Virus record (IMG/VR): IMGVR_UViG_3300017956_000007
Span: 1 to 64,000 of that record
Reading direction: 5' to 3' (one strand)
DNA length: 64,000 nucleotides
Origin: a virus
Under the pieces are notes generated by a model. The model did not search any database. It worked only from the letters and a program-made list of their open reading frames with translations, and was not told the origin of the DNA. Every line of letters begins with the position of its first letter. Position 1 is the stretch's first letter. Both the position numbers and the translations under genes were made by a program. Shown here one piece after another: positions 1-64,000 of the stretch.

Positions 1-330
1 AACAACTTCCGTATCATCAGATCCTGCACCTGATCCACCGCCACCTCCAAAATCAGGATCTTTAAATATGTTTTTAATTTCTATTTCTTGAATATTTTTT
101 TTATTATTTTTATTTTGTCCAGGTAATATGTATTTTAACGTACCTCCCCAGCCATTATTATTTCTTGAAAAATATTCAATGCCTATAATTTTTGTTCCAT
201 TTTTATTTTCACCTACTATAAATTCTCTATTATCTACAATTTTGTTAAAGATTATTTCTTTTCTTGTCTTGCCGGCATATGGACCTTTACTTGCAGTTTT
301 ATTAAAATCGCCTGATTTTAAGTAAGCCAT
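1..330 (-). CDS. Hypothetical protein, N-terminal part (runs off the window edge), directly downstream of terminase small subunit
   Basis: Not in the ORF track. Manual translation from ATG at 330 gives MAYLKSGDFNKTASKGPYAGKTRKEIIF...IFKDPDFGGGGGSGAGSDDTEVV, open to position 1, starting 3 nt after the gp16 stop. Confidence 0.75.
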   Translation of the reverse strand, partial: MAYLKSGDFNKTASKGPYAGKTRKEIIFNKIVDNREFIVGENKNGTKIIGIEYFSRNNNGWGGTLKYILPGQNKNNKKNIQEIEIKNIFKDPDFGGGGGSGAGSDDTEVV

Positions 331-333
331 TTT

Positions 334-738
334 TTAATCCTTATCTTTTAACATTTTTTGTAATTCTGCGGTGCTCCCAACAAATAATGCATTTGTAACT
401 TTACTAGGTGTATTTTTAACTTCCTGATTAATATCTTTAATTTGTTTATGCACGTTGACTAAATTTTGACTCTGTTCACCAACTGTTTTTATCAATTGAC
501 CCAATACCTCATACATTCTAGCATTACCACTATCTTTTGCTTCCTGCATCAATTCGTTTATAGCATCATGACCTCTTTCTATGATATTATAAAAATTCTC
601 TCTAGCATACTTATAATCCGTATTGACATCATCATCTGTAGATTCAACATTTATTTTTTCAATAGTATTATTAATTAATTTAATATTTGAATCATTAGAA
701 ATGTTCAATAATTCATCTAACTTATCTGGAAAATTCAT
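334..738 (-). CDS. gp16: Terminase small subunit (cyanophage-type gp16)
   Basis: Motifs DYKYARENFYNIIERG, ARMYEVLGQLIK and NALFVGSTAELQKML; lies downstream of gp13-gp14-gp15. Confidence 0.9.
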   Translation of the reverse strand: MNFPDKLDELLNISNDSNIKLINNTIEKINVESTDDDVNTDYKYARENFYNIIERGHDAINELMQEAKDSGNARMYEVLGQLIKTVGEQSQNLVNVHKQIKDINQEVKNTPSKVTNALFVGSTAELQKMLKDKD

Positions 739-740
739 TA

Positions 741-1079
741 TTAGTCCTCATACCAATTTATGCCTTTTGATTTACAGAAATTACCTGCGGTTTTCATTTC
801 TATTCCTAACTTACCATTTCTTAATTTATTCAAAAATTCATCATCTCTTAATTTTTTTCTCATCTGATCTAAAGAACAACCACAATACAATATTGCTTTA
901 TTTCCATTCCATTTTGTATCAGTTTCTTTAAATTTATTTTCATGAACTTTTTTAAGACTTTTTTCACAACTTGACATACCATAATGTACAATAGAGGATT
1001 TCCAAGGTCTATCGCTTTTTTTATAATCACCCATACATCCATAAAGAAAAAATAATATTATTATCACATTTAATTTCAT
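741..1079 (-). CDS. Putative small lipoprotein, Cys-containing
   Basis: MK + hydrophobic stretch + LYGC lipobox-like site; four further Cys (SSC, YCGC, FC); start overlaps the gp15 stop. Confidence 0.5.
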   Translation of the reverse strand: MKLNVIIILFFLYGCMGDYKKSDRPWKSSIVHYGMSSCEKSLKKVHENKFKETDTKWNGNKAILYCGCSLDQMRKKLRDDEFLNKLRNGKLGIEMKTAGNFCKSKGINWYED

Positions 1080-1999
1080 GTTTCATACTCACCTGTTAAA
1101 TTGTTATAATAAGCACTAGGATTAAATATTGTAATGCTTTTTAAATTTTCAGTTTTATCAGCAGTTTCAGATATAGGTGTGATTGAAATTTTACTTATAA
1201 TATTTTTTGACCCAACATTTGAATCACTATTTTCAAATAATAAATGAGTTTCATCTTCTAACAATAATCTGTTGATAGAAAAATTATTTGAATTTTCTAA
1301 ATTTAAAAAAACTAATTCCGAATTATTTAAATTTACTTGATCAATTGGAGTTCTAAAACTGATATCAATTGATTTAATAATTTTATCTGAAGTTCTAATA
1401 TTTGGATATATGAACCCTTTTAAAGTAAAATCTAATGTCCATACTATTGCCCTTCTCTGCAAAAAATCTCCTAGATAATCATCTTCTACAGATGAAGAAT
1501 TTAAAACAATAGGAACATCTAATTTCAATCCCATATCAGTTAAAATATTGACTGATACTGTAAATTCTGGTGTAAAATAAGGTAAAATTTGTTCTAATAT
1601 TTGAGTACCATCTTCTGCATTATCGACAAATACAAACAAACTAAAATCAAAAGTATAAGGATTTGGATTGTACATCGTTTTCAAAGTTCTAGAATTTGAT
1701 ACATAACTTTTATTTACCATTTTGCCGATGGAATTTAATTTCCTCTCCGGATCATAATTAATTGCGGTCATCTCAAATCCAATTCTAGGTAATTTTATAG
1801 AAATTTGTTTGTCTAAATTTGGATCTGCTTCTAATCTAGCTAAAAATTTCTGTTTCGGTCCATAAGCGACCGGAACCTTTATTTTAGATACCACATTATT
1901 ATTTGAATCTTTTTTTTCTATACTAATGTCGTTAAATAAAGTTCCAAATAATGCAACATATTTTCGAATTGTTTGATGGTAGAAAGTTTGTCCTAGCAT
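1076..1999 (-). CDS. gp15: Tail sheath stabiliser / tail terminator
   Basis: FYHQTIRKYVALFGTLFNDI, KVPVAYGPKQKFLARL, LPRIGFE, QILEQILPYFTPEF; neck synteny. Confidence 0.95.
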   Translation of the reverse strand: MLGQTFYHQTIRKYVALFGTLFNDISIEKKDSNNNVVSKIKVPVAYGPKQKFLARLEADPNLDKQISIKLPRIGFEMTAINYDPERKLNSIGKMVNKSYVSNSRTLKTMYNPNPYTFDFSLFVFVDNAEDGTQILEQILPYFTPEFTVSVNILTDMGLKLDVPIVLNSSSVEDDYLGDFLQRRAIVWTLDFTLKGFIYPNIRTSDKIIKSIDISFRTPIDQVNLNNSELVFLNLENSNNFSINRLLLEDETHLLFENSDSNVGSKNIISKISITPISETADKTENLKSITIFNPSAYYNNLTGEYET

Positions 2000-2027
2000 T
2001 TTACTCCACTGATTAATATATTTCTAT

Positions 2028-2035
2028 TATTTAGT
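2028..2035 (-). promoter_or_regulatory. Putative late promoter ACTAAATA for gp15
   Basis: tatttagt on the + strand, about 28 nt upstream of the gp15 ATG; variant of the T4 late consensus TATAAATA. Confidence 0.55.
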
Positions 2036-2037
2036 TT

Positions 2038-2045
2038 TATAAATA
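2038..2045 (+). promoter_or_regulatory. T4-type late promoter TATAAATA
   Basis: Exact consensus 5 nt upstream of the ATG at 2051. Confidence 0.8.
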
Positions 2046-2050
2046 GTTAT

Positions 2051-2404
2051 ATGACAACATCAATAAAAACACAAGGACAAAATTTAGTAATGTATCAAGG
2101 AGCTACATTTGAGCAAACATTTGTCGCAAAAGATAAAAATAGTTTAAACGTATCTTTATCTGCAGGAACTTGCATATCTCAAATGAGAAAAAATTACAGC
2201 ACATCTAATTCTTCTCATATTTTAACATTTTCCACAACAATTAATGACAGTGCTGTGACTATTTCAGCATCTGCTAGTGATACTACAAATATGGAACCTG
2301 GTTTATATTTTTATGATGTTGAATTTAGGCAATCCGATAATGTAACTGTTGAAAAAATTGTAAATGGTATGGTAAATGTTATTGGGGAATCAACAAAAAT
2401 TTAA
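2051..2404 (+). CDS. Small beta-sandwich (Ig-like / BppU-N-like) putative virion protein
   Basis: QGATFEQTF...SQMRKNY...T..MEPGLYFYDVE pattern, common in T4-like aquatic phages; has its own late promoter; stop overlaps the gp14 stop (TTAA). Confidence 0.65.
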   Translation: MTTSIKTQGQNLVMYQGATFEQTFVAKDKNSLNVSLSAGTCISQMRKNYSTSNSSHILTFSTTINDSAVTISASASDTTNMEPGLYFYDVEFRQSDNVTVEKIVNGMVNVIGESTKI

Positions 2405-4917
2405 TAATTTGTTTCACTGAATGGATTTGTTTCTGAAAAATCTATGATAGAATCAGCTTCTTTTTCTATAGTATCATTTGTCGCCAGTTCATCATTAATA
2501 AAATTTTGTTCATCGGTTTGATCATAAACTCTTACAGAATTTCCATCAGAAGTTTTTATGAATTCATTATCATTAAAAGACCCTCCAGAATTGATTATTT
2601 TTATAGTAGTGGAATCTTTAAATGAAACTTCTCCTTTTAGTCCAGAATCATTGCCTATAACTATATCTCCCTTTAATATATTTGTTTTTGGGGCATCAAT
2701 AGTTAATGTTGGGGGCGAAGAATATCCATAACCAGAATTGTCTATATTAATTAGTTTTAAAGATCCATTAGCATACATTTCGGTTGTAAAAGATGCTTTA
2801 TAATCTTGAGCTAATCCAGTCGGATTTGAAATTGTCACGGTTGGATTAGTATAATAAAATTTACCTGAATTTACAATGTTTATTTTATCTACTATACCTC
2901 TACTGCTATTATATGAAGAAGTTGCCGTGGCATTGATATTTTCAAAATCATTATAATTTCCTGTGGGATCTGAAATTGTTATGGTGGGGGCTGAATTATA
3001 AAAATTTCCACCATAGTCAATATTAATTGATTGTAAGATTCCATCAGATATAACAGGAGACATAATTGCTTTAAAATCATTACTCGTTCCTGTCGGAGAA
3101 TCTATTGATATCAATGGAACTGATGAATACATTTCTCCATTTTCCGTCAAAGATATAGAAGTAATGATTCCGTTTTCTACTGTTGCAGTAGCAACTGCCT
3201 CCTTTTTTTCAAAACCTTCATAATTAATTTTGTAAGAATCATCGATATCAATTATATAATCTCTAGAAGTTGTTGGCGTATTTAAAGAATTGAAATTAGT
3301 ACCATTATAATAGATATCATCTACAATGAATCCTTTTGAACCTGAATTTTTTAAAATGATTCCGCCATTTCCTGTAAATGAATTATAATTGGTAAACCAC
3401 TCATCGGTCCATACTCCATTAAAAGGTGCCGTGTAATTTACAACTTCATTCGAATCGATTATTATTTTTAGATAAGTTAAATTAAAACCACTTCTACTTT
3501 TTATGAACTGTAAGAAATGCCAATTTCCATCAAGTATATCTGTTGCAGGACAAGATGGATAATGATATAATTGATTAGCAGAATCATAAGTTGTAAATTT
3601 TATCTCTCCATTTGTGTTCAATATTGATATTACACTTTGAATCTGATTCTCATTTTTAAATTCAAATATTGACACATCTGATATACCTGAATTTGTGTGT
3701 AAATTTTGATCATATTTGAACCAAAATGAAAAATTTCCTCCATAATTAATATTTGAACTATAATCACTTCTAAATTTTCTTAGTATCTGATCATTATTAT
3801 TAGATTTTGAAAATTGATAAGAATAATTACCAAATTTACTATCTGTTGTCCAATTTGATGGAATCTGAATAGTGTCCTGAATTGTCACATTCGGAACATC
3901 TTTATAGTACGTACCAGAATTACCTAGAACAATAGAAGAAATATAATTAGTTCCACTGAAACTATTTGAAGTCATTATGGCAGAAGCAGTTGCAGTAATA
4001 GGATCAGTAGTAGGCGGATTAACAATTATGGTGGGATTATTGTTATAAAAGCTTCCAGGATGCGTAACGCTAACACTTGAAACTGAGTTAGATATTAATG
4101 ATGATGTTGCCGTTGCTGTAATCGGATCCCCTGGACTATCTATTATTATTGTAGGATCCTCCACATAATATGCGCCAAAATTTGTGATAATAAAGCCGGT
4201 CAAACTTCTATTTGAAACTATTGCTGTTGCTGTTGCCGTTGTAGGTGATAAATCAGGATCGGTAATCGTAACGGTTGGATTATAAAAATATCCACTACCA
4301 TAATCTAATATATTAATTTTAGAAATTCTATAGTCTGATATGTCCGCAGAAATTATTGCTGTATTGCCAATTAGATATTTATATTCTGAAACATAGGAAT
4401 ATTTTTCTTCAATTTGATCGATATCATCAATTCCAGTGTCAATAGTTTGATCATCATATTGAAATAACTCACAGGTTAAATCATAGATGGGCAATTTACC
4501 AAATTGATAAAAAATTGATTCATGCTCAACAAATTTTATTTCATACAATTTTTTATTCAATGGAAAAAATATTAAATCCCCTTCTTTAGGACGAACATAA
4601 TCCAGAATTTCTAAATTTTCCCATCTTCTCCTAGCAATTGAAAATGTAACCTGGTCTCTTATTTCCAATCCAAATCTAGAAATAAAATCTCCATCTCCTT
4701 CAAACCCATCTACCGATTTTACATACATCTCTACTAGAAAAGAACTATTAAATTCTGATATTGTATCTTCTAAATATAGTTTATCCAAATTAACCAATGT
4801 TCTCGGTAAATAATATACATCAATTCCAAAATTTTTGATAGATTCAATAATTAAATCTTGATGTAGATTTTGTTCAGGAATATTTTGAAAATGATTGAAA
4901 TATGGATTCGTTGGCAT
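2401..4917 (-). CDS. gp14: Neck protein gp14 with large insertion (8 beta-rich repeats flanking a LamG/ConA-like domain)
   Basis: N-terminal EQNLHQDLIIESIKNFGIDVYYLPR, FISRFGLEIRDQ, RPKEGDLIFFP, FVEHESIFYQFGK; C-terminal IIDFSETNPF. Confidence 0.93.
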   Translation of the reverse strand: MPTNPYFNHFQNIPEQNLHQDLIIESIKNFGIDVYYLPRTLVNLDKLYLEDTISEFNSSFLVEMYVKSVDGFEGDGDFISRFGLEIRDQVTFSIARRRWENLEILDYVRPKEGDLIFFPLNKKLYEIKFVEHESIFYQFGKLPIYDLTCELFQYDDQTIDTGIDDIDQIEEKYSYVSEYKYLIGNTAIISADISDYRISKINILDYGSGYFYNPTVTITDPDLSPTTATATAIVSNRSLTGFIITNFGAYYVEDPTIIIDSPGDPITATATSSLISNSVSSVSVTHPGSFYNNNPTIIVNPPTTDPITATASAIMTSNSFSGTNYISSIVLGNSGTYYKDVPNVTIQDTIQIPSNWTTDSKFGNYSYQFSKSNNNDQILRKFRSDYSSNINYGGNFSFWFKYDQNLHTNSGISDVSIFEFKNENQIQSVISILNTNGEIKFTTYDSANQLYHYPSCPATDILDGNWHFLQFIKSRSGFNLTYLKIIIDSNEVVNYTAPFNGVWTDEWFTNYNSFTGNGGIILKNSGSKGFIVDDIYYNGTNFNSLNTPTTSRDYIIDIDDSYKINYEGFEKKEAVATATVENGIITSISLTENGEMYSSVPLISIDSPTGTSNDFKAIMSPVISDGILQSINIDYGGNFYNSAPTITISDPTGNYNDFENINATATSSYNSSRGIVDKINIVNSGKFYYTNPTVTISNPTGLAQDYKASFTTEMYANGSLKLINIDNSGYGYSSPPTLTIDAPKTNILKGDIVIGNDSGLKGEVSFKDSTTIKIINSGGSFNDNEFIKTSDGNSVRVYDQTDEQNFINDELATNDTIEKEADSIIDFSETNPFSETNY

Positions 4918-5924
4918 TACCCTGGTCCTACCATAAAATCTATTGGTAATTGATATTTAATTTGAACTTGTTCTTCTATTTCTCGTAGTTCATTTACGGC
5001 ATCATCGAATAATTGTCTACCATCGAGCGTTACACCTCCTGGCAATGAAACTCCTTGGTATTTTATTAGATTTGATCCCCATTGTTTTTTAAATAATGCA
5101 GTAACATATCTTTTTAAAAACATATCGTTATAAATTTTACCATATAAAGACGGATCAATAATTCTATATGCTTCTACAACAATATATTCGCCAATATCTA
5201 TATCGGAAACCCAATCCATATCCAAATATAATCTGCTTTGATGTCTATTGAATCTTATAGGTTTTTTACCAACAAAAATATCATTCAATAATTGTATATG
5301 CTGCATTGACATTTGGTAATTTATGATAGAAGTTGCCGTTAAATATGGCAATTCATTTAAATGAAATTGATATCTAAAGGAAAACATATCACTTGTAGTT
5401 TGTCCCCCTCCAGTATCTTGTATGTCAAAAATACTAATAACTCCCGTTATTGAATCGGTCAATGGAATGTATTTGTTATCAACATCTCCAAACACTACTG
5501 GATTATCAATTGCATCGACAATCGCAGAACTTCCAGATTTTTTACCTATGATAGTTTCACCACTTGAGAAACTAGATGACACATTATTATTTGAAATTCC
5601 AGTACTATCTTTGTGATTTTTGAATGTTATGAAACTTGAATTCGAAGTTGTTAATGTGGCAGAAGCATTCGATGTTTGTCCCTCTATAATTTCACCATTT
5701 GAAAAATCACCTATGACAGTATTAACAGAAACCGTTGATCCTGTTATTTGATGACGGTGATATATTTTTTCAATAGAATCAAAGTGATATTCCTGAAAGT
5801 ATTGTAAACCCTCGTCTATTCTGTCCTCAAGTTGATCATCATCAACATTAATTTCTATGACCGGTTTTCCAAGAGTTCTCAGACAATATTGTTTTAATTC
5901 TTCTCTAGATAATGGTTGCGACAT
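4917..5924 (-). CDS. gp13: Neck protein gp13 (head-tail adaptor)
   Basis: LKQYCLRTLGKPVIEINVDDDQLEDRIDEGLQYF, FLKRYVTALFKKQWGSNL, LPGGVTLDG. Confidence 0.95.
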   Translation of the reverse strand: MSQPLSREELKQYCLRTLGKPVIEINVDDDQLEDRIDEGLQYFQEYHFDSIEKIYHRHQITGSTVSVNTVIGDFSNGEIIEGQTSNASATLTTSNSSFITFKNHKDSTGISNNNVSSSFSSGETIIGKKSGSSAIVDAIDNPVVFGDVDNKYIPLTDSITGVISIFDIQDTGGGQTTSDMFSFRYQFHLNELPYLTATSIINYQMSMQHIQLLNDIFVGKKPIRFNRHQSRLYLDMDWVSDIDIGEYIVVEAYRIIDPSLYGKIYNDMFLKRYVTALFKKQWGSNLIKYQGVSLPGGVTLDGRQLFDDAVNELREIEEQVQIKYQLPIDFMVGPG

Positions 5925-5941
5925 TTATTTCCAATTTTAAT

Positions 5942-8900
5942 TTAAGAAATTGTTGGGTTAAATAAATTTAAAATGGTACCGGCACTATTATAAATTGGAA
6001 TTGCACAATCCACTTGATCTCCGGTCGAAGCTTTTGCTGATAATCTAGCTGATATTTTTACATTTTTAGTAAACTCGGACATACCATCAAATTTTGACTT
6101 ATTTGAAGTTACCCATAAACCAGGTGTTTTTACGTTACCCGTTTCATTTATGACACCATTAGTTCTTATAGTTATTTTTTGACAAGTAATATCACCTGCA
6201 TTGGTTATATTTCCATAACTTGAACCATCGTAACCAAGTAAATTCAGTGATGTGCCTCTGATTCCAGCACCAGATATAGAACCCGTAGTACCTGCTGAAA
6301 GACTGGTACCTGTAATTGCTCCTTGTGCGGTTATATAAGAACTAGATGTTATGTACGAACTTGCAACTATCGAAGTTGCATTCACTCCTTGAAAAGTAGA
6401 TGTTCCACCAGTAGCATTAAAATAAGTGCCCTCAACATAACCAGTTGCACTATAATTACCTGCTACGCTTACCGATTGATAAGTCACAGATGCTGCTCTT
6501 ATATCTCCAGTTACAAATATATCTCCCGATACCGTAAGATCTTGAGTGACGGAGGCATTTCCAGATATGTAAACATTACCGTTCTCATTAGTAGGCCACG
6601 AAACTTTTAATGTACCTCCTGCTATTGAAGATTCACTTCTACTATCAACTGTTAATATTCCAGTTGATTTTAAATTCTTCTTTGTCCATAAATCTCCGTT
6701 GGTAGTTATAGCACCTTCTGAATATGTAGTTCCATCAATAGTTGTACTACTTTTAACATGTAAATTACCGTCCTTAACTATTAACCCGTTTTTTACATAT
6801 AATTTATTTTGGATATAATTATTAGCGGTTGTACTTAATACTTCTAGTTTTCCGTTGACAACTTTAACACCTGTAGAATTAGTTGTATTTCCTGTTGTTA
6901 TAACCAATGAATTTGCAGTTATTTCGCCATCAAAAGTTATATTTCCATTTGCTGTAAGTTTATTTCCTTTGAAAGTAGCATCTTTATTAACTGTTAAAGT
7001 GTCTTTCAATAATGTTTGTTTTTCAACAAAAAGTCTATCATGTATGGTTAAATCTTTTGTAATTGTGGTATTTCCGGTAACATACACATTACCCTCATTG
7101 TTGGCTTTAACTACTGTTAATGTACCGCTTCCTAGTTTATTGACATTATCAGTCCCTGTGCCTATAGTTTCAATGTATTTTTGACTATAAAAATGTAAAT
7201 CAGTTGTTATTTGTTTACCGGCACTTATACTTCCTGTTACAGTTAAATCATCATCACCAATAATATCTCCCTGAGATACTCTGAGTGTTCCATTAATTAT
7301 ATCAACATCACCTCGACCAATTGTTAAAGTTCCTGCAATGTAATTATTAACCAGAGGATTATCGACCCATAAATATCCTCTAGGTTCTAATTCCTCATGG
7401 CCTGCATAAGTATGACCAACCGCATTTGGATTTTCTCCTCTTACGATTAAATTACGATTTATAAACAAATCGTCACTACCAATTATGTCACCTTCAGATA
7501 CATTTATATTACCTATTACTGTAGCGTCTTGTTCAACTCTTAAATTCCTAACATTTAAATCAGTATTTTGCATATCGAAATCACCGGAACCCTTGATATT
7601 TCCTGATATAGTCAAATCACCAAATATTTCAGTATTACCTTTATTATTCAATCTGCCTACTATCCAAGTATTACCGTATTTAACTCCAGTATCCGTATAT
7701 TCTCCAGTCACAGTTAATGCAACACTTTCCAAAACATCATCTTTTATATTAACCAAAGAAACAGCATTTTGAGAATATACCAAACCAGAAATATTTACAT
7801 TTGCCGTAACATCTGTATTACTTCCATTAAACTTTACATTACCGCCTACAGTTAAATTTCCTCTGGAAAATGTGTTAGAACTAACACTATCAATATATAA
7901 ATTTGCTCCAAAAAATCTAGTATTTCCGTTAAAATTAGAAGTTCCTTTTACATGCGTATTTGATGTAGATGAGCTTACAATTACATTCTGTCCCGTGTGA
8001 TATAGTTTACCATCGAATGTTACTGTTTTATTAGTAGAATCAAAACGAACATCTCCATCAAAAAAAGAATCTGTTTTTACATGTAAATCTTTATCGACCG
8101 TAAGATGGTCTTTCATCAAAACATTGCTTTTAAAATAAGCAAGAGGATTTACTGTAAAAGGTCCAGTGTAATCAAATAATGCATTGCCACTTACTACAAA
8201 ATCACCATCAAAAGTAACTCCTCCTCTCGCATCTAATGGACCTTGTACGAGTAAAGATGTCTCAAAAGTTGTAGGATGTCCAAATGTAAATTGACCATCC
8301 GCTGGATTAGGCCCAGTATCTGTAAATGTTACACTACCATTTGCCAAAGAAATATCACCATCAATTGTCATATCACCATTTGCCGTAACATGTTTATCAA
8401 TATGAACATTATGTTTAATTAAAACATTATTGGCAACTGTCATTTTTCCTGGAAATAATAAACTATTGTTATATTGATTGAATTCTATACCCCAATATTC
8501 TGGTCTACGATTTTTTGCTTCATTTCCAGGACCTGCATCCCATATAATTTGACCCATTCCTAAATAACTGTATCCTTGTCTTGTTCCTCCTGGATAGGTG
8601 GCATATAATGTTGTACCTGATGTGCTGTCTGTAGCATTTTCTCCGATTCCAAAAATAGCATATCCATCAGTTCCATGTGCATCCATCAAAAATATAGTAG
8701 TATTTCCATTCTGATGAACTACATTTGAATTAATTCTCATCTCATTTCCATTGAAAATCGAATTTGCCTCAACACCTAAAGTTCCTCCCACATGCAATGT
8801 ATGCCATGCTGTACCATCTCCAATTACTTCAATGACTTCGTTGGGTGCCACTGCGGTTGGTTCGTTGGTCTGTCTTTTAATTAGAATGGTTTCACCATCT

Positions 8901-10630
8901 ACCAATGATAAATTAACACCTACTTTGCCTAATGATTCCACATTTAAAACTTTACCATCATTGTTTTCTACAAGAAGTGTATCTCCTAAATTATCAGCAT
9001 GAGTTCTTACGTAAAGAGATGATCCTAAAGTACCTGCTCCTTCGCTAACTATACTCACCAAATTTGAGGTATGATCTGATATGGATCTAACAAATATAGC
9101 GGAACCTGATGTTATATTATCTGAAAAAATATCAATAGTGTTTGCTGTTGTATTCTCAGAGTCAACAAAAATAGAATAATAATTAGAATCAGAATTTATA
9201 TACAAACCTCTTCCGGATTTTGTATATAAATCCATCAATCTTGTTCCTGAAGCATCTTCATGATTCTGATTTAGAACAAATAACTTTCTTGAATCATTAG
9301 TTTGATTATCATCATTTAATTCTACAATAGAACCTGTCCAATTAATGGTTGAAGTTCCATATCTCATATTAAGTAAAGAACCGGTGGTCAATGTAGTGGT
9401 TCTAATATCGATTATATCAGATGTTGATTGATCACCATCAACAACAACTGCAGATCTATTTCCTTTATCAGCATTAATATAAAGAGCATAAGTATCGTCT
9501 AAATTATTCTGATGGATATGTAATTTTCCTTGAATATTTTCAAACGAACCTTGTGTTGCAATTTCTAAACTTCCTCCATTATCAGGATAAATTTTTACTG
9601 TTTCAGATTGATTAACACCTAATGTTAATTTGTTTGAATCATTACTATATTTTATGAATCCTTTTGTAGGTGATACAGCATCACCGAACTTTATATGTGA
9701 ATTTGAAGTGGTATTTGCTAAAAAGGTCATTCCGACAGAAGTATTACCCTCAACTACCAATTCATCAGAATTGGCATCAACTGTAATTTTTTGAGAATTG
9801 ACATCCGCAAAATCTCTTCTAATATGCAATCTACCAGAAGATGATACGGGATATCTCAAAGATCCTGGACCTGACCATTCCGGAAACTTACCAATACCAA
9901 CATTAGCGTCATCATTTGATGCAAATATTGCGCTGGTATTAGTTATTAAATAGTAACCTGTGTTAGCCGTAAAATCTGATGAATGTATTAGTCCTGAGTA
10001 AAATTCAGAAGAATCATATTTTCCCCCTAAAACCGTAGCACCTGTAAAATTATGAGTTCCACTTTGCACAGTAATTGTTCCATAATAAGTACTATTGATT
10101 TTTAGACTAGTTCCATGAATCGTTCCAGCAGTTCCTGTTCCTCCTGAAGGCACATAAGGGTAAACATTAAGTATCTGCACTTCACCCAAATTTGTTATCA
10201 CTGCTTCTGTAAAATCTATTTGCGATTGTCCATCCGCTCTTAAATCTTGACCATTTAATAATATTTCACTATCTCTTATTTGAACACTTTGAATGTAAGA
10301 ATCAGGATTTGAACCGCTTACGGTAGAACCACCTCGAACTTTTATTTGACTAGCGATTCCTAGAGAAACAACATTTGCATCTGTAAAATCAACAATAGAA
10401 GATTGGCCAGTAAATGTTAATTTAACACCAGTGACGGTATTGGCGGATACAGAATTTGAAGAGATAACATTTATATATGTCGCACCAGTGAAATCTGTTG
10501 TAACAATAGCATCGATAGGATCATCATCCGATGATTCTCTCAAAACTTTCAATGCTTTGTTAGTTTCGTTTCTCCAGTCTTCAAAAGTATTGATTAATTC
10601 TACGTCTATTAAAGTTTCAGATATTGCCAT
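5942..10630 (-). CDS. Long fibre-like virion protein (1562 aa), probably a trimeric beta-helix
   Basis: N-terminal NTFEDWRNETN motif; G/T/S/N/V-rich with roughly 6-residue xG(N/D)LTV periodicity; located between the baseplate and neck genes. Confidence 0.75.
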   Translation of the reverse strand: MAISETLIDVELINTFEDWRNETNKALKVLRESSDDDPIDAIVTTDFTGATYINVISSNSVSANTVTGVKLTFTGQSSIVDFTDANVVSLGIASQIKVRGGSTVSGSNPDSYIQSVQIRDSEILLNGQDLRADGQSQIDFTEAVITNLGEVQILNVYPYVPSGGTGTAGTIHGTSLKINSTYYGTITVQSGTHNFTGATVLGGKYDSSEFYSGLIHSSDFTANTGYYLITNTSAIFASNDDANVGIGKFPEWSGPGSLRYPVSSSGRLHIRRDFADVNSQKITVDANSDELVVEGNTSVGMTFLANTTSNSHIKFGDAVSPTKGFIKYSNDSNKLTLGVNQSETVKIYPDNGGSLEIATQGSFENIQGKLHIHQNNLDDTYALYINADKGNRSAVVVDGDQSTSDIIDIRTTTLTTGSLLNMRYGTSTINWTGSIVELNDDNQTNDSRKLFVLNQNHEDASGTRLMDLYTKSGRGLYINSDSNYYSIFVDSENTTANTIDIFSDNITSGSAIFVRSISDHTSNLVSIVSEGAGTLGSSLYVRTHADNLGDTLLVENNDGKVLNVESLGKVGVNLSLVDGETILIKRQTNEPTAVAPNEVIEVIGDGTAWHTLHVGGTLGVEANSIFNGNEMRINSNVVHQNGNTTIFLMDAHGTDGYAIFGIGENATDSTSGTTLYATYPGGTRQGYSYLGMGQIIWDAGPGNEAKNRRPEYWGIEFNQYNNSLLFPGKMTVANNVLIKHNVHIDKHVTANGDMTIDGDISLANGSVTFTDTGPNPADGQFTFGHPTTFETSLLVQGPLDARGGVTFDGDFVVSGNALFDYTGPFTVNPLAYFKSNVLMKDHLTVDKDLHVKTDSFFDGDVRFDSTNKTVTFDGKLYHTGQNVIVSSSTSNTHVKGTSNFNGNTRFFGANLYIDSVSSNTFSRGNLTVGGNVKFNGSNTDVTANVNISGLVYSQNAVSLVNIKDDVLESVALTVTGEYTDTGVKYGNTWIVGRLNNKGNTEIFGDLTISGNIKGSGDFDMQNTDLNVRNLRVEQDATVIGNINVSEGDIIGSDDLFINRNLIVRGENPNAVGHTYAGHEELEPRGYLWVDNPLVNNYIAGTLTIGRGDVDIINGTLRVSQGDIIGDDDLTVTGSISAGKQITTDLHFYSQKYIETIGTGTDNVNKLGSGTLTVVKANNEGNVYVTGNTTITKDLTIHDRLFVEKQTLLKDTLTVNKDATFKGNKLTANGNITFDGEITANSLVITTGNTTNSTGVKVVNGKLEVLSTTANNYIQNKLYVKNGLIVKDGNLHVKSSTTIDGTTYSEGAITTNGDLWTKKNLKSTGILTVDSRSESSIAGGTLKVSWPTNENGNVYISGNASVTQDLTVSGDIFVTGDIRAASVTYQSVSVAGNYSATGYVEGTYFNATGGTSTFQGVNATSIVASSYITSSSYITAQGAITGTSLSAGTTGSISGAGIRGTSLNLLGYDGSSYGNITNAGDITCQKITIRTNGVINETGNVKTPGLWVTSNKSKFDGMSEFTKNVKISARLSAKASTGDQVDCAIPIYNSAGTILNLFNPTIS

Positions 10631-10633
10631 TTC

Positions 10634-10849
10634 TTAATCCTGAGAAATTTTTTCTAATATTTTTCGCAACATACATTTTAATTCGAATATTTCACTCTTC
10701 AAATTATTTATTTCATTCGAATGATTCATTAGCAAATTATTTTGTTTTACTTTATTTCGATGATTATCAAGAGTTTTTTTATCATTTCTTATAATCGCAT
10801 TAGAATACGTATCTTTAAGATACTTTGGATCATCTGTTTTCACAATCAT
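10634..10849 (-). CDS. Small coiled-coil hypothetical protein following VrlC-like gene
   Basis: KDTYSNAII...EINNLKSEIFELKCML; translationally coupled on both sides. Confidence 0.7.
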   Translation of the reverse strand: MIVKTDDPKYLKDTYSNAIIRNDKKTLDNHRNKVKQNNLLMNHSNEINNLKSEIFELKCMLRKILEKISQD

Positions 10850-13800
10850 GGAACACCTACACTATCCAATGCGATTGCTTTCATGTCTAAAATTTTAGGT
10901 ATCCCTATAAATGTAGTTTGTACATCTCTATTCAAGGTAAATGCTATTTTTATAGCAAATGTTCTAAAAGTATCAAATAAAGACCCATCAGAATTGGTGT
11001 AAGAAATATATTCATCTTTGGTTCTAAATACAAAATTCTTAGTATCATTTTCATTTAATGAATATGTTGATTCTGCTGTATCTTGTACCATTGCAATGTA
11101 AGGTTTTTCATCAAAAGATTCTGGATCACTATTAGATAAAACTTTATAATATACATGTATATTTGATCCTCTAGGCTTGTAAGCATTCAAATATATTCTC
11201 AAATCTCTAGCATCAAAATTTTCTTCCAAAGTAACACGTTTACTAATATATCTTGATAATAAATTTCCGCCAAATGAATGACTTACATTTGCGGTCAACA
11301 TCTCTTCTGGTTTTGCTCCTTCGCCATTAACCTTAACAACCATCGAAGTTGTTGAAGCAACATTATCAGTCAACACTCCAGGTGAACCACCATCATAAAT
11401 TGTTATTGTAGGTGTCGTCACATAACCTGAACCAGGATTTACAACATATACACTTTTAATACTTGTATTTGAAAAAACTTCTGCAGCCAATGTTGCTCGG
11501 TCTGTTCCATAATCTGGCATTGAAACTTCAAATAAATCTGTATTACCATGCGCATCAGTATCATATCCCTGACCAGTATTCGTAATTATGATATTATTAT
11601 TTGTAATCTCTCCATTATTTAATATATTCTCTACAGTTATGAAACCCATTCTAGTAACATCAAATACTGGAGATAATTTGGTATTTGTTGTTTCAAAATA
11701 CAAATTTATCATTAAAGAATTAGAATACTGCGCATTATTTACATCAGACATATAAGTGATTTGTTTTTGCTGTTGCAAATCAACCGTTTTATTAGGAGTA
11801 AATCTAATTTCAGGATTTCTTGTTATGGAATCTTTTTCTGTCAAAGAATGTTTAAAATCTACGAATGTATCAGTAAATTCTAATTGATCTGTCATTAACT
11901 TAAAAGTATCAAAATAAGTATTAGAATATTTTTTATTTGCTGAATACAGTTCATTCTTAAAATTTGCCAGACCACTTAATGCTGAAAATTCACACATATA
12001 TACTTCAAACATTAATCCTGAATTGTTTACACGATTGTATGTACCAGTATTTGTTGGTAAAAATAAAGACCCCACAAAATCATTTTTATTAACAGTCAAG
12101 GAATCAAACGGATTAGTTCCTGTAATTAAAGCATTTACATCAAAACCATATAAATTGTATGAACTACTATTAGAAAGTAAAGTTATCGCATATTCGCCAG
12201 GTTCAACATAAACAGGATGATCAAACACAAAATTAGTTTTAGATCCTTTATCCAAACCACTTGCGTTTGGTGTATTTGAGTTGCCAAGTTCTAAATCGGG
12301 ATAAATTTGCTGTGAAGTTAAAGCATCTGTTTGTGCAGTTGGTGTTTCAGTATTTGCTGTTACTCGTCCTGGACTTAATATTACTTCAGATCCTGGAATT
12401 ATAACCGATGGACTAGGATTACCATTAACAATTGGCCTTAATTGCAAAGTGACTGGAGTTTTCGCTCCGACAGTATCATCTTTTGTTCTAAAAAATAAAA
12501 CCACTCTCTCTAAAAAAACACCTTTTGGATATAAATCTTCACTGATGTAAAATGTTTGTGCCAATGGATGATAATAGTTTGTCGTACCTGTTTCATTAGA
12601 TTCTAAGACATCTTTGATTATTATTTCACTTGCGATATCGTTTCTTCTTAAAATTAATGGACGTGTAGAAAATATTCCATTTTCATTTTTATTATCGATT
12701 AAACCTTTAGAATAAAAAGTTTGTTCGGCAACTGATGTTGTTAATTCTGGTATATTTTCAGAATCATCACACACTCTAAATAATAAATCATTAGATTTAA
12801 AAATTGATGATGGTACAAAAAATTCTCCAGCTACTACTCCATCTTGATTAACAGACAATTGCTGATCTTGTAGTGTAAAATTTTGAATGCTTTCGATTAT
12901 TCCTTCACAAAAATGTTCTTTACCTCTGATTTTTTGGCCTATTCTAAACGAATCTTCATTGGAAAAATTTGTTACCATTATAGCACATGAATTGATAGTA
13001 TTCCTATCTGACATGAAAACAACTGTAGCAGTATTTCCTGCCTGGTCTTCGGAACCGGGTTCATCTAAAATTTCAATTTCCTCGTAATTATTTGGTGTTG
13101 TTCTAAAAACGTTTGCGGTATTTACATTTTTGAGATTAATAATAGTTGCTTGTTTTATTTGATTAGTCACTCTAGTATCACCAAAAAATGCAAAAACATT
13201 TTTATTTGGTTTTAATCCTTTGGCTAAGAATGTTATTTTTTGTTCCCTTACTCCAAATACAACACTCATATTCAAAACTTTGTTGCCAAAAGTTTTTATT
13301 ATTTGTTCTGGAATATTTCCTGTTGTGAGTCCAGATAAAGTTTTTTGTTGATTTGTCGTTGTGGTAGAACGATCACTGATAGATGGACTTCCTAAATCAA
13401 CAATACCGTTTTTAGTATCATTATTGATTTGTTTGCCTGACCAAAAATCTTCCCAATCTTTCCACTGAGAACCATGACCATTTTTATATTCTATTTTTCT
13501 CCAGTTATCAAATTGTCCCTCAATATTAACTTTAATATTAGCTTTATTAACCGTGTCATACCATATATCACTAGGAGGATCTAGAAACATAGATCCAATA
13601 TAATTCTGTAAACCCGGACTTATCTGAATAGTCTTTTGAAACGATGCGCCATTCCAATTTCCTGTTGTTAATTGACTAACAATAGGTGTTTTTATAAACG
13701 GTAATGTCAAAATTCCAGAATTATTTACAAGAGTTGTTGAATCAGTGTCAATATTAAATTTAAAAGCATCACTATAAAATGAAGGTCTTAATTTTTTATT

Positions 13801-16800
13801 TTCAAAATCTATTGCACATGAATAATCTAAATTCAAAACATCTCCAATATTATGTCCGGAGAAAGGATCTACTAATATACCATTTTTAAATCTATCATTA
13901 TTATTCGAATCAGTAATTACTAATCCGTCGGCTTCTTTTTCCATCAAACTCAATGATGTATAATATTCCAATGTTTCTATTCTACGTTCTAATTTTCCAA
14001 TATCCCTCATAGTATATCTTTTATTATCAATATATCGTATCTGCACATCACTAATTAATGAGGTATATGGTGCTAAGTCTAGACTATATAATGTCAAAGA
14101 ATCTTCATCATCTGGAGGTAATACAGGTTCTAAATCAGATATACCTTCTATAACTCTAAACTGTCGGTCTTTACCTAGTACTAACTTATCTTTTCTTGGT
14201 AGATAGTGATTATAACTACATTCAAATGCAAAATCATAATCAGGCATACATTTTTGAGAAAAAACGTTTGATGTTAGAATATCATTTGTTGATGATGATC
14301 CAAATTGATCTTCCGTTTCAATACCAACTCTTTTAGGTCTAAAATCTATAACATCTCGTAAATTGAAAGTTTTTCCTGTAGTTGGACTTGTATAATATGG
14401 TATGCTTTGATATTGAGTATTACCGGTTCCTGAATAAATGTATGAATCAACGGTAAAAGGTCCAAAACCTTCATGATTATAGTAATTCAAAATTACTAAA
14501 ATTTGACCTGCTGGAACAGTAGCATTATTTTTTAATCTAATATTCGCATAATTATAGTAATTATCTTTTTGACCGTTGTCAAATATAAAATCATTTGTTA
14601 CATTATAAATACTTGGAATTCCTGTTGTTTGGGAAGAAATTGCCGCCGCAACCATCGCATTTGATACATTTTGATTCGGATTTCTTGAGTCTACTATTGT
14701 TACTATTTCTTTAACATCTGAGATTTTTAAACTATTAATAGCACCAGGACTGTAATCTAATTCTGTTCCGAATGCTATTTGTCCTTGCTGTGCTTGAACC
14801 AATGATGGGGTAAGAGTCGAACTTCTTGAATCAACAACTGCTCCACTAGTATTGCCTGAAACTAATATTTTTTTACCTATGAGTCTACCTTCATCAGCAT
14901 CTGATGCTATCATTGTGGCAACTACATGAATATATTTACCCTCATAATTAAAATTTATACTGTCAGGATGTGTTGACCCCACATTTATCTGCAATTGTTC
15001 TGCTCCATTCAATGATGTAATAGATCTACCGGCAGATAATCCTGTGCCTGATGTATTAGAAAATTCAATATAATCTCCTTCTACACCCGTTTGAGATGAA
15101 TCTGGATCTAAAACAGTAACTATGTAATTTTGCTCTGCTTGTGATTCCGATAAAGTCAAATTTGAAATCGTTCCTGGATAAAATTTTTCCTTAGAACCAA
15201 AAGGAGTATTTAAAGTTGCAACATTACCTGTTAATGGCTCATAGAATGTTCTCTTAAATTTATATTCTCTGTTTGATGTCGATTCTATTGCTTTATTATT
15301 AAATGGAAATATCAAAGTTCTCTGATCATCATTATCATCAAATAGTACTGTTTCTCCTTCTTCAGTCAATGTATTTTTACCAGTAACATCAACATTAAAT
15401 GCTGAAGTGATTACTGATGTGCCCCCTCCAGTATCCTTTAATTTTATACCAGATTTAACATCTTTCAATGAAAAATTAATTGAAAAAGTAGAGTCTGATT
15501 GTGTAGGTTGGGTGAGTGGAGTGTCTAAAACTGCAGTATATTGCACACTGGGATCACCATTCACACTTGTTCCAGTATAAGAAATAATTTTTCGTATATC
15601 ACTTGTGACAACACCTAAAAAACTAGTATTAACAGTAATTGTCGCTCCAAATAAACAATTTGGGGTTTTATAATAATCATCAATCGTTATTAAACTGGTA
15701 TTAGAATTCGATGCTGTTACTGTGCTATCGTGCTTTGAAAATCTAAAATCAAATAAATGCATATTAAAAGTCGATGGATATAATCTATGATAAGTTCTAT
15801 TAACACTATCGGTAGCATATTTACTGTCGATGGTTAAAGATCTACCTCCATGGTGGTCTATTTGTCTAACTCTTGCTGTTCCGATTTTAGTTCTATTTGT
15901 ATCATCAGTTGATAAAACATCAATACCCACAAAAGATATCTCTGCATCAGCATCTGAAGTTATAAGATTCACAGTTCCATCAGTTCTTGATGTTGATGGC
16001 CATTTTACAATATGTAAATCAACTATGTCCATACCAGAACCTCCCCCATCTGCTGTATCTATTCCGGTATCTAAAACATTATTAGCAAAAAAATCAGTTA
16101 CCCGCATATAAGGACCAAATTCTAGTCCTTGCTGTTCACTCACAACATTTCGTAAATCTCTAGCCTTTTTAAGATCGACATACTTTGTTGTTATAGTTTC
16201 ATGCTCATAACCTTTTACATATGCTTTTCCTGGTCCTAATTGTAATGTTAATTTTGATTCTACACCAATATTTTGATTTTCTGTGCCATTTCCTAAAGAT
16301 TTTCCTGTAGATAATATCAAATATGAAGTATTTTGTATTGTTCCTACAGTAGCTGTTTTTGCAGTGTTACCAGATAAATAAATGACATCGCCTTGATTTA
16401 AATCATTGACAAAGTTAGTTCCTGTTCCATCTAGATTGTCCGATGTATTTTGTGTAGTTCTAGGACTCGCCACACCAAAAATTTTATGTTGTAAAACATC
16501 AATAGGAAAAGGTCTGACTGTAAAATCACCGTTAGTATCATAAGTTCTTCTCGCCAAAGTTTTTTCTATTTCACCTAAAACAGGATATACTATTTCTTCA
16601 GTTTTTTTACCGTTTTCAATCCTTAATAATTCAATAAAATTTGATGTTACATTTTTTTCTATTGGATTTACAATACCTCTAATGTACTCAACATCACCTA
16701 TTACAGGAGTTGATGGTTTACCTTGTATATTAAAACTAAAAGAAATACTAGTTCCAACTTCTGAAATTACATGCTTACCGTTCACTGTGTTATCAAGTGC

Positions 16801-17712
16801 TCCAGTAACAACAACTGTATCTCCAACACTTAAATTATGATCTGTGGCAGTTGTTATATTAATTTTACCAGATTTTAAATCTTTTTCATCAACCGCAAAA
16901 GTTACACCAGCAGGTATGATTTTTTTACCTTTTTCATAAAAATCTTTTTTCACCAATGTTAAAGAAATTTTATATCTATTCCCTCCAGGTGCGCTAAAAT
17001 TAGGATATCCCAATGCATTATCTAACAATGTTGTATCATCAATGCTGGATACAATTCTTTCATCTATTTCTAAACCTATTCTATTTGTGGGGGTATTGGA
17101 ATATTTTTCAAGTATTATAGTTTGTTTCGGAATATATAAAAAATATCCTCCAATATAAAAAATACCTTCACTGATTCCACAAATAGAACCACTTTTTGAT
17201 GATAGGGATGTAACTAATGTTTCGGAAAATAATATTCCTTCTGAACTATCAGTTACAACTGCAAAATAAGAAACTCCATCATCTATTGTATTAATAACTT
17301 CACCATCTAAAAATAAATCTTCACCAAAATAATTTATCATAATGGTGTTGTTATCTATATTTGTATACGTAGATGCGGCAATAACTTCTGCCTTTGCCAA
17401 AGAAGTTTGTCCTTGAATGGTTCTACCAACTAAATTATTAACATCTATCTCTTGTCCTAAATACTCTACTTTTAGTGTCAATGAATTTATTTTTGTATTG
17501 AGAGTTAACTCGCCACCAAAAACTCTTGATCCCTCGACAAAATTAACTTCACCTAATTTTTCTATTTGATTTAAAAGTATGGATTGTATTTGATTTAATT
17601 CTCTCGCTTGTACAGAAAACCCTGGTCTAAATAAAATTTTATAAAATTCATTGTCTTCAGAAAAATCATCAAAATATGGTGATATATTAAAATTTTGTGT
17701 AAGTTTAGGCAT
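10846..17712 (-). CDS. VrlC-like / DUF4815 large baseplate-associated structural protein (2288 aa)
   Basis: FNISPYFDDF...FYKILFRPGFSVQARELNQIQSIL, LARRTYD..GDF, PGKAYVKGYE, NKRYTMRDIGKLERRIETLEYYTSLSL, DRFKNGILVDPF, PLAQTF; follows gp8. Confidence 0.88.
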   Translation of the reverse strand: MPKLTQNFNISPYFDDFSEDNEFYKILFRPGFSVQARELNQIQSILLNQIEKLGEVNFVEGSRVFGGELTLNTKINSLTLKVEYLGQEIDVNNLVGRTIQGQTSLAKAEVIAASTYTNIDNNTIMINYFGEDLFLDGEVINTIDDGVSYFAVVTDSSEGILFSETLVTSLSSKSGSICGISEGIFYIGGYFLYIPKQTIILEKYSNTPTNRIGLEIDERIVSSIDDTTLLDNALGYPNFSAPGGNRYKISLTLVKKDFYEKGKKIIPAGVTFAVDEKDLKSGKINITTATDHNLSVGDTVVVTGALDNTVNGKHVISEVGTSISFSFNIQGKPSTPVIGDVEYIRGIVNPIEKNVTSNFIELLRIENGKKTEEIVYPVLGEIEKTLARRTYDTNGDFTVRPFPIDVLQHKIFGVASPRTTQNTSDNLDGTGTNFVNDLNQGDVIYLSGNTAKTATVGTIQNTSYLILSTGKSLGNGTENQNIGVESKLTLQLGPGKAYVKGYEHETITTKYVDLKKARDLRNVVSEQQGLEFGPYMRVTDFFANNVLDTGIDTADGGGSGMDIVDLHIVKWPSTSRTDGTVNLITSDADAEISFVGIDVLSTDDTNRTKIGTARVRQIDHHGGRSLTIDSKYATDSVNRTYHRLYPSTFNMHLFDFRFSKHDSTVTASNSNTSLITIDDYYKTPNCLFGATITVNTSFLGVVTSDIRKIISYTGTSVNGDPSVQYTAVLDTPLTQPTQSDSTFSINFSLKDVKSGIKLKDTGGGTSVITSAFNVDVTGKNTLTEEGETVLFDDNDDQRTLIFPFNNKAIESTSNREYKFKRTFYEPLTGNVATLNTPFGSKEKFYPGTISNLTLSESQAEQNYIVTVLDPDSSQTGVEGDYIEFSNTSGTGLSAGRSITSLNGAEQLQINVGSTHPDSINFNYEGKYIHVVATMIASDADEGRLIGKKILVSGNTSGAVVDSRSSTLTPSLVQAQQGQIAFGTELDYSPGAINSLKISDVKEIVTIVDSRNPNQNVSNAMVAAAISSQTTGIPSIYNVTNDFIFDNGQKDNYYNYANIRLKNNATVPAGQILVILNYYNHEGFGPFTVDSYIYSGTGNTQYQSIPYYTSPTTGKTFNLRDVIDFRPKRVGIETEDQFGSSSTNDILTSNVFSQKCMPDYDFAFECSYNHYLPRKDKLVLGKDRQFRVIEGISDLEPVLPPDDEDSLTLYSLDLAPYTSLISDVQIRYIDNKRYTMRDIGKLERRIETLEYYTSLSLMEKEADGLVITDSNNNDRFKNGILVDPFSGHNIGDVLNLDYSCAIDFENKKLRPSFYSDAFKFNIDTDSTTLVNNSGILTLPFIKTPIVSQLTTGNWNGASFQKTIQISPGLQNYIGSMFLDPPSDIWYDTVNKANIKVNIEGQFDNWRKIEYKNGHGSQWKDWEDFWSGKQINNDTKNGIVDLGSPSISDRSTTTTNQQKTLSGLTTGNIPEQIIKTFGNKVLNMSVVFGVREQKITFLAKGLKPNKNVFAFFGDTRVTNQIKQATIINLKNVNTANVFRTTPNNYEEIEILDEPGSEDQAGNTATVVFMSDRNTINSCAIMVTNFSNEDSFRIGQKIRGKEHFCEGIIESIQNFTLQDQQLSVNQDGVVAGEFFVPSSIFKSNDLLFRVCDDSENIPELTTSVAEQTFYSKGLIDNKNENGIFSTRPLILRRNDIASEIIIKDVLESNETGTTNYYHPLAQTFYISEDLYPKGVFLERVVLFFRTKDDTVGAKTPVTLQLRPIVNGNPSPSVIIPGSEVILSPGRVTANTETPTAQTDALTSQQIYPDLELGNSNTPNASGLDKGSKTNFVFDHPVYVEPGEYAITLLSNSSSYNLYGFDVNALITGTNPFDSLTVNKNDFVGSLFLPTNTGTYNRVNNSGLMFEVYMCEFSALSGLANFKNELYSANKKYSNTYFDTFKLMTDQLEFTDTFVDFKHSLTEKDSITRNPEIRFTPNKTVDLQQQKQITYMSDVNNAQYSNSLMINLYFETTNTKLSPVFDVTRMGFITVENILNNGEITNNNIIITNTGQGYDTDAHGNTDLFEVSMPDYGTDRATLAAEVFSNTSIKSVYVVNPGSGYVTTPTITIYDGGSPGVLTDNVASTTSMVVKVNGEGAKPEEMLTANVSHSFGGNLLSRYISKRVTLEENFDARDLRIYLNAYKPRGSNIHVYYKVLSNSDPESFDEKPYIAMVQDTAESTYSLNENDTKNFVFRTKDEYISYTNSDGSLFDTFRTFAIKIAFTLNRDVQTTFIGIPKILDMKAIALDSVGVP

Positions 17713-17715
17713 TTG

Positions 17716-19491
17716 TTAAAACTCCAGAATTATCTTATAATTTTCAACCTGATCGGTAACTCTTTGAACTTTTTTCTTATTCTCTATGTAAAGTATATCA
17801 CCGGAATAAGGTTTCATATCTCTATCTTTAAAAACATTAATTTTTGCCGTAGCGCCAGATTTGTTTCCTGTTATTACAGAATTTACTGAAAAATCACCTA
17901 AAATCGAATTAACTCTCATAGTAGATCTGCTTGTAAAATCAACTAAAAAACCATTAGCTGTACTAGATTCTAGTGTTTCTCCGACATATATTTTTTCATC
18001 TATTAAAAATCTACCTGATAATTCTATTAATTCTAATGTTATCATCTGACTAGCATACGCAGAAGTATAAAATTCATTGTTGGAATTTAATGGATCTCGT
18101 AAAATGCCAAATTGTCTATAATCATTAGTTGTGGTAAAATATCCAAATTCATTGCTCGTTAATGTGGTATCAATCATTAATCTGTTACCATTTAACTCTT
18201 CAATAGCATTTTTTCCGTGCCCTCCAACTGGCCCTATTATTATTTTCGCAGTTGCGCCTTGACCATGCTGACTATTAGCACTAATAATAGCGGTCCCTCT
18301 ACGATATGAATATCCTTTATTTGATATCAGTGTACTTGTGATACCATGTGTTGCATTTCCTAAAGTTCTTGCGGTAGCACCAACACCATCTCCTTTTACA
18401 GTCAAACTGGGTGAAATTATGTATCCGGAAGAAGTATTAGGTGTTACAACAAAAGGAGTTTGTGTTATAATTCTACGAGATTGAGAATCATATCTAATTA
18501 TCTTAGACTGTTCACCTTGTCCTGCATTATTTGATATGTAAATGGTTGATCCGACATATATGTTATCATTTTGATTATCTGCCGATGAAGATAAAAACAT
18601 CGCTGTCGAATTCAATACAGATGTGAACCTCCCTTCACTAAATACATATGTCGAAATAGAATCTGCTGTCGATTTTGCCAATGCGCCAGATGTCAATCCT
18701 TTTATGGTTTCAGTATTTGAAAATTTTTCTCCGGGATAACTAACTATAATTTCTGTATTACCTGTCTCAAAATATTCTAGTGTTGCATAAATATCATTGA
18801 CACTAGAATATAAAGTTTCTCCAACTATAAAATCTTGTGTATCACCATCATTATTAACTGGTTCAGTTTCTAAAAAAACTTTAAAATATCCATTAGAAGT
18901 TTTTGAGATAATATCTATCGCACCATCAACGGCAGAATCTTCAACATCTCTTTGATTTCCAACAACTGATTGTACTGTTACTTTTTGAACAGGAATAAAA
19001 TTATCGTCAGAAAATTTTAAAATATCTTGTGGTTTTATGGTGTACATGTATTTCCACTTATAACCATCGGATGTTTCTATAACATTCAATCCTGTACCTG
19101 TTGGCTTAACAGTTGAGAAGCCATTCGATAAATTATTCTGTAAGCATTTATAGACATTATTGTCATCTGTCACTACATAAAAATTTTTATCAAACATATC
19201 ATTCACATCGTGAGTGTATGCAAAATAATCAGAACTAAATGACCATTCTATTCTTGGTATAATATGTTTAACATCTCCAGGTTTAATTTTTTTTGCAGAT
19301 AACATATCATCCCAATATTTGAAATGAGTATTTGCTATCGATTGTGTAGGGCCAGGAGGATTTTCTTCATTATCCCATTCATCAGTTTTACCGATAAAAA
19401 GATACATATTAGTCGGATCTATTTCCGATAATGATTCAACAATTTGTTCCGCAATATGAATTTTAAAATTATTTGTAATTAATCTAGGCAT
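17716..19491 (-). CDS. gp8: Baseplate wedge subunit gp8
   Basis: FYVVTDDNNVYKCL, DGYKWKYMYTI, NDYRQFGILRDP, YSGDILYIEN...ENYKIILEF. Confidence 0.92.
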   Translation of the reverse strand: MPRLITNNFKIHIAEQIVESLSEIDPTNMYLFIGKTDEWDNEENPPGPTQSIANTHFKYWDDMLSAKKIKPGDVKHIIPRIEWSFSSDYFAYTHDVNDMFDKNFYVVTDDNNVYKCLQNNLSNGFSTVKPTGTGLNVIETSDGYKWKYMYTIKPQDILKFSDDNFIPVQKVTVQSVVGNQRDVEDSAVDGAIDIISKTSNGYFKVFLETEPVNNDGDTQDFIVGETLYSSVNDIYATLEYFETGNTEIIVSYPGEKFSNTETIKGLTSGALAKSTADSISTYVFSEGRFTSVLNSTAMFLSSSADNQNDNIYVGSTIYISNNAGQGEQSKIIRYDSQSRRIITQTPFVVTPNTSSGYIISPSLTVKGDGVGATARTLGNATHGITSTLISNKGYSYRRGTAIISANSQHGQGATAKIIIGPVGGHGKNAIEELNGNRLMIDTTLTSNEFGYFTTTNDYRQFGILRDPLNSNNEFYTSAYASQMITLELIELSGRFLIDEKIYVGETLESSTANGFLVDFTSRSTMRVNSILGDFSVNSVITGNKSGATAKINVFKDRDMKPYSGDILYIENKKKVQRVTDQVENYKIILEF

Positions 19492-19496
19492 ATTAG

Positions 19497-19503
19497 TATT
19501 TAT
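19497..19503 (-). promoter_or_regulatory. Putative late promoter ATAAATA for gp8
   Basis: tatttat on the + strand, 5 nt upstream of the gp8 ATG. Confidence 0.65.
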
Positions 19504-19512
19504 TAATTTTAA

Positions 19513-22500
19513 TTAAGATTTAATTTCTATGGTTATCTCTACATCATTAAAAGGAGTTTTTGGTTCAAAAAGTAATTTTCCTTCTAATGATGTAGTGCCA
19601 CTGTATAAAAAGTTTTGAGTACCTATACCATCTTCTAATAATAATTCTCCAGTATCATTAATCGATGACACGACATGCATATGATTATTTGAACCGTCAT
19701 AAGGTAAATTCAGATGTAATATGTCTCCTTTTTCTTCAAGATCCAAATTTCTTGTCGATTGCAATCTAAATGTTTGATTATTGCTACCATTACCTAACGG
19801 AACACTTAAAACTAATTCTTGATTCTGTATTGTAGTATCTTCGGTTATCATTCTATCAAAAATGCTATTTTCAAGTAATAAATCAGAATCATCATTCTCT
19901 AATTTTATAACACTAAAATCAATTATATCAACAATTTTTGCAATTTTATCATCTTTGGAAGAAAGAGAAATGATATCGTTTACCGTTAAATCTTTATGGA
20001 ATCTAGTATTTATACCTTTTAGCGTGGTTATTCCATCATTTAAACCATTCGCAGTTGTATATCCTCTTACTGTTTGTTCCAATATCAAAAATGATTCAAA
20101 TTGTTTTTTATCATAATTTGTTTCAGAAGGATTTAAACTTTCTAAAGAAAAATATACAGTGCTTGTATCATCTTCTAAAATAATAGGAACATTATTGTAA
20201 AAATTTTCCGTTATTAAATTAAAACTACCTTCTGCCTCAGAATCAACTCTAGTTTTAGTTGATACACAAGATGAATTTATAATTGATACTATTTCTACTT
20301 CTTGGTCATTGTTAGTTAAAGTTATAATATCTCCGATTTCAAAATCATTTTGGAAATCAGAAGATAAAACATTATATAAATTTGCCGTGGAAAAATCAGG
20401 AATTATATCATCATCAATATTGAAACGAACAGAAATTTCAAAAGTTTTTTGATCTATAATATTTTCTATCAAATATTCATTATCATAAAACCTAAATTTC
20501 TGTCCTCCAAAAACAGTATATAATGGGGAATTTTGAATTAAAACCGTATCATAGTTTTTTAAATTGTGATTTATTTCTGTTTCAATTTTTATAGTTCGCA
20601 AAGAATAATCCAAATTTTTCACTTTTGGTAATGGATAATTATAACTATTGGAAAACATCAAATTAGAAGTATAATTTATTATTCCTGCGGTTATATTATT
20701 TGTATAGACATTAGTGTTTAAATCAAATCCAGTATTACTATTTAAGGTGTGAGTTAATAATTGTATATTATTATCTTGATCAACAGTTATTTTACTGATT
20801 ATAGATCTATACTCTTTACCATCGGATAATCTTTGATAGAGTGGATCATTTAATTTAAATTGATTAAAATTACTTTCTCGATAAAAATAAGTTTCTAGTC
20901 CTATTAAAGAGTATCCGTCTTCCATGACCAAATTATCATAATTTTCTAAAACAAATAAATTTTGTTTGGTATATGCAACAGGATTACTCAGTGTTAATAA
21001 ACTAATTGTATTTTGACTATCCGTAGTTATTTTGCCATAATAATTATGTTCTAACTTTAATTCCCCAAAAGATGTTTTGAATTTTTGCTCATTATCAATT
21101 ATAATGCTGTTATTAGCATCATAATCATCATTCAATTTTTTAATTGTACTCGTAGCAGATATTATATTATTTCCGCCCTGAACTCTAACTAAAGTACCCG
21201 ATCCATAATCACTAACATTTTTTCTTACCAAATAATTTATTTGATGATTAGGTTCAAAATAGGATTCGGCAATAATTTTTTTGACATCTTGATTTTCTAA
21301 TAATATTCCTGATCCATCTTCAAATGTTAAATAATTATCAAAACTAAAATTAATATCATCAGTTGGTATCACATACTCACCAAACATTTTTGTGCCTGCA
21401 GGATGTATTAATTTTTTCAATAGTTGTTCATATTCCGCAAACTGTATTTTATTTTTCAATACATACGAAAAATCTTGATAATAATAACCATCATATATTT
21501 TTTTGTTATAACTTAAAAAACCATTTTCATCAAGATACTTGCCTGAGGTATTTGCTATAGTTCCTATATTTGCAGTCAATATAGCATTACCATCTCCTAT
21601 TAAATTTGCAGAAACAATTGGATTCGTAGTATAACCTGCACCAGGATTAGTTATCTCTATTTCTCCAATTGCACCTGCATCATTTTCCTTCGCAGAACCA
21701 ACAATTCTAGCATTTTCCCCTTTATCTAAATTTATTGAGAAAACAGATCCGGAATTTGTCACATAAGCTTGTGCTCCACTATTATATCCAACAATAAAAT
21801 CATTTTCTGAAAAATCTACTGTAGAAATCAAAAATCTATCAGAAACATCATGATTATATGGTATTGTAAATTTTACGTAAATACCTTCATGAAAAAATAA
21901 ACTTCCTGTGACTGGTGTTGTAGCATTCTCATCTATTTCGTATTGAAATGCGTAATCATTTAAAACAACAATTTGATTTTCTCCATTATAAGAATTATCA
22001 ACTGAACCAACTACATTTACATTAATTCCTGTTGTTAAACCATGCTTGTATAGGGTTGTAGCAATTGCTTTATTGCCATCTTTTTCTATCGATTCTATAG
22101 GAAAATCTAGTCTTTGCCAATCGGCAGTCATCGATATTGGATCTGAGATGTAATCTATGTCGGTAAGATTATCCGCTATATCAATGTTTTTATCATTTGC
22201 AACTAGTCCTCTTCTAATTTTGAATTGATTAGGACCTGTTCCTTTGCCTCCTTCAGTCACCAATAAATCATATATGGTTGGATTACTAGGATTGATGTAA
22301 CTAGAATTATTAACCGTCAAGTCATTAGATCCTAATCCGTAAGTTCCCAAATATTCAGAATTTTTCATTCGCATTCTGAAGGGACTAAAATCTAACTTTT
22401 CCCCGTCATATACTAACCCTAAAAATGTACCTATTTTACTGCCGCCATTGCTGGTAATCGAATATATTCTTTCTCCTGGCGTGAAAGAACCTGTTATAGA

Positions 22501-24024
22501 AGGAGTAAATACTGATGAATCAGGATCTTTGTTTAAATTTAAGATCAATACACCACTATCTTCTGGAATTTTTACGGTTATTCGGTCAGTTGCGGTAATT
22601 TTGGGCAATGCCTGATATCTCGAACCAATAACTAAAGTTTTGATGGAAGATATTGTCCCCGAATTTAATTTTCTGAAACCAAAAGCATCTACTAATCTAT
22701 CGTAATGACCAGCATTTGGATCTCCTGATAAGCCATATTTTGATGCCGAAAGTCTTACGCCTGCAAAATCAAAAATGATGTCATTATTAAATGAAAAAGT
22801 GTAAGAATTAGTTATAGAATTAATTCTACCGGCAAAACCTGATCCTTGTGTTCCAAAATTGTTCACCGTTAAAATTGAATCTGTTGTATAACCATCACCT
22901 CCATCTAATATATCAAAATCTGTTAAAATTCCTGATGCTACATCCTTAACTCTAGCGGTTGCTTCTAACCCTCCTCCTCCTGTTATGGTTAATAAGTCTC
23001 CAACACTATAATTAGTTCCAGGACTTATTATGTTTACCTTATTGAGAACACCATAAGTAGTACCTTGTGAAAATTGGTCATCGACAACATTTGTTTTTAC
23101 AACTTCTCCTATGACAAATCTTCCTGATAAATTTTTTAAATATAATTCTGTTATTGTTAAATTTCCAATGGCAAATCTATCAACCCTATCTATCACAGCA
23201 CTAGCTAAACTTTTAACTCCTGTTATAAGTCTGCCCTCAAAATCTGTTAAATCATTGCTTGTTTCAATTCTAAGTATACTGTCAGATGTCCAATCACCCG
23301 ATGAAAGTTTAAATATGTCTTCTTTGGGGGTGTAAAAAACTAAATTTTGCTCGTTATATAATGATTTGAATAAAAAATCAAATGTGACATTTGTGCCTTT
23401 TGATCTATAAACTTCAATGATGTGTTTAATAACGTTTGATTTATCTGCTTCTATGTTTAAATCAAAATTGTGTAAAAATGTTTTAAATAAAATATCTATA
23501 AAATTTGTTGTTGATGTATTCAAGTCTATATTTTTCAATAAAGATCTTGATGCAAAAATTGGATTTTTAAAAAAAGAATTTACGTTTGCTTCAACTCTTG
23601 ATGTTTGTCCTTTGATTACCTCATTTTGTATGAAATCAACTCTTGTTAAATCTTTTACGTAAATTTTATCATTAGATATGAAAGTATCTCTATCAATAGT
23701 TGCGGTCGCACCTGATTCTTGTCCAACTATTTGCTCACCTTGAATAAAACCGCTAAGATTATTTCTTCCACTTTCTAATATCAATACAAAATCATCTTCT
23801 GTCAATAAACTATCTTCACCATTTTCAATATAAAATTTAAATTCAAATTGAGTAACATTTTCAACGGTTAATTCATGCAATTCCATCCACTTATAGTACG
23901 TTTTGATGAAATTACTGAATTCTGGTCCTTCTTCTAAAATAAAAGAAGGTAACTGATTTTCTATTAAATTGGAGATTCTTTTTTCTATTAAAAGATTTTC
24001 AGAATCGTTTAAAAATATACCCAT
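19513..24024 (-). CDS. gp7: Baseplate wedge initiator gp7-like (1503 aa)
   Basis: QLPSFI.E..P.F..FIKTYYKWME, YRSKGT...FLFKSLY, GFLS...IYDGYYYQDFSYVLK, LIHPAGTKMFGE; lies between gp6 and gp8. Confidence 0.85.
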   Translation of the reverse strand: MGIFLNDSENLLIEKRISNLIENQLPSFILEEGPEFSNFIKTYYKWMELHELTVENVTQFEFKFYIENGEDSLLTEDDFVLILESGRNNLSGFIQGEQIVGQESGATATIDRDTFISNDKIYVKDLTRVDFIQNEVIKGQTSRVEANVNSFFKNPIFASRSLLKNIDLNTSTTNFIDILFKTFLHNFDLNIEADKSNVIKHIIEVYRSKGTNVTFDFLFKSLYNEQNLVFYTPKEDIFKLSSGDWTSDSILRIETSNDLTDFEGRLITGVKSLASAVIDRVDRFAIGNLTITELYLKNLSGRFVIGEVVKTNVVDDQFSQGTTYGVLNKVNIISPGTNYSVGDLLTITGGGGLEATARVKDVASGILTDFDILDGGDGYTTDSILTVNNFGTQGSGFAGRINSITNSYTFSFNNDIIFDFAGVRLSASKYGLSGDPNAGHYDRLVDAFGFRKLNSGTISSIKTLVIGSRYQALPKITATDRITVKIPEDSGVLILNLNKDPDSSVFTPSITGSFTPGERIYSITSNGGSKIGTFLGLVYDGEKLDFSPFRMRMKNSEYLGTYGLGSNDLTVNNSSYINPSNPTIYDLLVTEGGKGTGPNQFKIRRGLVANDKNIDIADNLTDIDYISDPISMTADWQRLDFPIESIEKDGNKAIATTLYKHGLTTGINVNVVGSVDNSYNGENQIVVLNDYAFQYEIDENATTPVTGSLFFHEGIYVKFTIPYNHDVSDRFLISTVDFSENDFIVGYNSGAQAYVTNSGSVFSINLDKGENARIVGSAKENDAGAIGEIEITNPGAGYTTNPIVSANLIGDGNAILTANIGTIANTSGKYLDENGFLSYNKKIYDGYYYQDFSYVLKNKIQFAEYEQLLKKLIHPAGTKMFGEYVIPTDDINFSFDNYLTFEDGSGILLENQDVKKIIAESYFEPNHQINYLVRKNVSDYGSGTLVRVQGGNNIISATSTIKKLNDDYDANNSIIIDNEQKFKTSFGELKLEHNYYGKITTDSQNTISLLTLSNPVAYTKQNLFVLENYDNLVMEDGYSLIGLETYFYRESNFNQFKLNDPLYQRLSDGKEYRSIISKITVDQDNNIQLLTHTLNSNTGFDLNTNVYTNNITAGIINYTSNLMFSNSYNYPLPKVKNLDYSLRTIKIETEINHNLKNYDTVLIQNSPLYTVFGGQKFRFYDNEYLIENIIDQKTFEISVRFNIDDDIIPDFSTANLYNVLSSDFQNDFEIGDIITLTNNDQEVEIVSIINSSCVSTKTRVDSEAEGSFNLITENFYNNVPIILEDDTSTVYFSLESLNPSETNYDKKQFESFLILEQTVRGYTTANGLNDGITTLKGINTRFHKDLTVNDIISLSSKDDKIAKIVDIIDFSVIKLENDDSDLLLENSIFDRMITEDTTIQNQELVLSVPLGNGSNNQTFRLQSTRNLDLEEKGDILHLNLPYDGSNNHMHVVSSINDTGELLLEDGIGTQNFLYSGTTSLEGKLLFEPKTPFNDVEITIEIKS

Positions 24025-24029
24025 ATTTT

Positions 24030-25847
24030 TTAATTATTTGTAGTTAATGTGGAAGATATATCACTCATTTCAACCGTTACATTATTTTCCTTAATTATCA
24101 GTATTTGCTCATTTTTCGTATTGATATCATAAGAATCGGGCATTACAAAAATATCTAATGTAGTTCCAGTTATAGAACTTGGATTAAAATTATTTAATGT
24201 CATAATTCCAGTATCTAAATCGATAGATCCTATATTTGCTTTTCTAATTATTCTTTCCCCATCTATAAAATTATAAACTCTTAAAACATTACCATCATTA
24301 TCTATTCTACAATTTTCTCTAAAAACATTTATATCATCTACAATAGAAAAATACGATGATGTAACTGATCCGACAAAACCTGAATAAGGATAATATAACG
24401 GATTATTAAATAAAATTGAATAATTTATTTCTGAACCTAAAATGGGATTTAATTCCTTTTTTAATAGTATTTTAGTATCATTACCTATTATGGATGAATC
24501 AGTATTATCGATACTTCTCTGTAAAGACGATATAACAAATGAATTTTCAAAAGATTCAAGATTTGATGATGAATAATTGACAATGGATTGTGTGATTAAT
24601 CTTTTTATGGTATCTGAACTTCTATTTGTCAAAGTTGAATTAAATTTAACTTTTGCATTAACTAAAACATCAAGATAATCTATATCTACAAATTCGGGTG
24701 TTATGGATGCTACATTATATTTTTTTAATATATCATTTTTTATTCTTTGTTTAACTGAAGTAGATAAATTTATTCCTAATTTAGGTCGAATTCCCACAAA
24801 AACTTTACCAAATTGCGGAGGATATGCATCTTCCCCACCAAAAACTACAACAGATTGAGCCCCAGGATAATCTCTATAAATTAAAGATTTATAATCGTCT
24901 AATGTTACTGCTCTATTTTGAGTAGAATATTGTCTAGGAGCATTGAATCTAATAGAATCCAAAGATTCTTCATCATTTCCTCCATTAGAATTACTATTAG
25001 TTGTAATTATAACATTATCATATCCTGCTATTGATCCGATAGAAAAAAATGAATTTGCACCATTACCTAAAACTCCTGAACAAACATTATAATCGACTAT
25101 GACAATATTACCTGTTTTCGGTTTTCTACCCAAAACATTATCTCCAAATATTATTTCCTGATAAAAATCTGTCGTATCTTCTACAAAATACACATTTGAT
25201 GTATTTTTTATTTCCAATATATCATCAGCTAAAGTATACTTAGATCTTTTGGTTTCTATGGATGATTCTTGAACATAAACTTCTATTGAAGAACTGTCAA
25301 TACCTCTATTTGGTAATATAAATCTTTGAGTAGTATCAGAAGTATCAACGGTAAATCTATAAGTTAAAGGTTCTCCTTCTTTTACCGATACATTAGACAC
25401 AAAAATTGTAGAATTTAAAGTAGGATTAGAAACAGTATATGCGGTATTTGTACAAAATGTATAATTTATACCATTTATTGTAGAAAAGATTTTTGTATTT
25501 TTAGGAACTGTTAAACTATTGACATTAGTTTCAGTAGAGAATACTAAATTAACATTTGCAGTTGCACCTGTCCTAGATCTAGGTTTATATCCAATTTGTT
25601 TTGACAATGAAATTAAAGATGATCTTAGCACTGCCGAGTCCAAAAACATCTCATTGGCAACCATATTCAAATAAAAAGAATTATAATGTGTATTGTATGC
25701 TAAAATATCCAACAATGAATTAATTGTTGAACCTTCATAATCAAAATCTCTAAAATAATCTTGAGATTTTAAATATTTTTTAAAATTATTTTTAATTTCA
25801 TTGAAATCTAATTCGGAAACTCTTAATTTTGATGCTTCATTCATCAT
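24030..25847 (-). CDS. gp6: Baseplate wedge subunit gp6
   Basis: ELDFNEIKNNF, DFDYEGS..LLDILAYNTHYNSFY.NM..NEMFLDSA, QNRAVTLDDY, GGEDAYPPQFGKVF. Confidence 0.95.
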   Translation of the reverse strand: MMNEASKLRVSELDFNEIKNNFKKYLKSQDYFRDFDYEGSTINSLLDILAYNTHYNSFYLNMVANEMFLDSAVLRSSLISLSKQIGYKPRSRTGATANVNLVFSTETNVNSLTVPKNTKIFSTINGINYTFCTNTAYTVSNPTLNSTIFVSNVSVKEGEPLTYRFTVDTSDTTQRFILPNRGIDSSSIEVYVQESSIETKRSKYTLADDILEIKNTSNVYFVEDTTDFYQEIIFGDNVLGRKPKTGNIVIVDYNVCSGVLGNGANSFFSIGSIAGYDNVIITTNSNSNGGNDEESLDSIRFNAPRQYSTQNRAVTLDDYKSLIYRDYPGAQSVVVFGGEDAYPPQFGKVFVGIRPKLGINLSTSVKQRIKNDILKKYNVASITPEFVDIDYLDVLVNAKVKFNSTLTNRSSDTIKRLITQSIVNYSSSNLESFENSFVISSLQRSIDNTDSSIIGNDTKILLKKELNPILGSEINYSILFNNPLYYPYSGFVGSVTSSYFSIVDDINVFRENCRIDNDGNVLRVYNFIDGERIIRKANIGSIDLDTGIMTLNNFNPSSITGTTLDIFVMPDSYDINTKNEQILIIKENNVTVEMSDISSTLTTNN

Positions 25848-26326
25848 TAGCCTCTTGTTGACTGTAAAAATGTATCTATTTGTTGTACAATATTAGTATT
25901 TTTAAGTGAATAAGTAATAACAACGTCATATCCATCTTCATCTTGTCTGGCTGTCACTGATACTGATATTAAATTAACTCTTGGTTCGTAATTATCTATT
26001 ACATTTGTTATAGAATCTTCCAAAATTCTTTCGCTAATAAAATCGACTGGTTCAAATAATAGTTGTTTAATATTACTGCCTATATTTGGTCTAAATAATT
26101 TTTCGTAAAAATCTGTCAATAACAATGATTTTATCGATTGTTTAACAGAGTTTTCTCCTTTTTTTACAACTAAATCCGTATTGGTAGAATTAGTTACAAA
26201 AATAATATCTAGATCTAAAGATTCGGATCTTCTTATTCTTTCGTTTATAATTTGTCGACCAACATCATCATACTCATAGATATATAAGGAATCATAATAA
26301 TCTGTTTGTTGAGAATTATTAGCCAT
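25847..26326 (-). CDS. gp25: Baseplate wedge subunit gp25
   Basis: SVKQSIKSLLLT.FYEK.FRPNIGS....LLFEP, NYEPRV; directly upstream of gp6. Confidence 0.92.
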   Translation of the reverse strand: MANNSQQTDYYDSLYIYEYDDVGRQIINERIRRSESLDLDIIFVTNSTNTDLVVKKGENSVKQSIKSLLLTDFYEKLFRPNIGSNIKQLLFEPVDFISERILEDSITNVIDNYEPRVNLISVSVTARQDEDGYDVVITYSLKNTNIVQQIDTFLQSTRG

Positions 26327-26336
26327 TAAATTACTT

Positions 26337-26669
26337 TCAAATTACTGTTGTACTAGCACTAAATGACAATTGTTGCACATTTAGAGGAGGTATTACAGGA
26401 ACAGGAGTAGGTGCTCCTAATGCTGGTATTGTAACAGTTAATGTTCCTGTCGCACTACCGGTTGATAAATTAACATTTCCGGGATAGAATAATTCTACCT
26501 GTAATTTAGAAGCAAATACTCCAATTGCAGTTGCAATATCATTTGCTAATTCTTCTTTTGCTGTCGGACTAGGGTTCAATTCTGCTTTGTCTAATGCAAA
26601 TTTTATTGATGATGCTAAAGTCGCTGTGTCTATCAATTCAAATCTCCTATTTTGTTGTGAATTTTGCAT
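26337..26669 (-). CDS. Hypothetical baseplate-region protein (possible spike-associated protein)
   Basis: LASSIK.A...EELANDIATAI helical motif followed by a G/T/P-rich beta segment; lies between gp5 and gp25. Confidence 0.5.
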   Translation of the reverse strand: MQNSQQNRRFELIDTATLASSIKFALDKAELNPSPTAKEELANDIATAIGVFASKLQVELFYPGNVNLSTGSATGTLTVTIPALGAPTPVPVIPPLNVQQLSFSASTTVI

Positions 26670-29600
26670 ATGTATAGGATTTATCTAAAATCACTCCATA
26701 TGGATTTTCAACAGTATCATTATTATTTATTCGCAAATAATAGTCGGTTAATGTTGTAAGTTCAGAATCAGGTATAAAAACAATTCTATTTTTATGAATA
26801 TCATATATCGTCACTGTTCCTGTGATAAAATTACTTTGAAAATTTGGATCCGTAGATAATTCGAAAGAATTATTTTGTCCTATAGTAAAACTAGATAATG
26901 AAACGGTCTCGTTAAAAATAATTTGTATTAAGGGAATTAATGAAATGTCTGTTATACTATTATCTTGATTTGAATCATATTCCAATAAATTTACATTATC
27001 TATTATTAATTTTAAAATTTTAAAATCATCAGTTGTTGAAACTTTAAAAGTATAATTATGAATTAATATTTCAGTTTCCGAAGTTTGTGATGAATTTGTT
27101 GTGTAAGGAAGTGTTCCTCCTTTAGTTTTAGCGGTTCCTCTAGTACCAAAATATATGAAACTATTTTGAGATAATTGCAGATCATCATTCTTCATCAATA
27201 ATGACAATTTAAAAAAAGTATCATTATTTGAACTAGTTATATAAGGACTAAATGGTATGCAATTAGAAAAATTTGAATCATAAGATAGTATTAAATTGTC
27301 AGTACTTTGAATATTCTGATTATTTTTATTTGTGTTGAATGAGAGAGAATCAACATTCATTGTTTGATCAAAAGCAAAATGGATATCTGTCGTTGGCGAA
27401 ATATTTTCTTGATTTGAACTAAAATTTGTTACAAGTTGATCACTAATATTAGTGGCATAAAATTTAACTAAATTTGGTTCGGTTTTTGTATTAAAACCAG
27501 GTAATGTTGGTTCTGATGGATCACTTGTTTTTCCAATACCCTTACTCGTATATCCATAAATTCTATCGTTTGCTCTAGCAAAAGTCACATCAGTATATTT
27601 TTCTCGATATATTAATCTACTTTCATTTTCTATAAATTCTATTACAGTTCCTTCAGGAGCTTTACCAATAGCAGTATAATCTACGGAAAATCTATATGTT
27701 TGTTCATTTTCCTCAAATCCACATATTTCACCGGGAGCTATATCAATAATGTATTTACCAGATTCAATTGGAGTGTAGTCAATGTATGATAAATCTCCTT
27801 GTTCATCTAAACCATATTGATATACCTTTCCTCTACCTCCAGTGGTAAATCCATAAAAAACTTTTCCACTTGTTAGTCCGTCTATCTGAAAATTCTGATT
27901 TATCAAATTCAATGCTGATCTAACGAACAATCTCTTAGTACCTCTGATAGTCTCTCCAGAAACATAGTAATTTTCAACATCATCTGGAATAGTTTGCAAA
28001 ACCAATGATTTTATATCACTAATTTTTTGTTCTTCCAAATAATTTTTATTTAATGCTTTATCGCCTACTTTTTTTGTAATTTTTAATTTATAATTTGAAT
28101 TTGACGATAACTTTGTTAAAGGCTTAAATGAAAATGTGTCCGATTCTTCGATAGTTTTTAGAACTACAGGTGATTCCATTTGAACAACCGTATTAAAATC
28201 ATCACACGATAATTGTATTGTTCCAGAAGGTCTTGTGGATTCAGTGTTAACTGTGATAGTTGTAGGATCTATAGATTCATCAAACATAATAAGTATAGAT
28301 TCACCATTTAAATCCAATTCAACATCTTCATATGTGGTAGGATCAGATATTTGAGATATTGTCCTGCTATCTAAGATTTTTTGATAAAGCACACTACTTG
28401 AATTACTGTCGGAAAAATATATTTTTTTCACTGTAGGAGGTGTGGTATCTAATTCATAGATAGGAATTTCTGAAGGTTCATTAGTTGTCGTATCAGATTC
28501 AACAGGCCTAAAACCAGTAGTAATTGGTTCTGTGGTTTGAAAATTATAAGTCATAGTAGTTCCACCCAAATCAGAAACATCGGATTTAACTTTTAAATAA
28601 TAGTTTGTATATTTTTCAATTGTGCTAGGTGTCAAGATGAATTGTGAATTTCCTGTGTTTGATGTCACACTGTCAAAATCAACTAAAGACAGTAAATCAA
28701 AATTGTCATTTGATTTTGACAATTGAATTGTGCTACTTAATTTTGTTAAATTTTCAGAAAAAGGAATAATGACACCATTTGAACATATTAAATGTGAAGA
28801 GTTTGATACAGTTATAGTAGAAGTATTCATTGATTGACTGAAATTGATTTGAATAATTCCTACCTTCTCTTGATAATTATCGACATCATTTAAATTTTCA
28901 GATGTTTCTTCAATACCAGTTAAAAAATATAAAAGTTCTGTTCGTTGAGTGCTAAGTACAGGAGAATTTTCATTTATTGTTTTAGTAATTAGATATCTAA
29001 ATGAATATTCATCTAAAATTTCAGACACTAAAAAAGGACCAGTAAAAATCGTGTCAATTTTTCCATCAATGTAAATTTTATCTCCGATAGACAAAGTATG
29101 CTTTAAATTTGTTGTAACTGAAGCAGTTGAATCGTTTCTACTAATTTCGGAGATTTTAATTTTACTCGTTGTTGATTGGCCTTCTGATGGATAAATTTGT
29201 GTAATTTCTGGTGCCGAAGTATTAAAAGGATGAACATTATGATTTGGATAGGTATTTGCTTTAATGTGACATAATAATTTTTCTTGGCCATTTGATATTT
29301 CTAGAATTGAATTATTTACAAAATTATCTGTTATAATTTGATTATCAGAATTCACGCAAACATAATTTATAACATCTTCATCTTTTTTTATTATGCGCCC
29401 TAACATAACATCATTATCAGGAGAAATTGATGCTCCTCCATTCGGATTAGCATACAATAAAGTTTTCATCGATGAATTCAAATTGATATCATCTCTAAAT
29501 CGTATGTGATTTTGAAATGTTGTTGCTTTTTTTAGTGTTACTTTTTTCTGACCGTCAATAGTTTTAACATTAACTATATCTTGATTTTTAGACAACATCG

Positions 29601-30723
29601 GATGATAATTTAATCTACCTGCATTTTTTGATGAAATGTTATAAGGAATCGTAAATTTAAAATCATCTTTTCTGGTCACACGATAAGTATCAGTTTTAAC
29701 ATCACCAGATACTACATCATAAATTTTTATCAAATCTTCATCATTTAAATTATGTTTATTGTATGTTGTTATTTCAGTATTCGTGCCATCAGAAGAATAT
29801 GCTACATTCATTCGATAACAACTTAAATCAAGAGTAAATTTTAAATTATTTTTATCTACATTTGTTATTTTTCCAAACAATGGTTTATTTAAATTATAGT
29901 TATCAATAGTATCATTTTCTCGCAATAAATAAAAATTATCTCCAACAATAAAATCGGTTCTAAATGATTCCAAATCTATATTTAAATATTCTTCCTGACT
30001 GACTTGTTGCGGAATCTGTTCCGTTCTTCCATTAATTACAATGCGTTCTCCATTTTCATCTAATCTATCAACTAAAATAGTAATTGTTTTTTCTTGAGTT
30101 TGAGATAATTTTAAAAAATATAGAGTTAAATTTTCAGAATCAATTGTATTGACATTGAATCCTGAATATATTCCTTGAGAAGAAATTATCAAACTTCTAG
30201 AATTATCCGTCATAAATCCAGAACCTACCTCAAAAGAAATTTGTTTTTCTGTGCTATCTAATATTCCATCGTCTGCTAAATTTAAAAAATATACAGTATT
30301 AGATGACAAATTAATTTTTGGTATTATTGAAATTTTTTCATTTACTGATGAGGAATTTTCATCAAGCATTACTATGTCTTCAATATAAGAACTTATTGAT
30401 TCTATTTGTGTTATCTTTGAAGGTTTTGCTTCATTTTTTAACGTTAAAATATTGTTGTCTTCATTTGAAGATGAGGAGCATATATGAGTCAACTGAACAG
30501 TTCCTCTAATCAAATTATTATCTGTAGAAAAAGTTACAGATTCGGTATATAAGTTTGATGTAAATGTGACATCAAAATTTGAATCAATCGGAACAAAAAT
30601 TACACCATTTGCTAAATCCAAATCAGAAAATTTTCTAGTATCCTGACCATAATCAAAATCAACTTCAGAAGATATATTATTATCATCTATTGATGTAATT
30701 TTTCCTGTTCTGTTATATGGCAT
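26647..30723 (-). CDS. Large putative virion protein with multiple Big_5/SbsA-type Ig-like domains (1358 aa)
   Basis: Repeated units I.I.F(S/D/N)..(M/I/V)...(T/S)...F.P...L.....Y.L.(I/V), e.g. QINFSQSMNTSTI, IMFDESIDPTTI, FAFDQTMNVDSL, IIFNETVSLSSF; also DTTPPTV. Confidence 0.65.
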   Translation of the reverse strand: MPYNRTGKITSIDDNNISSEVDFDYGQDTRKFSDLDLANGVIFVPIDSNFDVTFTSNLYTESVTFSTDNNLIRGTVQLTHICSSSSNEDNNILTLKNEAKPSKITQIESISSYIEDIVMLDENSSSVNEKISIIPKINLSSNTVYFLNLADDGILDSTEKQISFEVGSGFMTDNSRSLIISSQGIYSGFNVNTIDSENLTLYFLKLSQTQEKTITILVDRLDENGERIVINGRTEQIPQQVSQEEYLNIDLESFRTDFIVGDNFYLLRENDTIDNYNLNKPLFGKITNVDKNNLKFTLDLSCYRMNVAYSSDGTNTEITTYNKHNLNDEDLIKIYDVVSGDVKTDTYRVTRKDDFKFTIPYNISSKNAGRLNYHPMLSKNQDIVNVKTIDGQKKVTLKKATTFQNHIRFRDDINLNSSMKTLLYANPNGGASISPDNDVMLGRIIKKDEDVINYVCVNSDNQIITDNFVNNSILEISNGQEKLLCHIKANTYPNHNVHPFNTSAPEITQIYPSEGQSTTSKIKISEISRNDSTASVTTNLKHTLSIGDKIYIDGKIDTIFTGPFLVSEILDEYSFRYLITKTINENSPVLSTQRTELLYFLTGIEETSENLNDVDNYQEKVGIIQINFSQSMNTSTITVSNSSHLICSNGVIIPFSENLTKLSSTIQLSKSNDNFDLLSLVDFDSVTSNTGNSQFILTPSTIEKYTNYYLKVKSDVSDLGGTTMTYNFQTTEPITTGFRPVESDTTTNEPSEIPIYELDTTPPTVKKIYFSDSNSSSVLYQKILDSRTISQISDPTTYEDVELDLNGESILIMFDESIDPTTITVNTESTRPSGTIQLSCDDFNTVVQMESPVVLKTIEESDTFSFKPLTKLSSNSNYKLKITKKVGDKALNKNYLEEQKISDIKSLVLQTIPDDVENYYVSGETIRGTKRLFVRSALNLINQNFQIDGLTSGKVFYGFTTGGRGKVYQYGLDEQGDLSYIDYTPIESGKYIIDIAPGEICGFEENEQTYRFSVDYTAIGKAPEGTVIEFIENESRLIYREKYTDVTFARANDRIYGYTSKGIGKTSDPSEPTLPGFNTKTEPNLVKFYATNISDQLVTNFSSNQENISPTTDIHFAFDQTMNVDSLSFNTNKNNQNIQSTDNLILSYDSNFSNCIPFSPYITSSNNDTFFKLSLLMKNDDLQLSQNSFIYFGTRGTAKTKGGTLPYTTNSSQTSETEILIHNYTFKVSTTDDFKILKLIIDNVNLLEYDSNQDNSITDISLIPLIQIIFNETVSLSSFTIGQNNSFELSTDPNFQSNFITGTVTIYDIHKNRIVFIPDSELTTLTDYYLRINNNDTVENPYGVILDKSYTYAKFTTK

Positions 30724-33700
30724 TATTTTATTTCCACGTCTAAAACGGTTGTTTGTAAAATTTTAAAGCCTCTTTTTAATGTCATTCCTCTATCAGAATC
30801 AACTTTCATTTTTTCTATGCTGTACACTGGATTTTTAACCGCAGAAAATATATAATTAGAATCACCAGGTTCTGTTGCTGATAATGTGTCAACCGGTGTA
30901 AAATCAACATTAAAAAATTCTCTACCATTTTCAAATGTTGTACTAACTGAAGGAGGATTTTTTAAAAGGAAACTATTTGTTCCTTGCGTTAATGTAAATT
31001 CTGATTTACCATTATCGACATCTTCTTGTGATAATTTAAATGCCGATGTTAATACCGTTGGAGACATATTAATTGTTCTGCCTTGTATTTTATTTATTAT
31101 TTCAATTTCATCGCTCGAAAACAAATGTGAATCATTTGCAAATATAACTCTAATTTTCGAATTACCTGGAATAATTGCAGATTCTGCATCGACAAATTCA
31201 TTGTTAGTATTTTGAACTCTAATATCATACACATACGGTTTTATTTTATCAGAAATAGTTCTACTATCTCCTTCTCCTAATAACTGTTCTATAAGAGATT
31301 CTAATGGTGAGCCTTCCACCAAAGATCTTGCAAAATTTGTACTAAAATCTTGTGCTAGTTTAAAATTATTTACAAATTTATTAAATCCTTTTGAATCAGT
31401 TCCAGAAGCATAAAAAACTATTGCAATAGTGTATTTTAAATCATCTAAATCTTGGGCAGATAATACAGTAGGGGTATCACTAGATTTATCTGCCGGAACT
31501 AAAACAGGTTTTAGTGTTTCAGTAGTCACTGTTTCCTCAATTCCAGTGATTGGATTTATTACTGTTGAATTTACCTTTACAGTTTCTATTTCCATGCTAG
31601 GAAATGGATTTGCTTTCTTTTGTAAAAATTTTGCATTAACCAATTTTGTTTTGAATTCATTCACCCCTCCAAAACCACTTAAAGATAAAGTATATAATCC
31701 ATTTGCATTCAATCCTTGTGTCAAAACAGTTAAAGCATCTAAAATTAATTTATTTGTATCATTTAACCATTTTATAAAATCTTCTATAAAATTTAATGCC
31801 TCATCAATTAATCCCAAAGGCTCTTCAATCCAGCCTCTTACAGTACTTGTTAATCCATAAATTCTATCTATTAATCTCCCGTAAACAGGTAAAAACTCAG
31901 CAATTGTAAAATAATTCCAGTTAGGGGGTATTGATGAATCTTGCTCGGAAAATAAATCAAAAAAAACATTTGATGTACCATCTTCTTTAGTATTGAAAAA
32001 ATCGAACCAGTCCGTTTTACCATTTGGAACTTTTACTGCATTGTCCAACAGAGAGGAAGAATCATCTATAGATTTATCCGCTATCATTCTACCCAATTTC
32101 ACCTGAATTTTATTCATACCTATAATTTGTCTATCAACTTTTTCCTTTGACTTTCTCTCAGGAACTGAATACCTGAATAATTCAACATTTCCTCTATTAT
32201 CGGCAACGTTAGTTGAATTTCCTTTATCATCAATAATATTAACTTCTTTAATGTGAAGATTTGTTCCCATTCCAGGAATTAATTTTTTCAACGATTGCCA
32301 ATTAAACGCAGAATTATCTTTCTTCAAATCCTCAGTGTCCACAGTACTCTCAAGTTCATCTGAACCCAAAAAAGGATGATTTACTTGCATACCAGGAACT
32401 AATTTATTCTTAACAAATTCATTCATTAAAAAAACAAAGTCTTCATCATATAAATCTGGTCTGTTGTAAATATCTTCTCCGTTCTGTGCCAATTTTGCAA
32501 ATTTTCTAACCCTAGGATCATTAGGAAAAACTTCTTCTAATGCTAAATTAGAAGAAGTAACTGTACCCGCAGCTGAACCAACCGGTTTGATGGATGTTTG
32601 ATCCGAATCGCCAGGTAAAAACATAGGAGACATTAAAATATCTCCATCATTAATATTTTTTCTAATCGTACCTGGATTTGAACTATCTCTAGTAGAATGG
32701 TTCAATAACAATTCGCCATCTACATTTTTCACCTGAACGGTATTAGATATGACTTCATTATTGACAATAATGATAGGATTATGTTTCACAACGGTGGCGG
32801 AAAAACTTTTTTGAAATAAACCTTCATTAGTTTGAACAATTTTATCGCCTTTTTTAAACATTGGTATTGTAACGGGTTCATCTGTAATTTTATAAGTTCC
32901 ATCTTTAACTTTTTTAATTTTTACATCATTGAACCAATATCTGCTTACTTGATCAGTTTTATTTCTCAACTGAACAGGACTACCTAAATTAATCGTCTGA
33001 GTTTGTTCTTCTTTGTCTGAAATTACTTTTCCATCCTCTGGAGTTAAAATTTCGAATATTCCTGCTAAAAAATTTGCCAAAGAATTTATTACTTTATTCA
33101 CTCCACTAAAAGAAGGCAAAGTCGCTAAAATGACAAGTGATGAATACTCGCCTGTTCCTGTCGGTCTATTACTATCATTACTATCATCAAATGATTTAAT
33201 GATATGATCTATTGCTTCTTTTGGGGTAAGTTCTCTCTTATTTAAAAATGTAGACAAATAACCAAGTGCTTCTCCTATTAATGAATCTGCCCATGTTGAT
33301 GAATCTAAATCCAAAAAATTTTTTAGTGACTGATAACTTTCTAAAACATTTTCTCTAAGTTGTGATGAAGATTGAGCTGGTTGTTGGATAAAGGATTTCG
33401 AATCAATTAATCTAGAAGTTCCTGAACGTATTGAACTAGATATTCCAAAAGGTTTTTCTACTCCCATCTCAATTTCAAATCCTGAAATGCCTGCTTTATA
33501 TTCACTGGGTAATGTTACACCGGCCAAATCAGAAATTGCATCTGTTACTGATGCTGTATTTACACCAGAAACTATTTGATTAAGTACAGAATTTGCAGTT
33601 TGTACATTAGTGACCTCATTAAAATCAATTCCTGTTCCTAGAGGAACCTCAAAATTTTCTTCAATTCTCAATGATTCTTCAATAGATTCATCCGTTCTCA

Positions 33701-34097
33701 ATGATTCTTCAATAGATTCATCCGTTGATTTACTTTTTAAATATTCTTCAAATTTTTTAAATGCAATCAATAACTGAGAAAAATTTACAGGTTCAGGAAC
33801 TGTTCCTACCTCCCAAGGATAAACTGTTAGAATTCCAGCACCAATATTTTTTAATTCATTGATATAAGATTGTAAACTATCTATAACAGGTAATAAAATT
33901 AACTCTAGAGGACTTTTTATGGCTTTTAAAAATACTGAAGCAATATCTAAAAATCTACTAATATCTTCAATAATATCTGCCAAATTATCTGAGAATTCAT
34001 ATGCATTTTGTACAAATTGATTGACAGGACCTTCAAGATTTAAAATTTGATCTCGTTGAACAAAATTACTTCCATCAGCGTTTGGTAAAACTGCCAT
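30723..34097 (-). CDS. Hypothetical baseplate-region protein (1124 aa) with amphipathic helical N- and C-terminal regions
   Basis: Long ORF, translationally coupled within the gp5-gp25 interval; no recognised catalytic motif. Confidence 0.55.
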   Translation of the reverse strand: MAVLPNADGSNFVQRDQILNLEGPVNQFVQNAYEFSDNLADIIEDISRFLDIASVFLKAIKSPLELILLPVIDSLQSYINELKNIGAGILTVYPWEVGTVPEPVNFSQLLIAFKKFEEYLKSKSTDESIEESLRTDESIEESLRIEENFEVPLGTGIDFNEVTNVQTANSVLNQIVSGVNTASVTDAISDLAGVTLPSEYKAGISGFEIEMGVEKPFGISSSIRSGTSRLIDSKSFIQQPAQSSSQLRENVLESYQSLKNFLDLDSSTWADSLIGEALGYLSTFLNKRELTPKEAIDHIIKSFDDSNDSNRPTGTGEYSSLVILATLPSFSGVNKVINSLANFLAGIFEILTPEDGKVISDKEEQTQTINLGSPVQLRNKTDQVSRYWFNDVKIKKVKDGTYKITDEPVTIPMFKKGDKIVQTNEGLFQKSFSATVVKHNPIIIVNNEVISNTVQVKNVDGELLLNHSTRDSSNPGTIRKNINDGDILMSPMFLPGDSDQTSIKPVGSAAGTVTSSNLALEEVFPNDPRVRKFAKLAQNGEDIYNRPDLYDEDFVFLMNEFVKNKLVPGMQVNHPFLGSDELESTVDTEDLKKDNSAFNWQSLKKLIPGMGTNLHIKEVNIIDDKGNSTNVADNRGNVELFRYSVPERKSKEKVDRQIIGMNKIQVKLGRMIADKSIDDSSSLLDNAVKVPNGKTDWFDFFNTKEDGTSNVFFDLFSEQDSSIPPNWNYFTIAEFLPVYGRLIDRIYGLTSTVRGWIEEPLGLIDEALNFIEDFIKWLNDTNKLILDALTVLTQGLNANGLYTLSLSGFGGVNEFKTKLVNAKFLQKKANPFPSMEIETVKVNSTVINPITGIEETVTTETLKPVLVPADKSSDTPTVLSAQDLDDLKYTIAIVFYASGTDSKGFNKFVNNFKLAQDFSTNFARSLVEGSPLESLIEQLLGEGDSRTISDKIKPYVYDIRVQNTNNEFVDAESAIIPGNSKIRVIFANDSHLFSSDEIEIINKIQGRTINMSPTVLTSAFKLSQEDVDNGKSEFTLTQGTNSFLLKNPPSVSTTFENGREFFNVDFTPVDTLSATEPGDSNYIFSAVKNPVYSIEKMKVDSDRGMTLKRGFKILQTTVLDVEIK
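33665..33726. repeat. Perfect 30-bp tandem duplication encoding (TDESIEESLR)x2
   Basis: ttctcaatgattcttcaatagattcatccg occurs at 33665 and 33695. Confidence 0.9.
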
Positions 34098-34257
34098 TTT
34101 CTTTTGCCTTTTCTAATACTTTTTTATGCTCATTTAATAATTTTAAAAGACTATTATTGAATTCTAAAGTTTTATTAAATATTTCTACTAATTGATTATT
34201 ATACAAAGTTTTATTTTCAAAAAAATTTTCTGTTAGTTGTTGTTTTTTTTCTTCCAT
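34075..34257 (-). CDS. Small coiled-coil hypothetical protein
   Basis: 60-aa ORF filling the gap between gp5 and the 1124-aa gene on the same strand. Confidence 0.55.
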   Translation of the reverse strand: MEEKKQQLTENFFENKTLYNNQLVEIFNKTLEFNNSLLKLLNEHKKVLEKAKENGSFTKR

Positions 34258-34262
34258 AAATT

Positions 34263-36311
34263 TTAATTCAAAAATGTTGATAGTTCTTGTTTTATTGCCG
34301 TAAATGCAGAACTATTAATTGGAGGACCACTTGGTCCACTAGGAGTTGTGACTGTTAAACTGTTTATGGCATCTAACAACTTATCTACAATACCTTTTAA
34401 TGAAGATGTTTGATTTTTTATACTAATGCGACCATCATTACCTATACTAATATTAGCTAAAAGATTTTGTAAATTAATTTTTCCTCCTAAAGAATTTAAA
34501 TCTATACTGCTACCACTAGACACAGAAAAAGAAGATGTAGGTCCATTTAAATTAAACTCAGCATTTCCCAATCTAGATTCCACTCTAACCCCCTGACCTC
34601 CTATTTTTAACCCGGTGTAAGTTGGAGTTAAAATTCCCTCATCATCTTCATCAAAAGAATGTTTTAAAATAATATCTCTTAATGGATTAACTACGTAATG
34701 CATTAAATTACCAGTTGATGCGGATTCTACTTTAGCATTACTGCCTAATAGATTGTTATAAGTTTCTGAAGCCTTACCTAATACAGTTTTTATGTATTTG
34801 TCATCTATTGTATTATTAAAAACACCAAGAACATTTTGATCTAGTTGACCGGCATTAACACCCATAGATCCTAATGTTTTTAATGCAAATTGTTGAACAT
34901 TATCGAAATTTATAATTGGTGAATTTTTTACTTCTAGATTAAATTTTTCGAAAGTTTGAGTTAATAAATCTTCATTGCCATCCTGTCTCGTATGAAGAAT
35001 TTTTTTTGCTTTAAGTATTATATTTTCACCAGCAGTTATCATAATGTTACCCGAATCAGATTTTATCTCATAATTACCTTTACCTTTAATTCTAAAAATA
35101 GAATTTGTAGTCGCTCCACGGCTATTGATTAATATGTTTTGATTACCTCCAACATTCTTAATTTCATTACCCATTATGAAAGATTCAAAATTAGAATCAG
35201 TAGTTAAATAATATCTTCCGATTACATTATCTATTCTAGAACCATCATTTTGAAAATCTATAAAACTAGTGCTTCTATGTAAAATTCTAATTCTTTCTTT
35301 ATTTGGTGTATCATCCATCTCAAAAGCATGGCCGCTCTCCGTATATGTAACATGATTAAACGGGTATTCAGGATCATAACAATTTACTGGTACTGAAATT
35401 GTGACTTTTGGATCAGCAGTTAAAATTCCTGTATGCAAATTTCTACGATATTCATCAATCATATTATTGACGCCATATAAAGATTTATAAATTTCAGAAA
35501 AAGGATTTAAAGTCGTTTGATACTCTTCTGAATCAGATTCTACCGGATTATCTTTATAATAACGATCAGTTTTTAATTTAAGTCTTTGCTTAGTGAATGA
35601 TAATAAAGGTATCGAAGGAAAACTATATAACATTTTACCTTCATCGTCAAATTCCATAAAATTTTCATTAGGATTTGATGAATAAGTTTGTAAGGATGCT
35701 CTTACAAAATCATCGTTTGTTTGCTTCACAATTGCAATTGCTTTATCAGAAACGCTGTCATATTCATAATATAATTTCGAACCAGTTTTTGCATACGTAT
35801 TTTCTCCTCTAAAATAATAAACTTTATCAACATTTTCATGAAAATCTACTATATGACCCGGCTTGCCATCTCTTGTTCGATCTATATAAAAAGGAGGATA
35901 AGGATACATTGTTTTATCTTCAAAAGATCTAGGATCAAAAAAACCTTTTCTTCTATTAGCCATGACAGAAGGTATGCCTACACAAGACCCTAGAACAACA
36001 GGTTCTTGTCCTTCTTTACCATCTCTAAAAAAACCAAAAACATGAGATCCTTCTATTAAACCTACAGGAGTCGTACCAATACCAGATATACCTGAAGAAG
36101 TGATTGGACTAATAACTTGTGCCCATGGCAATTCATCTGTTGGAATTTCATCCTTATTATCTGTATGAAATCCTATACATCTTACTTTTAATCTGCCTAA
36201 ATATAATGGATCTTTTCTGTCCTCGACAACACCATACCACCAAACAAAGTCAGACAAACCTGCAAAATCTTGGTTATCAATTTGATTTAAAATTTGTGAT
36301 AATTTTTCCAT
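34263..36311 (-). CDS. gp5: Baseplate central spike gp5 (OB-fold + beta-helix, no recognisable lysozyme domain)
   Basis: FVWWYGVVEDRKDPLYLGRLKVRCIGFHT...ELPWA, VFGFFRDG...QEPVVLG, YPFNHVTYTESGHAFEMDDTPNKERI. Confidence 0.92.
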   Translation of the reverse strand: MEKLSQILNQIDNQDFAGLSDFVWWYGVVEDRKDPLYLGRLKVRCIGFHTDNKDEIPTDELPWAQVISPITSSGISGIGTTPVGLIEGSHVFGFFRDGKEGQEPVVLGSCVGIPSVMANRRKGFFDPRSFEDKTMYPYPPFYIDRTRDGKPGHIVDFHENVDKVYYFRGENTYAKTGSKLYYEYDSVSDKAIAIVKQTNDDFVRASLQTYSSNPNENFMEFDDEGKMLYSFPSIPLLSFTKQRLKLKTDRYYKDNPVESDSEEYQTTLNPFSEIYKSLYGVNNMIDEYRRNLHTGILTADPKVTISVPVNCYDPEYPFNHVTYTESGHAFEMDDTPNKERIRILHRSTSFIDFQNDGSRIDNVIGRYYLTTDSNFESFIMGNEIKNVGGNQNILINSRGATTNSIFRIKGKGNYEIKSDSGNIMITAGENIILKAKKILHTRQDGNEDLLTQTFEKFNLEVKNSPIINFDNVQQFALKTLGSMGVNAGQLDQNVLGVFNNTIDDKYIKTVLGKASETYNNLLGSNAKVESASTGNLMHYVVNPLRDIILKHSFDEDDEGILTPTYTGLKIGGQGVRVESRLGNAEFNLNGPTSSFSVSSGSSIDLNSLGGKINLQNLLANISIGNDGRISIKNQTSSLKGIVDKLLDAINSLTVTTPSGPSGPPINSSAFTAIKQELSTFLN

Positions 36312-38119
36312 TAATCTAAAACCTCTTGATTTGTGCCAGGCTTAACTGGCAAAGTAGATGGATTTGTTAATTTATTGGAATTTATTGAACCAGAATAAAT
36401 TTCCTCATCATCAGGAATTTCATACTCCGTTAATGCCTGAGAATAACTTTCAACTGGCTGTAAAGTATTAAATAAAGAATCTTTCACTAGTTCCATTTCT
36501 GTTCTATATTTTGAATCTTGAGTAATTGTATGTCTTATTTTTGTTATCAAATAATTGCCTTGATAAAAGGTGTGTTCATCAGATCCACCTACACTTGAGT
36601 AATACATTGATGGTATTTTTAATCTAACAATTTCACCTATTTTTCTATTTTGATCTCCTGATACTTTTATTTGTATAATTATATTTTTTAACATTCTTTT
36701 TTGTGCATTTGAGGTCAATAAGTATCTTTCTACCTGATTATCAAAAGTTGAAAATTTTGTAGTATTTCCTGTTAAAATTCCTCTCAACAAATTTATATTT
36801 CTTTTTTGAGAATGTCCAAAATTTGTAAATTTTAATTTGTATGATGCATCAGCACCCTTTAAGGCAATATGATTACTAGATGTTAAAGGTGCGTTAAATA
36901 TACCATCTCCCTCTGTAACATGTCTAAAATCATAAAAATCAACAAGATAATTATACTCATATTCAAAAATTCCACCTCTATAATCAAATATTTTTTTTAC
37001 ATTATCTGTTCTACCTCTTGAAATTTCAGATATTGAAGGAAGTTTTATTCTGTCAATGTTTTCACCTATTGTTTGTGTTATAGGATCATATGTTAATAAT
37101 TTCGATCCATACATACCTCCAACCAAATTAGAAATCACATCAAATGTAGATAAAAATTTATATGATTGAACTGAAATATCGCTTGCGGAAAAACTATATC
37201 CAAAATTATTTTGAGGCACAATAACATATGTTGCCATCGGAACTCTCACCGAACTCGCAACCGATGATACATTTACTCTTAACTTGTTCTTATTTTCTCT
37301 TAAAGATGAAGAAACATTTTGAGAATCCAAACCTTTTTCTTCATATATCTCATCCAATGAATTTTCAGCAAATTCGGCAGCACTATTTGATCTTAGAGGA
37401 TTTAATAGATCCCCAATAGACTTAAACCAAAAACCCATACTATTTTCGTAAAAAACAAAAGAACTAAAATTTCTAGATTCTAAATTTGTATCAATATTTT
37501 TAACGTTTATTGGAGTTGCTTTTCTAGCCAACATATTTATTGCCTGAAAAGGTCTAATTCTAGGAAATACTATGTGATTTAAATAAAAAGATGAATCTGA
37601 ATCTCCAACCTTATCGAAATATAAAGGTTTACGATTTTTTGTTACATTTTTTGCTATGTAAGTATCATATATACTTGAAACTATTTCAGATGCGGTTTTT
37701 GCCTTATAAGATTTTGAAACTTTATTTTTTAAATTAATAATATATTCTTCCGAAATAAAAAATAAAGTATACATCTGTATTCTATCTCGAATCATTTTTT
37801 CGGACATCTTATAAACTATGTAAGTACCTTCAAATTTATTTGCCGGAATTCTTTTATTAAAAAAAGAAATTTTTATTTTTTCTTGACCTATGATAGGTAA
37901 TCTTTCTTCCCATCCAGCCGAATCTGAAAAAGTTATATCACCATTAACAACATTATCCTCAAATAATGATTCATAAATGTTTATTTCAGTGAATAACGAT
38001 GGTCCTACCTTGAACTCTACATTTTTATAATTATAGAATGAAATGTCATAATCGCATTCATTTTCATAATTTTGTAAAGTATTTGTAGAGTTGTCTAAAT
38101 TAGTTAATTGCTGTGTCAT
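36311..38119 (-). CDS. Baseplate hub protein, gp27-like
   Basis: INIYESLF...GDITFSDS....LPIIGQE, RPFQAINML, FVFYENSMGFWFKSI, GNYLITKIRH; lies between gp53 and gp5. Confidence 0.75.
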   Translation of the reverse strand: MTQQLTNLDNSTNTLQNYENECDYDISFYNYKNVEFKVGPSLFTEINIYESLFEDNVVNGDITFSDSAGWEERLPIIGQEKIKISFFNKRIPANKFEGTYIVYKMSEKMIRDRIQMYTLFFISEEYIINLKNKVSKSYKAKTASEIVSSIYDTYIAKNVTKNRKPLYFDKVGDSDSSFYLNHIVFPRIRPFQAINMLARKATPINVKNIDTNLESRNFSSFVFYENSMGFWFKSIGDLLNPLRSNSAAEFAENSLDEIYEEKGLDSQNVSSSLRENKNKLRVNVSSVASSVRVPMATYVIVPQNNFGYSFSASDISVQSYKFLSTFDVISNLVGGMYGSKLLTYDPITQTIGENIDRIKLPSISEISRGRTDNVKKIFDYRGGIFEYEYNYLVDFYDFRHVTEGDGIFNAPLTSSNHIALKGADASYKLKFTNFGHSQKRNINLLRGILTGNTTKFSTFDNQVERYLLTSNAQKRMLKNIIIQIKVSGDQNRKIGEIVRLKIPSMYYSSVGGSDEHTFYQGNYLITKIRHTITQDSKYRTEMELVKDSLFNTLQPVESYSQALTEYEIPDDEEIYSGSINSNKLTNPSTLPVKPGTNQEVLD

Positions 38120-38698
38120 TTAATACAAATTCCTAAATTCTTTTTCTATCTGTGAAACATAAGATTTATCGATAAGAATTATATTTCTTTTTTTCTCATT
38201 TTCTATGATCTCATAATCATAATTTGTCACTGCATTTTTAAGACCACTATCGGTTTCTAAATAACTTTGTTCATCAATAATTACTTTTTTTTCTAAAATT
38301 CTTTTATAAGATCCGTCTACCAAAATTTGAGTTTCTTGTCTAAGAATTTTTTCATAATGATGAATGGATGTTTGCGCTTGCTCAACAGAACCGTATTTAG
38401 AAGAAATGTAATTAGTTAAAGATATACCAAATAATGGCCAATCATAATGTACATCAATTATATCATTGGCAAGTAAAATAATCCAAGTAAATCTAACATT
38501 ACCATAATAATCATATGATATTGAATCAGGTCTCTCGTAATCTTTAATAATGTAAGGATAAAAAGATGTTAAATTTTTCTTGACCAGATCTCTTAATTTT
38601 ACTCTATTCATCACATTCACTGAACTTGTTGTGATTATTGGTAATTGCTTTTCTATGTTGTAATTAATTTTTGAATAATTTTTAAAAAATTCAGACAT
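38120..38698 (-). CDS. gp53: Baseplate wedge subunit gp53 (LysM-like)
   Basis: YIIKDYERPDSISYDYYG...WIILLANDIIDVHYDWPL, HHYE, NYDYE...NEKKRNI. Confidence 0.92.
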   Translation of the reverse strand: MSEFFKNYSKINYNIEKQLPIITTSSVNVMNRVKLRDLVKKNLTSFYPYIIKDYERPDSISYDYYGNVRFTWIILLANDIIDVHYDWPLFGISLTNYISSKYGSVEQAQTSIHHYEKILRQETQILVDGSYKRILEKKVIIDEQSYLETDSGLKNAVTNYDYEIIENEKKRNIILIDKSYVSQIEKEFRNLY

Positions 38699-39876
38699 TA
38701 ATATCCTTGTGCAGCAAATTGATTGTTCAACGCAAAATTTTCTTTAAAAGAAATACTTAATGAAATATTAGTCGGGTATGATTGATCTTCAAAAAATGTA
38801 TTGCCATATTTAACCGATAATGATTCCAAAACCGATTGTCCTATTTTAAATAGATACTCATTTCCTGTTGTTTCACCATCTAAATCATAAAAAGTTATTG
38901 TATATACGTTTGGAAATTTAAAAAATTGAGAAGGCATTGTTGCTGTGTTTGTCGTTGTTATAGTTTTGGATTTTTTATTTTCTGTTGACATTGACGCTAA
39001 ATCATTTTTATCAACATCAGTTAAAGAATCGTCTTGTATATCTGTAGTAATTACCTCATCTCTTTCATGTTTACCTAGAGAAGGTAACATGCCTTTTTTT
39101 AAATTTGATATAATTTTTATTGCATTTTTCGCATCATCCGCACTTCTTGGTTTAAATTCAAAATTAAATGAATGTTGTCTTAAATTTCTCACTCCATTGA
39201 ATGATAATGCCGCATATGGATTTATTTGTCTTCTCATTGATTGAGCTGCGATGTCTACAGTTGAAGCATCGAATGCAGGAGATAAAAAAGTTGCACCTGC
39301 AGTTATGGCATTATATTTGATTCTATCAGTAAAATTATTCATATAGGCATCTAATGCTTTTTCAGTGTATGGAGATAATGATTGCCATACATCTCCATAT
39401 AATTCTTTAGTTTTTTCCCAAAAAGAATCATTACTATTAGTGTAATTATTATATGCTTGTTGAAGTCTATTTCTATCAGTAGAAGAAAATTGTTCAAATG
39501 CTTTACCTATTAAGCCTAATTCTACGTTCTGATAATCTGCGACATAACTAGTATTTAATGATCCTGATGGTAAAAATAAAACATAAGAATTTAAACTTTG
39601 ATAAGATTCACTTGTATTACTGGATGTAAGATAACTACTAATTTCAAAAGAATTGTCCTCTAAAAAATTTGTCAATCCATTATACGGATCATTTTGTTTT
39701 TCTTGTTCTAATAATCTATACTCCCTTATAATCATAAAATGATGAAGTCCTTCAGATTTATCTCCTATATTTTTAGGGTATCTATATACATTCTTACTTG
39801 TGACTAATTTTTGTATATAACTTATATAACCAGTAGGGTCATTGTTTGTTGATAAAGTAGATACCCCTTTTTCCAT
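38698..39876 (-). CDS. gp48: Baseplate tail-tube cap, gp48-like (copy 1)
   Basis: YRYP, LFLP, INPYAALSFNGV.NLRQHSFNFEFKPRS..DA, FFKFP, YPTNISLSISFKE. Confidence 0.8.
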   Translation of the reverse strand: MEKGVSTLSTNNDPTGYISYIQKLVTSKNVYRYPKNIGDKSEGLHHFMIIREYRLLEQEKQNDPYNGLTNFLEDNSFEISSYLTSSNTSESYQSLNSYVLFLPSGSLNTSYVADYQNVELGLIGKAFEQFSSTDRNRLQQAYNNYTNSNDSFWEKTKELYGDVWQSLSPYTEKALDAYMNNFTDRIKYNAITAGATFLSPAFDASTVDIAAQSMRRQINPYAALSFNGVRNLRQHSFNFEFKPRSADDAKNAIKIISNLKKGMLPSLGKHERDEVITTDIQDDSLTDVDKNDLASMSTENKKSKTITTTNTATMPSQFFKFPNVYTITFYDLDGETTGNEYLFKIGQSVLESLSVKYGNTFFEDQSYPTNISLSISFKENFALNNQFAAQGY

Positions 39877-40814
39877 TATGCCCCCTCTTCTAGAATTTGA
39901 TTATAATCACTCTCACATCTCTCTCTAGTATAGATGACAGTTTCTTTTAAGTTTAGAGTTAAATTAACCGAATGCGGAGAATTATTTTCCTCGTGAAAAA
40001 CTGGTTGAGGTGTATCACCAGAATATGTTACATCAAATTTTGTCATAACAGCATCTTCAATTTTGAACATCAAATTTCCTTTTTGCGAAGAAAAATTTTT
40101 TGTTGTGGGATAAAATCTAACACCAAAAACGTCTGGTAATAATTGAACACCATTATTTTCAAAAGTCATACCATTTAGAGACTCTGGACTAGTTACAAGA
40201 TCTTGTGGTAACATGCTAGATTTGAATATTTGAATCACCCTATTTAGAGCAATAGAATCATTTTTATTTTTGGGTACTAAATTGAAATTAAAAGAAAATT
40301 CTCTAAAACCAACTCCAGAAAAAGTTGAAGTCATAAATGGATTTTCTATTTTATTTTCATTATTCGTAAAAACTGCCCTAAGACCGGGTTTACCTTTTAA
40401 AGCCAATTCTGCTGCAATATTGAAAAAATTGGAACTATTGAAAGAACCTACTCCTTTTTTCAAAATTCTTGTAGCATTGGATCTGATTTCATCAAATTTT
40501 TCACCACTTATATTACCTCGCAATGAACCTACAGCAGCAGCTCCCACTGCACCGAATGATGAAGTATTATAACTCACATTCAATCCATCATTTAATTCTA
40601 AAGGTATAGGCAATGCAATAAAACCCTTTAATATCTTTGAATTTCCGGATCTTCTTTTTTTAATTGTAAATACACAAAATTTAGCACTTTCTCCTCCTGC
40701 GTTTGAGAAAATTAAATCAGAAGGAAATCTAGCAACATATGTAGAATCACCACTATCTGAAATTGGTAAATCAGTGACAATGTTTTTTAGTTTATCAGTC
40801 ATTGATAAAGTCAT
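39876..40814 (-). CDS. gp48: Baseplate tail-tube cap, gp48-like (copy 2)
   Basis: RFP.DL, IALPIP..LND, NPFMTSTFSGVGFREFSFNFNLVPKN..DS, LTLNLKETVIYTR. Confidence 0.8.
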   Translation of the reverse strand: MTLSMTDKLKNIVTDLPISDSGDSTYVARFPSDLIFSNAGGESAKFCVFTIKKRRSGNSKILKGFIALPIPLELNDGLNVSYNTSSFGAVGAAAVGSLRGNISGEKFDEIRSNATRILKKGVGSFNSSNFFNIAAELALKGKPGLRAVFTNNENKIENPFMTSTFSGVGFREFSFNFNLVPKNKNDSIALNRVIQIFKSSMLPQDLVTSPESLNGMTFENNGVQLLPDVFGVRFYPTTKNFSSQKGNLMFKIEDAVMTKFDVTYSGDTPQPVFHEENNSPHSVNLTLNLKETVIYTRERCESDYNQILEEGA

Positions 40815-40847
40815 GTATTTCCTTATAGAATTTTTTGTTGTAATATA

Positions 40848-40855
40848 TATTTAGT
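40848..40855 (-). promoter_or_regulatory. Putative late promoter ACTAAATA for the gp48-gp53-gp5 operon
   Basis: tatttagt in the 41-nt divergent gap, about 33 nt upstream of the ATG at 40814. Confidence 0.6.
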
Positions 40856-41290
40856 ATGGCTTACAAAGGAAAATATAATATAAAAAATATAAAAAAATAT
40901 AAAGGTGATCCCACTAATGTTACATATCGTTCATTGTGGGAAAGAAAATTTATGAAATATTGCGATGAAAATTTGAATATTATTGAATGGTCCAGTGAAG
41001 AAATAATAATACCTTACCGATCTCCAATCGATAGAAAAATACACAGATATTATCCGGATTTTTGGGTAAAACTAAGAAGAAATGATAAAAAAATAGAATG
41101 CTTTTTAATTGAAATAAAACCAAAAAAACAAACAATTCCGCCCAAAAAACCTTCTAACATGACACAAAAATATATTAAAGAAGCATATACATATGGAATA
41201 AATGAAGCAAAATGGAATGCAGCAAAAGAATATTGTAAGGACAGAAATTGGAAATTTGAAATTATTACAGAAGATCATTTATTTAACTAA
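40856..41290 (+). CDS. gp4: Head completion nuclease gp4 (TnsA-like PD-(D/E)XK)
   Basis: KYKGDPTNVTYRSLWERKFMKYCD, WSSEEIIIPY, HRYYPDF, IEIKPKKQT, NEAKWNAA. Confidence 0.95.
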   Translation: MAYKGKYNIKNIKKYKGDPTNVTYRSLWERKFMKYCDENLNIIEWSSEEIIIPYRSPIDRKIHRYYPDFWVKLRRNDKKIECFLIEIKPKKQTIPPKKPSNMTQKYIKEAYTYGINEAKWNAAKEYCKDRNWKFEIITEDHLFN

Positions 41291-41293
41291 ATA
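41286..41293 (+). promoter_or_regulatory. Putative late promoter ACTAAATA for gp2
   Basis: actaaata 5 nt upstream of the ATG at 41299, the same spacing as at 2038 and 19497. Confidence 0.65.
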
Positions 41294-41298
41294 TAGAT

Positions 41299-41874
41299 AT
41301 GGCAAAAGAAACGTTTTCAGATAAATTAAAAAAATTAATAAGAACCAGTCAGGGTACTCAAAAAACTAAAGACGCATCAAAATGGCTAAAAAGAAGAATC
41401 AGAAGCATTTCAACCGGACTAACAAATCGTTTTTCACAAATAAAAAATGCAGATGATTTTTACAGAAAAAATGATAAAAAAACTATATCATATGTAGAAC
41501 CTGGTGTAATGGCTACTTATTTTTATGATCCCAAATGGAAAAATATATTACCTTATTATGATAGATTTCCTTTAATTTTATGCGTAAAAATGTATAAAGA
41601 TGGATTTTTAGGATTAAATTTTCACTATCTTCATCCAGTAATGAGAGCAAAACTAATGGATTCTATTGATAAAATTAATGAAATCAATTGGAACAATGTT
41701 TCGAAAATAAAACAAATTAGGCCAACGGTAAAAAGATACCTATACAAACACATAACATCAAAGGTAGTTATTTTAAATGATGAGGAAAAAGAATTAGCAT
41801 TGTTTTTACCACTTGAAAAATTCGAAAAACAAGACAAAAAAACTGTATGGAAAGATAGCAAAGGAATGATATAA
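41299..41874 (+). CDS. gp2: DNA end protector protein gp2
   Basis: YFYDPK....LPYYDRFPLI, GFLGLNFHYL, VKRYL, ALFLPLEKF, VWKDS. Confidence 0.92.
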   Translation: MAKETFSDKLKKLIRTSQGTQKTKDASKWLKRRIRSISTGLTNRFSQIKNADDFYRKNDKKTISYVEPGVMATYFYDPKWKNILPYYDRFPLILCVKMYKDGFLGLNFHYLHPVMRAKLMDSIDKINEINWNNVSKIKQIRPTVKRYLYKHITSKVVILNDEEKELALFLPLEKFEKQDKKTVWKDSKGMI

Positions 41875-42470
41875 TGCCCATATCTATCAGCGAATTTAGA
41901 ACAAAGATAAATCTAAATAAAAGTGTTACTCCTGTAAACAGGTTTGAAGTAAGATTTAAAAATAGTTTAAATCAAACGTATAATCCAGAAAACCTAAGTT
42001 TTTTTTGTGAAATTGCAGAATTGCCGGGTAGGAATTTATTAACTACAGAAGAAAGAATGTACGGACCAATAAGAAAAATTGCTTATGGCAGCTCTTATGT
42101 AGAAACCAATATGACTTTCTTATGCACAAACAATGGAATGTTGGAAAAAAGATATTTTGATGAATGGATGGACAATATCATACATCCAACATCATTTGAC
42201 ACTAATTACTATGAAAATTATACAAAAGAAATAGATTTAAGCATTTTTACAGAAACAAATGAATTAGTATATTTCTGTACATTCTATGAAGCATATCCAA
42301 CTCTAGTCAGTGGAATTTCATTAAACGCTGCAGCAAAAGATGATTATGCTAAAATAAATGTAACTTTTTCATATAGATATTGGTTGAGAAATAGTGATCA
42401 AAATACAAATCTTGATACTATTTTAGATACCAATTTTGAAATGAGGCGTCAATATGGAATTGGGCCATAG
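41874..42470 (+). CDS. Tail tube-like protein / baseplate tail-tube initiator (gp54/gp19 fold)
   Basis: NRFEV, FFCEIAELPGR, FDEWMDNI, YEAYPT, VTFSYRYW. Confidence 0.8.
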   Translation: MPISISEFRTKINLNKSVTPVNRFEVRFKNSLNQTYNPENLSFFCEIAELPGRNLLTTEERMYGPIRKIAYGSSYVETNMTFLCTNNGMLEKRYFDEWMDNIIHPTSFDTNYYENYTKEIDLSIFTETNELVYFCTFYEAYPTLVSGISLNAAAKDDYAKINVTFSYRYWLRNSDQNTNLDTILDTNFEMRRQYGIGP

Positions 42471-42564
42471 GCTAATAGTATTGACTTATATTATAATCAC
42501 ATAACAAAAATCAATTGTTAAAAATTGATTTAAATTGAAAATTTTTAATGACACAGGCAAAATT

Positions 42565-43299
42565 ATGTTACCGAAATTAGACATACCTACTTATGAAATA
42601 AGTCTAGTATCAAATGATCAAAAAATAAAATTTAGACCTTTTTTGGTGAAAGAGGAAAAAATATTATTAATGGCACTGGAATCTGGACAAGAAAATGATA
42701 TATTAAGGGCTATAAAACAAATACTACAAAATTGTATCATAACAGAAATAAATATAGATGATCTTCCATTATTCGATCTTCAATATATTTTCTTACAACT
42801 TAGAGCAAGATCTGTAGGAGAAACTATTGAAGTTAGATTGAGACACAGGGATGGTATAAACAAAAATGGTGTTGAATGTGACGGAACTCAACTAATTAAA
42901 ATAAACATTGATGAAATAAGACCATCAAAAAATAAAAAATTAGAACCGAAGATTGAACTATCCAAAGATATCGGAATAGTTTTAAAATATCCTACTGTAG
43001 ATATTCTTGATAAGATTTCAACAACATCAAATACGCAAGGAATATTAGACAACACTTTTGAGATAGTTGCAGAATCTGTCGATTACATATATGAAAAAGA
43101 TGAAATATATCATAGAAAAGACCATAAAAAAGAAGAATTTGTAGAATTTTTAAATAATTTAAATTCAGAACAATTTGAAAAAATAAAAGAGTTTTTTTCA
43201 AATATGCCAACTATGTCTTTGACCAAAAACTATAGATGTAAAAAATGCGGAATTGATGAAGAATTAGAATTGAAAACATTAGAAGATTTTTTTTCGTGA
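42565..43299 (+). CDS. gp26: Baseplate hub assembly protein gp26
   Basis: MLPKLDIPTYE...IKFRPFLVKEEKILLMALES, FDLQYIFLQLRARSVGE, C-terminal CxxC...LEDFF. I prefer the ATG at 42565 over the TTG at 42535. Confidence 0.92.
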   Translation: MLPKLDIPTYEISLVSNDQKIKFRPFLVKEEKILLMALESGQENDILRAIKQILQNCIITEINIDDLPLFDLQYIFLQLRARSVGETIEVRLRHRDGINKNGVECDGTQLIKINIDEIRPSKNKKLEPKIELSKDIGIVLKYPTVDILDKISTTSNTQGILDNTFEIVAESVDYIYEKDEIYHRKDHKKEEFVEFLNNLNSEQFEKIKEFFSNMPTMSLTKNYRCKKCGIDEELELKTLEDFFS

Positions 43300-43487
43300 G
43301 CCTGTGTCATAGTTCATTAGAAAATTATTATATTTTAAATTTTAATTTAATGCAACATCACAAATATAGTTTATCAGATCTGGATAACATGATGCCTTAT
43401 GAACGTGACATTTATGTTACTTTATTGTCGAATTTTATTAAAGAAGAAAATGAAAGATTAAAACAACAACAATTAGCGAGAAAATAA
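43296..43487 (+). CDS. gp51: Baseplate hub assembly catalyst gp51
   Basis: LENYY.LNF.LMQHHKYSLSDLDNMMPYERDIYV.LL. Confidence 0.9.
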   Translation: MSLCHSSLENYYILNFNLMQHHKYSLSDLDNMMPYERDIYVTLLSNFIKEENERLKQQQLARK

Positions 43488-46342
43488 TGCCCCAAGAAAA
43501 AAATTTTTCTAATTTAATTAATTATGCTAGAGAAAATTTTAAAAATAAAAATGAAAAAAGTAATGATATTGAAAAAAATTTAAAAAATATAACTCCAAGT
43601 ATAAAAGGTATTCTAAAAAATACAAATTCGATTAGTGGAAATTTAGACATACAATTAAATTCTCAGCGAGAAAATTATAATCAATTATTAGATAATCAGA
43701 TTAAAAATAATAGTTTTCTAATAGGAAGTTTGATTGATTTAAAAAATTATATCTCTTCTTTATCTTACAATACAAAAAATAACGAAAAAGATAACCCTAG
43801 ATCTTTTGTGGAAAATAAAAATTCTAGTTATTTGAATAATTCATTTATAAAAAATAATAATCTACAAAAAAACATTCAATATAAAACATTCGATAACGAT
43901 CAGAATAATCAAAATATCGATAACTTCATAAAAAATGGTTCTCCACTAACAAAAATATATACAAAATTAGCCACTAAGCCATATGACTGGGTTTCAAAAG
44001 ATCCTGGACCATATAGACAAGGTTTTGAATTAAAATCCAAAGAATTATACGGTAAAAATGCCATAGAAGAATTGATAAAAGAAATTTCAAACGGAATACA
44101 AAAAAAATTTAAAACAATAGACATCAATAAATTTTTATCAGATGCGGTACAATATAAAAACATTTCAAATAATACAAATAATTCTAATATTATTTACGAT
44201 AATACAAATACTGAAAATAATTTTAATAATGAGAAAAAATTATTTTCAGATAATGAAGTATTTGGTAATATTTTAAAATTTACAGAAAACATATACAAAT
44301 CATCTCAAAAAATATTAAATGTAAATAGAAAAAATAATGATCAATTAAAAACATTTAATGATTCTGTATTATCTTTAATAGGTAAAGATCAACAAGTTGA
44401 AAATGAAGAAAATATTGAAAAAGTTATTGAAAAATTAGAAGGAATTAATAATTCTACTGAAAATTTAAAAAAATCCAATGAAAAAGAAAATAATGAAACA
44501 CAAAATAATCAAGAAGAAACACAAAATAATCAAAAAGAAGGAAATAATTTTTTAAGAAAATTGTTGTTAATATTTGATAGAAAAAAATATCAAGATCTTG
44601 AAGATAGACTTGAAGGAATGAAGGAAAGATTTAGTTCAATAGGAGGCACAAAAATACCAAATTTGCCAAATAAAGGACTAGGAGGATTTTTATCAAGTAT
44701 ATTGTCATCAATATTTTTAGGACCGAAAGGTGCGGCATTATTATCTAGTATGATACCTGCAACATTAGGAGTTGCAGGCAAAACACTTTTTGGGGGAATA
44801 GCAGCAATACTATTAGGTCCTAAATTATTTGAATCTATAAAGGCAGGTTTAGAAAAGGGGGGTGATGAAGGTTTTACAGCAGGTGTAGGAGAACTACTTG
44901 ATACTTTTTTTAAAGAAGAAGATATTAAATCAAATTTAGGAGCAGGAGCTGCTCTTGGATTTTTAGCATTTAAAGGACCCAGAGGCATTATACCAGGAAT
45001 GATTTTGGGTGGTACAATGAATTTCTTAAAAAAAATGTGGGGCGATAAAGTTTTTGAGCCTGAAGGAGGTGTGACAAAAGGTAAATTCCATAAAATTTTA
45101 ACAGATAGCGCCATTGGTGGACTACTCGGAGCAGCAGTTTTAGGAATACCAGGAATTTTACTTGGAGGTTCGTTTAATGCTTTATACGGAGTATTAACCG
45201 ATAAAGACACGCACATAAATCCAACTTCTATAACAACAGGTATAATGGGTCTTATAGCAGGACTTTCGGGTGGAGCATTATTAGGAGCAAAATTGGGTCT
45301 GGTTGGCGGACCAATAGGTGCATTAGCAGGTGCAATGTTAGGAGCAGCATTAGGTGTTGCCTTTGGTTCGTGGATTACAGATACAGAAGCAAAAAAAGCA
45401 GTTCAAGATATTGCAAAAGATTCTAATGAACATTTACAATTGATGAACAAAAAATTATCACCTGAAGGTCTTACTGAACAAGAATCTGTCAGAATGAATG
45501 AATTAAATGAAAATTATCAATTAAAAATGAGTAAAGTTGCAAGTAGTCCCCAAGAAGCATCAACAAAATTGTTTGCTGCACATGCTGTTGATCCTAGTCA
45601 AATTAATGATACTATGGAATTAATTGATAGAATGAATTTAAAAAATGAATTATCTACTATTAATAGAATTTTAAATACAAATATGTCTAAAATAGGAGAT
45701 TTATTTACTTTTGATGTGGATGAACAATCATTAAAATTAAAAAATAATGCTAGTTTTGATGTTAAAAAAATTCCAGGAGATCCCAGACCAGATGCTCCTA
45801 AACATAACATAAAATTTGATGCAAATGAAAACCTTGAGAATATTTTATTAAAAGCTGGAGGAAATACTGCATCACAGATTTCTCAAAGATTGATAAATCA
45901 ATTAAACAGTATTGCCAGATCATCACCTGAATTTGATAGAATGAGTCGAGAGAGAATGCAAGATAAATCAAGAAGATTTGGTCCACAAGATCGTAAAAAT
46001 CTTCAAGGAAAATATATTAATGATATTTTATTAGAAATTCCGATGAAAAAAACTGGAGGAGTTTTTAATAACCCTGAATTGATTATGGTAGGAGAATCAT
46101 CACCGAACAATCCTGAAATTTTATTCAATAGACAACAATTAGAAGCGTTGGGACAAATTTTTAGTATGCAAAAAGAAAACAAAAATATGAGTCAATCATT
46201 AAATGTTGCTCCAATTGTAATACCGCCTAACACTTCTAATTATTTTGATAACAAAAATATTTCGGTTCAAGAATATAACATTACTGAAATACCGCCTGAA
46301 CCGAATTCATCTGTATCTTTTAAAGATAGTCTATCGTATTAA
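43487..46342 (+). CDS. Probable tail tape-measure protein (gp29-like, 951 aa)
   Basis: Follows gp26-gp51; Asn-rich helical N-terminus; central Gly-rich hydrophobic segments (GAKLGLVGGPIGALAGAMLGAALG); late GG.F..PELIMVGE...PE motif. Confidence 0.72.
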   Translation: MPQEKNFSNLINYARENFKNKNEKSNDIEKNLKNITPSIKGILKNTNSISGNLDIQLNSQRENYNQLLDNQIKNNSFLIGSLIDLKNYISSLSYNTKNNEKDNPRSFVENKNSSYLNNSFIKNNNLQKNIQYKTFDNDQNNQNIDNFIKNGSPLTKIYTKLATKPYDWVSKDPGPYRQGFELKSKELYGKNAIEELIKEISNGIQKKFKTIDINKFLSDAVQYKNISNNTNNSNIIYDNTNTENNFNNEKKLFSDNEVFGNILKFTENIYKSSQKILNVNRKNNDQLKTFNDSVLSLIGKDQQVENEENIEKVIEKLEGINNSTENLKKSNEKENNETQNNQEETQNNQKEGNNFLRKLLLIFDRKKYQDLEDRLEGMKERFSSIGGTKIPNLPNKGLGGFLSSILSSIFLGPKGAALLSSMIPATLGVAGKTLFGGIAAILLGPKLFESIKAGLEKGGDEGFTAGVGELLDTFFKEEDIKSNLGAGAALGFLAFKGPRGIIPGMILGGTMNFLKKMWGDKVFEPEGGVTKGKFHKILTDSAIGGLLGAAVLGIPGILLGGSFNALYGVLTDKDTHINPTSITTGIMGLIAGLSGGALLGAKLGLVGGPIGALAGAMLGAALGVAFGSWITDTEAKKAVQDIAKDSNEHLQLMNKKLSPEGLTEQESVRMNELNENYQLKMSKVASSPQEASTKLFAAHAVDPSQINDTMELIDRMNLKNELSTINRILNTNMSKIGDLFTFDVDEQSLKLKNNASFDVKKIPGDPRPDAPKHNIKFDANENLENILLKAGGNTASQISQRLINQLNSIARSSPEFDRMSRERMQDKSRRFGPQDRKNLQGKYINDILLEIPMKKTGGVFNNPELIMVGESSPNNPEILFNRQQLEALGQIFSMQKENKNMSQSLNVAPIVIPPNTSNYFDNKNISVQEYNITEIPPEPNSSVSFKDSLSY

Positions 46343-47250
46343 CCTTCTTCTGCCAGTTTTGCAAAATATGACATATCTTCATCATCGTCATCAACATTCA
46401 TACTTGCATATGCTGGCATAGGCTTACGATCCTGCTGCATTTCTTCCTCAGCTGTAGGACGTTTTTGAACAGATTGAACCACAGGTTCCTCAATTCTTGG
46501 TTTATCTAGGGCAAGAACCATATCTAATCTTTCTTTTAGTTCATCATAGGTTTTGAAGTTATCGTCCGCAGTAAACTCAGACAGAGAATACTGAGAATTC
46601 CAAACAGCTTCAAGTTCTTCATCAGTTTCAAGTAATTGACCTGGTGAATCAAATTCAGATTTATCATAATTTTGATAACCTTCTACTTTACGAATTTTCA
46701 ATTTAAAATTCGCACCCTCCCATAAATCAAAAGGATTTACAGGTGTTTCGTCTTCAAATTCAGGATTCATAAGATCATTGATCTTATCGAAAATCTTTTT
46801 ACCAAATTTGTAAAGAAAAACTTTTCCTTCATTTTGAGGATTTTTTGGGTCAGAAATAACATAAATGTTACTAATATATGTCAAACGGCGCTTTTGCTTT
46901 CTCGCCACTTCTTTATTTGCTTCAATACCAGAATTCCATAATTGAGTATTATATTCTGATACTGGATCTTTTTTTCCAAGGGTGGTCAAAGAATTTTCGA
47001 TATACCATAGTCCTGTTGGACCTTGAAAACCATGATTAAAAACTCTAGCCCAAGGAATATCTTCTCCTTGCACTGGAGGTAAAAATCTAATAACGGCATA
47101 ACCATTACCAGATTTATCTACTTCTGGTTTCCAGAACCTATCATCAATATAACTCTTTGATTCAGAAGGAGTGTCAATTTTTTCAATTTCTTTATTGAGT
47201 TGCTTTAAAAAAGAATTGCGGTTTTTCTTGAGTTCGGATAGTGAAGTCAT
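46339..47250 (-). CDS. gp32: Single-stranded DNA-binding protein gp32
   Basis: DDRFWKPEVDKSGNGYAVIRFLP, WYIENSLTTLG, KVFLYKFGKKIFDKI, GANFKLKIRKVEGYQNYDKSEF; acidic tail ending YFAKLAEE. Confidence 0.97.
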   Translation of the reverse strand: MTSLSELKKNRNSFLKQLNKEIEKIDTPSESKSYIDDRFWKPEVDKSGNGYAVIRFLPPVQGEDIPWARVFNHGFQGPTGLWYIENSLTTLGKKDPVSEYNTQLWNSGIEANKEVARKQKRRLTYISNIYVISDPKNPQNEGKVFLYKFGKKIFDKINDLMNPEFEDETPVNPFDLWEGANFKLKIRKVEGYQNYDKSEFDSPGQLLETDEELEAVWNSQYSLSEFTADDNFKTYDELKERLDMVLALDKPRIEEPVVQSVQKRPTAEEEMQQDRKPMPAYASMNVDDDDEDMSYFAKLAEEG

Positions 47251-47275
47251 ATCGTTCCTTTCGTATTTCGAAATA

Positions 47276-47887
47276 TTACGTTGTATATTGCTGTATCTTG
47301 TTTCGTAAAATTTTACGAAACTTGGTCTTATCCACCTCCAAAAATGGAGTATACTTCAAAACTTTATTTCTAAATTGAGGCCATACAAATTTTTCAGAAA
47401 TTTTTCTGTCCCAATCAGGTATAAAATTAAGAATTAAATTTAGTATGGAGAATGTTTCCATACTAATATATTTAGCAATGGCCAATCTCAATAAAAGTGG
47501 ATGATGACCTTTATCGATTTTGAACCATTGATCAAAATCTCCTTCATTTAATAGTTTATCTATTTCATTACTAAACATGTAACCCATGCTTTGAACACGT
47601 TTATTCCAATTAGTATAACATATTTCTGCTTGAGTGTCAAGCGCTTCTCCAATCCACATATTTTCATCATCGATGAAATTTGCCACAAAAAATTTAACGA
47701 TTTCTTCATCTTTGAAATTTTTTGCTAATTTTACAAAAAAGAAATGATCATTACGCTTTTTAAATGTTTCGTATGAGACCTTTCTTTTTCCTTTTCCATA
47801 CTTAAAATAATCAAATTTTTCAGTAAGAAAATGATTTTTGATTGCTACATATTCCTTATAACAATCGAACGGTTCCATTTTAATCAT
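47276..47887 (-). CDS. gp59: Helicase loader gp59
   Basis: FDCYKEYVAIKNHF...FDYFKY, F.KRND.FFF.KLA, FFVANF, KYTPFL; adjacent to gp32 and gp33. Confidence 0.92.
   Translation of the reverse strand: MIKMEPFDCYKEYVAIKNHFLTEKFDYFKYGKGKRKVSYETFKKRNDHFFFVKLAKNFKDEEIVKFFVANFIDDENMWIGEALDTQAEICYTNWNKRVQSMGYMFSNEIDKLLNEGDFDQWFKIDKGHHPLLLRLAIAKYISMETFSILNLILNFIPDWDRKISEKFVWPQFRNKVLKYTPFLEVDKTKFRKILRNKIQQYTT
47300..47321. repeat. Perfect 22-bp palindrome GTTTCGTAAAATTTTACGAAAC in the gp32 upstream region
   Basis: Read directly; lies in the 3' end of gp59, about 50 nt upstream of the gp32 ATG. Confidence 0.85.
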
Positions 47888-48108
47888 AATCCAGGTATTG
47901 TAGCAGTTTTTGGTAAAAAGTGCAAATCAATTGCCTCTTCTCTAACTTTCTGTTTTAAAGCTCCTTGAATTATTTTTCCTGCCGTTTCAGGTTCAATTTT
48001 ATTTTCTTCACAATAATATGAAATAGCCTCAATATAAGTCATTTTTGTCTGTATGACTAATTGTTCAATTATTACTGAAAATTCTTGAGGTTTAAGAGTT
48101 TTAATCAT
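47884..48108 (-). CDS. gp33: Late transcription co-activator gp33
   Basis: FS..IE.LV.....TYIEAISYYCEENKIEPE...K.I...LKQKV..EA..LHFL; 33-59-32 synteny as in T4. Confidence 0.9.
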   Translation of the reverse strand: MIKTLKPQEFSVIIEQLVIQTKMTYIEAISYYCEENKIEPETAGKIIQGALKQKVREEAIDLHFLPKTATIPGL

Positions 48109-48292
48109 AAATTTTAAAAAATTCTTTCAAAATAGGTTTTAACAAATCCCTGTCTTTTAGTATTTTACCGACATTATGACCACAATTTTGAATAGTCATT
48201 TTTTTAATATTATCACAATCCTCTATTAATGTCAATTGTTTTTGCTCATTAGAAGAGTCTCCATTAATAATTAAATATTCTGTTTTAATCAA
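48101..48292 (-). CDS. Small hypothetical protein
   Basis: 63-aa ORF with TTG start overlapping the clpP stop; fills the gap to gp33. Confidence 0.45.
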   Translation of the reverse strand: MIKTEYLIINGDSSNEQKQLTLIEDCDNIKKMTIQNCGHNVGKILKDRDLLKPILKEFFKIYD

Positions 48293-48933
48293 GATAATTC
48301 CTTGACCTCATCACAAATTCCATATTTCAATGCCTCATTTGAAGATAACCAAACATCGTGCGGAGGCAATAAAAATTTACGTATTTCATCATCATCAATG
48401 CCTGTACACTTTCTATAATGATTTAACATTCTTTCGGTTGTTAAATCATATTCTTTTTGTACAGCAAAAAGTTCATGCTCTTTACCAAAAGAACCCCAAG
48501 AATATTGATGAGATAAAATACTTGTATTCGGTGTTAATAGTCGTCTTCCTTTTTTCCCAGCCATAAAAATTGAAAGTGCGGCACTTCCTATAATACCAAG
48601 ACCGACTGTATGAATAGGAATAGAAGACCCTCTCATAACGTCAATCAAAGCAAAACCAGCCGTCATATCTCCTCCATGAGAATTTATGCACAATGTCAAA
48701 AATTCTGGTCTTGACGTTTTTTTCATATTATTGAGTAATACCCATTCAATCGCATGTAAAACCGAACCATTATAGATATCATCAAATAAAAAATAATATC
48801 CTCTATTTTCCAAAGATGCGCCATCATCCTCAACATTTTCTGATGGTGCATTTGCTATAAATTTCTCAGCAACTAACGTTGCAAATTCTGGATTTACTAA
48901 TGATTGTGCTATCTTATCTTCATTTATTTTCAT
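48289..48933 (-). CDS. clpP: ClpP-family serine protease
   Basis: LCINSHGG, ALIDVM, HTVGLGIIGSAA (Ser), SILSHQ (His), HDVWLS..EALKYGICD (Asp); the catalytic triad appears intact. Confidence 0.9.
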   Translation of the reverse strand: MKINEDKIAQSLVNPEFATLVAEKFIANAPSENVEDDGASLENRGYYFLFDDIYNGSVLHAIEWVLLNNMKKTSRPEFLTLCINSHGGDMTAGFALIDVMRGSSIPIHTVGLGIIGSAALSIFMAGKKGRRLLTPNTSILSHQYSWGSFGKEHELFAVQKEYDLTTERMLNHYRKCTGIDDDEIRKFLLPPHDVWLSSNEALKYGICDEVKELS

Positions 48934-51900
48934 ATTTTACCATTTGAATAATTTTATCAATTCCATCAAAAACCATCTCAGTAGAGATATTTTTTGTACA
49001 CTCAAACATTCTATCGGTTCCTTTATGATCCGGACACCAAAGCCAATCGCCTGGATCGAACTTATGTCTATTATAGCAACTATTGCAAGTTTTGTCATTA
49101 AAAATCCTAACACATTTTGTGGAAAATTCTGAATTAGGATTACTAAACCCAGAAATTAATAAAACGTGCTTATTCATAGACCATGCTAACCATGACAATC
49201 CTGACCCTAATCCTATGAAAAACTCAGATTTATTTATAGTCGCAATTGTCTGATTTAAAGTTCTATTATGTCTCGGTATAATACCATCTGGACAATAGTT
49301 AAAATATTCACCCTGTCCAAAAGAAGGATGTTTGTCAATACAAACCACATCATACCCCTTAGTCTTTACATATTCAACAACTTTATTCCAAGCACCAGGA
49401 TTATTCCAATATTTTGCCTGAGCAGTTGATTGCGTAGCAATTGCAACATAAGGTTTATTCAATTCGTATTCTTTTTCGTACACTGTAATTTTTGATGGTT
49501 TTTCCTTCCAATCCTTAAATCCTAAAATACTTGCGCACAATGTTTGCAATGGAACATCTTTACAATCGACTGGAGACAAATCACATTTTTCAAAAAATCC
49601 TATTCTATATTGATGGTCAAAATCTTTAAATCCTGAATTAGGTTTTTCAAATTTTATTTCAGGATATTCATTTTCGAATAATTCATTGAAAAAAGTGCTA
49701 CATATGACTTTACATTTATGTTTTTTTCTAAATGCTTCGACCGGTTCCATCCAAGCAATATTATCGCCTAATGCGGAAGAATCTAGCCAAATGAAAACTT
49801 TTTTATTTTCCATTTTCATATCATACACATGCACTAATTCTTCAGTTTTTTCATCAAAAATTTCAATTTTCCAAGGTATAAAATAAGATAATGTTGATGC
49901 GGCCCAACAATTGTTTCCTATTTTAGTTTGAAAATGTATATAATCAGTTTCTGAATCTTTGAAATTAATTTTAAAGTTTTTATCTACATTACCTTTTATA
50001 GACACATAAGGATTCGGGTTAACTGTTATATTATAATAAGATTTTTTTCTATCGTGTCTGTATTTACTAAAATCATGTTCACTAGCATTTTTCAAATCAT
50101 TTTGATATATGCTTATTAATCTTTCTCCCATATCCAATGGTATAGTTTGTTTCAATTCTTTTGCTCGGTAATAATATTTTTCTAAATTTAAAAAAATGTT
50201 ATCCCAATCTCTTTCCATAGCAAATTTTCTAGCATCTTTTGATGACTGGTCTAAATCATTCAAATGATGTAAAATACCCTCAACTATTGTATCCACACTT
50301 CTATCGCATTGATAAAAACCTGGTATTTTCATTTCATCTTGTAATGTTCCAACAACTGGCAATCCACATGCCATTCCTTCTAGTACACCTAAACAAGGTT
50401 GTCCAGTTTCCATTGATGCCGGATGTACAATAATATCTTGTTCGGATAAAATATCTCTTAGATCTTTTTTGAAAACATTGCCTAATAGATTTATTTCTAT
50501 GTCTTTTTTGCAATCGTTGTATATCTGATAAAAAACTTTATTGTAATCGTCATGTATAGAATCCGCTCCGACTATTGTTATAGGAAAGCCTAATTTATGG
50601 GCAGCCAAAATCGCTAAATGAAATCCTTTTCTATCGTCTCCCCCTCCAACACAAACCAATCTATTGCTTCTTTTTTTAGTATAATTGGGATAATAGAAAT
50701 TAGTATCAACTCCATGATGTAAATGAAATAATTTATCCTGAGCATCAAAATATGATATGAATTTATTGATAGGGGTTAAACTTAGAACAGAATTTTCAAT
50801 TGTAGATTTTATTTGGTTATATGAATAACTATATTTTTCCTGTAATCCTACCCACGCATCATGAACTGTATGAATAAACGGCACAAATTTATGTTTTAGT
50901 GAATCATTAAAATTAACCATATGATTATGAAAAACATCGTAATTTTCCAATTCCGTTTGTGTAATTTCACTTAACCACATCAATTTTACGTTATGTCCTC
51001 TTCTCTTACCGGCATTGATATATTGACCAACAACTTCCTCAACACCTCCATAACCTTTAGGAGGTATTTCTATACCGCATCCTGGATTTATTTGAATTAT
51101 ATTTAATTTTTCAAAATTATTATCATGAATTATACGTTCAAAGTTTTCGACAGGTAAATTTTCAATTTCGCTTTTTTTCTCAGATTCTGGTTCACTAATT
51201 ACCTCAACTATTTTCTTAATTTCTCCGTTTTTCGATCTTGTAATTAATGTGAACCTATTGTCTTTATTATACCAGTTAAAATGATAATTTAAATCCGTCA
51301 TCATACTAATAACATCAGATATTATGTCAATACCTGTTCTATTATTTTTCATTAAATGAGAATTATCACAAAAAATTACAATCTCACAGTTAAAACTCAA
51401 GTTATTTTCAATAGATTCTATAAATTTTGATATTTCTTCTACAGTATCTTCAAGATTTATTTTAATGAAAAAATAATCAACGTTTTTAACTCCATCGAAA
51501 AAAACATTGTGATCAAAAAATAATTTTTTCAATTTTTCTTTTTTAAGAATATCATATTTAAAATTTAAGAAACTAATATTTTTAGCTTGAATTTCATGAT
51601 TTAGATATGATATGTAAGTTGATTCCGCTGAATCATATATATCATCAAAATATTTTAAATTTCTAGGATATTCTAAAATAAAATTTTTTCTTCTTTCTTT
51701 AGCATCAATTGCTAATTGTGCCTCTCCTCTTGTATTCCAATTTCTGTAATTCTCGGAATCATTATGGTCTCTTGCCAAATAAGTAGTTCTTGGAATTGTA
51801 ATCCATTTACCTCTCTCTTCCATCATTAATAACCACTGTCCATCATTAGAAGAACATGCTTCTCCGTCTTTATGTACAGGAAATTTAATGCCTGGCAAAT

Positions 51901-52426
51901 TTCTAAAAATTCTTAAATATCCAAAAATATTTGTTCTATTTGGCCATAATTTTTCAAATCCTTCAAGAAAAGAATCATTATCGGTTGTCATAAAAACGTT
52001 ATCTTTGAAATTCGACAAAAAATCCTGATTAGATTTTATAGTAAAATTATCATAGTATTTGTTCGCATTAAAATGCATCAAAACACTCTCTGGAAACAAA
52101 TTAAAATAATAATTTATACGTTTTAACGTATTAGGCAATATAAAATCATCAGAATCAATGTGACAAACTATATCTCCAGTAGCGTGTGTCTGGGGATTCC
52201 ACCATATTTCTTTTTTATATTTTGGTTGTATAATTTTTATTCTATCATCTCTGAGACTGATATCATTGATAATTTCCAAAGTTTTATCATTAGAAAAATC
52301 ATCTGATATTAACCATTCCCAATTATCATAATTTTGACATAATATAGATTCTGCGGTTTCTCGTATATATTTTTCAGCATTAAAACATGAAGTTATTAAT
52401 GACAATTTCAATTCATCATACATCAA
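48920..52426 (-). CDS. Three-domain glycosyltransferase: GT2 + GT4-like + Aah/TibC-like autotransporter O-heptosyltransferase
   Basis: GT2: SCFNAEKYI, DDFSND, HIDSDD. GT4: PPKGYGGVE, HGVDTNFY, RKGFHL, LEGMACGLPVV. C-terminal: SSALGDNIAW, YVAIATQSTAQAKYWNNP, FFIGLGSGLSWLAW, CNSC...DWLWCPDHKGTDRMFECTK. ATG at 52423 is an alternative start. Confidence 0.88.
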   Translation of the reverse strand: MMYDELKLSLITSCFNAEKYIRETAESILCQNYDNWEWLISDDFSNDKTLEIINDISLRDDRIKIIQPKYKKEIWWNPQTHATGDIVCHIDSDDFILPNTLKRINYYFNLFPESVLMHFNANKYYDNFTIKSNQDFLSNFKDNVFMTTDNDSFLEGFEKLWPNRTNIFGYLRIFRNLPGIKFPVHKDGEACSSNDGQWLLMMEERGKWITIPRTTYLARDHNDSENYRNWNTRGEAQLAIDAKERRKNFILEYPRNLKYFDDIYDSAESTYISYLNHEIQAKNISFLNFKYDILKKEKLKKLFFDHNVFFDGVKNVDYFFIKINLEDTVEEISKFIESIENNLSFNCEIVIFCDNSHLMKNNRTGIDIISDVISMMTDLNYHFNWYNKDNRFTLITRSKNGEIKKIVEVISEPESEKKSEIENLPVENFERIIHDNNFEKLNIIQINPGCGIEIPPKGYGGVEEVVGQYINAGKRRGHNVKLMWLSEITQTELENYDVFHNHMVNFNDSLKHKFVPFIHTVHDAWVGLQEKYSYSYNQIKSTIENSVLSLTPINKFISYFDAQDKLFHLHHGVDTNFYYPNYTKKRSNRLVCVGGGDDRKGFHLAILAAHKLGFPITIVGADSIHDDYNKVFYQIYNDCKKDIEINLLGNVFKKDLRDILSEQDIIVHPASMETGQPCLGVLEGMACGLPVVGTLQDEMKIPGFYQCDRSVDTIVEGILHHLNDLDQSSKDARKFAMERDWDNIFLNLEKYYYRAKELKQTIPLDMGERLISIYQNDLKNASEHDFSKYRHDRKKSYYNITVNPNPYVSIKGNVDKNFKINFKDSETDYIHFQTKIGNNCWAASTLSYFIPWKIEIFDEKTEELVHVYDMKMENKKVFIWLDSSALGDNIAWMEPVEAFRKKHKCKVICSTFFNELFENEYPEIKFEKPNSGFKDFDHQYRIGFFEKCDLSPVDCKDVPLQTLCASILGFKDWKEKPSKITVYEKEYELNKPYVAIATQSTAQAKYWNNPGAWNKVVEYVKTKGYDVVCIDKHPSFGQGEYFNYCPDGIIPRHNRTLNQTIATINKSEFFIGLGSGLSWLAWSMNKHVLLISGFSNPNSEFSTKCVRIFNDKTCNSCYNRHKFDPGDWLWCPDHKGTDRMFECTKNISTEMVFDGIDKIIQMVKYENK

Positions 52427-53449
52427 TTACCTTTTAAAATAAATTGTAGTTGTTTTTTTAATATTATTGACTAATGTTTGATCATTTAAATCAAAAGTTT
52501 TTATCAACTCATCATTCATAAAAATTTCTATCAATTGACCTTTATTAAATTTAACTAGATTATAAAAACCTTTCATAAAAAATGAATCCGATACTATTTG
52601 ATTATCTACAACTATTTTCATTTTCATATCAATAAAATGATTTAAATGAAATATATAATCTTCTTCATTATCACCTATATAAAGTGCCACCCAAGGTTTT
52701 GTTTCTTCTATGTGCATCCTATCTTGTTCAAATTGTATTCGATTCAAATTAGGAACAAAATCGATTAATTCCACATTTGAATTTTTTTCATCATTGTATT
52801 TTGTCAATCCCAAAACATAAGCAAAAAACTCCTCACCTGGTAAGAATTGATACTTCAAAGTTATTTCTTTTTGAACTTCTAAATCCAAATACTTCATAAA
52901 GCGTTCATACATATAATCTACGTTTCCGGACATCAATCTTGTAGTAACTTGCATTTTGCCGTGAGTGTCGGAATTGTCTTCACTGGACCAATAATAAAAA
53001 ACACCATCTAATTTTTTAGATAATATCTTATATTCATTCATAATCAATTCATGTGGACTTTTAATAAGACCATCATAATCCATGATATGAATAATTTTTT
53101 TTCTTAAAATTTTTGCATAATTAATACCCAAAGTTAATAATCTGTAAACCGCAAAAGTTGTATTGTGACCATGAAATTGTTTTGTTGATAAATCAAACCC
53201 ATCTGTGTAATACGTTATATAACCTAAATATTCTGGATCTTTTAACACAATATTGTCTTTATCATAAACAAAATAATCAACTTTTTCCTGAATTTCTTTT
53301 GACACCGGTGTATGGGTAGTTAATATTATTTCATAATTAAAATATTTTATATTATTAATCAACTCTAAACAACATTTTATTCTCTCAGGAGTTGAAAGAT
53401 GGGCATGAATTAATACAATAGAATCAGAGGACATATGTGATGTCTCCAT
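52427..53449 (-). CDS. Hypothetical, possibly divergent GT-A-fold protein
   Basis: IILTTHTPVS.EIQ..VDYFVYDKDN and a DxD-like HIMDYD; lies between two GT genes. Start may be the ATG at 53434. Confidence 0.5.
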   Translation of the reverse strand: METSHMSSDSIVLIHAHLSTPERIKCCLELINNIKYFNYEIILTTHTPVSKEIQEKVDYFVYDKDNIVLKDPEYLGYITYYTDGFDLSTKQFHGHNTTFAVYRLLTLGINYAKILRKKIIHIMDYDGLIKSPHELIMNEYKILSKKLDGVFYYWSSEDNSDTHGKMQVTTRLMSGNVDYMYERFMKYLDLEVQKEITLKYQFLPGEEFFAYVLGLTKYNDEKNSNVELIDFVPNLNRIQFEQDRMHIEETKPWVALYIGDNEEDYIFHLNHFIDMKMKIVVDNQIVSDSFFMKGFYNLVKFNKGQLIEIFMNDELIKTFDLNDQTLVNNIKKTTTIYFKR

Positions 53450-56099
53450 CCTTTAATAATGAAGTTCCATCTTTAAATGATTTATCTAGATATGAATTAC
53501 CGGAACATTGTATTGAGTATGGGTTTTTTGTGATACCTCCAACCATTTCATTTAATACATTATTATTTAACCACAAATCATATGTGTCCCATCCTGTTTT
53601 TTCAAATTTATTTAAAAAATATTCTCTACAATTTGCAGGAATTAAATAACAATGCGCTTCTGACATTCTGTTTGTCACATCAAAATATTTATTTCGTTTT
53701 TGATAATGCCATTCAACAATCCTTTTACCAAAATTCATATATTTTAAATCAAATTCCATTAAATCATCAAATCTATCAGTTATTTCTTTATAAACTTCAA
53801 AAATTGGTTTAATAAAAATTGCATCACATTCACAAAATAAAACCGCATCTACCTCATCATTCAAATGCTCTAACATTGCCTTATAATGTGCCAAATAATT
53901 ACCGTAATGGGCAGGAGTTAATTTATAATGTCCGGGTTCCATTTGAACATCATCTGGTCTGGCACAACTCTCTTTAGGAGGCATGTCAGAATATTTTTTG
54001 TTAATCATTTGAACATATTTCCATCCAGAATATTCAGCTAATTTTGTCAAATGTTCTATCGATTTTTTTTCACGTTCACCTTCAATGTCAACTAACATGT
54101 GTACTATTTTAATTTTAGGTACTCTAGATGCCCATAGGTTTCCTAATCCTCCATCAACAATTTCTTTATCAAATTTAACATCATATCCTAATTTTTTTAA
54201 CCTATCAATCAATTTACTGGATCTTAAAATTCTAGATTCTAAAGAATTATCATTATTGAAAAAATCATGCACTTCCATTGTGATTTTTCGTATGCGATGC
54301 TTCAACATATGATCGGAAATGGTAGGCATAATATTCCATTCTGCCCCTTCACAATCTAATTTTAACACATCTATTCTATCAACATCATTATTTTTCATGA
54401 ATGTGTCAAAATTTATAGTTCTAACTTCTTCAATTTTTTTCTTTCCTAAAGTAGTTGGATTTTCTTCAGAAGTATTAAAACTATCATAAAAAGTATTCAC
54501 TGCCGAAGAACCTAAGATTTTAAATTCTGAAGTTCCATTTTTATCGGACAATGCCATGTTAAATTTCTTGACTTGATCATAACCTTTTAAATTTTCACAC
54601 AATATTTCAAATGTTTTTTTTGCCGGCTCAAATGTGAAAATTTTTGAGGCTCCTTTACTCAAACAATATAGGTCAAAAAGACCATAATGACCACCAACAT
54701 CTAAAACAACATCACCTTGCAATATATTTACGTATTTGTAACATTCTTGATAAAAAACTTCATATAATGTAAACCAAGATGCAGGATCATCTTGAATACC
54801 CTTTATATTTACATCAACATCATTGATCTTAATATCATCAATTTGATTATCAAAATCAAATGTTTTCTCATATAAAATATGATGCTCATCCATTAAATTG
54901 CCATCAGTTAAACTTGAAAAATAGTCACCAGGAGCATCATAAATTTTTAGATTAATTCCTCCCAGAATTTTTTGAGAACAATTAGGTTGAACCCAAAGAT
55001 TAGGACTAAAAATTTTTGATCTGTAAACTAATAAATTAGTTTTTGTATCAAACAAACAAACCAATTTATTTTCAAGACATTTAAAATAATCTCCAGTGGA
55101 GATTGATATTTTAGTATCATCTTCTAATTTACATGAAATAAAGTTTTCGGTGATGTTCAATTTTCTCAAAATTTTTAATTTATTTACCTCAAAATTATCA
55201 TTAGTCAAATATGTTACCTTATCATCTAACTTATTCAAATAAGAATCTAACTTATATACAATAGTAGGCATTTTCCAACTTAATGCTTCTTTTATCGCTA
55301 AAGGATTTGTTTCCTTATCATGTACATTGCCCCTAGATGTGAATAAAAATAAATCCATACAGGAATAAAAATTATCAACATCGGATCTTTCACCCCATAT
55401 TTTACAATTATCAGGAATGTCACTCATCAATGGTTCCCAATATGATTTAAAATTAGGTGCCATATTTCCGACAAAATGAAATTCTATAGGAAATTGTCTT
55501 AGACTTTTTGCATATTCTATAATTTCTGCCTGATTTTTTCTAGGTGTAAATAGACCTACATTTAAAACATGATACTTTTCAGGATCTAAATTTAATTGCT
55601 TCAAACCTTCTATTCTATCACGTTTATCTTTTATAGGAACTGGATATTCTATTACAGAACTTGGAATTTTTAAGGAAGAAAAATTATGTACCTGATTGTC
55701 ACTACAAAATAAAAATCTATCAGGCAAAAATACTTTATTTGAAGGTTCGAAAGATGAATCGTGAGATGTTTCGAAAATTAAATATTTTCTTTCTGTATTG
55801 TATATTTTTTTAGAAATATCTTGACTCATGAAAAATTCAGGCATTTCCTCAAAATGAATAATATCAGGTTGAATTTTTTCTATAATTTGAAAAATTTCTT
55901 CCTTTTCCTCTCCAAGAGTAAAAACTTTATCATTTAATAAATTAATTATTTTGTTTTTTTGTACTCTGTAAATTCCGTAGTCGTTATATTCTATGACATA
56001 AATATTATAAATATTTTTCAAAAATTCTATTTTTTTTAATAGATACTGAGGAGCTCCTCCAGTTGACAAATGAGGAGTAATGTACAATATATTTTTCAT
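53424..56099 (-). CDS. Three-domain enzyme: GT4-like glycosyltransferase + FkbM-family methyltransferase + GT25-like domain
   Basis: HLSTGGAPQY, NVGLFTPRKNQ and E-x7-E (ETNPLAIKE); FkbM motifs VLDVGGHYG, FEP, IDVLKLDCEGAE; C-terminal GNYLAH...LFCECDA...AHCYLI. Confidence 0.85.
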   Translation of the reverse strand: MKNILYITPHLSTGGAPQYLLKKIEFLKNIYNIYVIEYNDYGIYRVQKNKIINLLNDKVFTLGEEKEEIFQIIEKIQPDIIHFEEMPEFFMSQDISKKIYNTERKYLIFETSHDSSFEPSNKVFLPDRFLFCSDNQVHNFSSLKIPSSVIEYPVPIKDKRDRIEGLKQLNLDPEKYHVLNVGLFTPRKNQAEIIEYAKSLRQFPIEFHFVGNMAPNFKSYWEPLMSDIPDNCKIWGERSDVDNFYSCMDLFLFTSRGNVHDKETNPLAIKEALSWKMPTIVYKLDSYLNKLDDKVTYLTNDNFEVNKLKILRKLNITENFISCKLEDDTKISISTGDYFKCLENKLVCLFDTKTNLLVYRSKIFSPNLWVQPNCSQKILGGINLKIYDAPGDYFSSLTDGNLMDEHHILYEKTFDFDNQIDDIKINDVDVNIKGIQDDPASWFTLYEVFYQECYKYVNILQGDVVLDVGGHYGLFDLYCLSKGASKIFTFEPAKKTFEILCENLKGYDQVKKFNMALSDKNGTSEFKILGSSAVNTFYDSFNTSEENPTTLGKKKIEEVRTINFDTFMKNNDVDRIDVLKLDCEGAEWNIMPTISDHMLKHRIRKITMEVHDFFNNDNSLESRILRSSKLIDRLKKLGYDVKFDKEIVDGGLGNLWASRVPKIKIVHMLVDIEGEREKKSIEHLTKLAEYSGWKYVQMINKKYSDMPPKESCARPDDVQMEPGHYKLTPAHYGNYLAHYKAMLEHLNDEVDAVLFCECDAIFIKPIFEVYKEITDRFDDLMEFDLKYMNFGKRIVEWHYQKRNKYFDVTNRMSEAHCYLIPANCREYFLNKFEKTGWDTYDLWLNNNVLNEMVGGITKNPYSIQCSGNSYLDKSFKDGTSLLKDGDITYVL

Positions 56100-56141
56100 G
56101 AATCCACCTTTACATATTTTAATTTTTATACAGATATATAT

Positions 56142-56170
56142 ACTATAGTATATATTTAATAATTTGTCAA
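56142..56170 (-). promoter_or_regulatory. Sigma70-type (early) promoter TTGACA-N17-TATAGT
   Basis: tgtcaa at 56165-56170 and actata at 56142-56147 on the + strand, with a 17-nt spacer; points into the 56099 GT gene. Confidence 0.75.
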
Positions 56171-56182
56171 TGAAAAAGGATT

Positions 56183-57484
56183 TTGATGCCGAGACCTTTA
56201 GTATATAAAGAAAATACTAGTGGAACTGAATTTGGTCTATATGAACTTACCGATAGCCAATTAGAACTACTATCATATCTAGTTAGAGCTAGATATGCGG
56301 AAAAATTAGCAGATATCAGTAGTACAACCAGTGGAATAAGAGGACAAATCTATCTCAAAACATTTTCAAATTCGGCCCCTAGACGAGGAACAACATCGGA
56401 CTATTTTTCGGGGAGTTTTAGAGACTCTAGAAGAGATTATGCTTTATCAGGAAATTTGTCTGCCTCTGACGATAGACTTGGGTCTGATTTATTTAGTGGA
56501 CCATCGTCAGCAGCACAACTAACTGTAGAAGATGTGCCTGGTGCAACATTAACCGATAATAAACTGATTTCTAATTTTGGTCCTGCACCCTCTGCTGTAC
56601 CAAGTTATACTACTGGAGGATACACATTTACACCAAGAAGTTATGACAGTTATATGTTATATCAAAGAAGCGCACAAGAATTAACGCCTTCTGATGCAGA
56701 TACAAATGAAAATGGGTTTTTAATTTATACATCAAGAAGTCTTAAACCTGCAGGGAAAGATAGATCTGTCATAACAGAATTACTCTCAGATTGTTACACC
56801 CAAATGAAAACGGGAGATGGAGTTGGAACATATTATGTTGATAAGAGTACAGCAACAAAACCTGGGGGACAAACAAATGGAACCTTCGTAAACATGGGAA
56901 CATTTTTTATCGATACAAGATCACAAGTCAGTAGTGTAACAACAACTTCCATGACTATTGATGCGGATGGATACCCTAGAGGTAAAAACTATGGTTCTGT
57001 TGTAGAACAGCACAATTTACCTAATATGTCATATGCTTGGGGTGTTGTTGTTACATATAATTATTGGGTAAAAACAGAAGATACTGCTTTTGATGTTTCG
57101 GGGGGAACAAAACAATTTAGTAATTTAATGTTTTTAAAAAATGATGGTCATAAATTATTAAGAAAAGATAGAACTTCAACTTCTGCCCCAACAAGTACTT
57201 CTGATTTGAAGACTAAATATGGAGTATTTATGGATATGATAGATAAAGTAATAATTCCTCAATTTGCTAACGGATCTGATTTACCAACTTATTACAAAAC
57301 AAATAATAATCCTCCATCCCCTGCTTCGAAAATAAGAGGAACTATAGAAGATACATATTATGCAGGAACAAATACTTATTTGTACAGATCAACTTCAGGA
57401 TTAACATATAAGAGACTTGATATTCCAAAAATAGACAACAACAATGTCTTTACAACAACTATGTATTGGTATATTAATAATTAA
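56183..57484 (+). CDS. Ser/Thr/Gly-rich hypothetical protein A1 (paralog of 58291..59322), possibly virion-associated
   Basis: Shares RPL, L..LSY.VR..YA..L, SDC......DGVG.Y and GT.VNMG....DT with A2. ATG at 56186, after AAGGA, is the likely start. Confidence 0.6.
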   Translation: MMPRPLVYKENTSGTEFGLYELTDSQLELLSYLVRARYAEKLADISSTTSGIRGQIYLKTFSNSAPRRGTTSDYFSGSFRDSRRDYALSGNLSASDDRLGSDLFSGPSSAAQLTVEDVPGATLTDNKLISNFGPAPSAVPSYTTGGYTFTPRSYDSYMLYQRSAQELTPSDADTNENGFLIYTSRSLKPAGKDRSVITELLSDCYTQMKTGDGVGTYYVDKSTATKPGGQTNGTFVNMGTFFIDTRSQVSSVTTTSMTIDADGYPRGKNYGSVVEQHNLPNMSYAWGVVVTYNYWVKTEDTAFDVSGGTKQFSNLMFLKNDGHKLLRKDRTSTSAPTSTSDLKTKYGVFMDMIDKVIIPQFANGSDLPTYYKTNNNPPSPASKIRGTIEDTYYAGTNTYLYRSTSGLTYKRLDIPKIDNNNVFTTTMYWYINN

Positions 57485-57502
57485 ATTATTTAAGGTAAAA
57501 TA

Positions 57503-58288
57503 ATGGAAAACACTGATAATGTTGTAATATCAACAATTGAAACTTCAAACGATGAAATTATTGCAAATAATGAATCCGTAAATGTGTATATTCAAGAGAG
57601 TGATAGTGCTAGTGATAGTACGATAGAAAATCCTGAATATTTCTCAAATGAAACTGATGAATCCTCCATAACTGATATTTCATCAGAAACAGAATTAGAA
57701 AGTGATGAATCGGTAAATGAATTAGATGAGGAAATTGAAGAGGAAGAAATAGAATTATTTACAATAAATGGCGTTACGTTAACTAACAAAATGCATGATC
57801 CTTGTCCAGAATTTAGACCGATATATGCACATTTTAATGATGAAAAAAATACGGTGGTTAGAATATTTTTCATTAGTCTAGATGAAAATGAAAAAGGAGA
57901 AACATATTGGTCAAAGTTGCAAAATGGTTTATTTTCTTATCAAAAACCCATACCCGAAATACAGAAACTTTCAATATTTTTCAGTGAACAAGACTTAATT
58001 GACAATCACAATAAACTAATATATGATGATTTAGAATTTCAAAGAGAAGTTTTTAATTACATGGAATGGAAAGCTACAGGATTATCAGGATCCGAAGAAA
58101 AAATTACTTTAAATAACATTAAACAATTAAGTTCAGAAGCACTTTTTAAAATAAAATTAGAATTATTTGAAGAAGCCGTCATTCAAGAATGCGAAAGTGT
58201 TGAATTAAGAGCCAATTTGAGAAAATCAAATAATTTAATAGAATTGTTTTATCATTATCAAACTATTTTAAATCAAAGTAAAGAATAA
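57503..58288 (+). CDS. Acidic hypothetical protein B1 (paralog of 59334..59864)
   Basis: Acidic low-complexity N-terminus; C-terminal LFKIKLELFE...ELRANLRKSNNLIELFYHY. Confidence 0.6.
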   Translation: MENTDNVVISTIETSNDEIIANNESVNVYIQESDSASDSTIENPEYFSNETDESSITDISSETELESDESVNELDEEIEEEEIELFTINGVTLTNKMHDPCPEFRPIYAHFNDEKNTVVRIFFISLDENEKGETYWSKLQNGLFSYQKPIPEIQKLSIFFSEQDLIDNHNKLIYDDLEFQREVFNYMEWKATGLSGSEEKITLNNIKQLSSEALFKIKLELFEEAVIQECESVELRANLRKSNNLIELFYHYQTILNQSKE

Positions 58289-58290
58289 AA

Positions 58291-59322
58291 ATGGCAACAA
58301 ATAGACCTTTAAGATTTGATGAAACGGTCAAATCATTTAGACAAATGAGTGATGCAGAATTAGATATTTTGAGTTATGTTGTAAGAAAAAAATATGCACA
58401 ATTATTGAGTAGCGGTACCGCTACCATTGGAGGAAAAATTTCTCCGGGCACATCTGCTTCTAATTATTCCTCATTAGGATCAGTAACAGATACAAAAACC
58501 TTACAATATACTGCTACTAACGCAGACAGTCCAACTGGTGGTGCAGATAACATATTTCCAACAACATTAAATTCATCATATCATCAAGAAACTGAAACGA
58601 TTTATAATTATAGACAATATATACCTTCAATCAATTTATCCTCATCAACACTTAATTCTTACAGTTATCTTGTTTATGATCAAAATACAAAAACTTTTAA
58701 AATTGAAGGTGACATTTCCAATATATTCGACACTATCGTAAGTGATTGTGTGAACAAAATACATGATCCTAACAGTGATGGTGTCGGATCATATCATTTT
58801 GGTTTATCCTCTCCAACGACAGGAACATACGTAAATATGGGAATGATATATCAAGATACGACATATTGGAATAGTACAGTACAATTTAATCATTATATTA
58901 AAACGGCTGCCGATAATGAAAACGATATACTAAACGATGCCAGTGCATATAAATATATATCAAGATACATAGGAATTGTTGATGGCAGTGTTAAAATATC
59001 AGAAATACCAATAAATGATATCACAGAAAATATAGTAGTTGATATACTAGAAAAAATATTGGAAAAAAGATTTCCAAAATACACATTAACAAGAGTAGGA
59101 AGCACAGATTCAACAACAACTGCTACCACAACAATGGCAGGCTACACCTCAAATAATTTTGGTTTTTTACATGAAAGATTTGTATTTTCTTCATATACCG
59201 TAGTATCCACTTCTGGTGTATCAGGAGGAACTTACACAGCAAACTATCAACCAGATAACAATAGTTATAGATATAATGTATGGGCATTGACTGCCAATGG
59301 TTATAATACAACTGATTTATAA
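58291..59322 (+). CDS. Ser/Thr-rich hypothetical protein A2 (paralog of 56183..57484)
   Basis: MATNRPLRF...MSDAELDILSYVVRKKYAQLL, SDCVNKIH....DGVGSY, GTYVNMGMIYQDT. Confidence 0.6.
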   Translation: MATNRPLRFDETVKSFRQMSDAELDILSYVVRKKYAQLLSSGTATIGGKISPGTSASNYSSLGSVTDTKTLQYTATNADSPTGGADNIFPTTLNSSYHQETETIYNYRQYIPSINLSSSTLNSYSYLVYDQNTKTFKIEGDISNIFDTIVSDCVNKIHDPNSDGVGSYHFGLSSPTTGTYVNMGMIYQDTTYWNSTVQFNHYIKTAADNENDILNDASAYKYISRYIGIVDGSVKISEIPINDITENIVVDILEKILEKRFPKYTLTRVGSTDSTTTATTTMAGYTSNNFGFLHERFVFSSYTVVSTSGVSGGTYTANYQPDNNSYRYNVWALTANGYNTTDL

Positions 59323-59333
59323 AAAGGAACATT

Positions 59334-59864
59334 ATGTTAATTGATGTCGATAATATTGAAATATTAAATGCTACATTTCCTAATTTGACCTCTAGAAATT
59401 TAATAATGGTTGATTATTCCGACATAAATGGCGAAAGAAAAAGTATGGTCATAGGTTCTGATGATGATTCGGATTTTGGTTTAAAAGTTTTTGATAAATT
59501 TAATCTATCTACGATTGAAAACAATACAAAATTACTACACGAAGAAAACAAAAAGCAGGCTAAAAATTTTTTACAATTTTTAGAATGGAAAGAAAGTGGA
59601 TTAATTAAAACTATAGATGATGATGAAGAAAAAATAATTGAAGAAAAAATTTCAGAAATACAGCCTCAGGAAATAACTTTAGATTTTTTAGAGAATTTGG
59701 ACAATGAAAATTTATTCAAATTAAAGTTGAGTATTTTTGACATCGAAGAATTTCAAGATATTGATGATAGAGAATTGAGATCACAAGTTAGAAAATCAAA
59801 AAATTTACCAGAATTAATGCATTATTATCACATCTTTAAAATTAATCAAAATTCAAATAATTAG
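59334..59864 (+). CDS. Acidic hypothetical protein B2 (paralog of 57503..58288)
   Basis: FLEWK..GL, LFKLKLSIFD...ELRSQVRKSKNLPELMHYY. Confidence 0.6.
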   Translation: MLIDVDNIEILNATFPNLTSRNLIMVDYSDINGERKSMVIGSDDDSDFGLKVFDKFNLSTIENNTKLLHEENKKQAKNFLQFLEWKESGLIKTIDDDEEKIIEEKISEIQPQEITLDFLENLDNENLFKLKLSIFDIEEFQDIDDRELRSQVRKSKNLPELMHYYHIFKINQNSNN

Positions 59865-60540
59865 GGTCAAATTTATTAATAATGGTTGAATCAAATTTTG
59901 CGTTCATAAAATGAACTATTTTTATATCATCATTAAAACATCCATCTAAATACAACCAACCGGATGGATGTTTCGTATTTAAGTAATAATACATCATTCT
60001 ATCGTAAGAATCGTTTTTTAATTCAAATTTCATATCATATCTCACAAACCAACTATCTGGTAAAAATTTTAATTTTAATTTTTTTCTAGCAAATGTTTCA
60101 ACAAAAAATTGTTCACCATTAACATCCCCAGTTGTTATTTTATTTTCTAAAAAATATTTCATCCAAAAATCAGGTTTTTTCATAAATTCATCATAAATAT
60201 ATTTACAATCTTTTGGATAATATTTTTGAAAACCTCCATTTAAATTATACTGACCAACATCTGTATCTTTCCACCAAGAATTGGCGGTTAAAAATTCTCC
60301 TCTTTCAATGGGATATAAAATAGCATCCATATAATTGTTTATAAAAAGCATATCAATATCAATAACTAATACCGGGTCATCAATATTTAAATTCATTATT
60401 TTCAACTTATTCCATTGTAATTTTAACCCATCGGATTCTTCCCTGATCCAATTTACATTTGGTATTTTAGAATTAATATAATTTTCAACATCCTGACCGT
60501 ATTTTGAACCAATCCTTATTGCAAATATTTTAGGAATCAC
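59842..60540 (-). CDS. Short GT-A-fold glycosyltransferase-like protein
   Basis: RIGSKYG, WNKL, VIDID (DxD), WW, NGG, GEQ.F, KIVHF. Confidence 0.7.
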   Translation of the reverse strand: MIPKIFAIRIGSKYGQDVENYINSKIPNVNWIREESDGLKLQWNKLKIMNLNIDDPVLVIDIDMLFINNYMDAILYPIERGEFLTANSWWKDTDVGQYNLNGGFQKYYPKDCKYIYDEFMKKPDFWMKYFLENKITTGDVNGEQFFVETFARKKLKLKFLPDSWFVRYDMKFELKNDSYDRMMYYYLNTKHPSGWLYLDGCFNDDIKIVHFMNAKFDSTIINKFDPNYLNFD

Positions 60541-60979
60541 AAACCCATCCTACCAATGAATATCTAATACCAGATTTTAAAACATTAACTCTATGATCAA
60601 GTTTAGAATTAAAACTGACACAATCTCCTTTTAATAATTTTATAATACCAACGTTTTTTATCTCAAATTCACCTCCTGCAAATTCATCATTTAATAGAAC
60701 CGTAAAACTCTCAATTCTATTAAAATTTCCATCAGTTTTAAAATCAGAATGCCAATTGTAAAATTGATTTTTAGTATATTGTGTAAATTGAAACAACATT
60801 TTTTTACGATTGAATTTTTTCTCTAATTCTAAATCATTTTTCCATATATAAACTCTAGAAATTCTAGTTGAAAAATCGAAAGAATTTTTTCCAACAGCAG
60901 CAGGAACTACTTTTTTTCGATACGTTAGAATCATATCAAAACATTCTTCATCAGTAAAAAAATTTTTAATAATTTTCAT
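60530..60979 (-). CDS. 2OG-Fe(II) oxygenase (prolyl-hydroxylase-like)
   Basis: HxD (WHSD), LLNDEFAGGEF, distal His (DHRV), RYSLVGW. Confidence 0.88.
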   Translation of the reverse strand: MKIIKNFFTDEECFDMILTYRKKVVPAAVGKNSFDFSTRISRVYIWKNDLELEKKFNRKKMLFQFTQYTKNQFYNWHSDFKTDGNFNRIESFTVLLNDEFAGGEFEIKNVGIIKLLKGDCVSFNSKLDHRVNVLKSGIRYSLVGWVCDS

Positions 60980-61529
60980 TTAAAATATATTCCTTTACCC
61001 ATTCACATTCTCTCATATGTTCATATGATTGGTTGAAAAGACATACTGAATAATCTTTTTCATTTCTATCAAACATCCAAGACCAGCAAACTTTATCATA
61101 AGTTTCGTATTTTATTTCTTTATAAATATACTCATCAATACCTTTCCAATATTTGACTCTGCTATAATCTTCATCTTCATAAAATTTATTATAAATATAT
61201 GATTGATCACCATACCATGACATAATTGAAGAATTTAAAGGAGTGTGAGCTGGTTCACGCCACCATGCATATAATAGTGTAAAATTATTTCTAACTAAAT
61301 GTGAAATATCACCTTTAATAACAACATCTAAATCAAAATACAAATATTGTTCTTGATTTTTAAACTCATTGAACAACTGTAACTTATCATATACCGATCC
61401 TTCACCATCAACGATACCTCTTACATCTATTAAATCACAGTTGACACAGTGATTATACAACATATATTTAAGATTGTCAATCCACCAAGAAGAATATTTT
61501 GTGCCTGTACACACATAAAGAATTACCAC
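60966..61529 (-). CDS. Short GT-A-fold glycosyltransferase-like protein
   Basis: VCTGTKY, KLQLF, YFDLDVVI (DxD), WW, LNSSIMSW, GIDEYI, VCLFN. Confidence 0.72.
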   Translation of the reverse strand: MVILYVCTGTKYSSWWIDNLKYMLYNHCVNCDLIDVRGIVDGEGSVYDKLQLFNEFKNQEQYLYFDLDVVIKGDISHLVRNNFTLLYAWWREPAHTPLNSSIMSWYGDQSYIYNKFYEDEDYSRVKYWKGIDEYIYKEIKYETYDKVCWSWMFDRNEKDYSVCLFNQSYEHMRECEWVKEYILNENY

Positions 61530-62152
61530 TGACCTATCACCATAAATCTAGTGTAATTGTCCATTTTTTTACTACCAGAATAAAAAACTTTTTTGATATT
61601 ATTTTTTTCAATCAATTCTTCGGCAGAATTTACGCAATTTACATGTTCTACTAAATCATAATAATCATTAGATTGTAGGACTAATATTGGGGGTTCTGGA
61701 TAATCTTTGTAGTAAGGCTTCATTCTTACAACATCTTCCATATGTTCAGATGATGTATTAACAATCAAATGTCTTCTCCTCAATTCTTTTCTCTCAAAAT
61801 AATCATCGAAGACTTTTACTTTAAAATTTAGATTAAAATAATTAGTGTATTGCACTAAAATTTTTTTATTAATTTCATCCAATTCATAAAAATCCAAGCT
61901 TTCTATGTCAATTACATAATCTAACATTTCAATTAAAGGAAAACCAAACCAACCGCCAATAATTTCAACATGAACGGGATATAAAAAATCATATGAAATA
62001 TTTAATTTTTCTATCAGCCATGTTTTAGATTCAAATTGACCATCAGATAATGAATCTTCTAATTTATCAAAATAATTCGGATAATTATTTAAAACAAAAT
62101 TCTTCACTTTAAAATATGGAGAATTTACGTAGTTATTAATCTTTAAGTTCAT
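61523..62152 (-). CDS. Class I SAM-dependent methyltransferase-like protein
   Basis: GQFESKTWL, Gly-rich IIGGWFG, YELD, IVNTSSEHM, LQSNDY...HVNCV, RFMVIG. Confidence 0.65.
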   Translation of the reverse strand: MNLKINNYVNSPYFKVKNFVLNNYPNYFDKLEDSLSDGQFESKTWLIEKLNISYDFLYPVHVEIIGGWFGFPLIEMLDYVIDIESLDFYELDEINKKILVQYTNYFNLNFKVKVFDDYFERKELRRRHLIVNTSSEHMEDVVRMKPYYKDYPEPPILVLQSNDYYDLVEHVNCVNSAEELIEKNNIKKVFYSGSKKMDNYTRFMVIGQW

Positions 62153-62751
62153 AGATTATCTCCGCAAACCATATAATAATTTAATACCTTCTGATCGTAT
62201 TCACGAATCATTTGCCAATTCGTTTCGTAATAAACGTTTTTTATTTTATTTTGCCTAATCAATTGTTTTGTAGAATTTATAGGATTGCAAATATGTAAAC
62301 CATCATCGTTATTACCAACCAATATAAATTTTCCTTTATATACTCTACCTATAGGATAAGTATATTCACAGTACTTTTGTAAAAAATTTCCTGTTAAATT
62401 TAATTCGTCAAAAATAACATCGCAATGAAAACTGTTTTTAGTTAATATTTCATTCGACTCATGAACAGCATAATCAAAATCAAAAAAATTAAATTTTTGC
62501 ATATCAAATTTTAATTTTTTTATATAATTCAAATCTATGTCACAAAACCAACTACACATTACATTAAAATTATCTTCAAGTAAATCAAAATTAGAGAAAA
62601 TATAATCGTATATTTTTAGATTTAAATTCAAATGTGTTTTTCTATTATATCTAATTCGAATATAATCATAATTTTTGTCCAATCTCATAGGAAAAGGAAC
62701 TCCAAATGATTCATATTTATCACGCAATTTAGTATATTCATGCTTTTTCAT
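62149..62751 (-). CDS. Divergent paralog of the adjacent methyltransferase-like protein
   Basis: VMCSWFC, FDFD, CDVIFD, YCEYTYP, LVGNND..HICNPI..QLI.QNKI, YYMVCG align by eye with the neighbour's motifs. Confidence 0.5.
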   Translation of the reverse strand: MKKHEYTKLRDKYESFGVPFPMRLDKNYDYIRIRYNRKTHLNLNLKIYDYIFSNFDLLEDNFNVMCSWFCDIDLNYIKKLKFDMQKFNFFDFDYAVHESNEILTKNSFHCDVIFDELNLTGNFLQKYCEYTYPIGRVYKGKFILVGNNDDGLHICNPINSTKQLIRQNKIKNVYYETNWQMIREYDQKVLNYYMVCGDNL

Positions 62752-63493
62752 ATTTCATCCATAAATCTTTTGCCCACCCTGTTGCTTCATGTAATTCTAT
62801 TTGTGTTTCGTTTTTTCTAGCCCATGCTTTATGAGATGTGTTGAATAGGCATATTTTATATTTCTCACGGTATTCTTTTGGTGATAAATCATCAGGAAAT
62901 CTAGCTCCAATATTATAATTGTAAATAATACCTTTATCCCAAAGATTTATTAAATTTTTTCTGTAGAACTGATAAAAAACAAATTTATCCAAAGACGGAT
63001 ACATAAAAAACGCTTTTTCTTCATGTTTGACTAAAAATTCATATAAATTGTACCCAACATCATCTTGCCACGCCACAAATGAAGAATTTAAAGGTGTAGT
63101 CATAAAGGAATAATTTTTAATATGAGACATTGGATCTCTCCAATAATTCATAATAAATCTAGGCTTATCATGTTCCATATCAATTAAATTTGTGATATCA
63201 CTTTGAATTAAAATATCCAAATCAAACCATGCTTTTTTGCCAGCAACATTTTTAAAATCATAAAAAAAACACATTTTTTCAGAAGTAAAAATTCTTTTTC
63301 TGGTATGTCTTAAAAATCTTGTAGGTAAAGGTAAAATTTTAATATCAGGGTCTAAAAATTCTGAATTATCAGTTAAACAATGAAAATTAAAATTTTTTTT
63401 ATAATTTATTTTTAAAGAATTAAATAATCTATTAACATATTCTGGACCATATTTTAAGCCCCATTTTAAACAATAAAAATTAGTCATTTCCAT
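62738..63493 (-). CDS. Short GT-A-fold glycosyltransferase-like protein
   Basis: CLKWGLKYGPEYVNRL, FHCLTD, WFDLDILI (DxD), LNSSFVAW, ICLFN. Confidence 0.75.
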   Translation of the reverse strand: MEMTNFYCLKWGLKYGPEYVNRLFNSLKINYKKNFNFHCLTDNSEFLDPDIKILPLPTRFLRHTRKRIFTSEKMCFFYDFKNVAGKKAWFDLDILIQSDITNLIDMEHDKPRFIMNYWRDPMSHIKNYSFMTTPLNSSFVAWQDDVGYNLYEFLVKHEEKAFFMYPSLDKFVFYQFYRKNLINLWDKGIIYNYNIGARFPDDLSPKEYREKYKICLFNTSHKAWARKNETQIELHEATGWAKDLWMKYEKA

Positions 63494-63999
63494 TGATCTC
63501 CATAAGCATCAAACCCATTTCCACATTTTTGTGCGCATATTTCTGCTTTCCCTTCTTTACAAGAAGATAAACTCCATGATTTTTCAATTTTTTTAAAAAA
63601 ATCTCCGTCAATTATTTTTCTCAACGGAACATTTTTCGCATTAATTTTTTCCAAATCTTCAATAAAATTCCATATTTGATCTTCGCCTATTTTCTGATAT
63701 GTTTTATACAATCTACCCGCAGTCCAACAACAAGGAAAAATTAAACCTTCAGCGGATATATAAATTTCTTTATTTAAAATTGATTTACAAGATATTACAG
63801 TATTGTCTAAATAATTTTGAAAACTGCCAAATTTTGTTATCAGATCATCATAAGTATTAACACTTTTATTTTGATAATTTTGATTCGATGGAGGTTTAAT
63901 ATAATTTCCTTTATTCGTTTCTTTTTCTGATATTTTATTTTTTGTTTGTACCCATCTACCACTTTTTTTCTTTATAAACTGAAGACCAAATAGTTTAGC
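63484..63999 (-). CDS. Radical SAM protein, C-terminal SPASM/twitch-like region (5' part outside window)
   Basis: The frame is open from the window end: AKLFGLQFIKKKSGRW...ISCKS...IYISAEGLIFPCCW...SC....EICAQKCG. The ORF track shows only the last 75 aa, and the CxxxCxxC motif is not in the window. Confidence 0.7.
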   Translation of the reverse strand, partial: AKLFGLQFIKKKSGRWVQTKNKISEKETNKGNYIKPPSNQNYQNKSVNTYDDLITKFGSFQNYLDNTVISCKSILNKEIYISAEGLIFPCCWTAGRLYKTYQKIGEDQIWNFIEDLEKINAKNVPLRKIIDGDFFKKIEKSWSLSSCKEGKAEICAQKCGNGFDAYGDQWK

Positions 64000-64000
64000 C

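What the first reader, a model, noticed from the sequence alone, without database searches (positions are those of the whole stretch)
48920..64000. Candidate undescribed system: >15-kb glycan/protein-modification island with putative substrates at its centre
Seen: two minus-strand enzyme clusters. The left has the multi-domain GTs, FkbM and the heptosyltransferase. The right has three short GTs, two MTase-like genes, a 2OG oxygenase and a radical SAM/SPASM gene, and continues past the window. They bracket a plus-strand duplicated pair of S/T-rich proteins with acidic partners. Known: virion glycosylation is established for some actinobacteriophages and giant viruses, and oxygenase + GT pairs also hypermodify phage DNA. 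Inference: a dedicated pathway for glycosylating virion appendages or remodelling the host surface in a T4-like phage. The true acceptor cannot be read from sequence, and I cannot verify novelty without a search.
Basis: partly seen in the sequence, partly recalled or inferred. Interest (0 to 1): 0.8.

Follow-up and report, generated by a model that had tools for sequence, protein, structure and literature searches.

The report
Phage fibre-protein glycosylation island
An uncultured marine T4-like phage carries a large block of soluble sugar-adding and methyl-adding enzymes around two copies of a new fibre-like protein and its acidic partner. It most likely sugar-coats the phage's own tail appendages, but no sugar has been observed on any of these proteins.

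Summary
At 48920-64000 two minus-strand enzyme clusters flank a plus-strand A1-B1-A2-B2 duplication, and the island continues at least 20 kb past the window.

- **Enzymes.** The "heptosyltransferase" is a close relative of TibC, the E. coli enzyme that puts heptose on serines of adhesins (E 1e-65). Its catalytic Asp and four iron-finger Cys are kept; the adenine-contact Arg is Thr. One "MTase-like" gene has a class I methyltransferase fold. The three short GTs are paralogs with a DxD motif and weak GT8 likeness.
- **A and B.** A is an unnamed family. Its confident model (pLDDT 89.6) matches no known fold.
- **Co-occurrence.** In 49 viral contigs found through A, B follows A in 42 and the short GTs lie nearby in 38. 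In two of three syntenic layouts, A-B follows fibre-like genes.
- **Fibre link.** In unrelated phages TibC-like genes lie beside tail fibres with 34-43% Ser+Thr.
- **Location.** All island enzymes in the window lack membrane segments.

Best reading (about 0.5): cytoplasmic O-glycosylation of virion appendage proteins. A is the likeliest acceptor. Host-envelope remodelling is not excluded.

Such islands are published as the pelagimyophage "host recognition cluster". This scan has reported similar cassettes on other DNA.

The parts
48920..52426 (-). 1168-aa triple glycosyltransferase: GT2 domain (nt ~52016-52402), GT4/GT1 GT-B domain (nt ~50216-50947) and C-terminal TibC/BAHT-type domain (nt ~48950-49969)
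   Evidence: Pfam. TibC of PDB 4rb4/4rap matches at E 1.5e-64 over residues 820-1159. D888, T1001, K1005, W1079 and C1114/C1117/C1131/C1143 correspond to TibC D110, T226, K230, W305 and the four iron-finger Cys. T1060 replaces R286 and G1074 replaces P300.
52427..53449 (-). 340-aa protein 'X340' of unknown fold, a recurrent partner of the TibC-like domain
   Evidence: No Pfam, PHROG, NCBIfam or PDB hit. It is adjacent to or fused with the BAHT domain in the T4-like lineage and in unrelated phage lineages.
53424..56099 (-). 891-aa GT1 (GT-B) plus FkbM methyltransferase fusion
   Evidence: Pfam Glycos_transf_1 E 1.4e-9 (aa 166-289) and Methyltransf_21 E 1.9e-15 (aa 467-639). Found in 14 of the A-seeded loci. 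A GT1+FkbM protein also lies near a BAHT gene in unrelated locus L198.
56186..57484 (+). A1, member of a new unnamed protein family (432 aa from the ATG; the ORF listing starts one codon earlier, at a TTG)
   Evidence: Paralog of A2. The family has 42 cluster representatives among 1.84 billion. Ser+Thr 23%. No TM-like segment.
57503..58288 (+). B1, acidic partner (261 aa, net charge -38) with the conserved C-terminal helical motif of the B family
58291..59322 (+). A2 (343 aa). The model shows three tandem beta-beta-alpha-beta-beta-beta units with no known fold match
   Evidence: AF2 pLDDT 89.6, pTM 0.88. Foldseek against PDB and BFVD gave nothing at E <= 1e-3. Best VIA-align Z was 3.4, to beta-prism domains.
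59334..59864 (+). B2, acidic partner (176 aa). Its 3' end overlaps the convergent GT gene by 23 nt
59842..60540 (-). Short GT-A-like protein 1 (232 aa), DxD at 61-63
   Evidence: One family with the 187- and 251-aa genes; 101 members in 38 loci. DxD is invariant. Residue numbers.
60530..60979 (-). 149-aa 2OG-Fe(II) oxygenase of the prolyl-4-hydroxylase-like Oxy_3 type, HxD at 77-79
   Evidence: Pfam PF13640 E 1.8e-13. Present in 10 related loci, always inside the cassette. Residue numbers.
60966..61529 (-). Short GT-A-like protein 2 (187 aa), DxD at 66-68
   Evidence: Pfam GT8 E 0.0023, below the cut-off. Family as above.
61523..62152 (-). M209, class I SAM-dependent methyltransferase fold
   Evidence: AF2 pLDDT 94.1. 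Foldseek probability 1.0, E 1e-7, to DnrK, MmcR, Coq5 and NRMT2. At least 549 related loci in IMG/VR.
62149..62751 (-). M200, remote paralog of the C-terminal half of M209, possibly non-catalytic
   Evidence: hhalign probability 87.6%, E 3.5e-6 over 84 columns. Present in 20 loci.
62738..63493 (-). Short GT-A-like protein 3 (251 aa), DxD at 91-93
   Evidence: PHROG glycosyltransferase E 1.5e-4. Atlas feature score 0.98 to viral nucleotide-diphospho-sugar transferase clusters.
63484..64000 (-). C-terminal 171 aa of a 344-aa radical SAM/SPASM enzyme. It is the first of about 13 radical SAM genes that run to contig position ~81.7 kb
   Evidence: Pfam on the complete ORF gives Radical_SAM E 1e-8. 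SPASM is weak at E 0.0066. The CxxxCxxC motif is at residues 18-25.

Best explanation
The island is a phage-encoded cytoplasmic protein-glycosylation and tailoring system. Its target is a virion appendage protein.

**Shown**
- It combines two separately mobile modules. In other phages both lie in or beside tail-fibre operons.
- Module 1 is a TibC/BAHT-type O-glycosyltransferase toolkit: GT2-GT4-BAHT in one polypeptide, X340, and GT1-FkbM.
- Module 2 is a convergent cassette. A and B face three GT8-like GT-A paralogs, a class I methyltransferase and its half-paralog.
- This lineage adds a prolyl-hydroxylase-like oxygenase and a long radical SAM array.

**Inferred**
- A is made alongside the fibre proteins. 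It is a Ser/Thr-rich, beta-rich protein with three pseudo-repeats.
- B is strongly acidic and has a conserved C-terminal helical motif. It acts as A's chaperone or as an adaptor to the enzymes.
- The BAHT domain puts a first sugar on Ser/Thr hydroxyls of the folded acceptor. The sugar is a heptose or a related NDP-sugar. The nucleotide is uncertain because the adenine-contact Arg is Thr.
- The fused and neighbouring GT domains extend the glycan. FkbM and M209 methylate it.
- The oxygenase may create extra hydroxyl acceptors. The radical SAM enzymes may edit the sugars or residues.
- The decorated A is mounted on the fibres or baseplate, or the fibres themselves are decorated. This changes adsorption, stability or recognition.
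For: 1. **TibC-type identity.** The match is E 1e-65 over nearly the whole enzyme. The catalytic Asp, T226, K230, W305 and all four iron-finger Cys are kept. No LPS heptosyltransferase structure matched at E <= 1e-3. Characterised BAHTs act on proteins in the cytoplasm (PMC4358343).
2. **Co-occurrence from A.** In 49 A-seeded viral loci B follows A in 42. The short GTs occur in 38, M209 in 32 and M200 in 20. The layout is always A,B convergent with the GT/MT genes.
3. **Co-occurrence from M209.** Of 79 M209-seeded loci, 35 have A+B+sGT. Ten more have B plus sGT, in most cases with an ORF in A's place that the profile missed.
4. **Fibre context of A-B.** A,B sit on the same strand at the downstream end of runs of fibre-like genes in two independent syntenic contexts. 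Neighbours hit tail fibre, baseplate-fibre connector and virion structural PHROGs. A's composition matches fibre-like proteins rather than enzymes.
5. **BAHT-seeded search.** There are 399 viral loci. In the T4-like lineage, 19 of the 80 retained loci carry A and/or B in the flanks. In 23 loci of other lineages (some on 216-248-kb contigs) A/B are absent. There the BAHT gene lies within a few genes of an ORF with 34-43% Ser+Thr in 10 of 23 loci. The four tested are confirmed tail fibres.
6. **Soluble enzymes.** No island protein in the finding's coordinates (48920-64000) has a TM-like segment. No flippase, polymerase, ligase or polyprenyl-phosphate GT was seen.
7. **Composition rank.** A1 and A2 are the most Ser/Thr-rich proteins on the contig.
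Against: - No glycan has been seen on any of these proteins. All evidence is association.
- A has no low-complexity Ser/Thr tracts like the fibres next to BAHT genes elsewhere. Its Ser/Thr is spread evenly over core and loops.
- In this phage the island lies next to gp32 and replication-type genes, about 30 kb from the big fibre genes.
- The short GT plus M209 genes occur without A/B in some lineages, for example L067-L075 and L080-L087. BAHT occurs without A/B in others. Neither enzyme set strictly needs A.
- R286 of TibC is Thr, P300 is Gly and the thumb-tip residues differ. Donor and oligomeric state may therefore differ.
- No heptose-nucleotide synthesis gene was found on this contig or on three related records. 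All are fragments, with CheckV completeness of 23-39%.
- The GT8 assignment of the short GTs is weak.
Confidence: 0.5

Rival explanations
1. Host envelope remodelling. The GTs and methyltransferases alter the host's LPS core or O-chain, or glycosylate host surface proteins, during infection. This blocks superinfection or keeps progeny from sticking to debris. A/B are the matching receptor-binding tip and its chaperone. They are linked to the enzymes because receptor and receptor-masking specificities must be inherited together.
For: - This is the published reading for the GT8-rich 'host recognition cluster' of pelagimyophages (PMC7029224) and for cyanomyophage GT clusters (PMC12801897).
- GT8, GT9, GT2, GT4 and FkbM families all occur in LPS pathways (family knowledge).
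- A's weak beta-prism likeness (Z 3.4), variable loops and position behind fibre genes fit a receptor-binding protein.
- The short GT/M209 genes occur without A/B in some lineages.
Against: - The GT9 domain is TibC-type (E 1e-65), not WaaC/WaaF-type.
- No membrane-bound component was found: no Gtr-type protein, flippase, ligase or polymerase.
- In unrelated phages BAHT genes sit beside hyper-Ser/Thr tail fibres rather than with envelope genes.
Confidence: 0.25
2. A glycosylated small molecule or peptide product. The GTs, methyltransferases, oxygenase, about 13 radical SAM enzymes, the aminotransferase-like gene and the TctA transporter form a biosynthetic gene cluster for a tailored metabolite or a ribosomal-peptide-like product. 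A/B are structural passengers.
For: - The radical SAM/SPASM array, an SDR-like fragment, an aminotransferase-like gene and a transporter lie in the same minus-strand block.
- M209's nearest folds are natural-product O-methyltransferases such as DnrK and MmcR.
- The cultured relative Mosig has carbamoyltransferase, aminotransferase, epimerase and MoaA-like genes in the same island.
Against: - The strictly conserved core across lineages is A, B, short GTs and M209. The radical SAM genes are variable add-ons (PMC7029224).
- No precursor peptide, NRPS/PKS or sugar-nucleotide pathway was identified.
- The BAHT family is protein-directed (PMC4358343).
Confidence: 0.12
3. DNA hypermodification. The oxygenase and GTs modify phage DNA bases to evade restriction.
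For: - Oxygenase plus GT pairs hypermodify DNA in some phages, and T4 glucosylates hmC (general knowledge).
- GTs in cyanophages have been proposed to do this (PMC12801897).
Against: - The oxygenase is the prolyl-hydroxylase-like Oxy_3 type; no other Pfam family hit it, TET/JBP included.
- The GTs hit GT2, GT1/GT4, GT9 and GT8 models, not the T4 alpha- or beta-glucosyltransferase families.
- The cassette is tied to fibre operons.
- No base-hydroxymethylase was seen in the 84 kb.
Confidence: 0.03

Closest known systems
TibC-TibA and Aah-AIDA-I of E. coli (bacterial autotransporter heptosyltransferases, BAHT; PDB 4RAP/4RB4; PMC4358343)
   Same: - The C-terminal 340 residues of the 1168-aa protein align with almost all of TibC.
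- The catalytic Asp, T226, K230, W305 and the four-Cys iron finger are kept.
- The protein is soluble and cytoplasmic.
- It is encoded next to a Ser/Thr-rich, beta-rich candidate acceptor.
   Different: - It is phage-encoded and fused behind GT2 and GT4 domains.
- R286 (adenine contact) is Thr, P300 (heptose stereoselector) is Gly, and the thumb-tip residues differ.
- The candidate acceptor is not an autotransporter beta-helix.
- Donor sugar and oligomeric state are unknown.
Host recognition cluster of pelagimyophages and cyanomyophages (Zaragoza-Solas et al. 2020, PMC7029224)
   Same: - It is a hypervariable island of a marine T4-like phage with GT8-like GTs, radical SAM cassettes and transport genes.
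- Related loci (types 1 and 2) lie among the tail-fibre genes.
- The cultured pelagimyophage Mosig carries A, B, short GTs and M209 next to VrlC.
   Different: - Here the island sits beside gp32, not between VrlC and gp14.
- The paper does not describe the A/B families, the conserved convergent cassette or a TibC-type enzyme.
- The paper reads the GTs as host O-chain modification.
Virion glycosylation of mycobacteriophages (Freeman et al. 2023, cited in PMC12801897; from my own knowledge of that paper)
   Same: Phage-encoded GTs near structural genes decorate the phage's own virion proteins with O-linked glycans in the cytoplasm.
   Different: - The hosts are Actinobacteria.
- The acceptors are capsid and tail-tube C-termini.
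- The GT families differ.
- There is no BAHT, no A/B pair and no radical SAM array.
Skp1 hydroxyproline glycosylation (prolyl 4-hydroxylase plus GT8/GT77-type transferases; PDB 6mw5)
   Same: - A prolyl-hydroxylase-like 2OG oxygenase sits between GT8-like genes.
- The Skp1 alpha-galactosyltransferase ties for best PDB profile hit of the short GTs (E 0.02).
   Different: - The similarity is weak.
- No target proline is identified.
- That pathway is eukaryotic.

Membership tests
BAHT (TibC/Aah protein O-heptosyltransferases) | Full-length sequence homology to the TibC catalytic core, closer than to LPS heptosyltransferases | tested here: met
   phmmer E 1.5e-64 and 222 bits over query 820-1159 and TibC 43-386. 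No WaaC/WaaF chain matched at E <= 1e-3. Pfam Glyco_transf_9 E 1.4e-6; TibC_1st is weak.
BAHT (TibC/Aah protein O-heptosyltransferases) | Catalytic base Asp-110 and beta-phosphate/heptose contacts Thr-226, Lys-230, Trp-305 | tested here: met
   D888, T1001, K1005 and W1079 align with them. They are invariant in nine phage homologs.
BAHT (TibC/Aah protein O-heptosyltransferases) | Arg-286 contact to adenine N1, which specifies an ADP-activated donor | tested here: not met
   The aligned residue is T1060. It is an invariant Thr in the phage lineage. The donor nucleotide is therefore uncertain.
BAHT (TibC/Aah protein O-heptosyltransferases) | Four-cysteine iron finger (C339, C342, C358, C370) | tested here: met
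   C1114, C1117, C1131 and C1143 align with them.
BAHT (TibC/Aah protein O-heptosyltransferases) | Beta-hairpin thumb and dodecameric ring | tested here: inconclusive
   The hairpin region aligns, but the tip residues F265/V266 are E/Y. The oligomeric state cannot be tested with these tools.
BAHT (TibC/Aah protein O-heptosyltransferases) | Transfers heptose to Ser of a protein acceptor encoded nearby | not testable with these tools
   Only association is available. A is adjacent here, and Ser/Thr-rich tail fibres are adjacent in other phages.
GT8 (retaining GT-A glycosyltransferases), for the three short GTs | Score above the Pfam PF01501 gathering cut-off | tested here: not met
   Only 2 of 54 family members match, at E 0.001-0.002 and below the cut-off. 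The PDB profile hits to glycogenin and Skp1 GalT are at E 0.02.
GT8 (retaining GT-A glycosyltransferases), for the three short GTs | DxD metal/nucleotide-sugar motif after a beta-strand | tested here: met
   D91 and D93 are invariant in 54 sequences. DxD is present in all three window paralogs. Atlas feature scores are 0.94-0.98 to GT8/Nucleotid_trans clusters. The fold itself was not modelled.
Class I SAM-dependent methyltransferases (M209) | Rossmann-like seven-strand methyltransferase fold | tested here: met
   AF2 pLDDT 94.1. Foldseek probability 1.0, E about 1e-7 and TM 0.53-0.63 to many methyltransferases. No Pfam model matches by sequence.
Pelagimyophage host recognition cluster | Location between VrlC and gp14 among tail-fibre genes | tested here: not met
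   In this window the island follows gp32 and two small conserved genes. Related type 1 and type 2 loci and phage Mosig do lie among the fibre genes.
Pelagimyophage host recognition cluster | Content: GT8-type GTs, radical SAM cassettes, transport genes | tested here: met
Radical SAM/SPASM (gene at 63484-64518) | CxxxCxxC cluster motif and a C-terminal auxiliary-cluster domain | tested here: inconclusive
   Radical_SAM E 1e-8 and CxxxCxxC at residues 18-25. SPASM is only E 0.0066, below the cut-off.

The most novel reading that the evidence does not exclude
A is the founding member of a new fold family of phage tail-appendage proteins. These proteins are built to be hypermodified. A TibC-type enzyme starts O-glycans on them. 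GT8-like enzymes, possibly acting on hydroxyproline made by the adjacent oxygenase, extend them. Methyltransferases and a swappable radical SAM array edit them. This would give marine T4-like phages a programmable, horizontally exchanged glycan coat on their receptor-binding organelles. No such virion glycosylation system has been described for phages of Gram-negative marine bacteria.
Probability: 0.22. Interest if true: 0.8.

Novelty: new variant of a known kind. Interest (0 to 1): 0.55.

Why it matters
Sugar-coated tail appendages would change how adsorption, host range and decay of abundant ocean viruses are understood. They would also reassign a large class of 'LPS-related auxiliary metabolic genes' from host manipulation to virion maturation.

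It would also extend the TibC/Aah family from bacterial adhesins to viruses. I found at least 399 viral loci with this domain.

The A family has a confident model that matches no known fold. The conserved A-B/GT/MT cassette gives concrete targets. Cultured phages carry each module: Pelagibacter phage Mosig has the cassette and Microcystis phage Mel-JY01 has the TibC-like fusion. The question is therefore testable now.

Tried and rejected
- **Whole-region DNA search.** megablast of the region against GenBank phages found nothing.
- **A and B against isolates.** tblastn of A2, B2 and a type-2 A against phage isolates found nothing. Only the family profile finds the Mosig homologs.
- **A1 alone.**
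  - The word-indexed 5.8-billion-protein search found only A1 itself.
  - The viral-contig scan with A1 alone found nothing.
  - The 35-sequence alignment was too diverse for the search for related loci.
- **No family or sequence hits.**
  - Pfam and PHROGs gave nothing for A or B.
  - Pfam, PHROGs and NCBIfam gave nothing for X340 or M200; the short GTs got only the weak Pfam and PHROG hits cited above and no NCBIfam hit.
  - PDB profile searches gave nothing for A, B or X340.
  - PDB sequence searches gave nothing for the 891-aa protein or for two radical SAM proteins.
- **Fold searches for A.** Foldseek against PDB and BFVD gave no match at E <= 1e-3. VIA-align gave Z <= 3.4, too weak to name a fold.
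- **X340 as a fourth short-GT paralog** was rejected (hhalign probability 0.1%).
- **T4 late-promoter motif TATAAATA.** There were 9 matches against 19 expected and none upstream of A1, so expression timing could not be read.
- **Heptose-nucleotide synthesis genes.** CTP_transf_like and SIS_2 were absent from this contig, and CTP_transf_like was absent from three related fragments. This is uninformative because all are under 40% complete.
- **Ser/Thr-rich acceptor loops in A.** There is no enrichment in inserts compared with the core.
- **Not done.** I made no models of B or the short GTs because the two structure predictions went to A and M209. I did no read mapping.

Full report
**What the window is.** The window is the first 64 kb of an 84,465-base IMG/VR virus record with a CheckV completeness estimate of 34%. 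PHROG hits to gp13, gp14, gp6, gp5, gp48/54-like tube-cap proteins and gp32 show a T4-like myophage. Its gp6 is only about 40% identical to those of Pelagibacter phages Mosig and HTVC008M. G+C is 25-33%.

**Checking the observation.** The gene layout is as described.
- The left minus-strand cluster holds three genes:
  - a 1168-aa protein with GT2, GT1/GT4 and GT9 domains;
  - a 340-aa protein with no family hit (X340);
  - an 891-aa GT1 plus FkbM fusion.
- The centre holds A1, B1, A2 and B2 on the plus strand.
  - The duplication is real but old. A1/A2 share 24% identity (E 9e-10) and B1/B2 share 35% (E 1e-13).
  - A1 and A2 have 23-25% Ser+Thr, the highest on the contig. B1 and B2 are very acidic.
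- The right minus-strand cluster holds:
  - three paralogous short proteins with an invariant DxD;
  - an Oxy_3-type 2OG oxygenase;
  - a 209-aa and a 200-aa gene;
  - a radical SAM/SPASM gene that runs off the window.
- Beyond the window there are about 12 more radical SAM genes. A plus-strand trio containing a TctA transporter interrupts them. An SDR-like fragment and an aminotransferase-like gene lie near the contig end.

**The heptosyltransferase is TibC-type.**
- Residues 820-1159 of the 1168-aa protein match TibC (PDB 4rb4/4rap) at E 1.5e-64 over TibC residues 43-386. No LPS heptosyltransferase structure reached E 1e-3.
- I mapped the alignment onto the residues named in the TibC structure paper (PMC4358343).
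  - D888 matches the catalytic base D110.
  - T1001, K1005 and W1079 match T226, K230 and W305.
  - C1114, C1117, C1131 and C1143 match the iron finger.
- Three features differ.
  - R286, which contacts adenine N1, is T1060. This Thr is invariant in nine phage homologs.
  - The stereoselector P300 is Gly.
  - The thumb-tip residues differ.
- I therefore treat it as a true BAHT relative whose donor sugar-nucleotide and oligomeric state are open.

**The other enzymes.**
- M209 has no Pfam hit. It folds with pLDDT 94 into a class I SAM methyltransferase (Foldseek probability 1.0).
- M200 is a remote paralog of only the C-terminal half of M209.
- The short GTs have weak GT8 likeness. Their fold was not modelled.
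- X340 matches nothing known and is not a paralog of the short GTs.
- No protein within the finding's coordinates (48920-64000) has a membrane-like segment. Elsewhere on the contig, TctA has ten and four other ORFs have one each: the 214-aa ORF just upstream, a 277-aa ORF at 64711-65544, and the ORF after TctA.

**A and B.**
- A profile of A1+A2 found 42 cluster representatives among 1.84 billion proteins. None of the ten looked up carries an informative name.
- With a 70-sequence alignment A2 folds confidently (pLDDT 89.6, pTM 0.88). The model has three tandem beta-beta-alpha-beta-beta-beta units.
- Foldseek against PDB and BFVD finds nothing at E <= 1e-3. The best VIA-align score is Z 3.4, to beta-prism domains of MACPF and MABP proteins. 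That is too weak to claim a shared fold.
- B proteins share a C-terminal helical motif of roughly 45 residues. It is duplicated in the window's lineage. Their N-terminal parts are variable and acidic.

- Seeding with A gave 49 viral loci. Clustering their ORFs showed:
  - B in 42 loci;
  - the short GT family in 38 loci (101 proteins);
  - M209 in 32 and M200 in 20;
  - the 1168-aa family in 15, the 891-aa family in 14, X340 in 12 and the oxygenase in 10.
- The layout is always A,B on one strand and the GT/MT genes convergent on the other. It occurs in three syntenic contexts:
  - after baseplate and long-fibre genes;
  - after gp14, gp15 and two fibre-like genes;
  - next to gp32, as here.
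- Neighbours just upstream of A in the first two contexts hit tail-fibre, fibre-connector and virion-structural PHROGs.
- Seeding the other way with M209 gave at least 549 loci. Among the best 79:
  - 35 have A+B+sGT;
  - 10 more have B plus sGT, in most cases with an ORF in A's place that the profile missed;
  - some lineages truly lack A/B.
- The genes are strongly but not absolutely linked.

**The TibC-like module in other phages.**
- Seeding with the BAHT domain gave 399 viral loci. Two groups appear among the 80 retained loci.
- Loci L132-L188 belong to the window's lineage.
  - Nineteen carry A and/or B in the flanks.
  - The other loci of that lineage are mostly short contigs.
  - L133 has the same A-B-A-B arrangement as the window.
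- Loci L189-L211 come from other phages, some on 216-248-kb contigs.
  - They lack A, B, short GTs and M209.
  - Their BAHT domain is again fused or adjacent to X340, GT4, GT2 and methyltransferase domains.
  - In 10 of these 23 loci it lies within a few genes of an ORF with 34-43% Ser+Thr. The four tested hit tail-fibre PHROGs at E down to 1e-122.
- This is the phage counterpart of tibC lying next to tibA.

**Interpretation.**
- Two separately mobile modules are both tied to fibre genes elsewhere. Here they flank the most Ser/Thr-rich proteins of the contig.
- All the enzymes are soluble, and the lead enzyme belongs to a protein-directed family.
- I read the island as a cytoplasmic system that glycosylates and methylates virion appendage proteins. 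A is the likeliest acceptor and B its chaperone or adaptor (confidence about 0.5).
- The steps from 'associated' to 'modifies' are inference.
- Against this reading:
  - A has no low-complexity acceptor tracts.
  - Both enzyme sets occur without A in some lineages.
  - The donor sugar is uncertain.
  - Here the island is far from the big fibre genes.
- The main rival is the published reading, host envelope remodelling. A/B would then be a linked receptor-binding tip (0.25).
- A metabolite-type product (0.12) and DNA modification (0.03) are less likely.

**What is known already.**
- GT8 glycosyltransferases, rfaE, radical SAM cassettes and transport genes in the pelagimyophage 'host recognition cluster' are published (PMC7029224).
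- Virion glycosylation is established for mycobacteriophages (cited in PMC12801897).
- I found no paper on phage TibC-like enzymes or tail-fibre glycosylation.
- This scan has already reported TibC-like/fibre cassettes and GT/MT/radical SAM islands on other phage DNA. My searches reached the same pattern independently.
- New here:
  - the definition and confident model of family A, which matches no known fold;
  - the fold assignment of M209;
  - the two-way co-occurrence counts;
  - the recurrent BAHT-X340 partnership;
  - the Arg-to-Thr change in the donor site.

**Cultured handles.**
- Pelagibacter phage Mosig carries A (Mosig_00097, E 6e-14), B (Mosig_00095), two short GTs and M209 next to VrlC.
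- Microcystis phage Mel-JY01 carries a BAHT+X340 fusion beside a structural gene.
- Ralstonia phage RsoM2USA has an M209 homolog.

Noticed in passing
contig 63484-81714 (L001:3484-20000 and L002:1-3714), beyond the window: About 13 radical SAM genes lie in one minus-strand block, several with SPASM or 4Fe-4S auxiliary domains. Two of them have no relative in the PDB by sequence. In related loci radical SAM genes are variable add-ons to the conserved cassette.
   Followed up: partly
contig 67945-70921 (L001:7945-10921), plus strand: A phage-borne TctA tricarboxylate-transporter subunit (Pfam E 8e-92, ten TM-like segments) is flanked by a 169-aa ORF and a 339-aa ORF with an N-terminal hydrophobic segment. 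The trio may be a TctB/TctA/TctC-like set. It lies inside the radical SAM array.
   Followed up: no
window 52427-53449 and loci L191, L193, L195, L201, L204, L207, L003: The unknown X340 domain is adjacent to the TibC-like domain in this lineage and fused to it in unrelated phages, including Microcystis phage Mel-JY01. This recurrent partnership suggests a joint function.
   Followed up: partly
window 48289-48933, minus strand: A 214-aa ORF overlaps the stop region of the 1168-aa gene by 14 nt and has one TM-like segment. An ORF of the same size and position occurs in the nearest relatives L132-L138. No function was found.
   Followed up: no
L192:2542-6234: A 1231-aa protein lies next to a TibC-like gene in an unrelated viral contig. 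It has an N-terminal cytidylyltransferase-like domain and an intein/HINT domain. Mel-JY01 also has a cytidylyltransferase-like gene near its TibC-like gene. These may be sugar-nucleotide synthesis genes.
   Followed up: no
window 2401-4917, minus strand: The gp14 neck protein is 838 aa. Its C-terminal two thirds hit tail-fibre, baseplate and virion-structural PHROGs, so the neck protein carries a fibre-like extension.
   Followed up: no
whole window: The T4 late-promoter core TATAAATA is under-represented: 9 matches against 19 expected from shuffles.
   Followed up: no
L212 (Pelagibacter phage Mosig, record 58764-77315): The cultured phage's version of the island also holds genes annotated as carbamoyltransferase, two aminotransferases, nitroreductase-domain proteins, MoaA-like radical SAM enzymes, an Asp/Arg hydroxylase-domain protein and an epimerase. 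The epimerase gene lies between the A and B homologs.
   Followed up: partly
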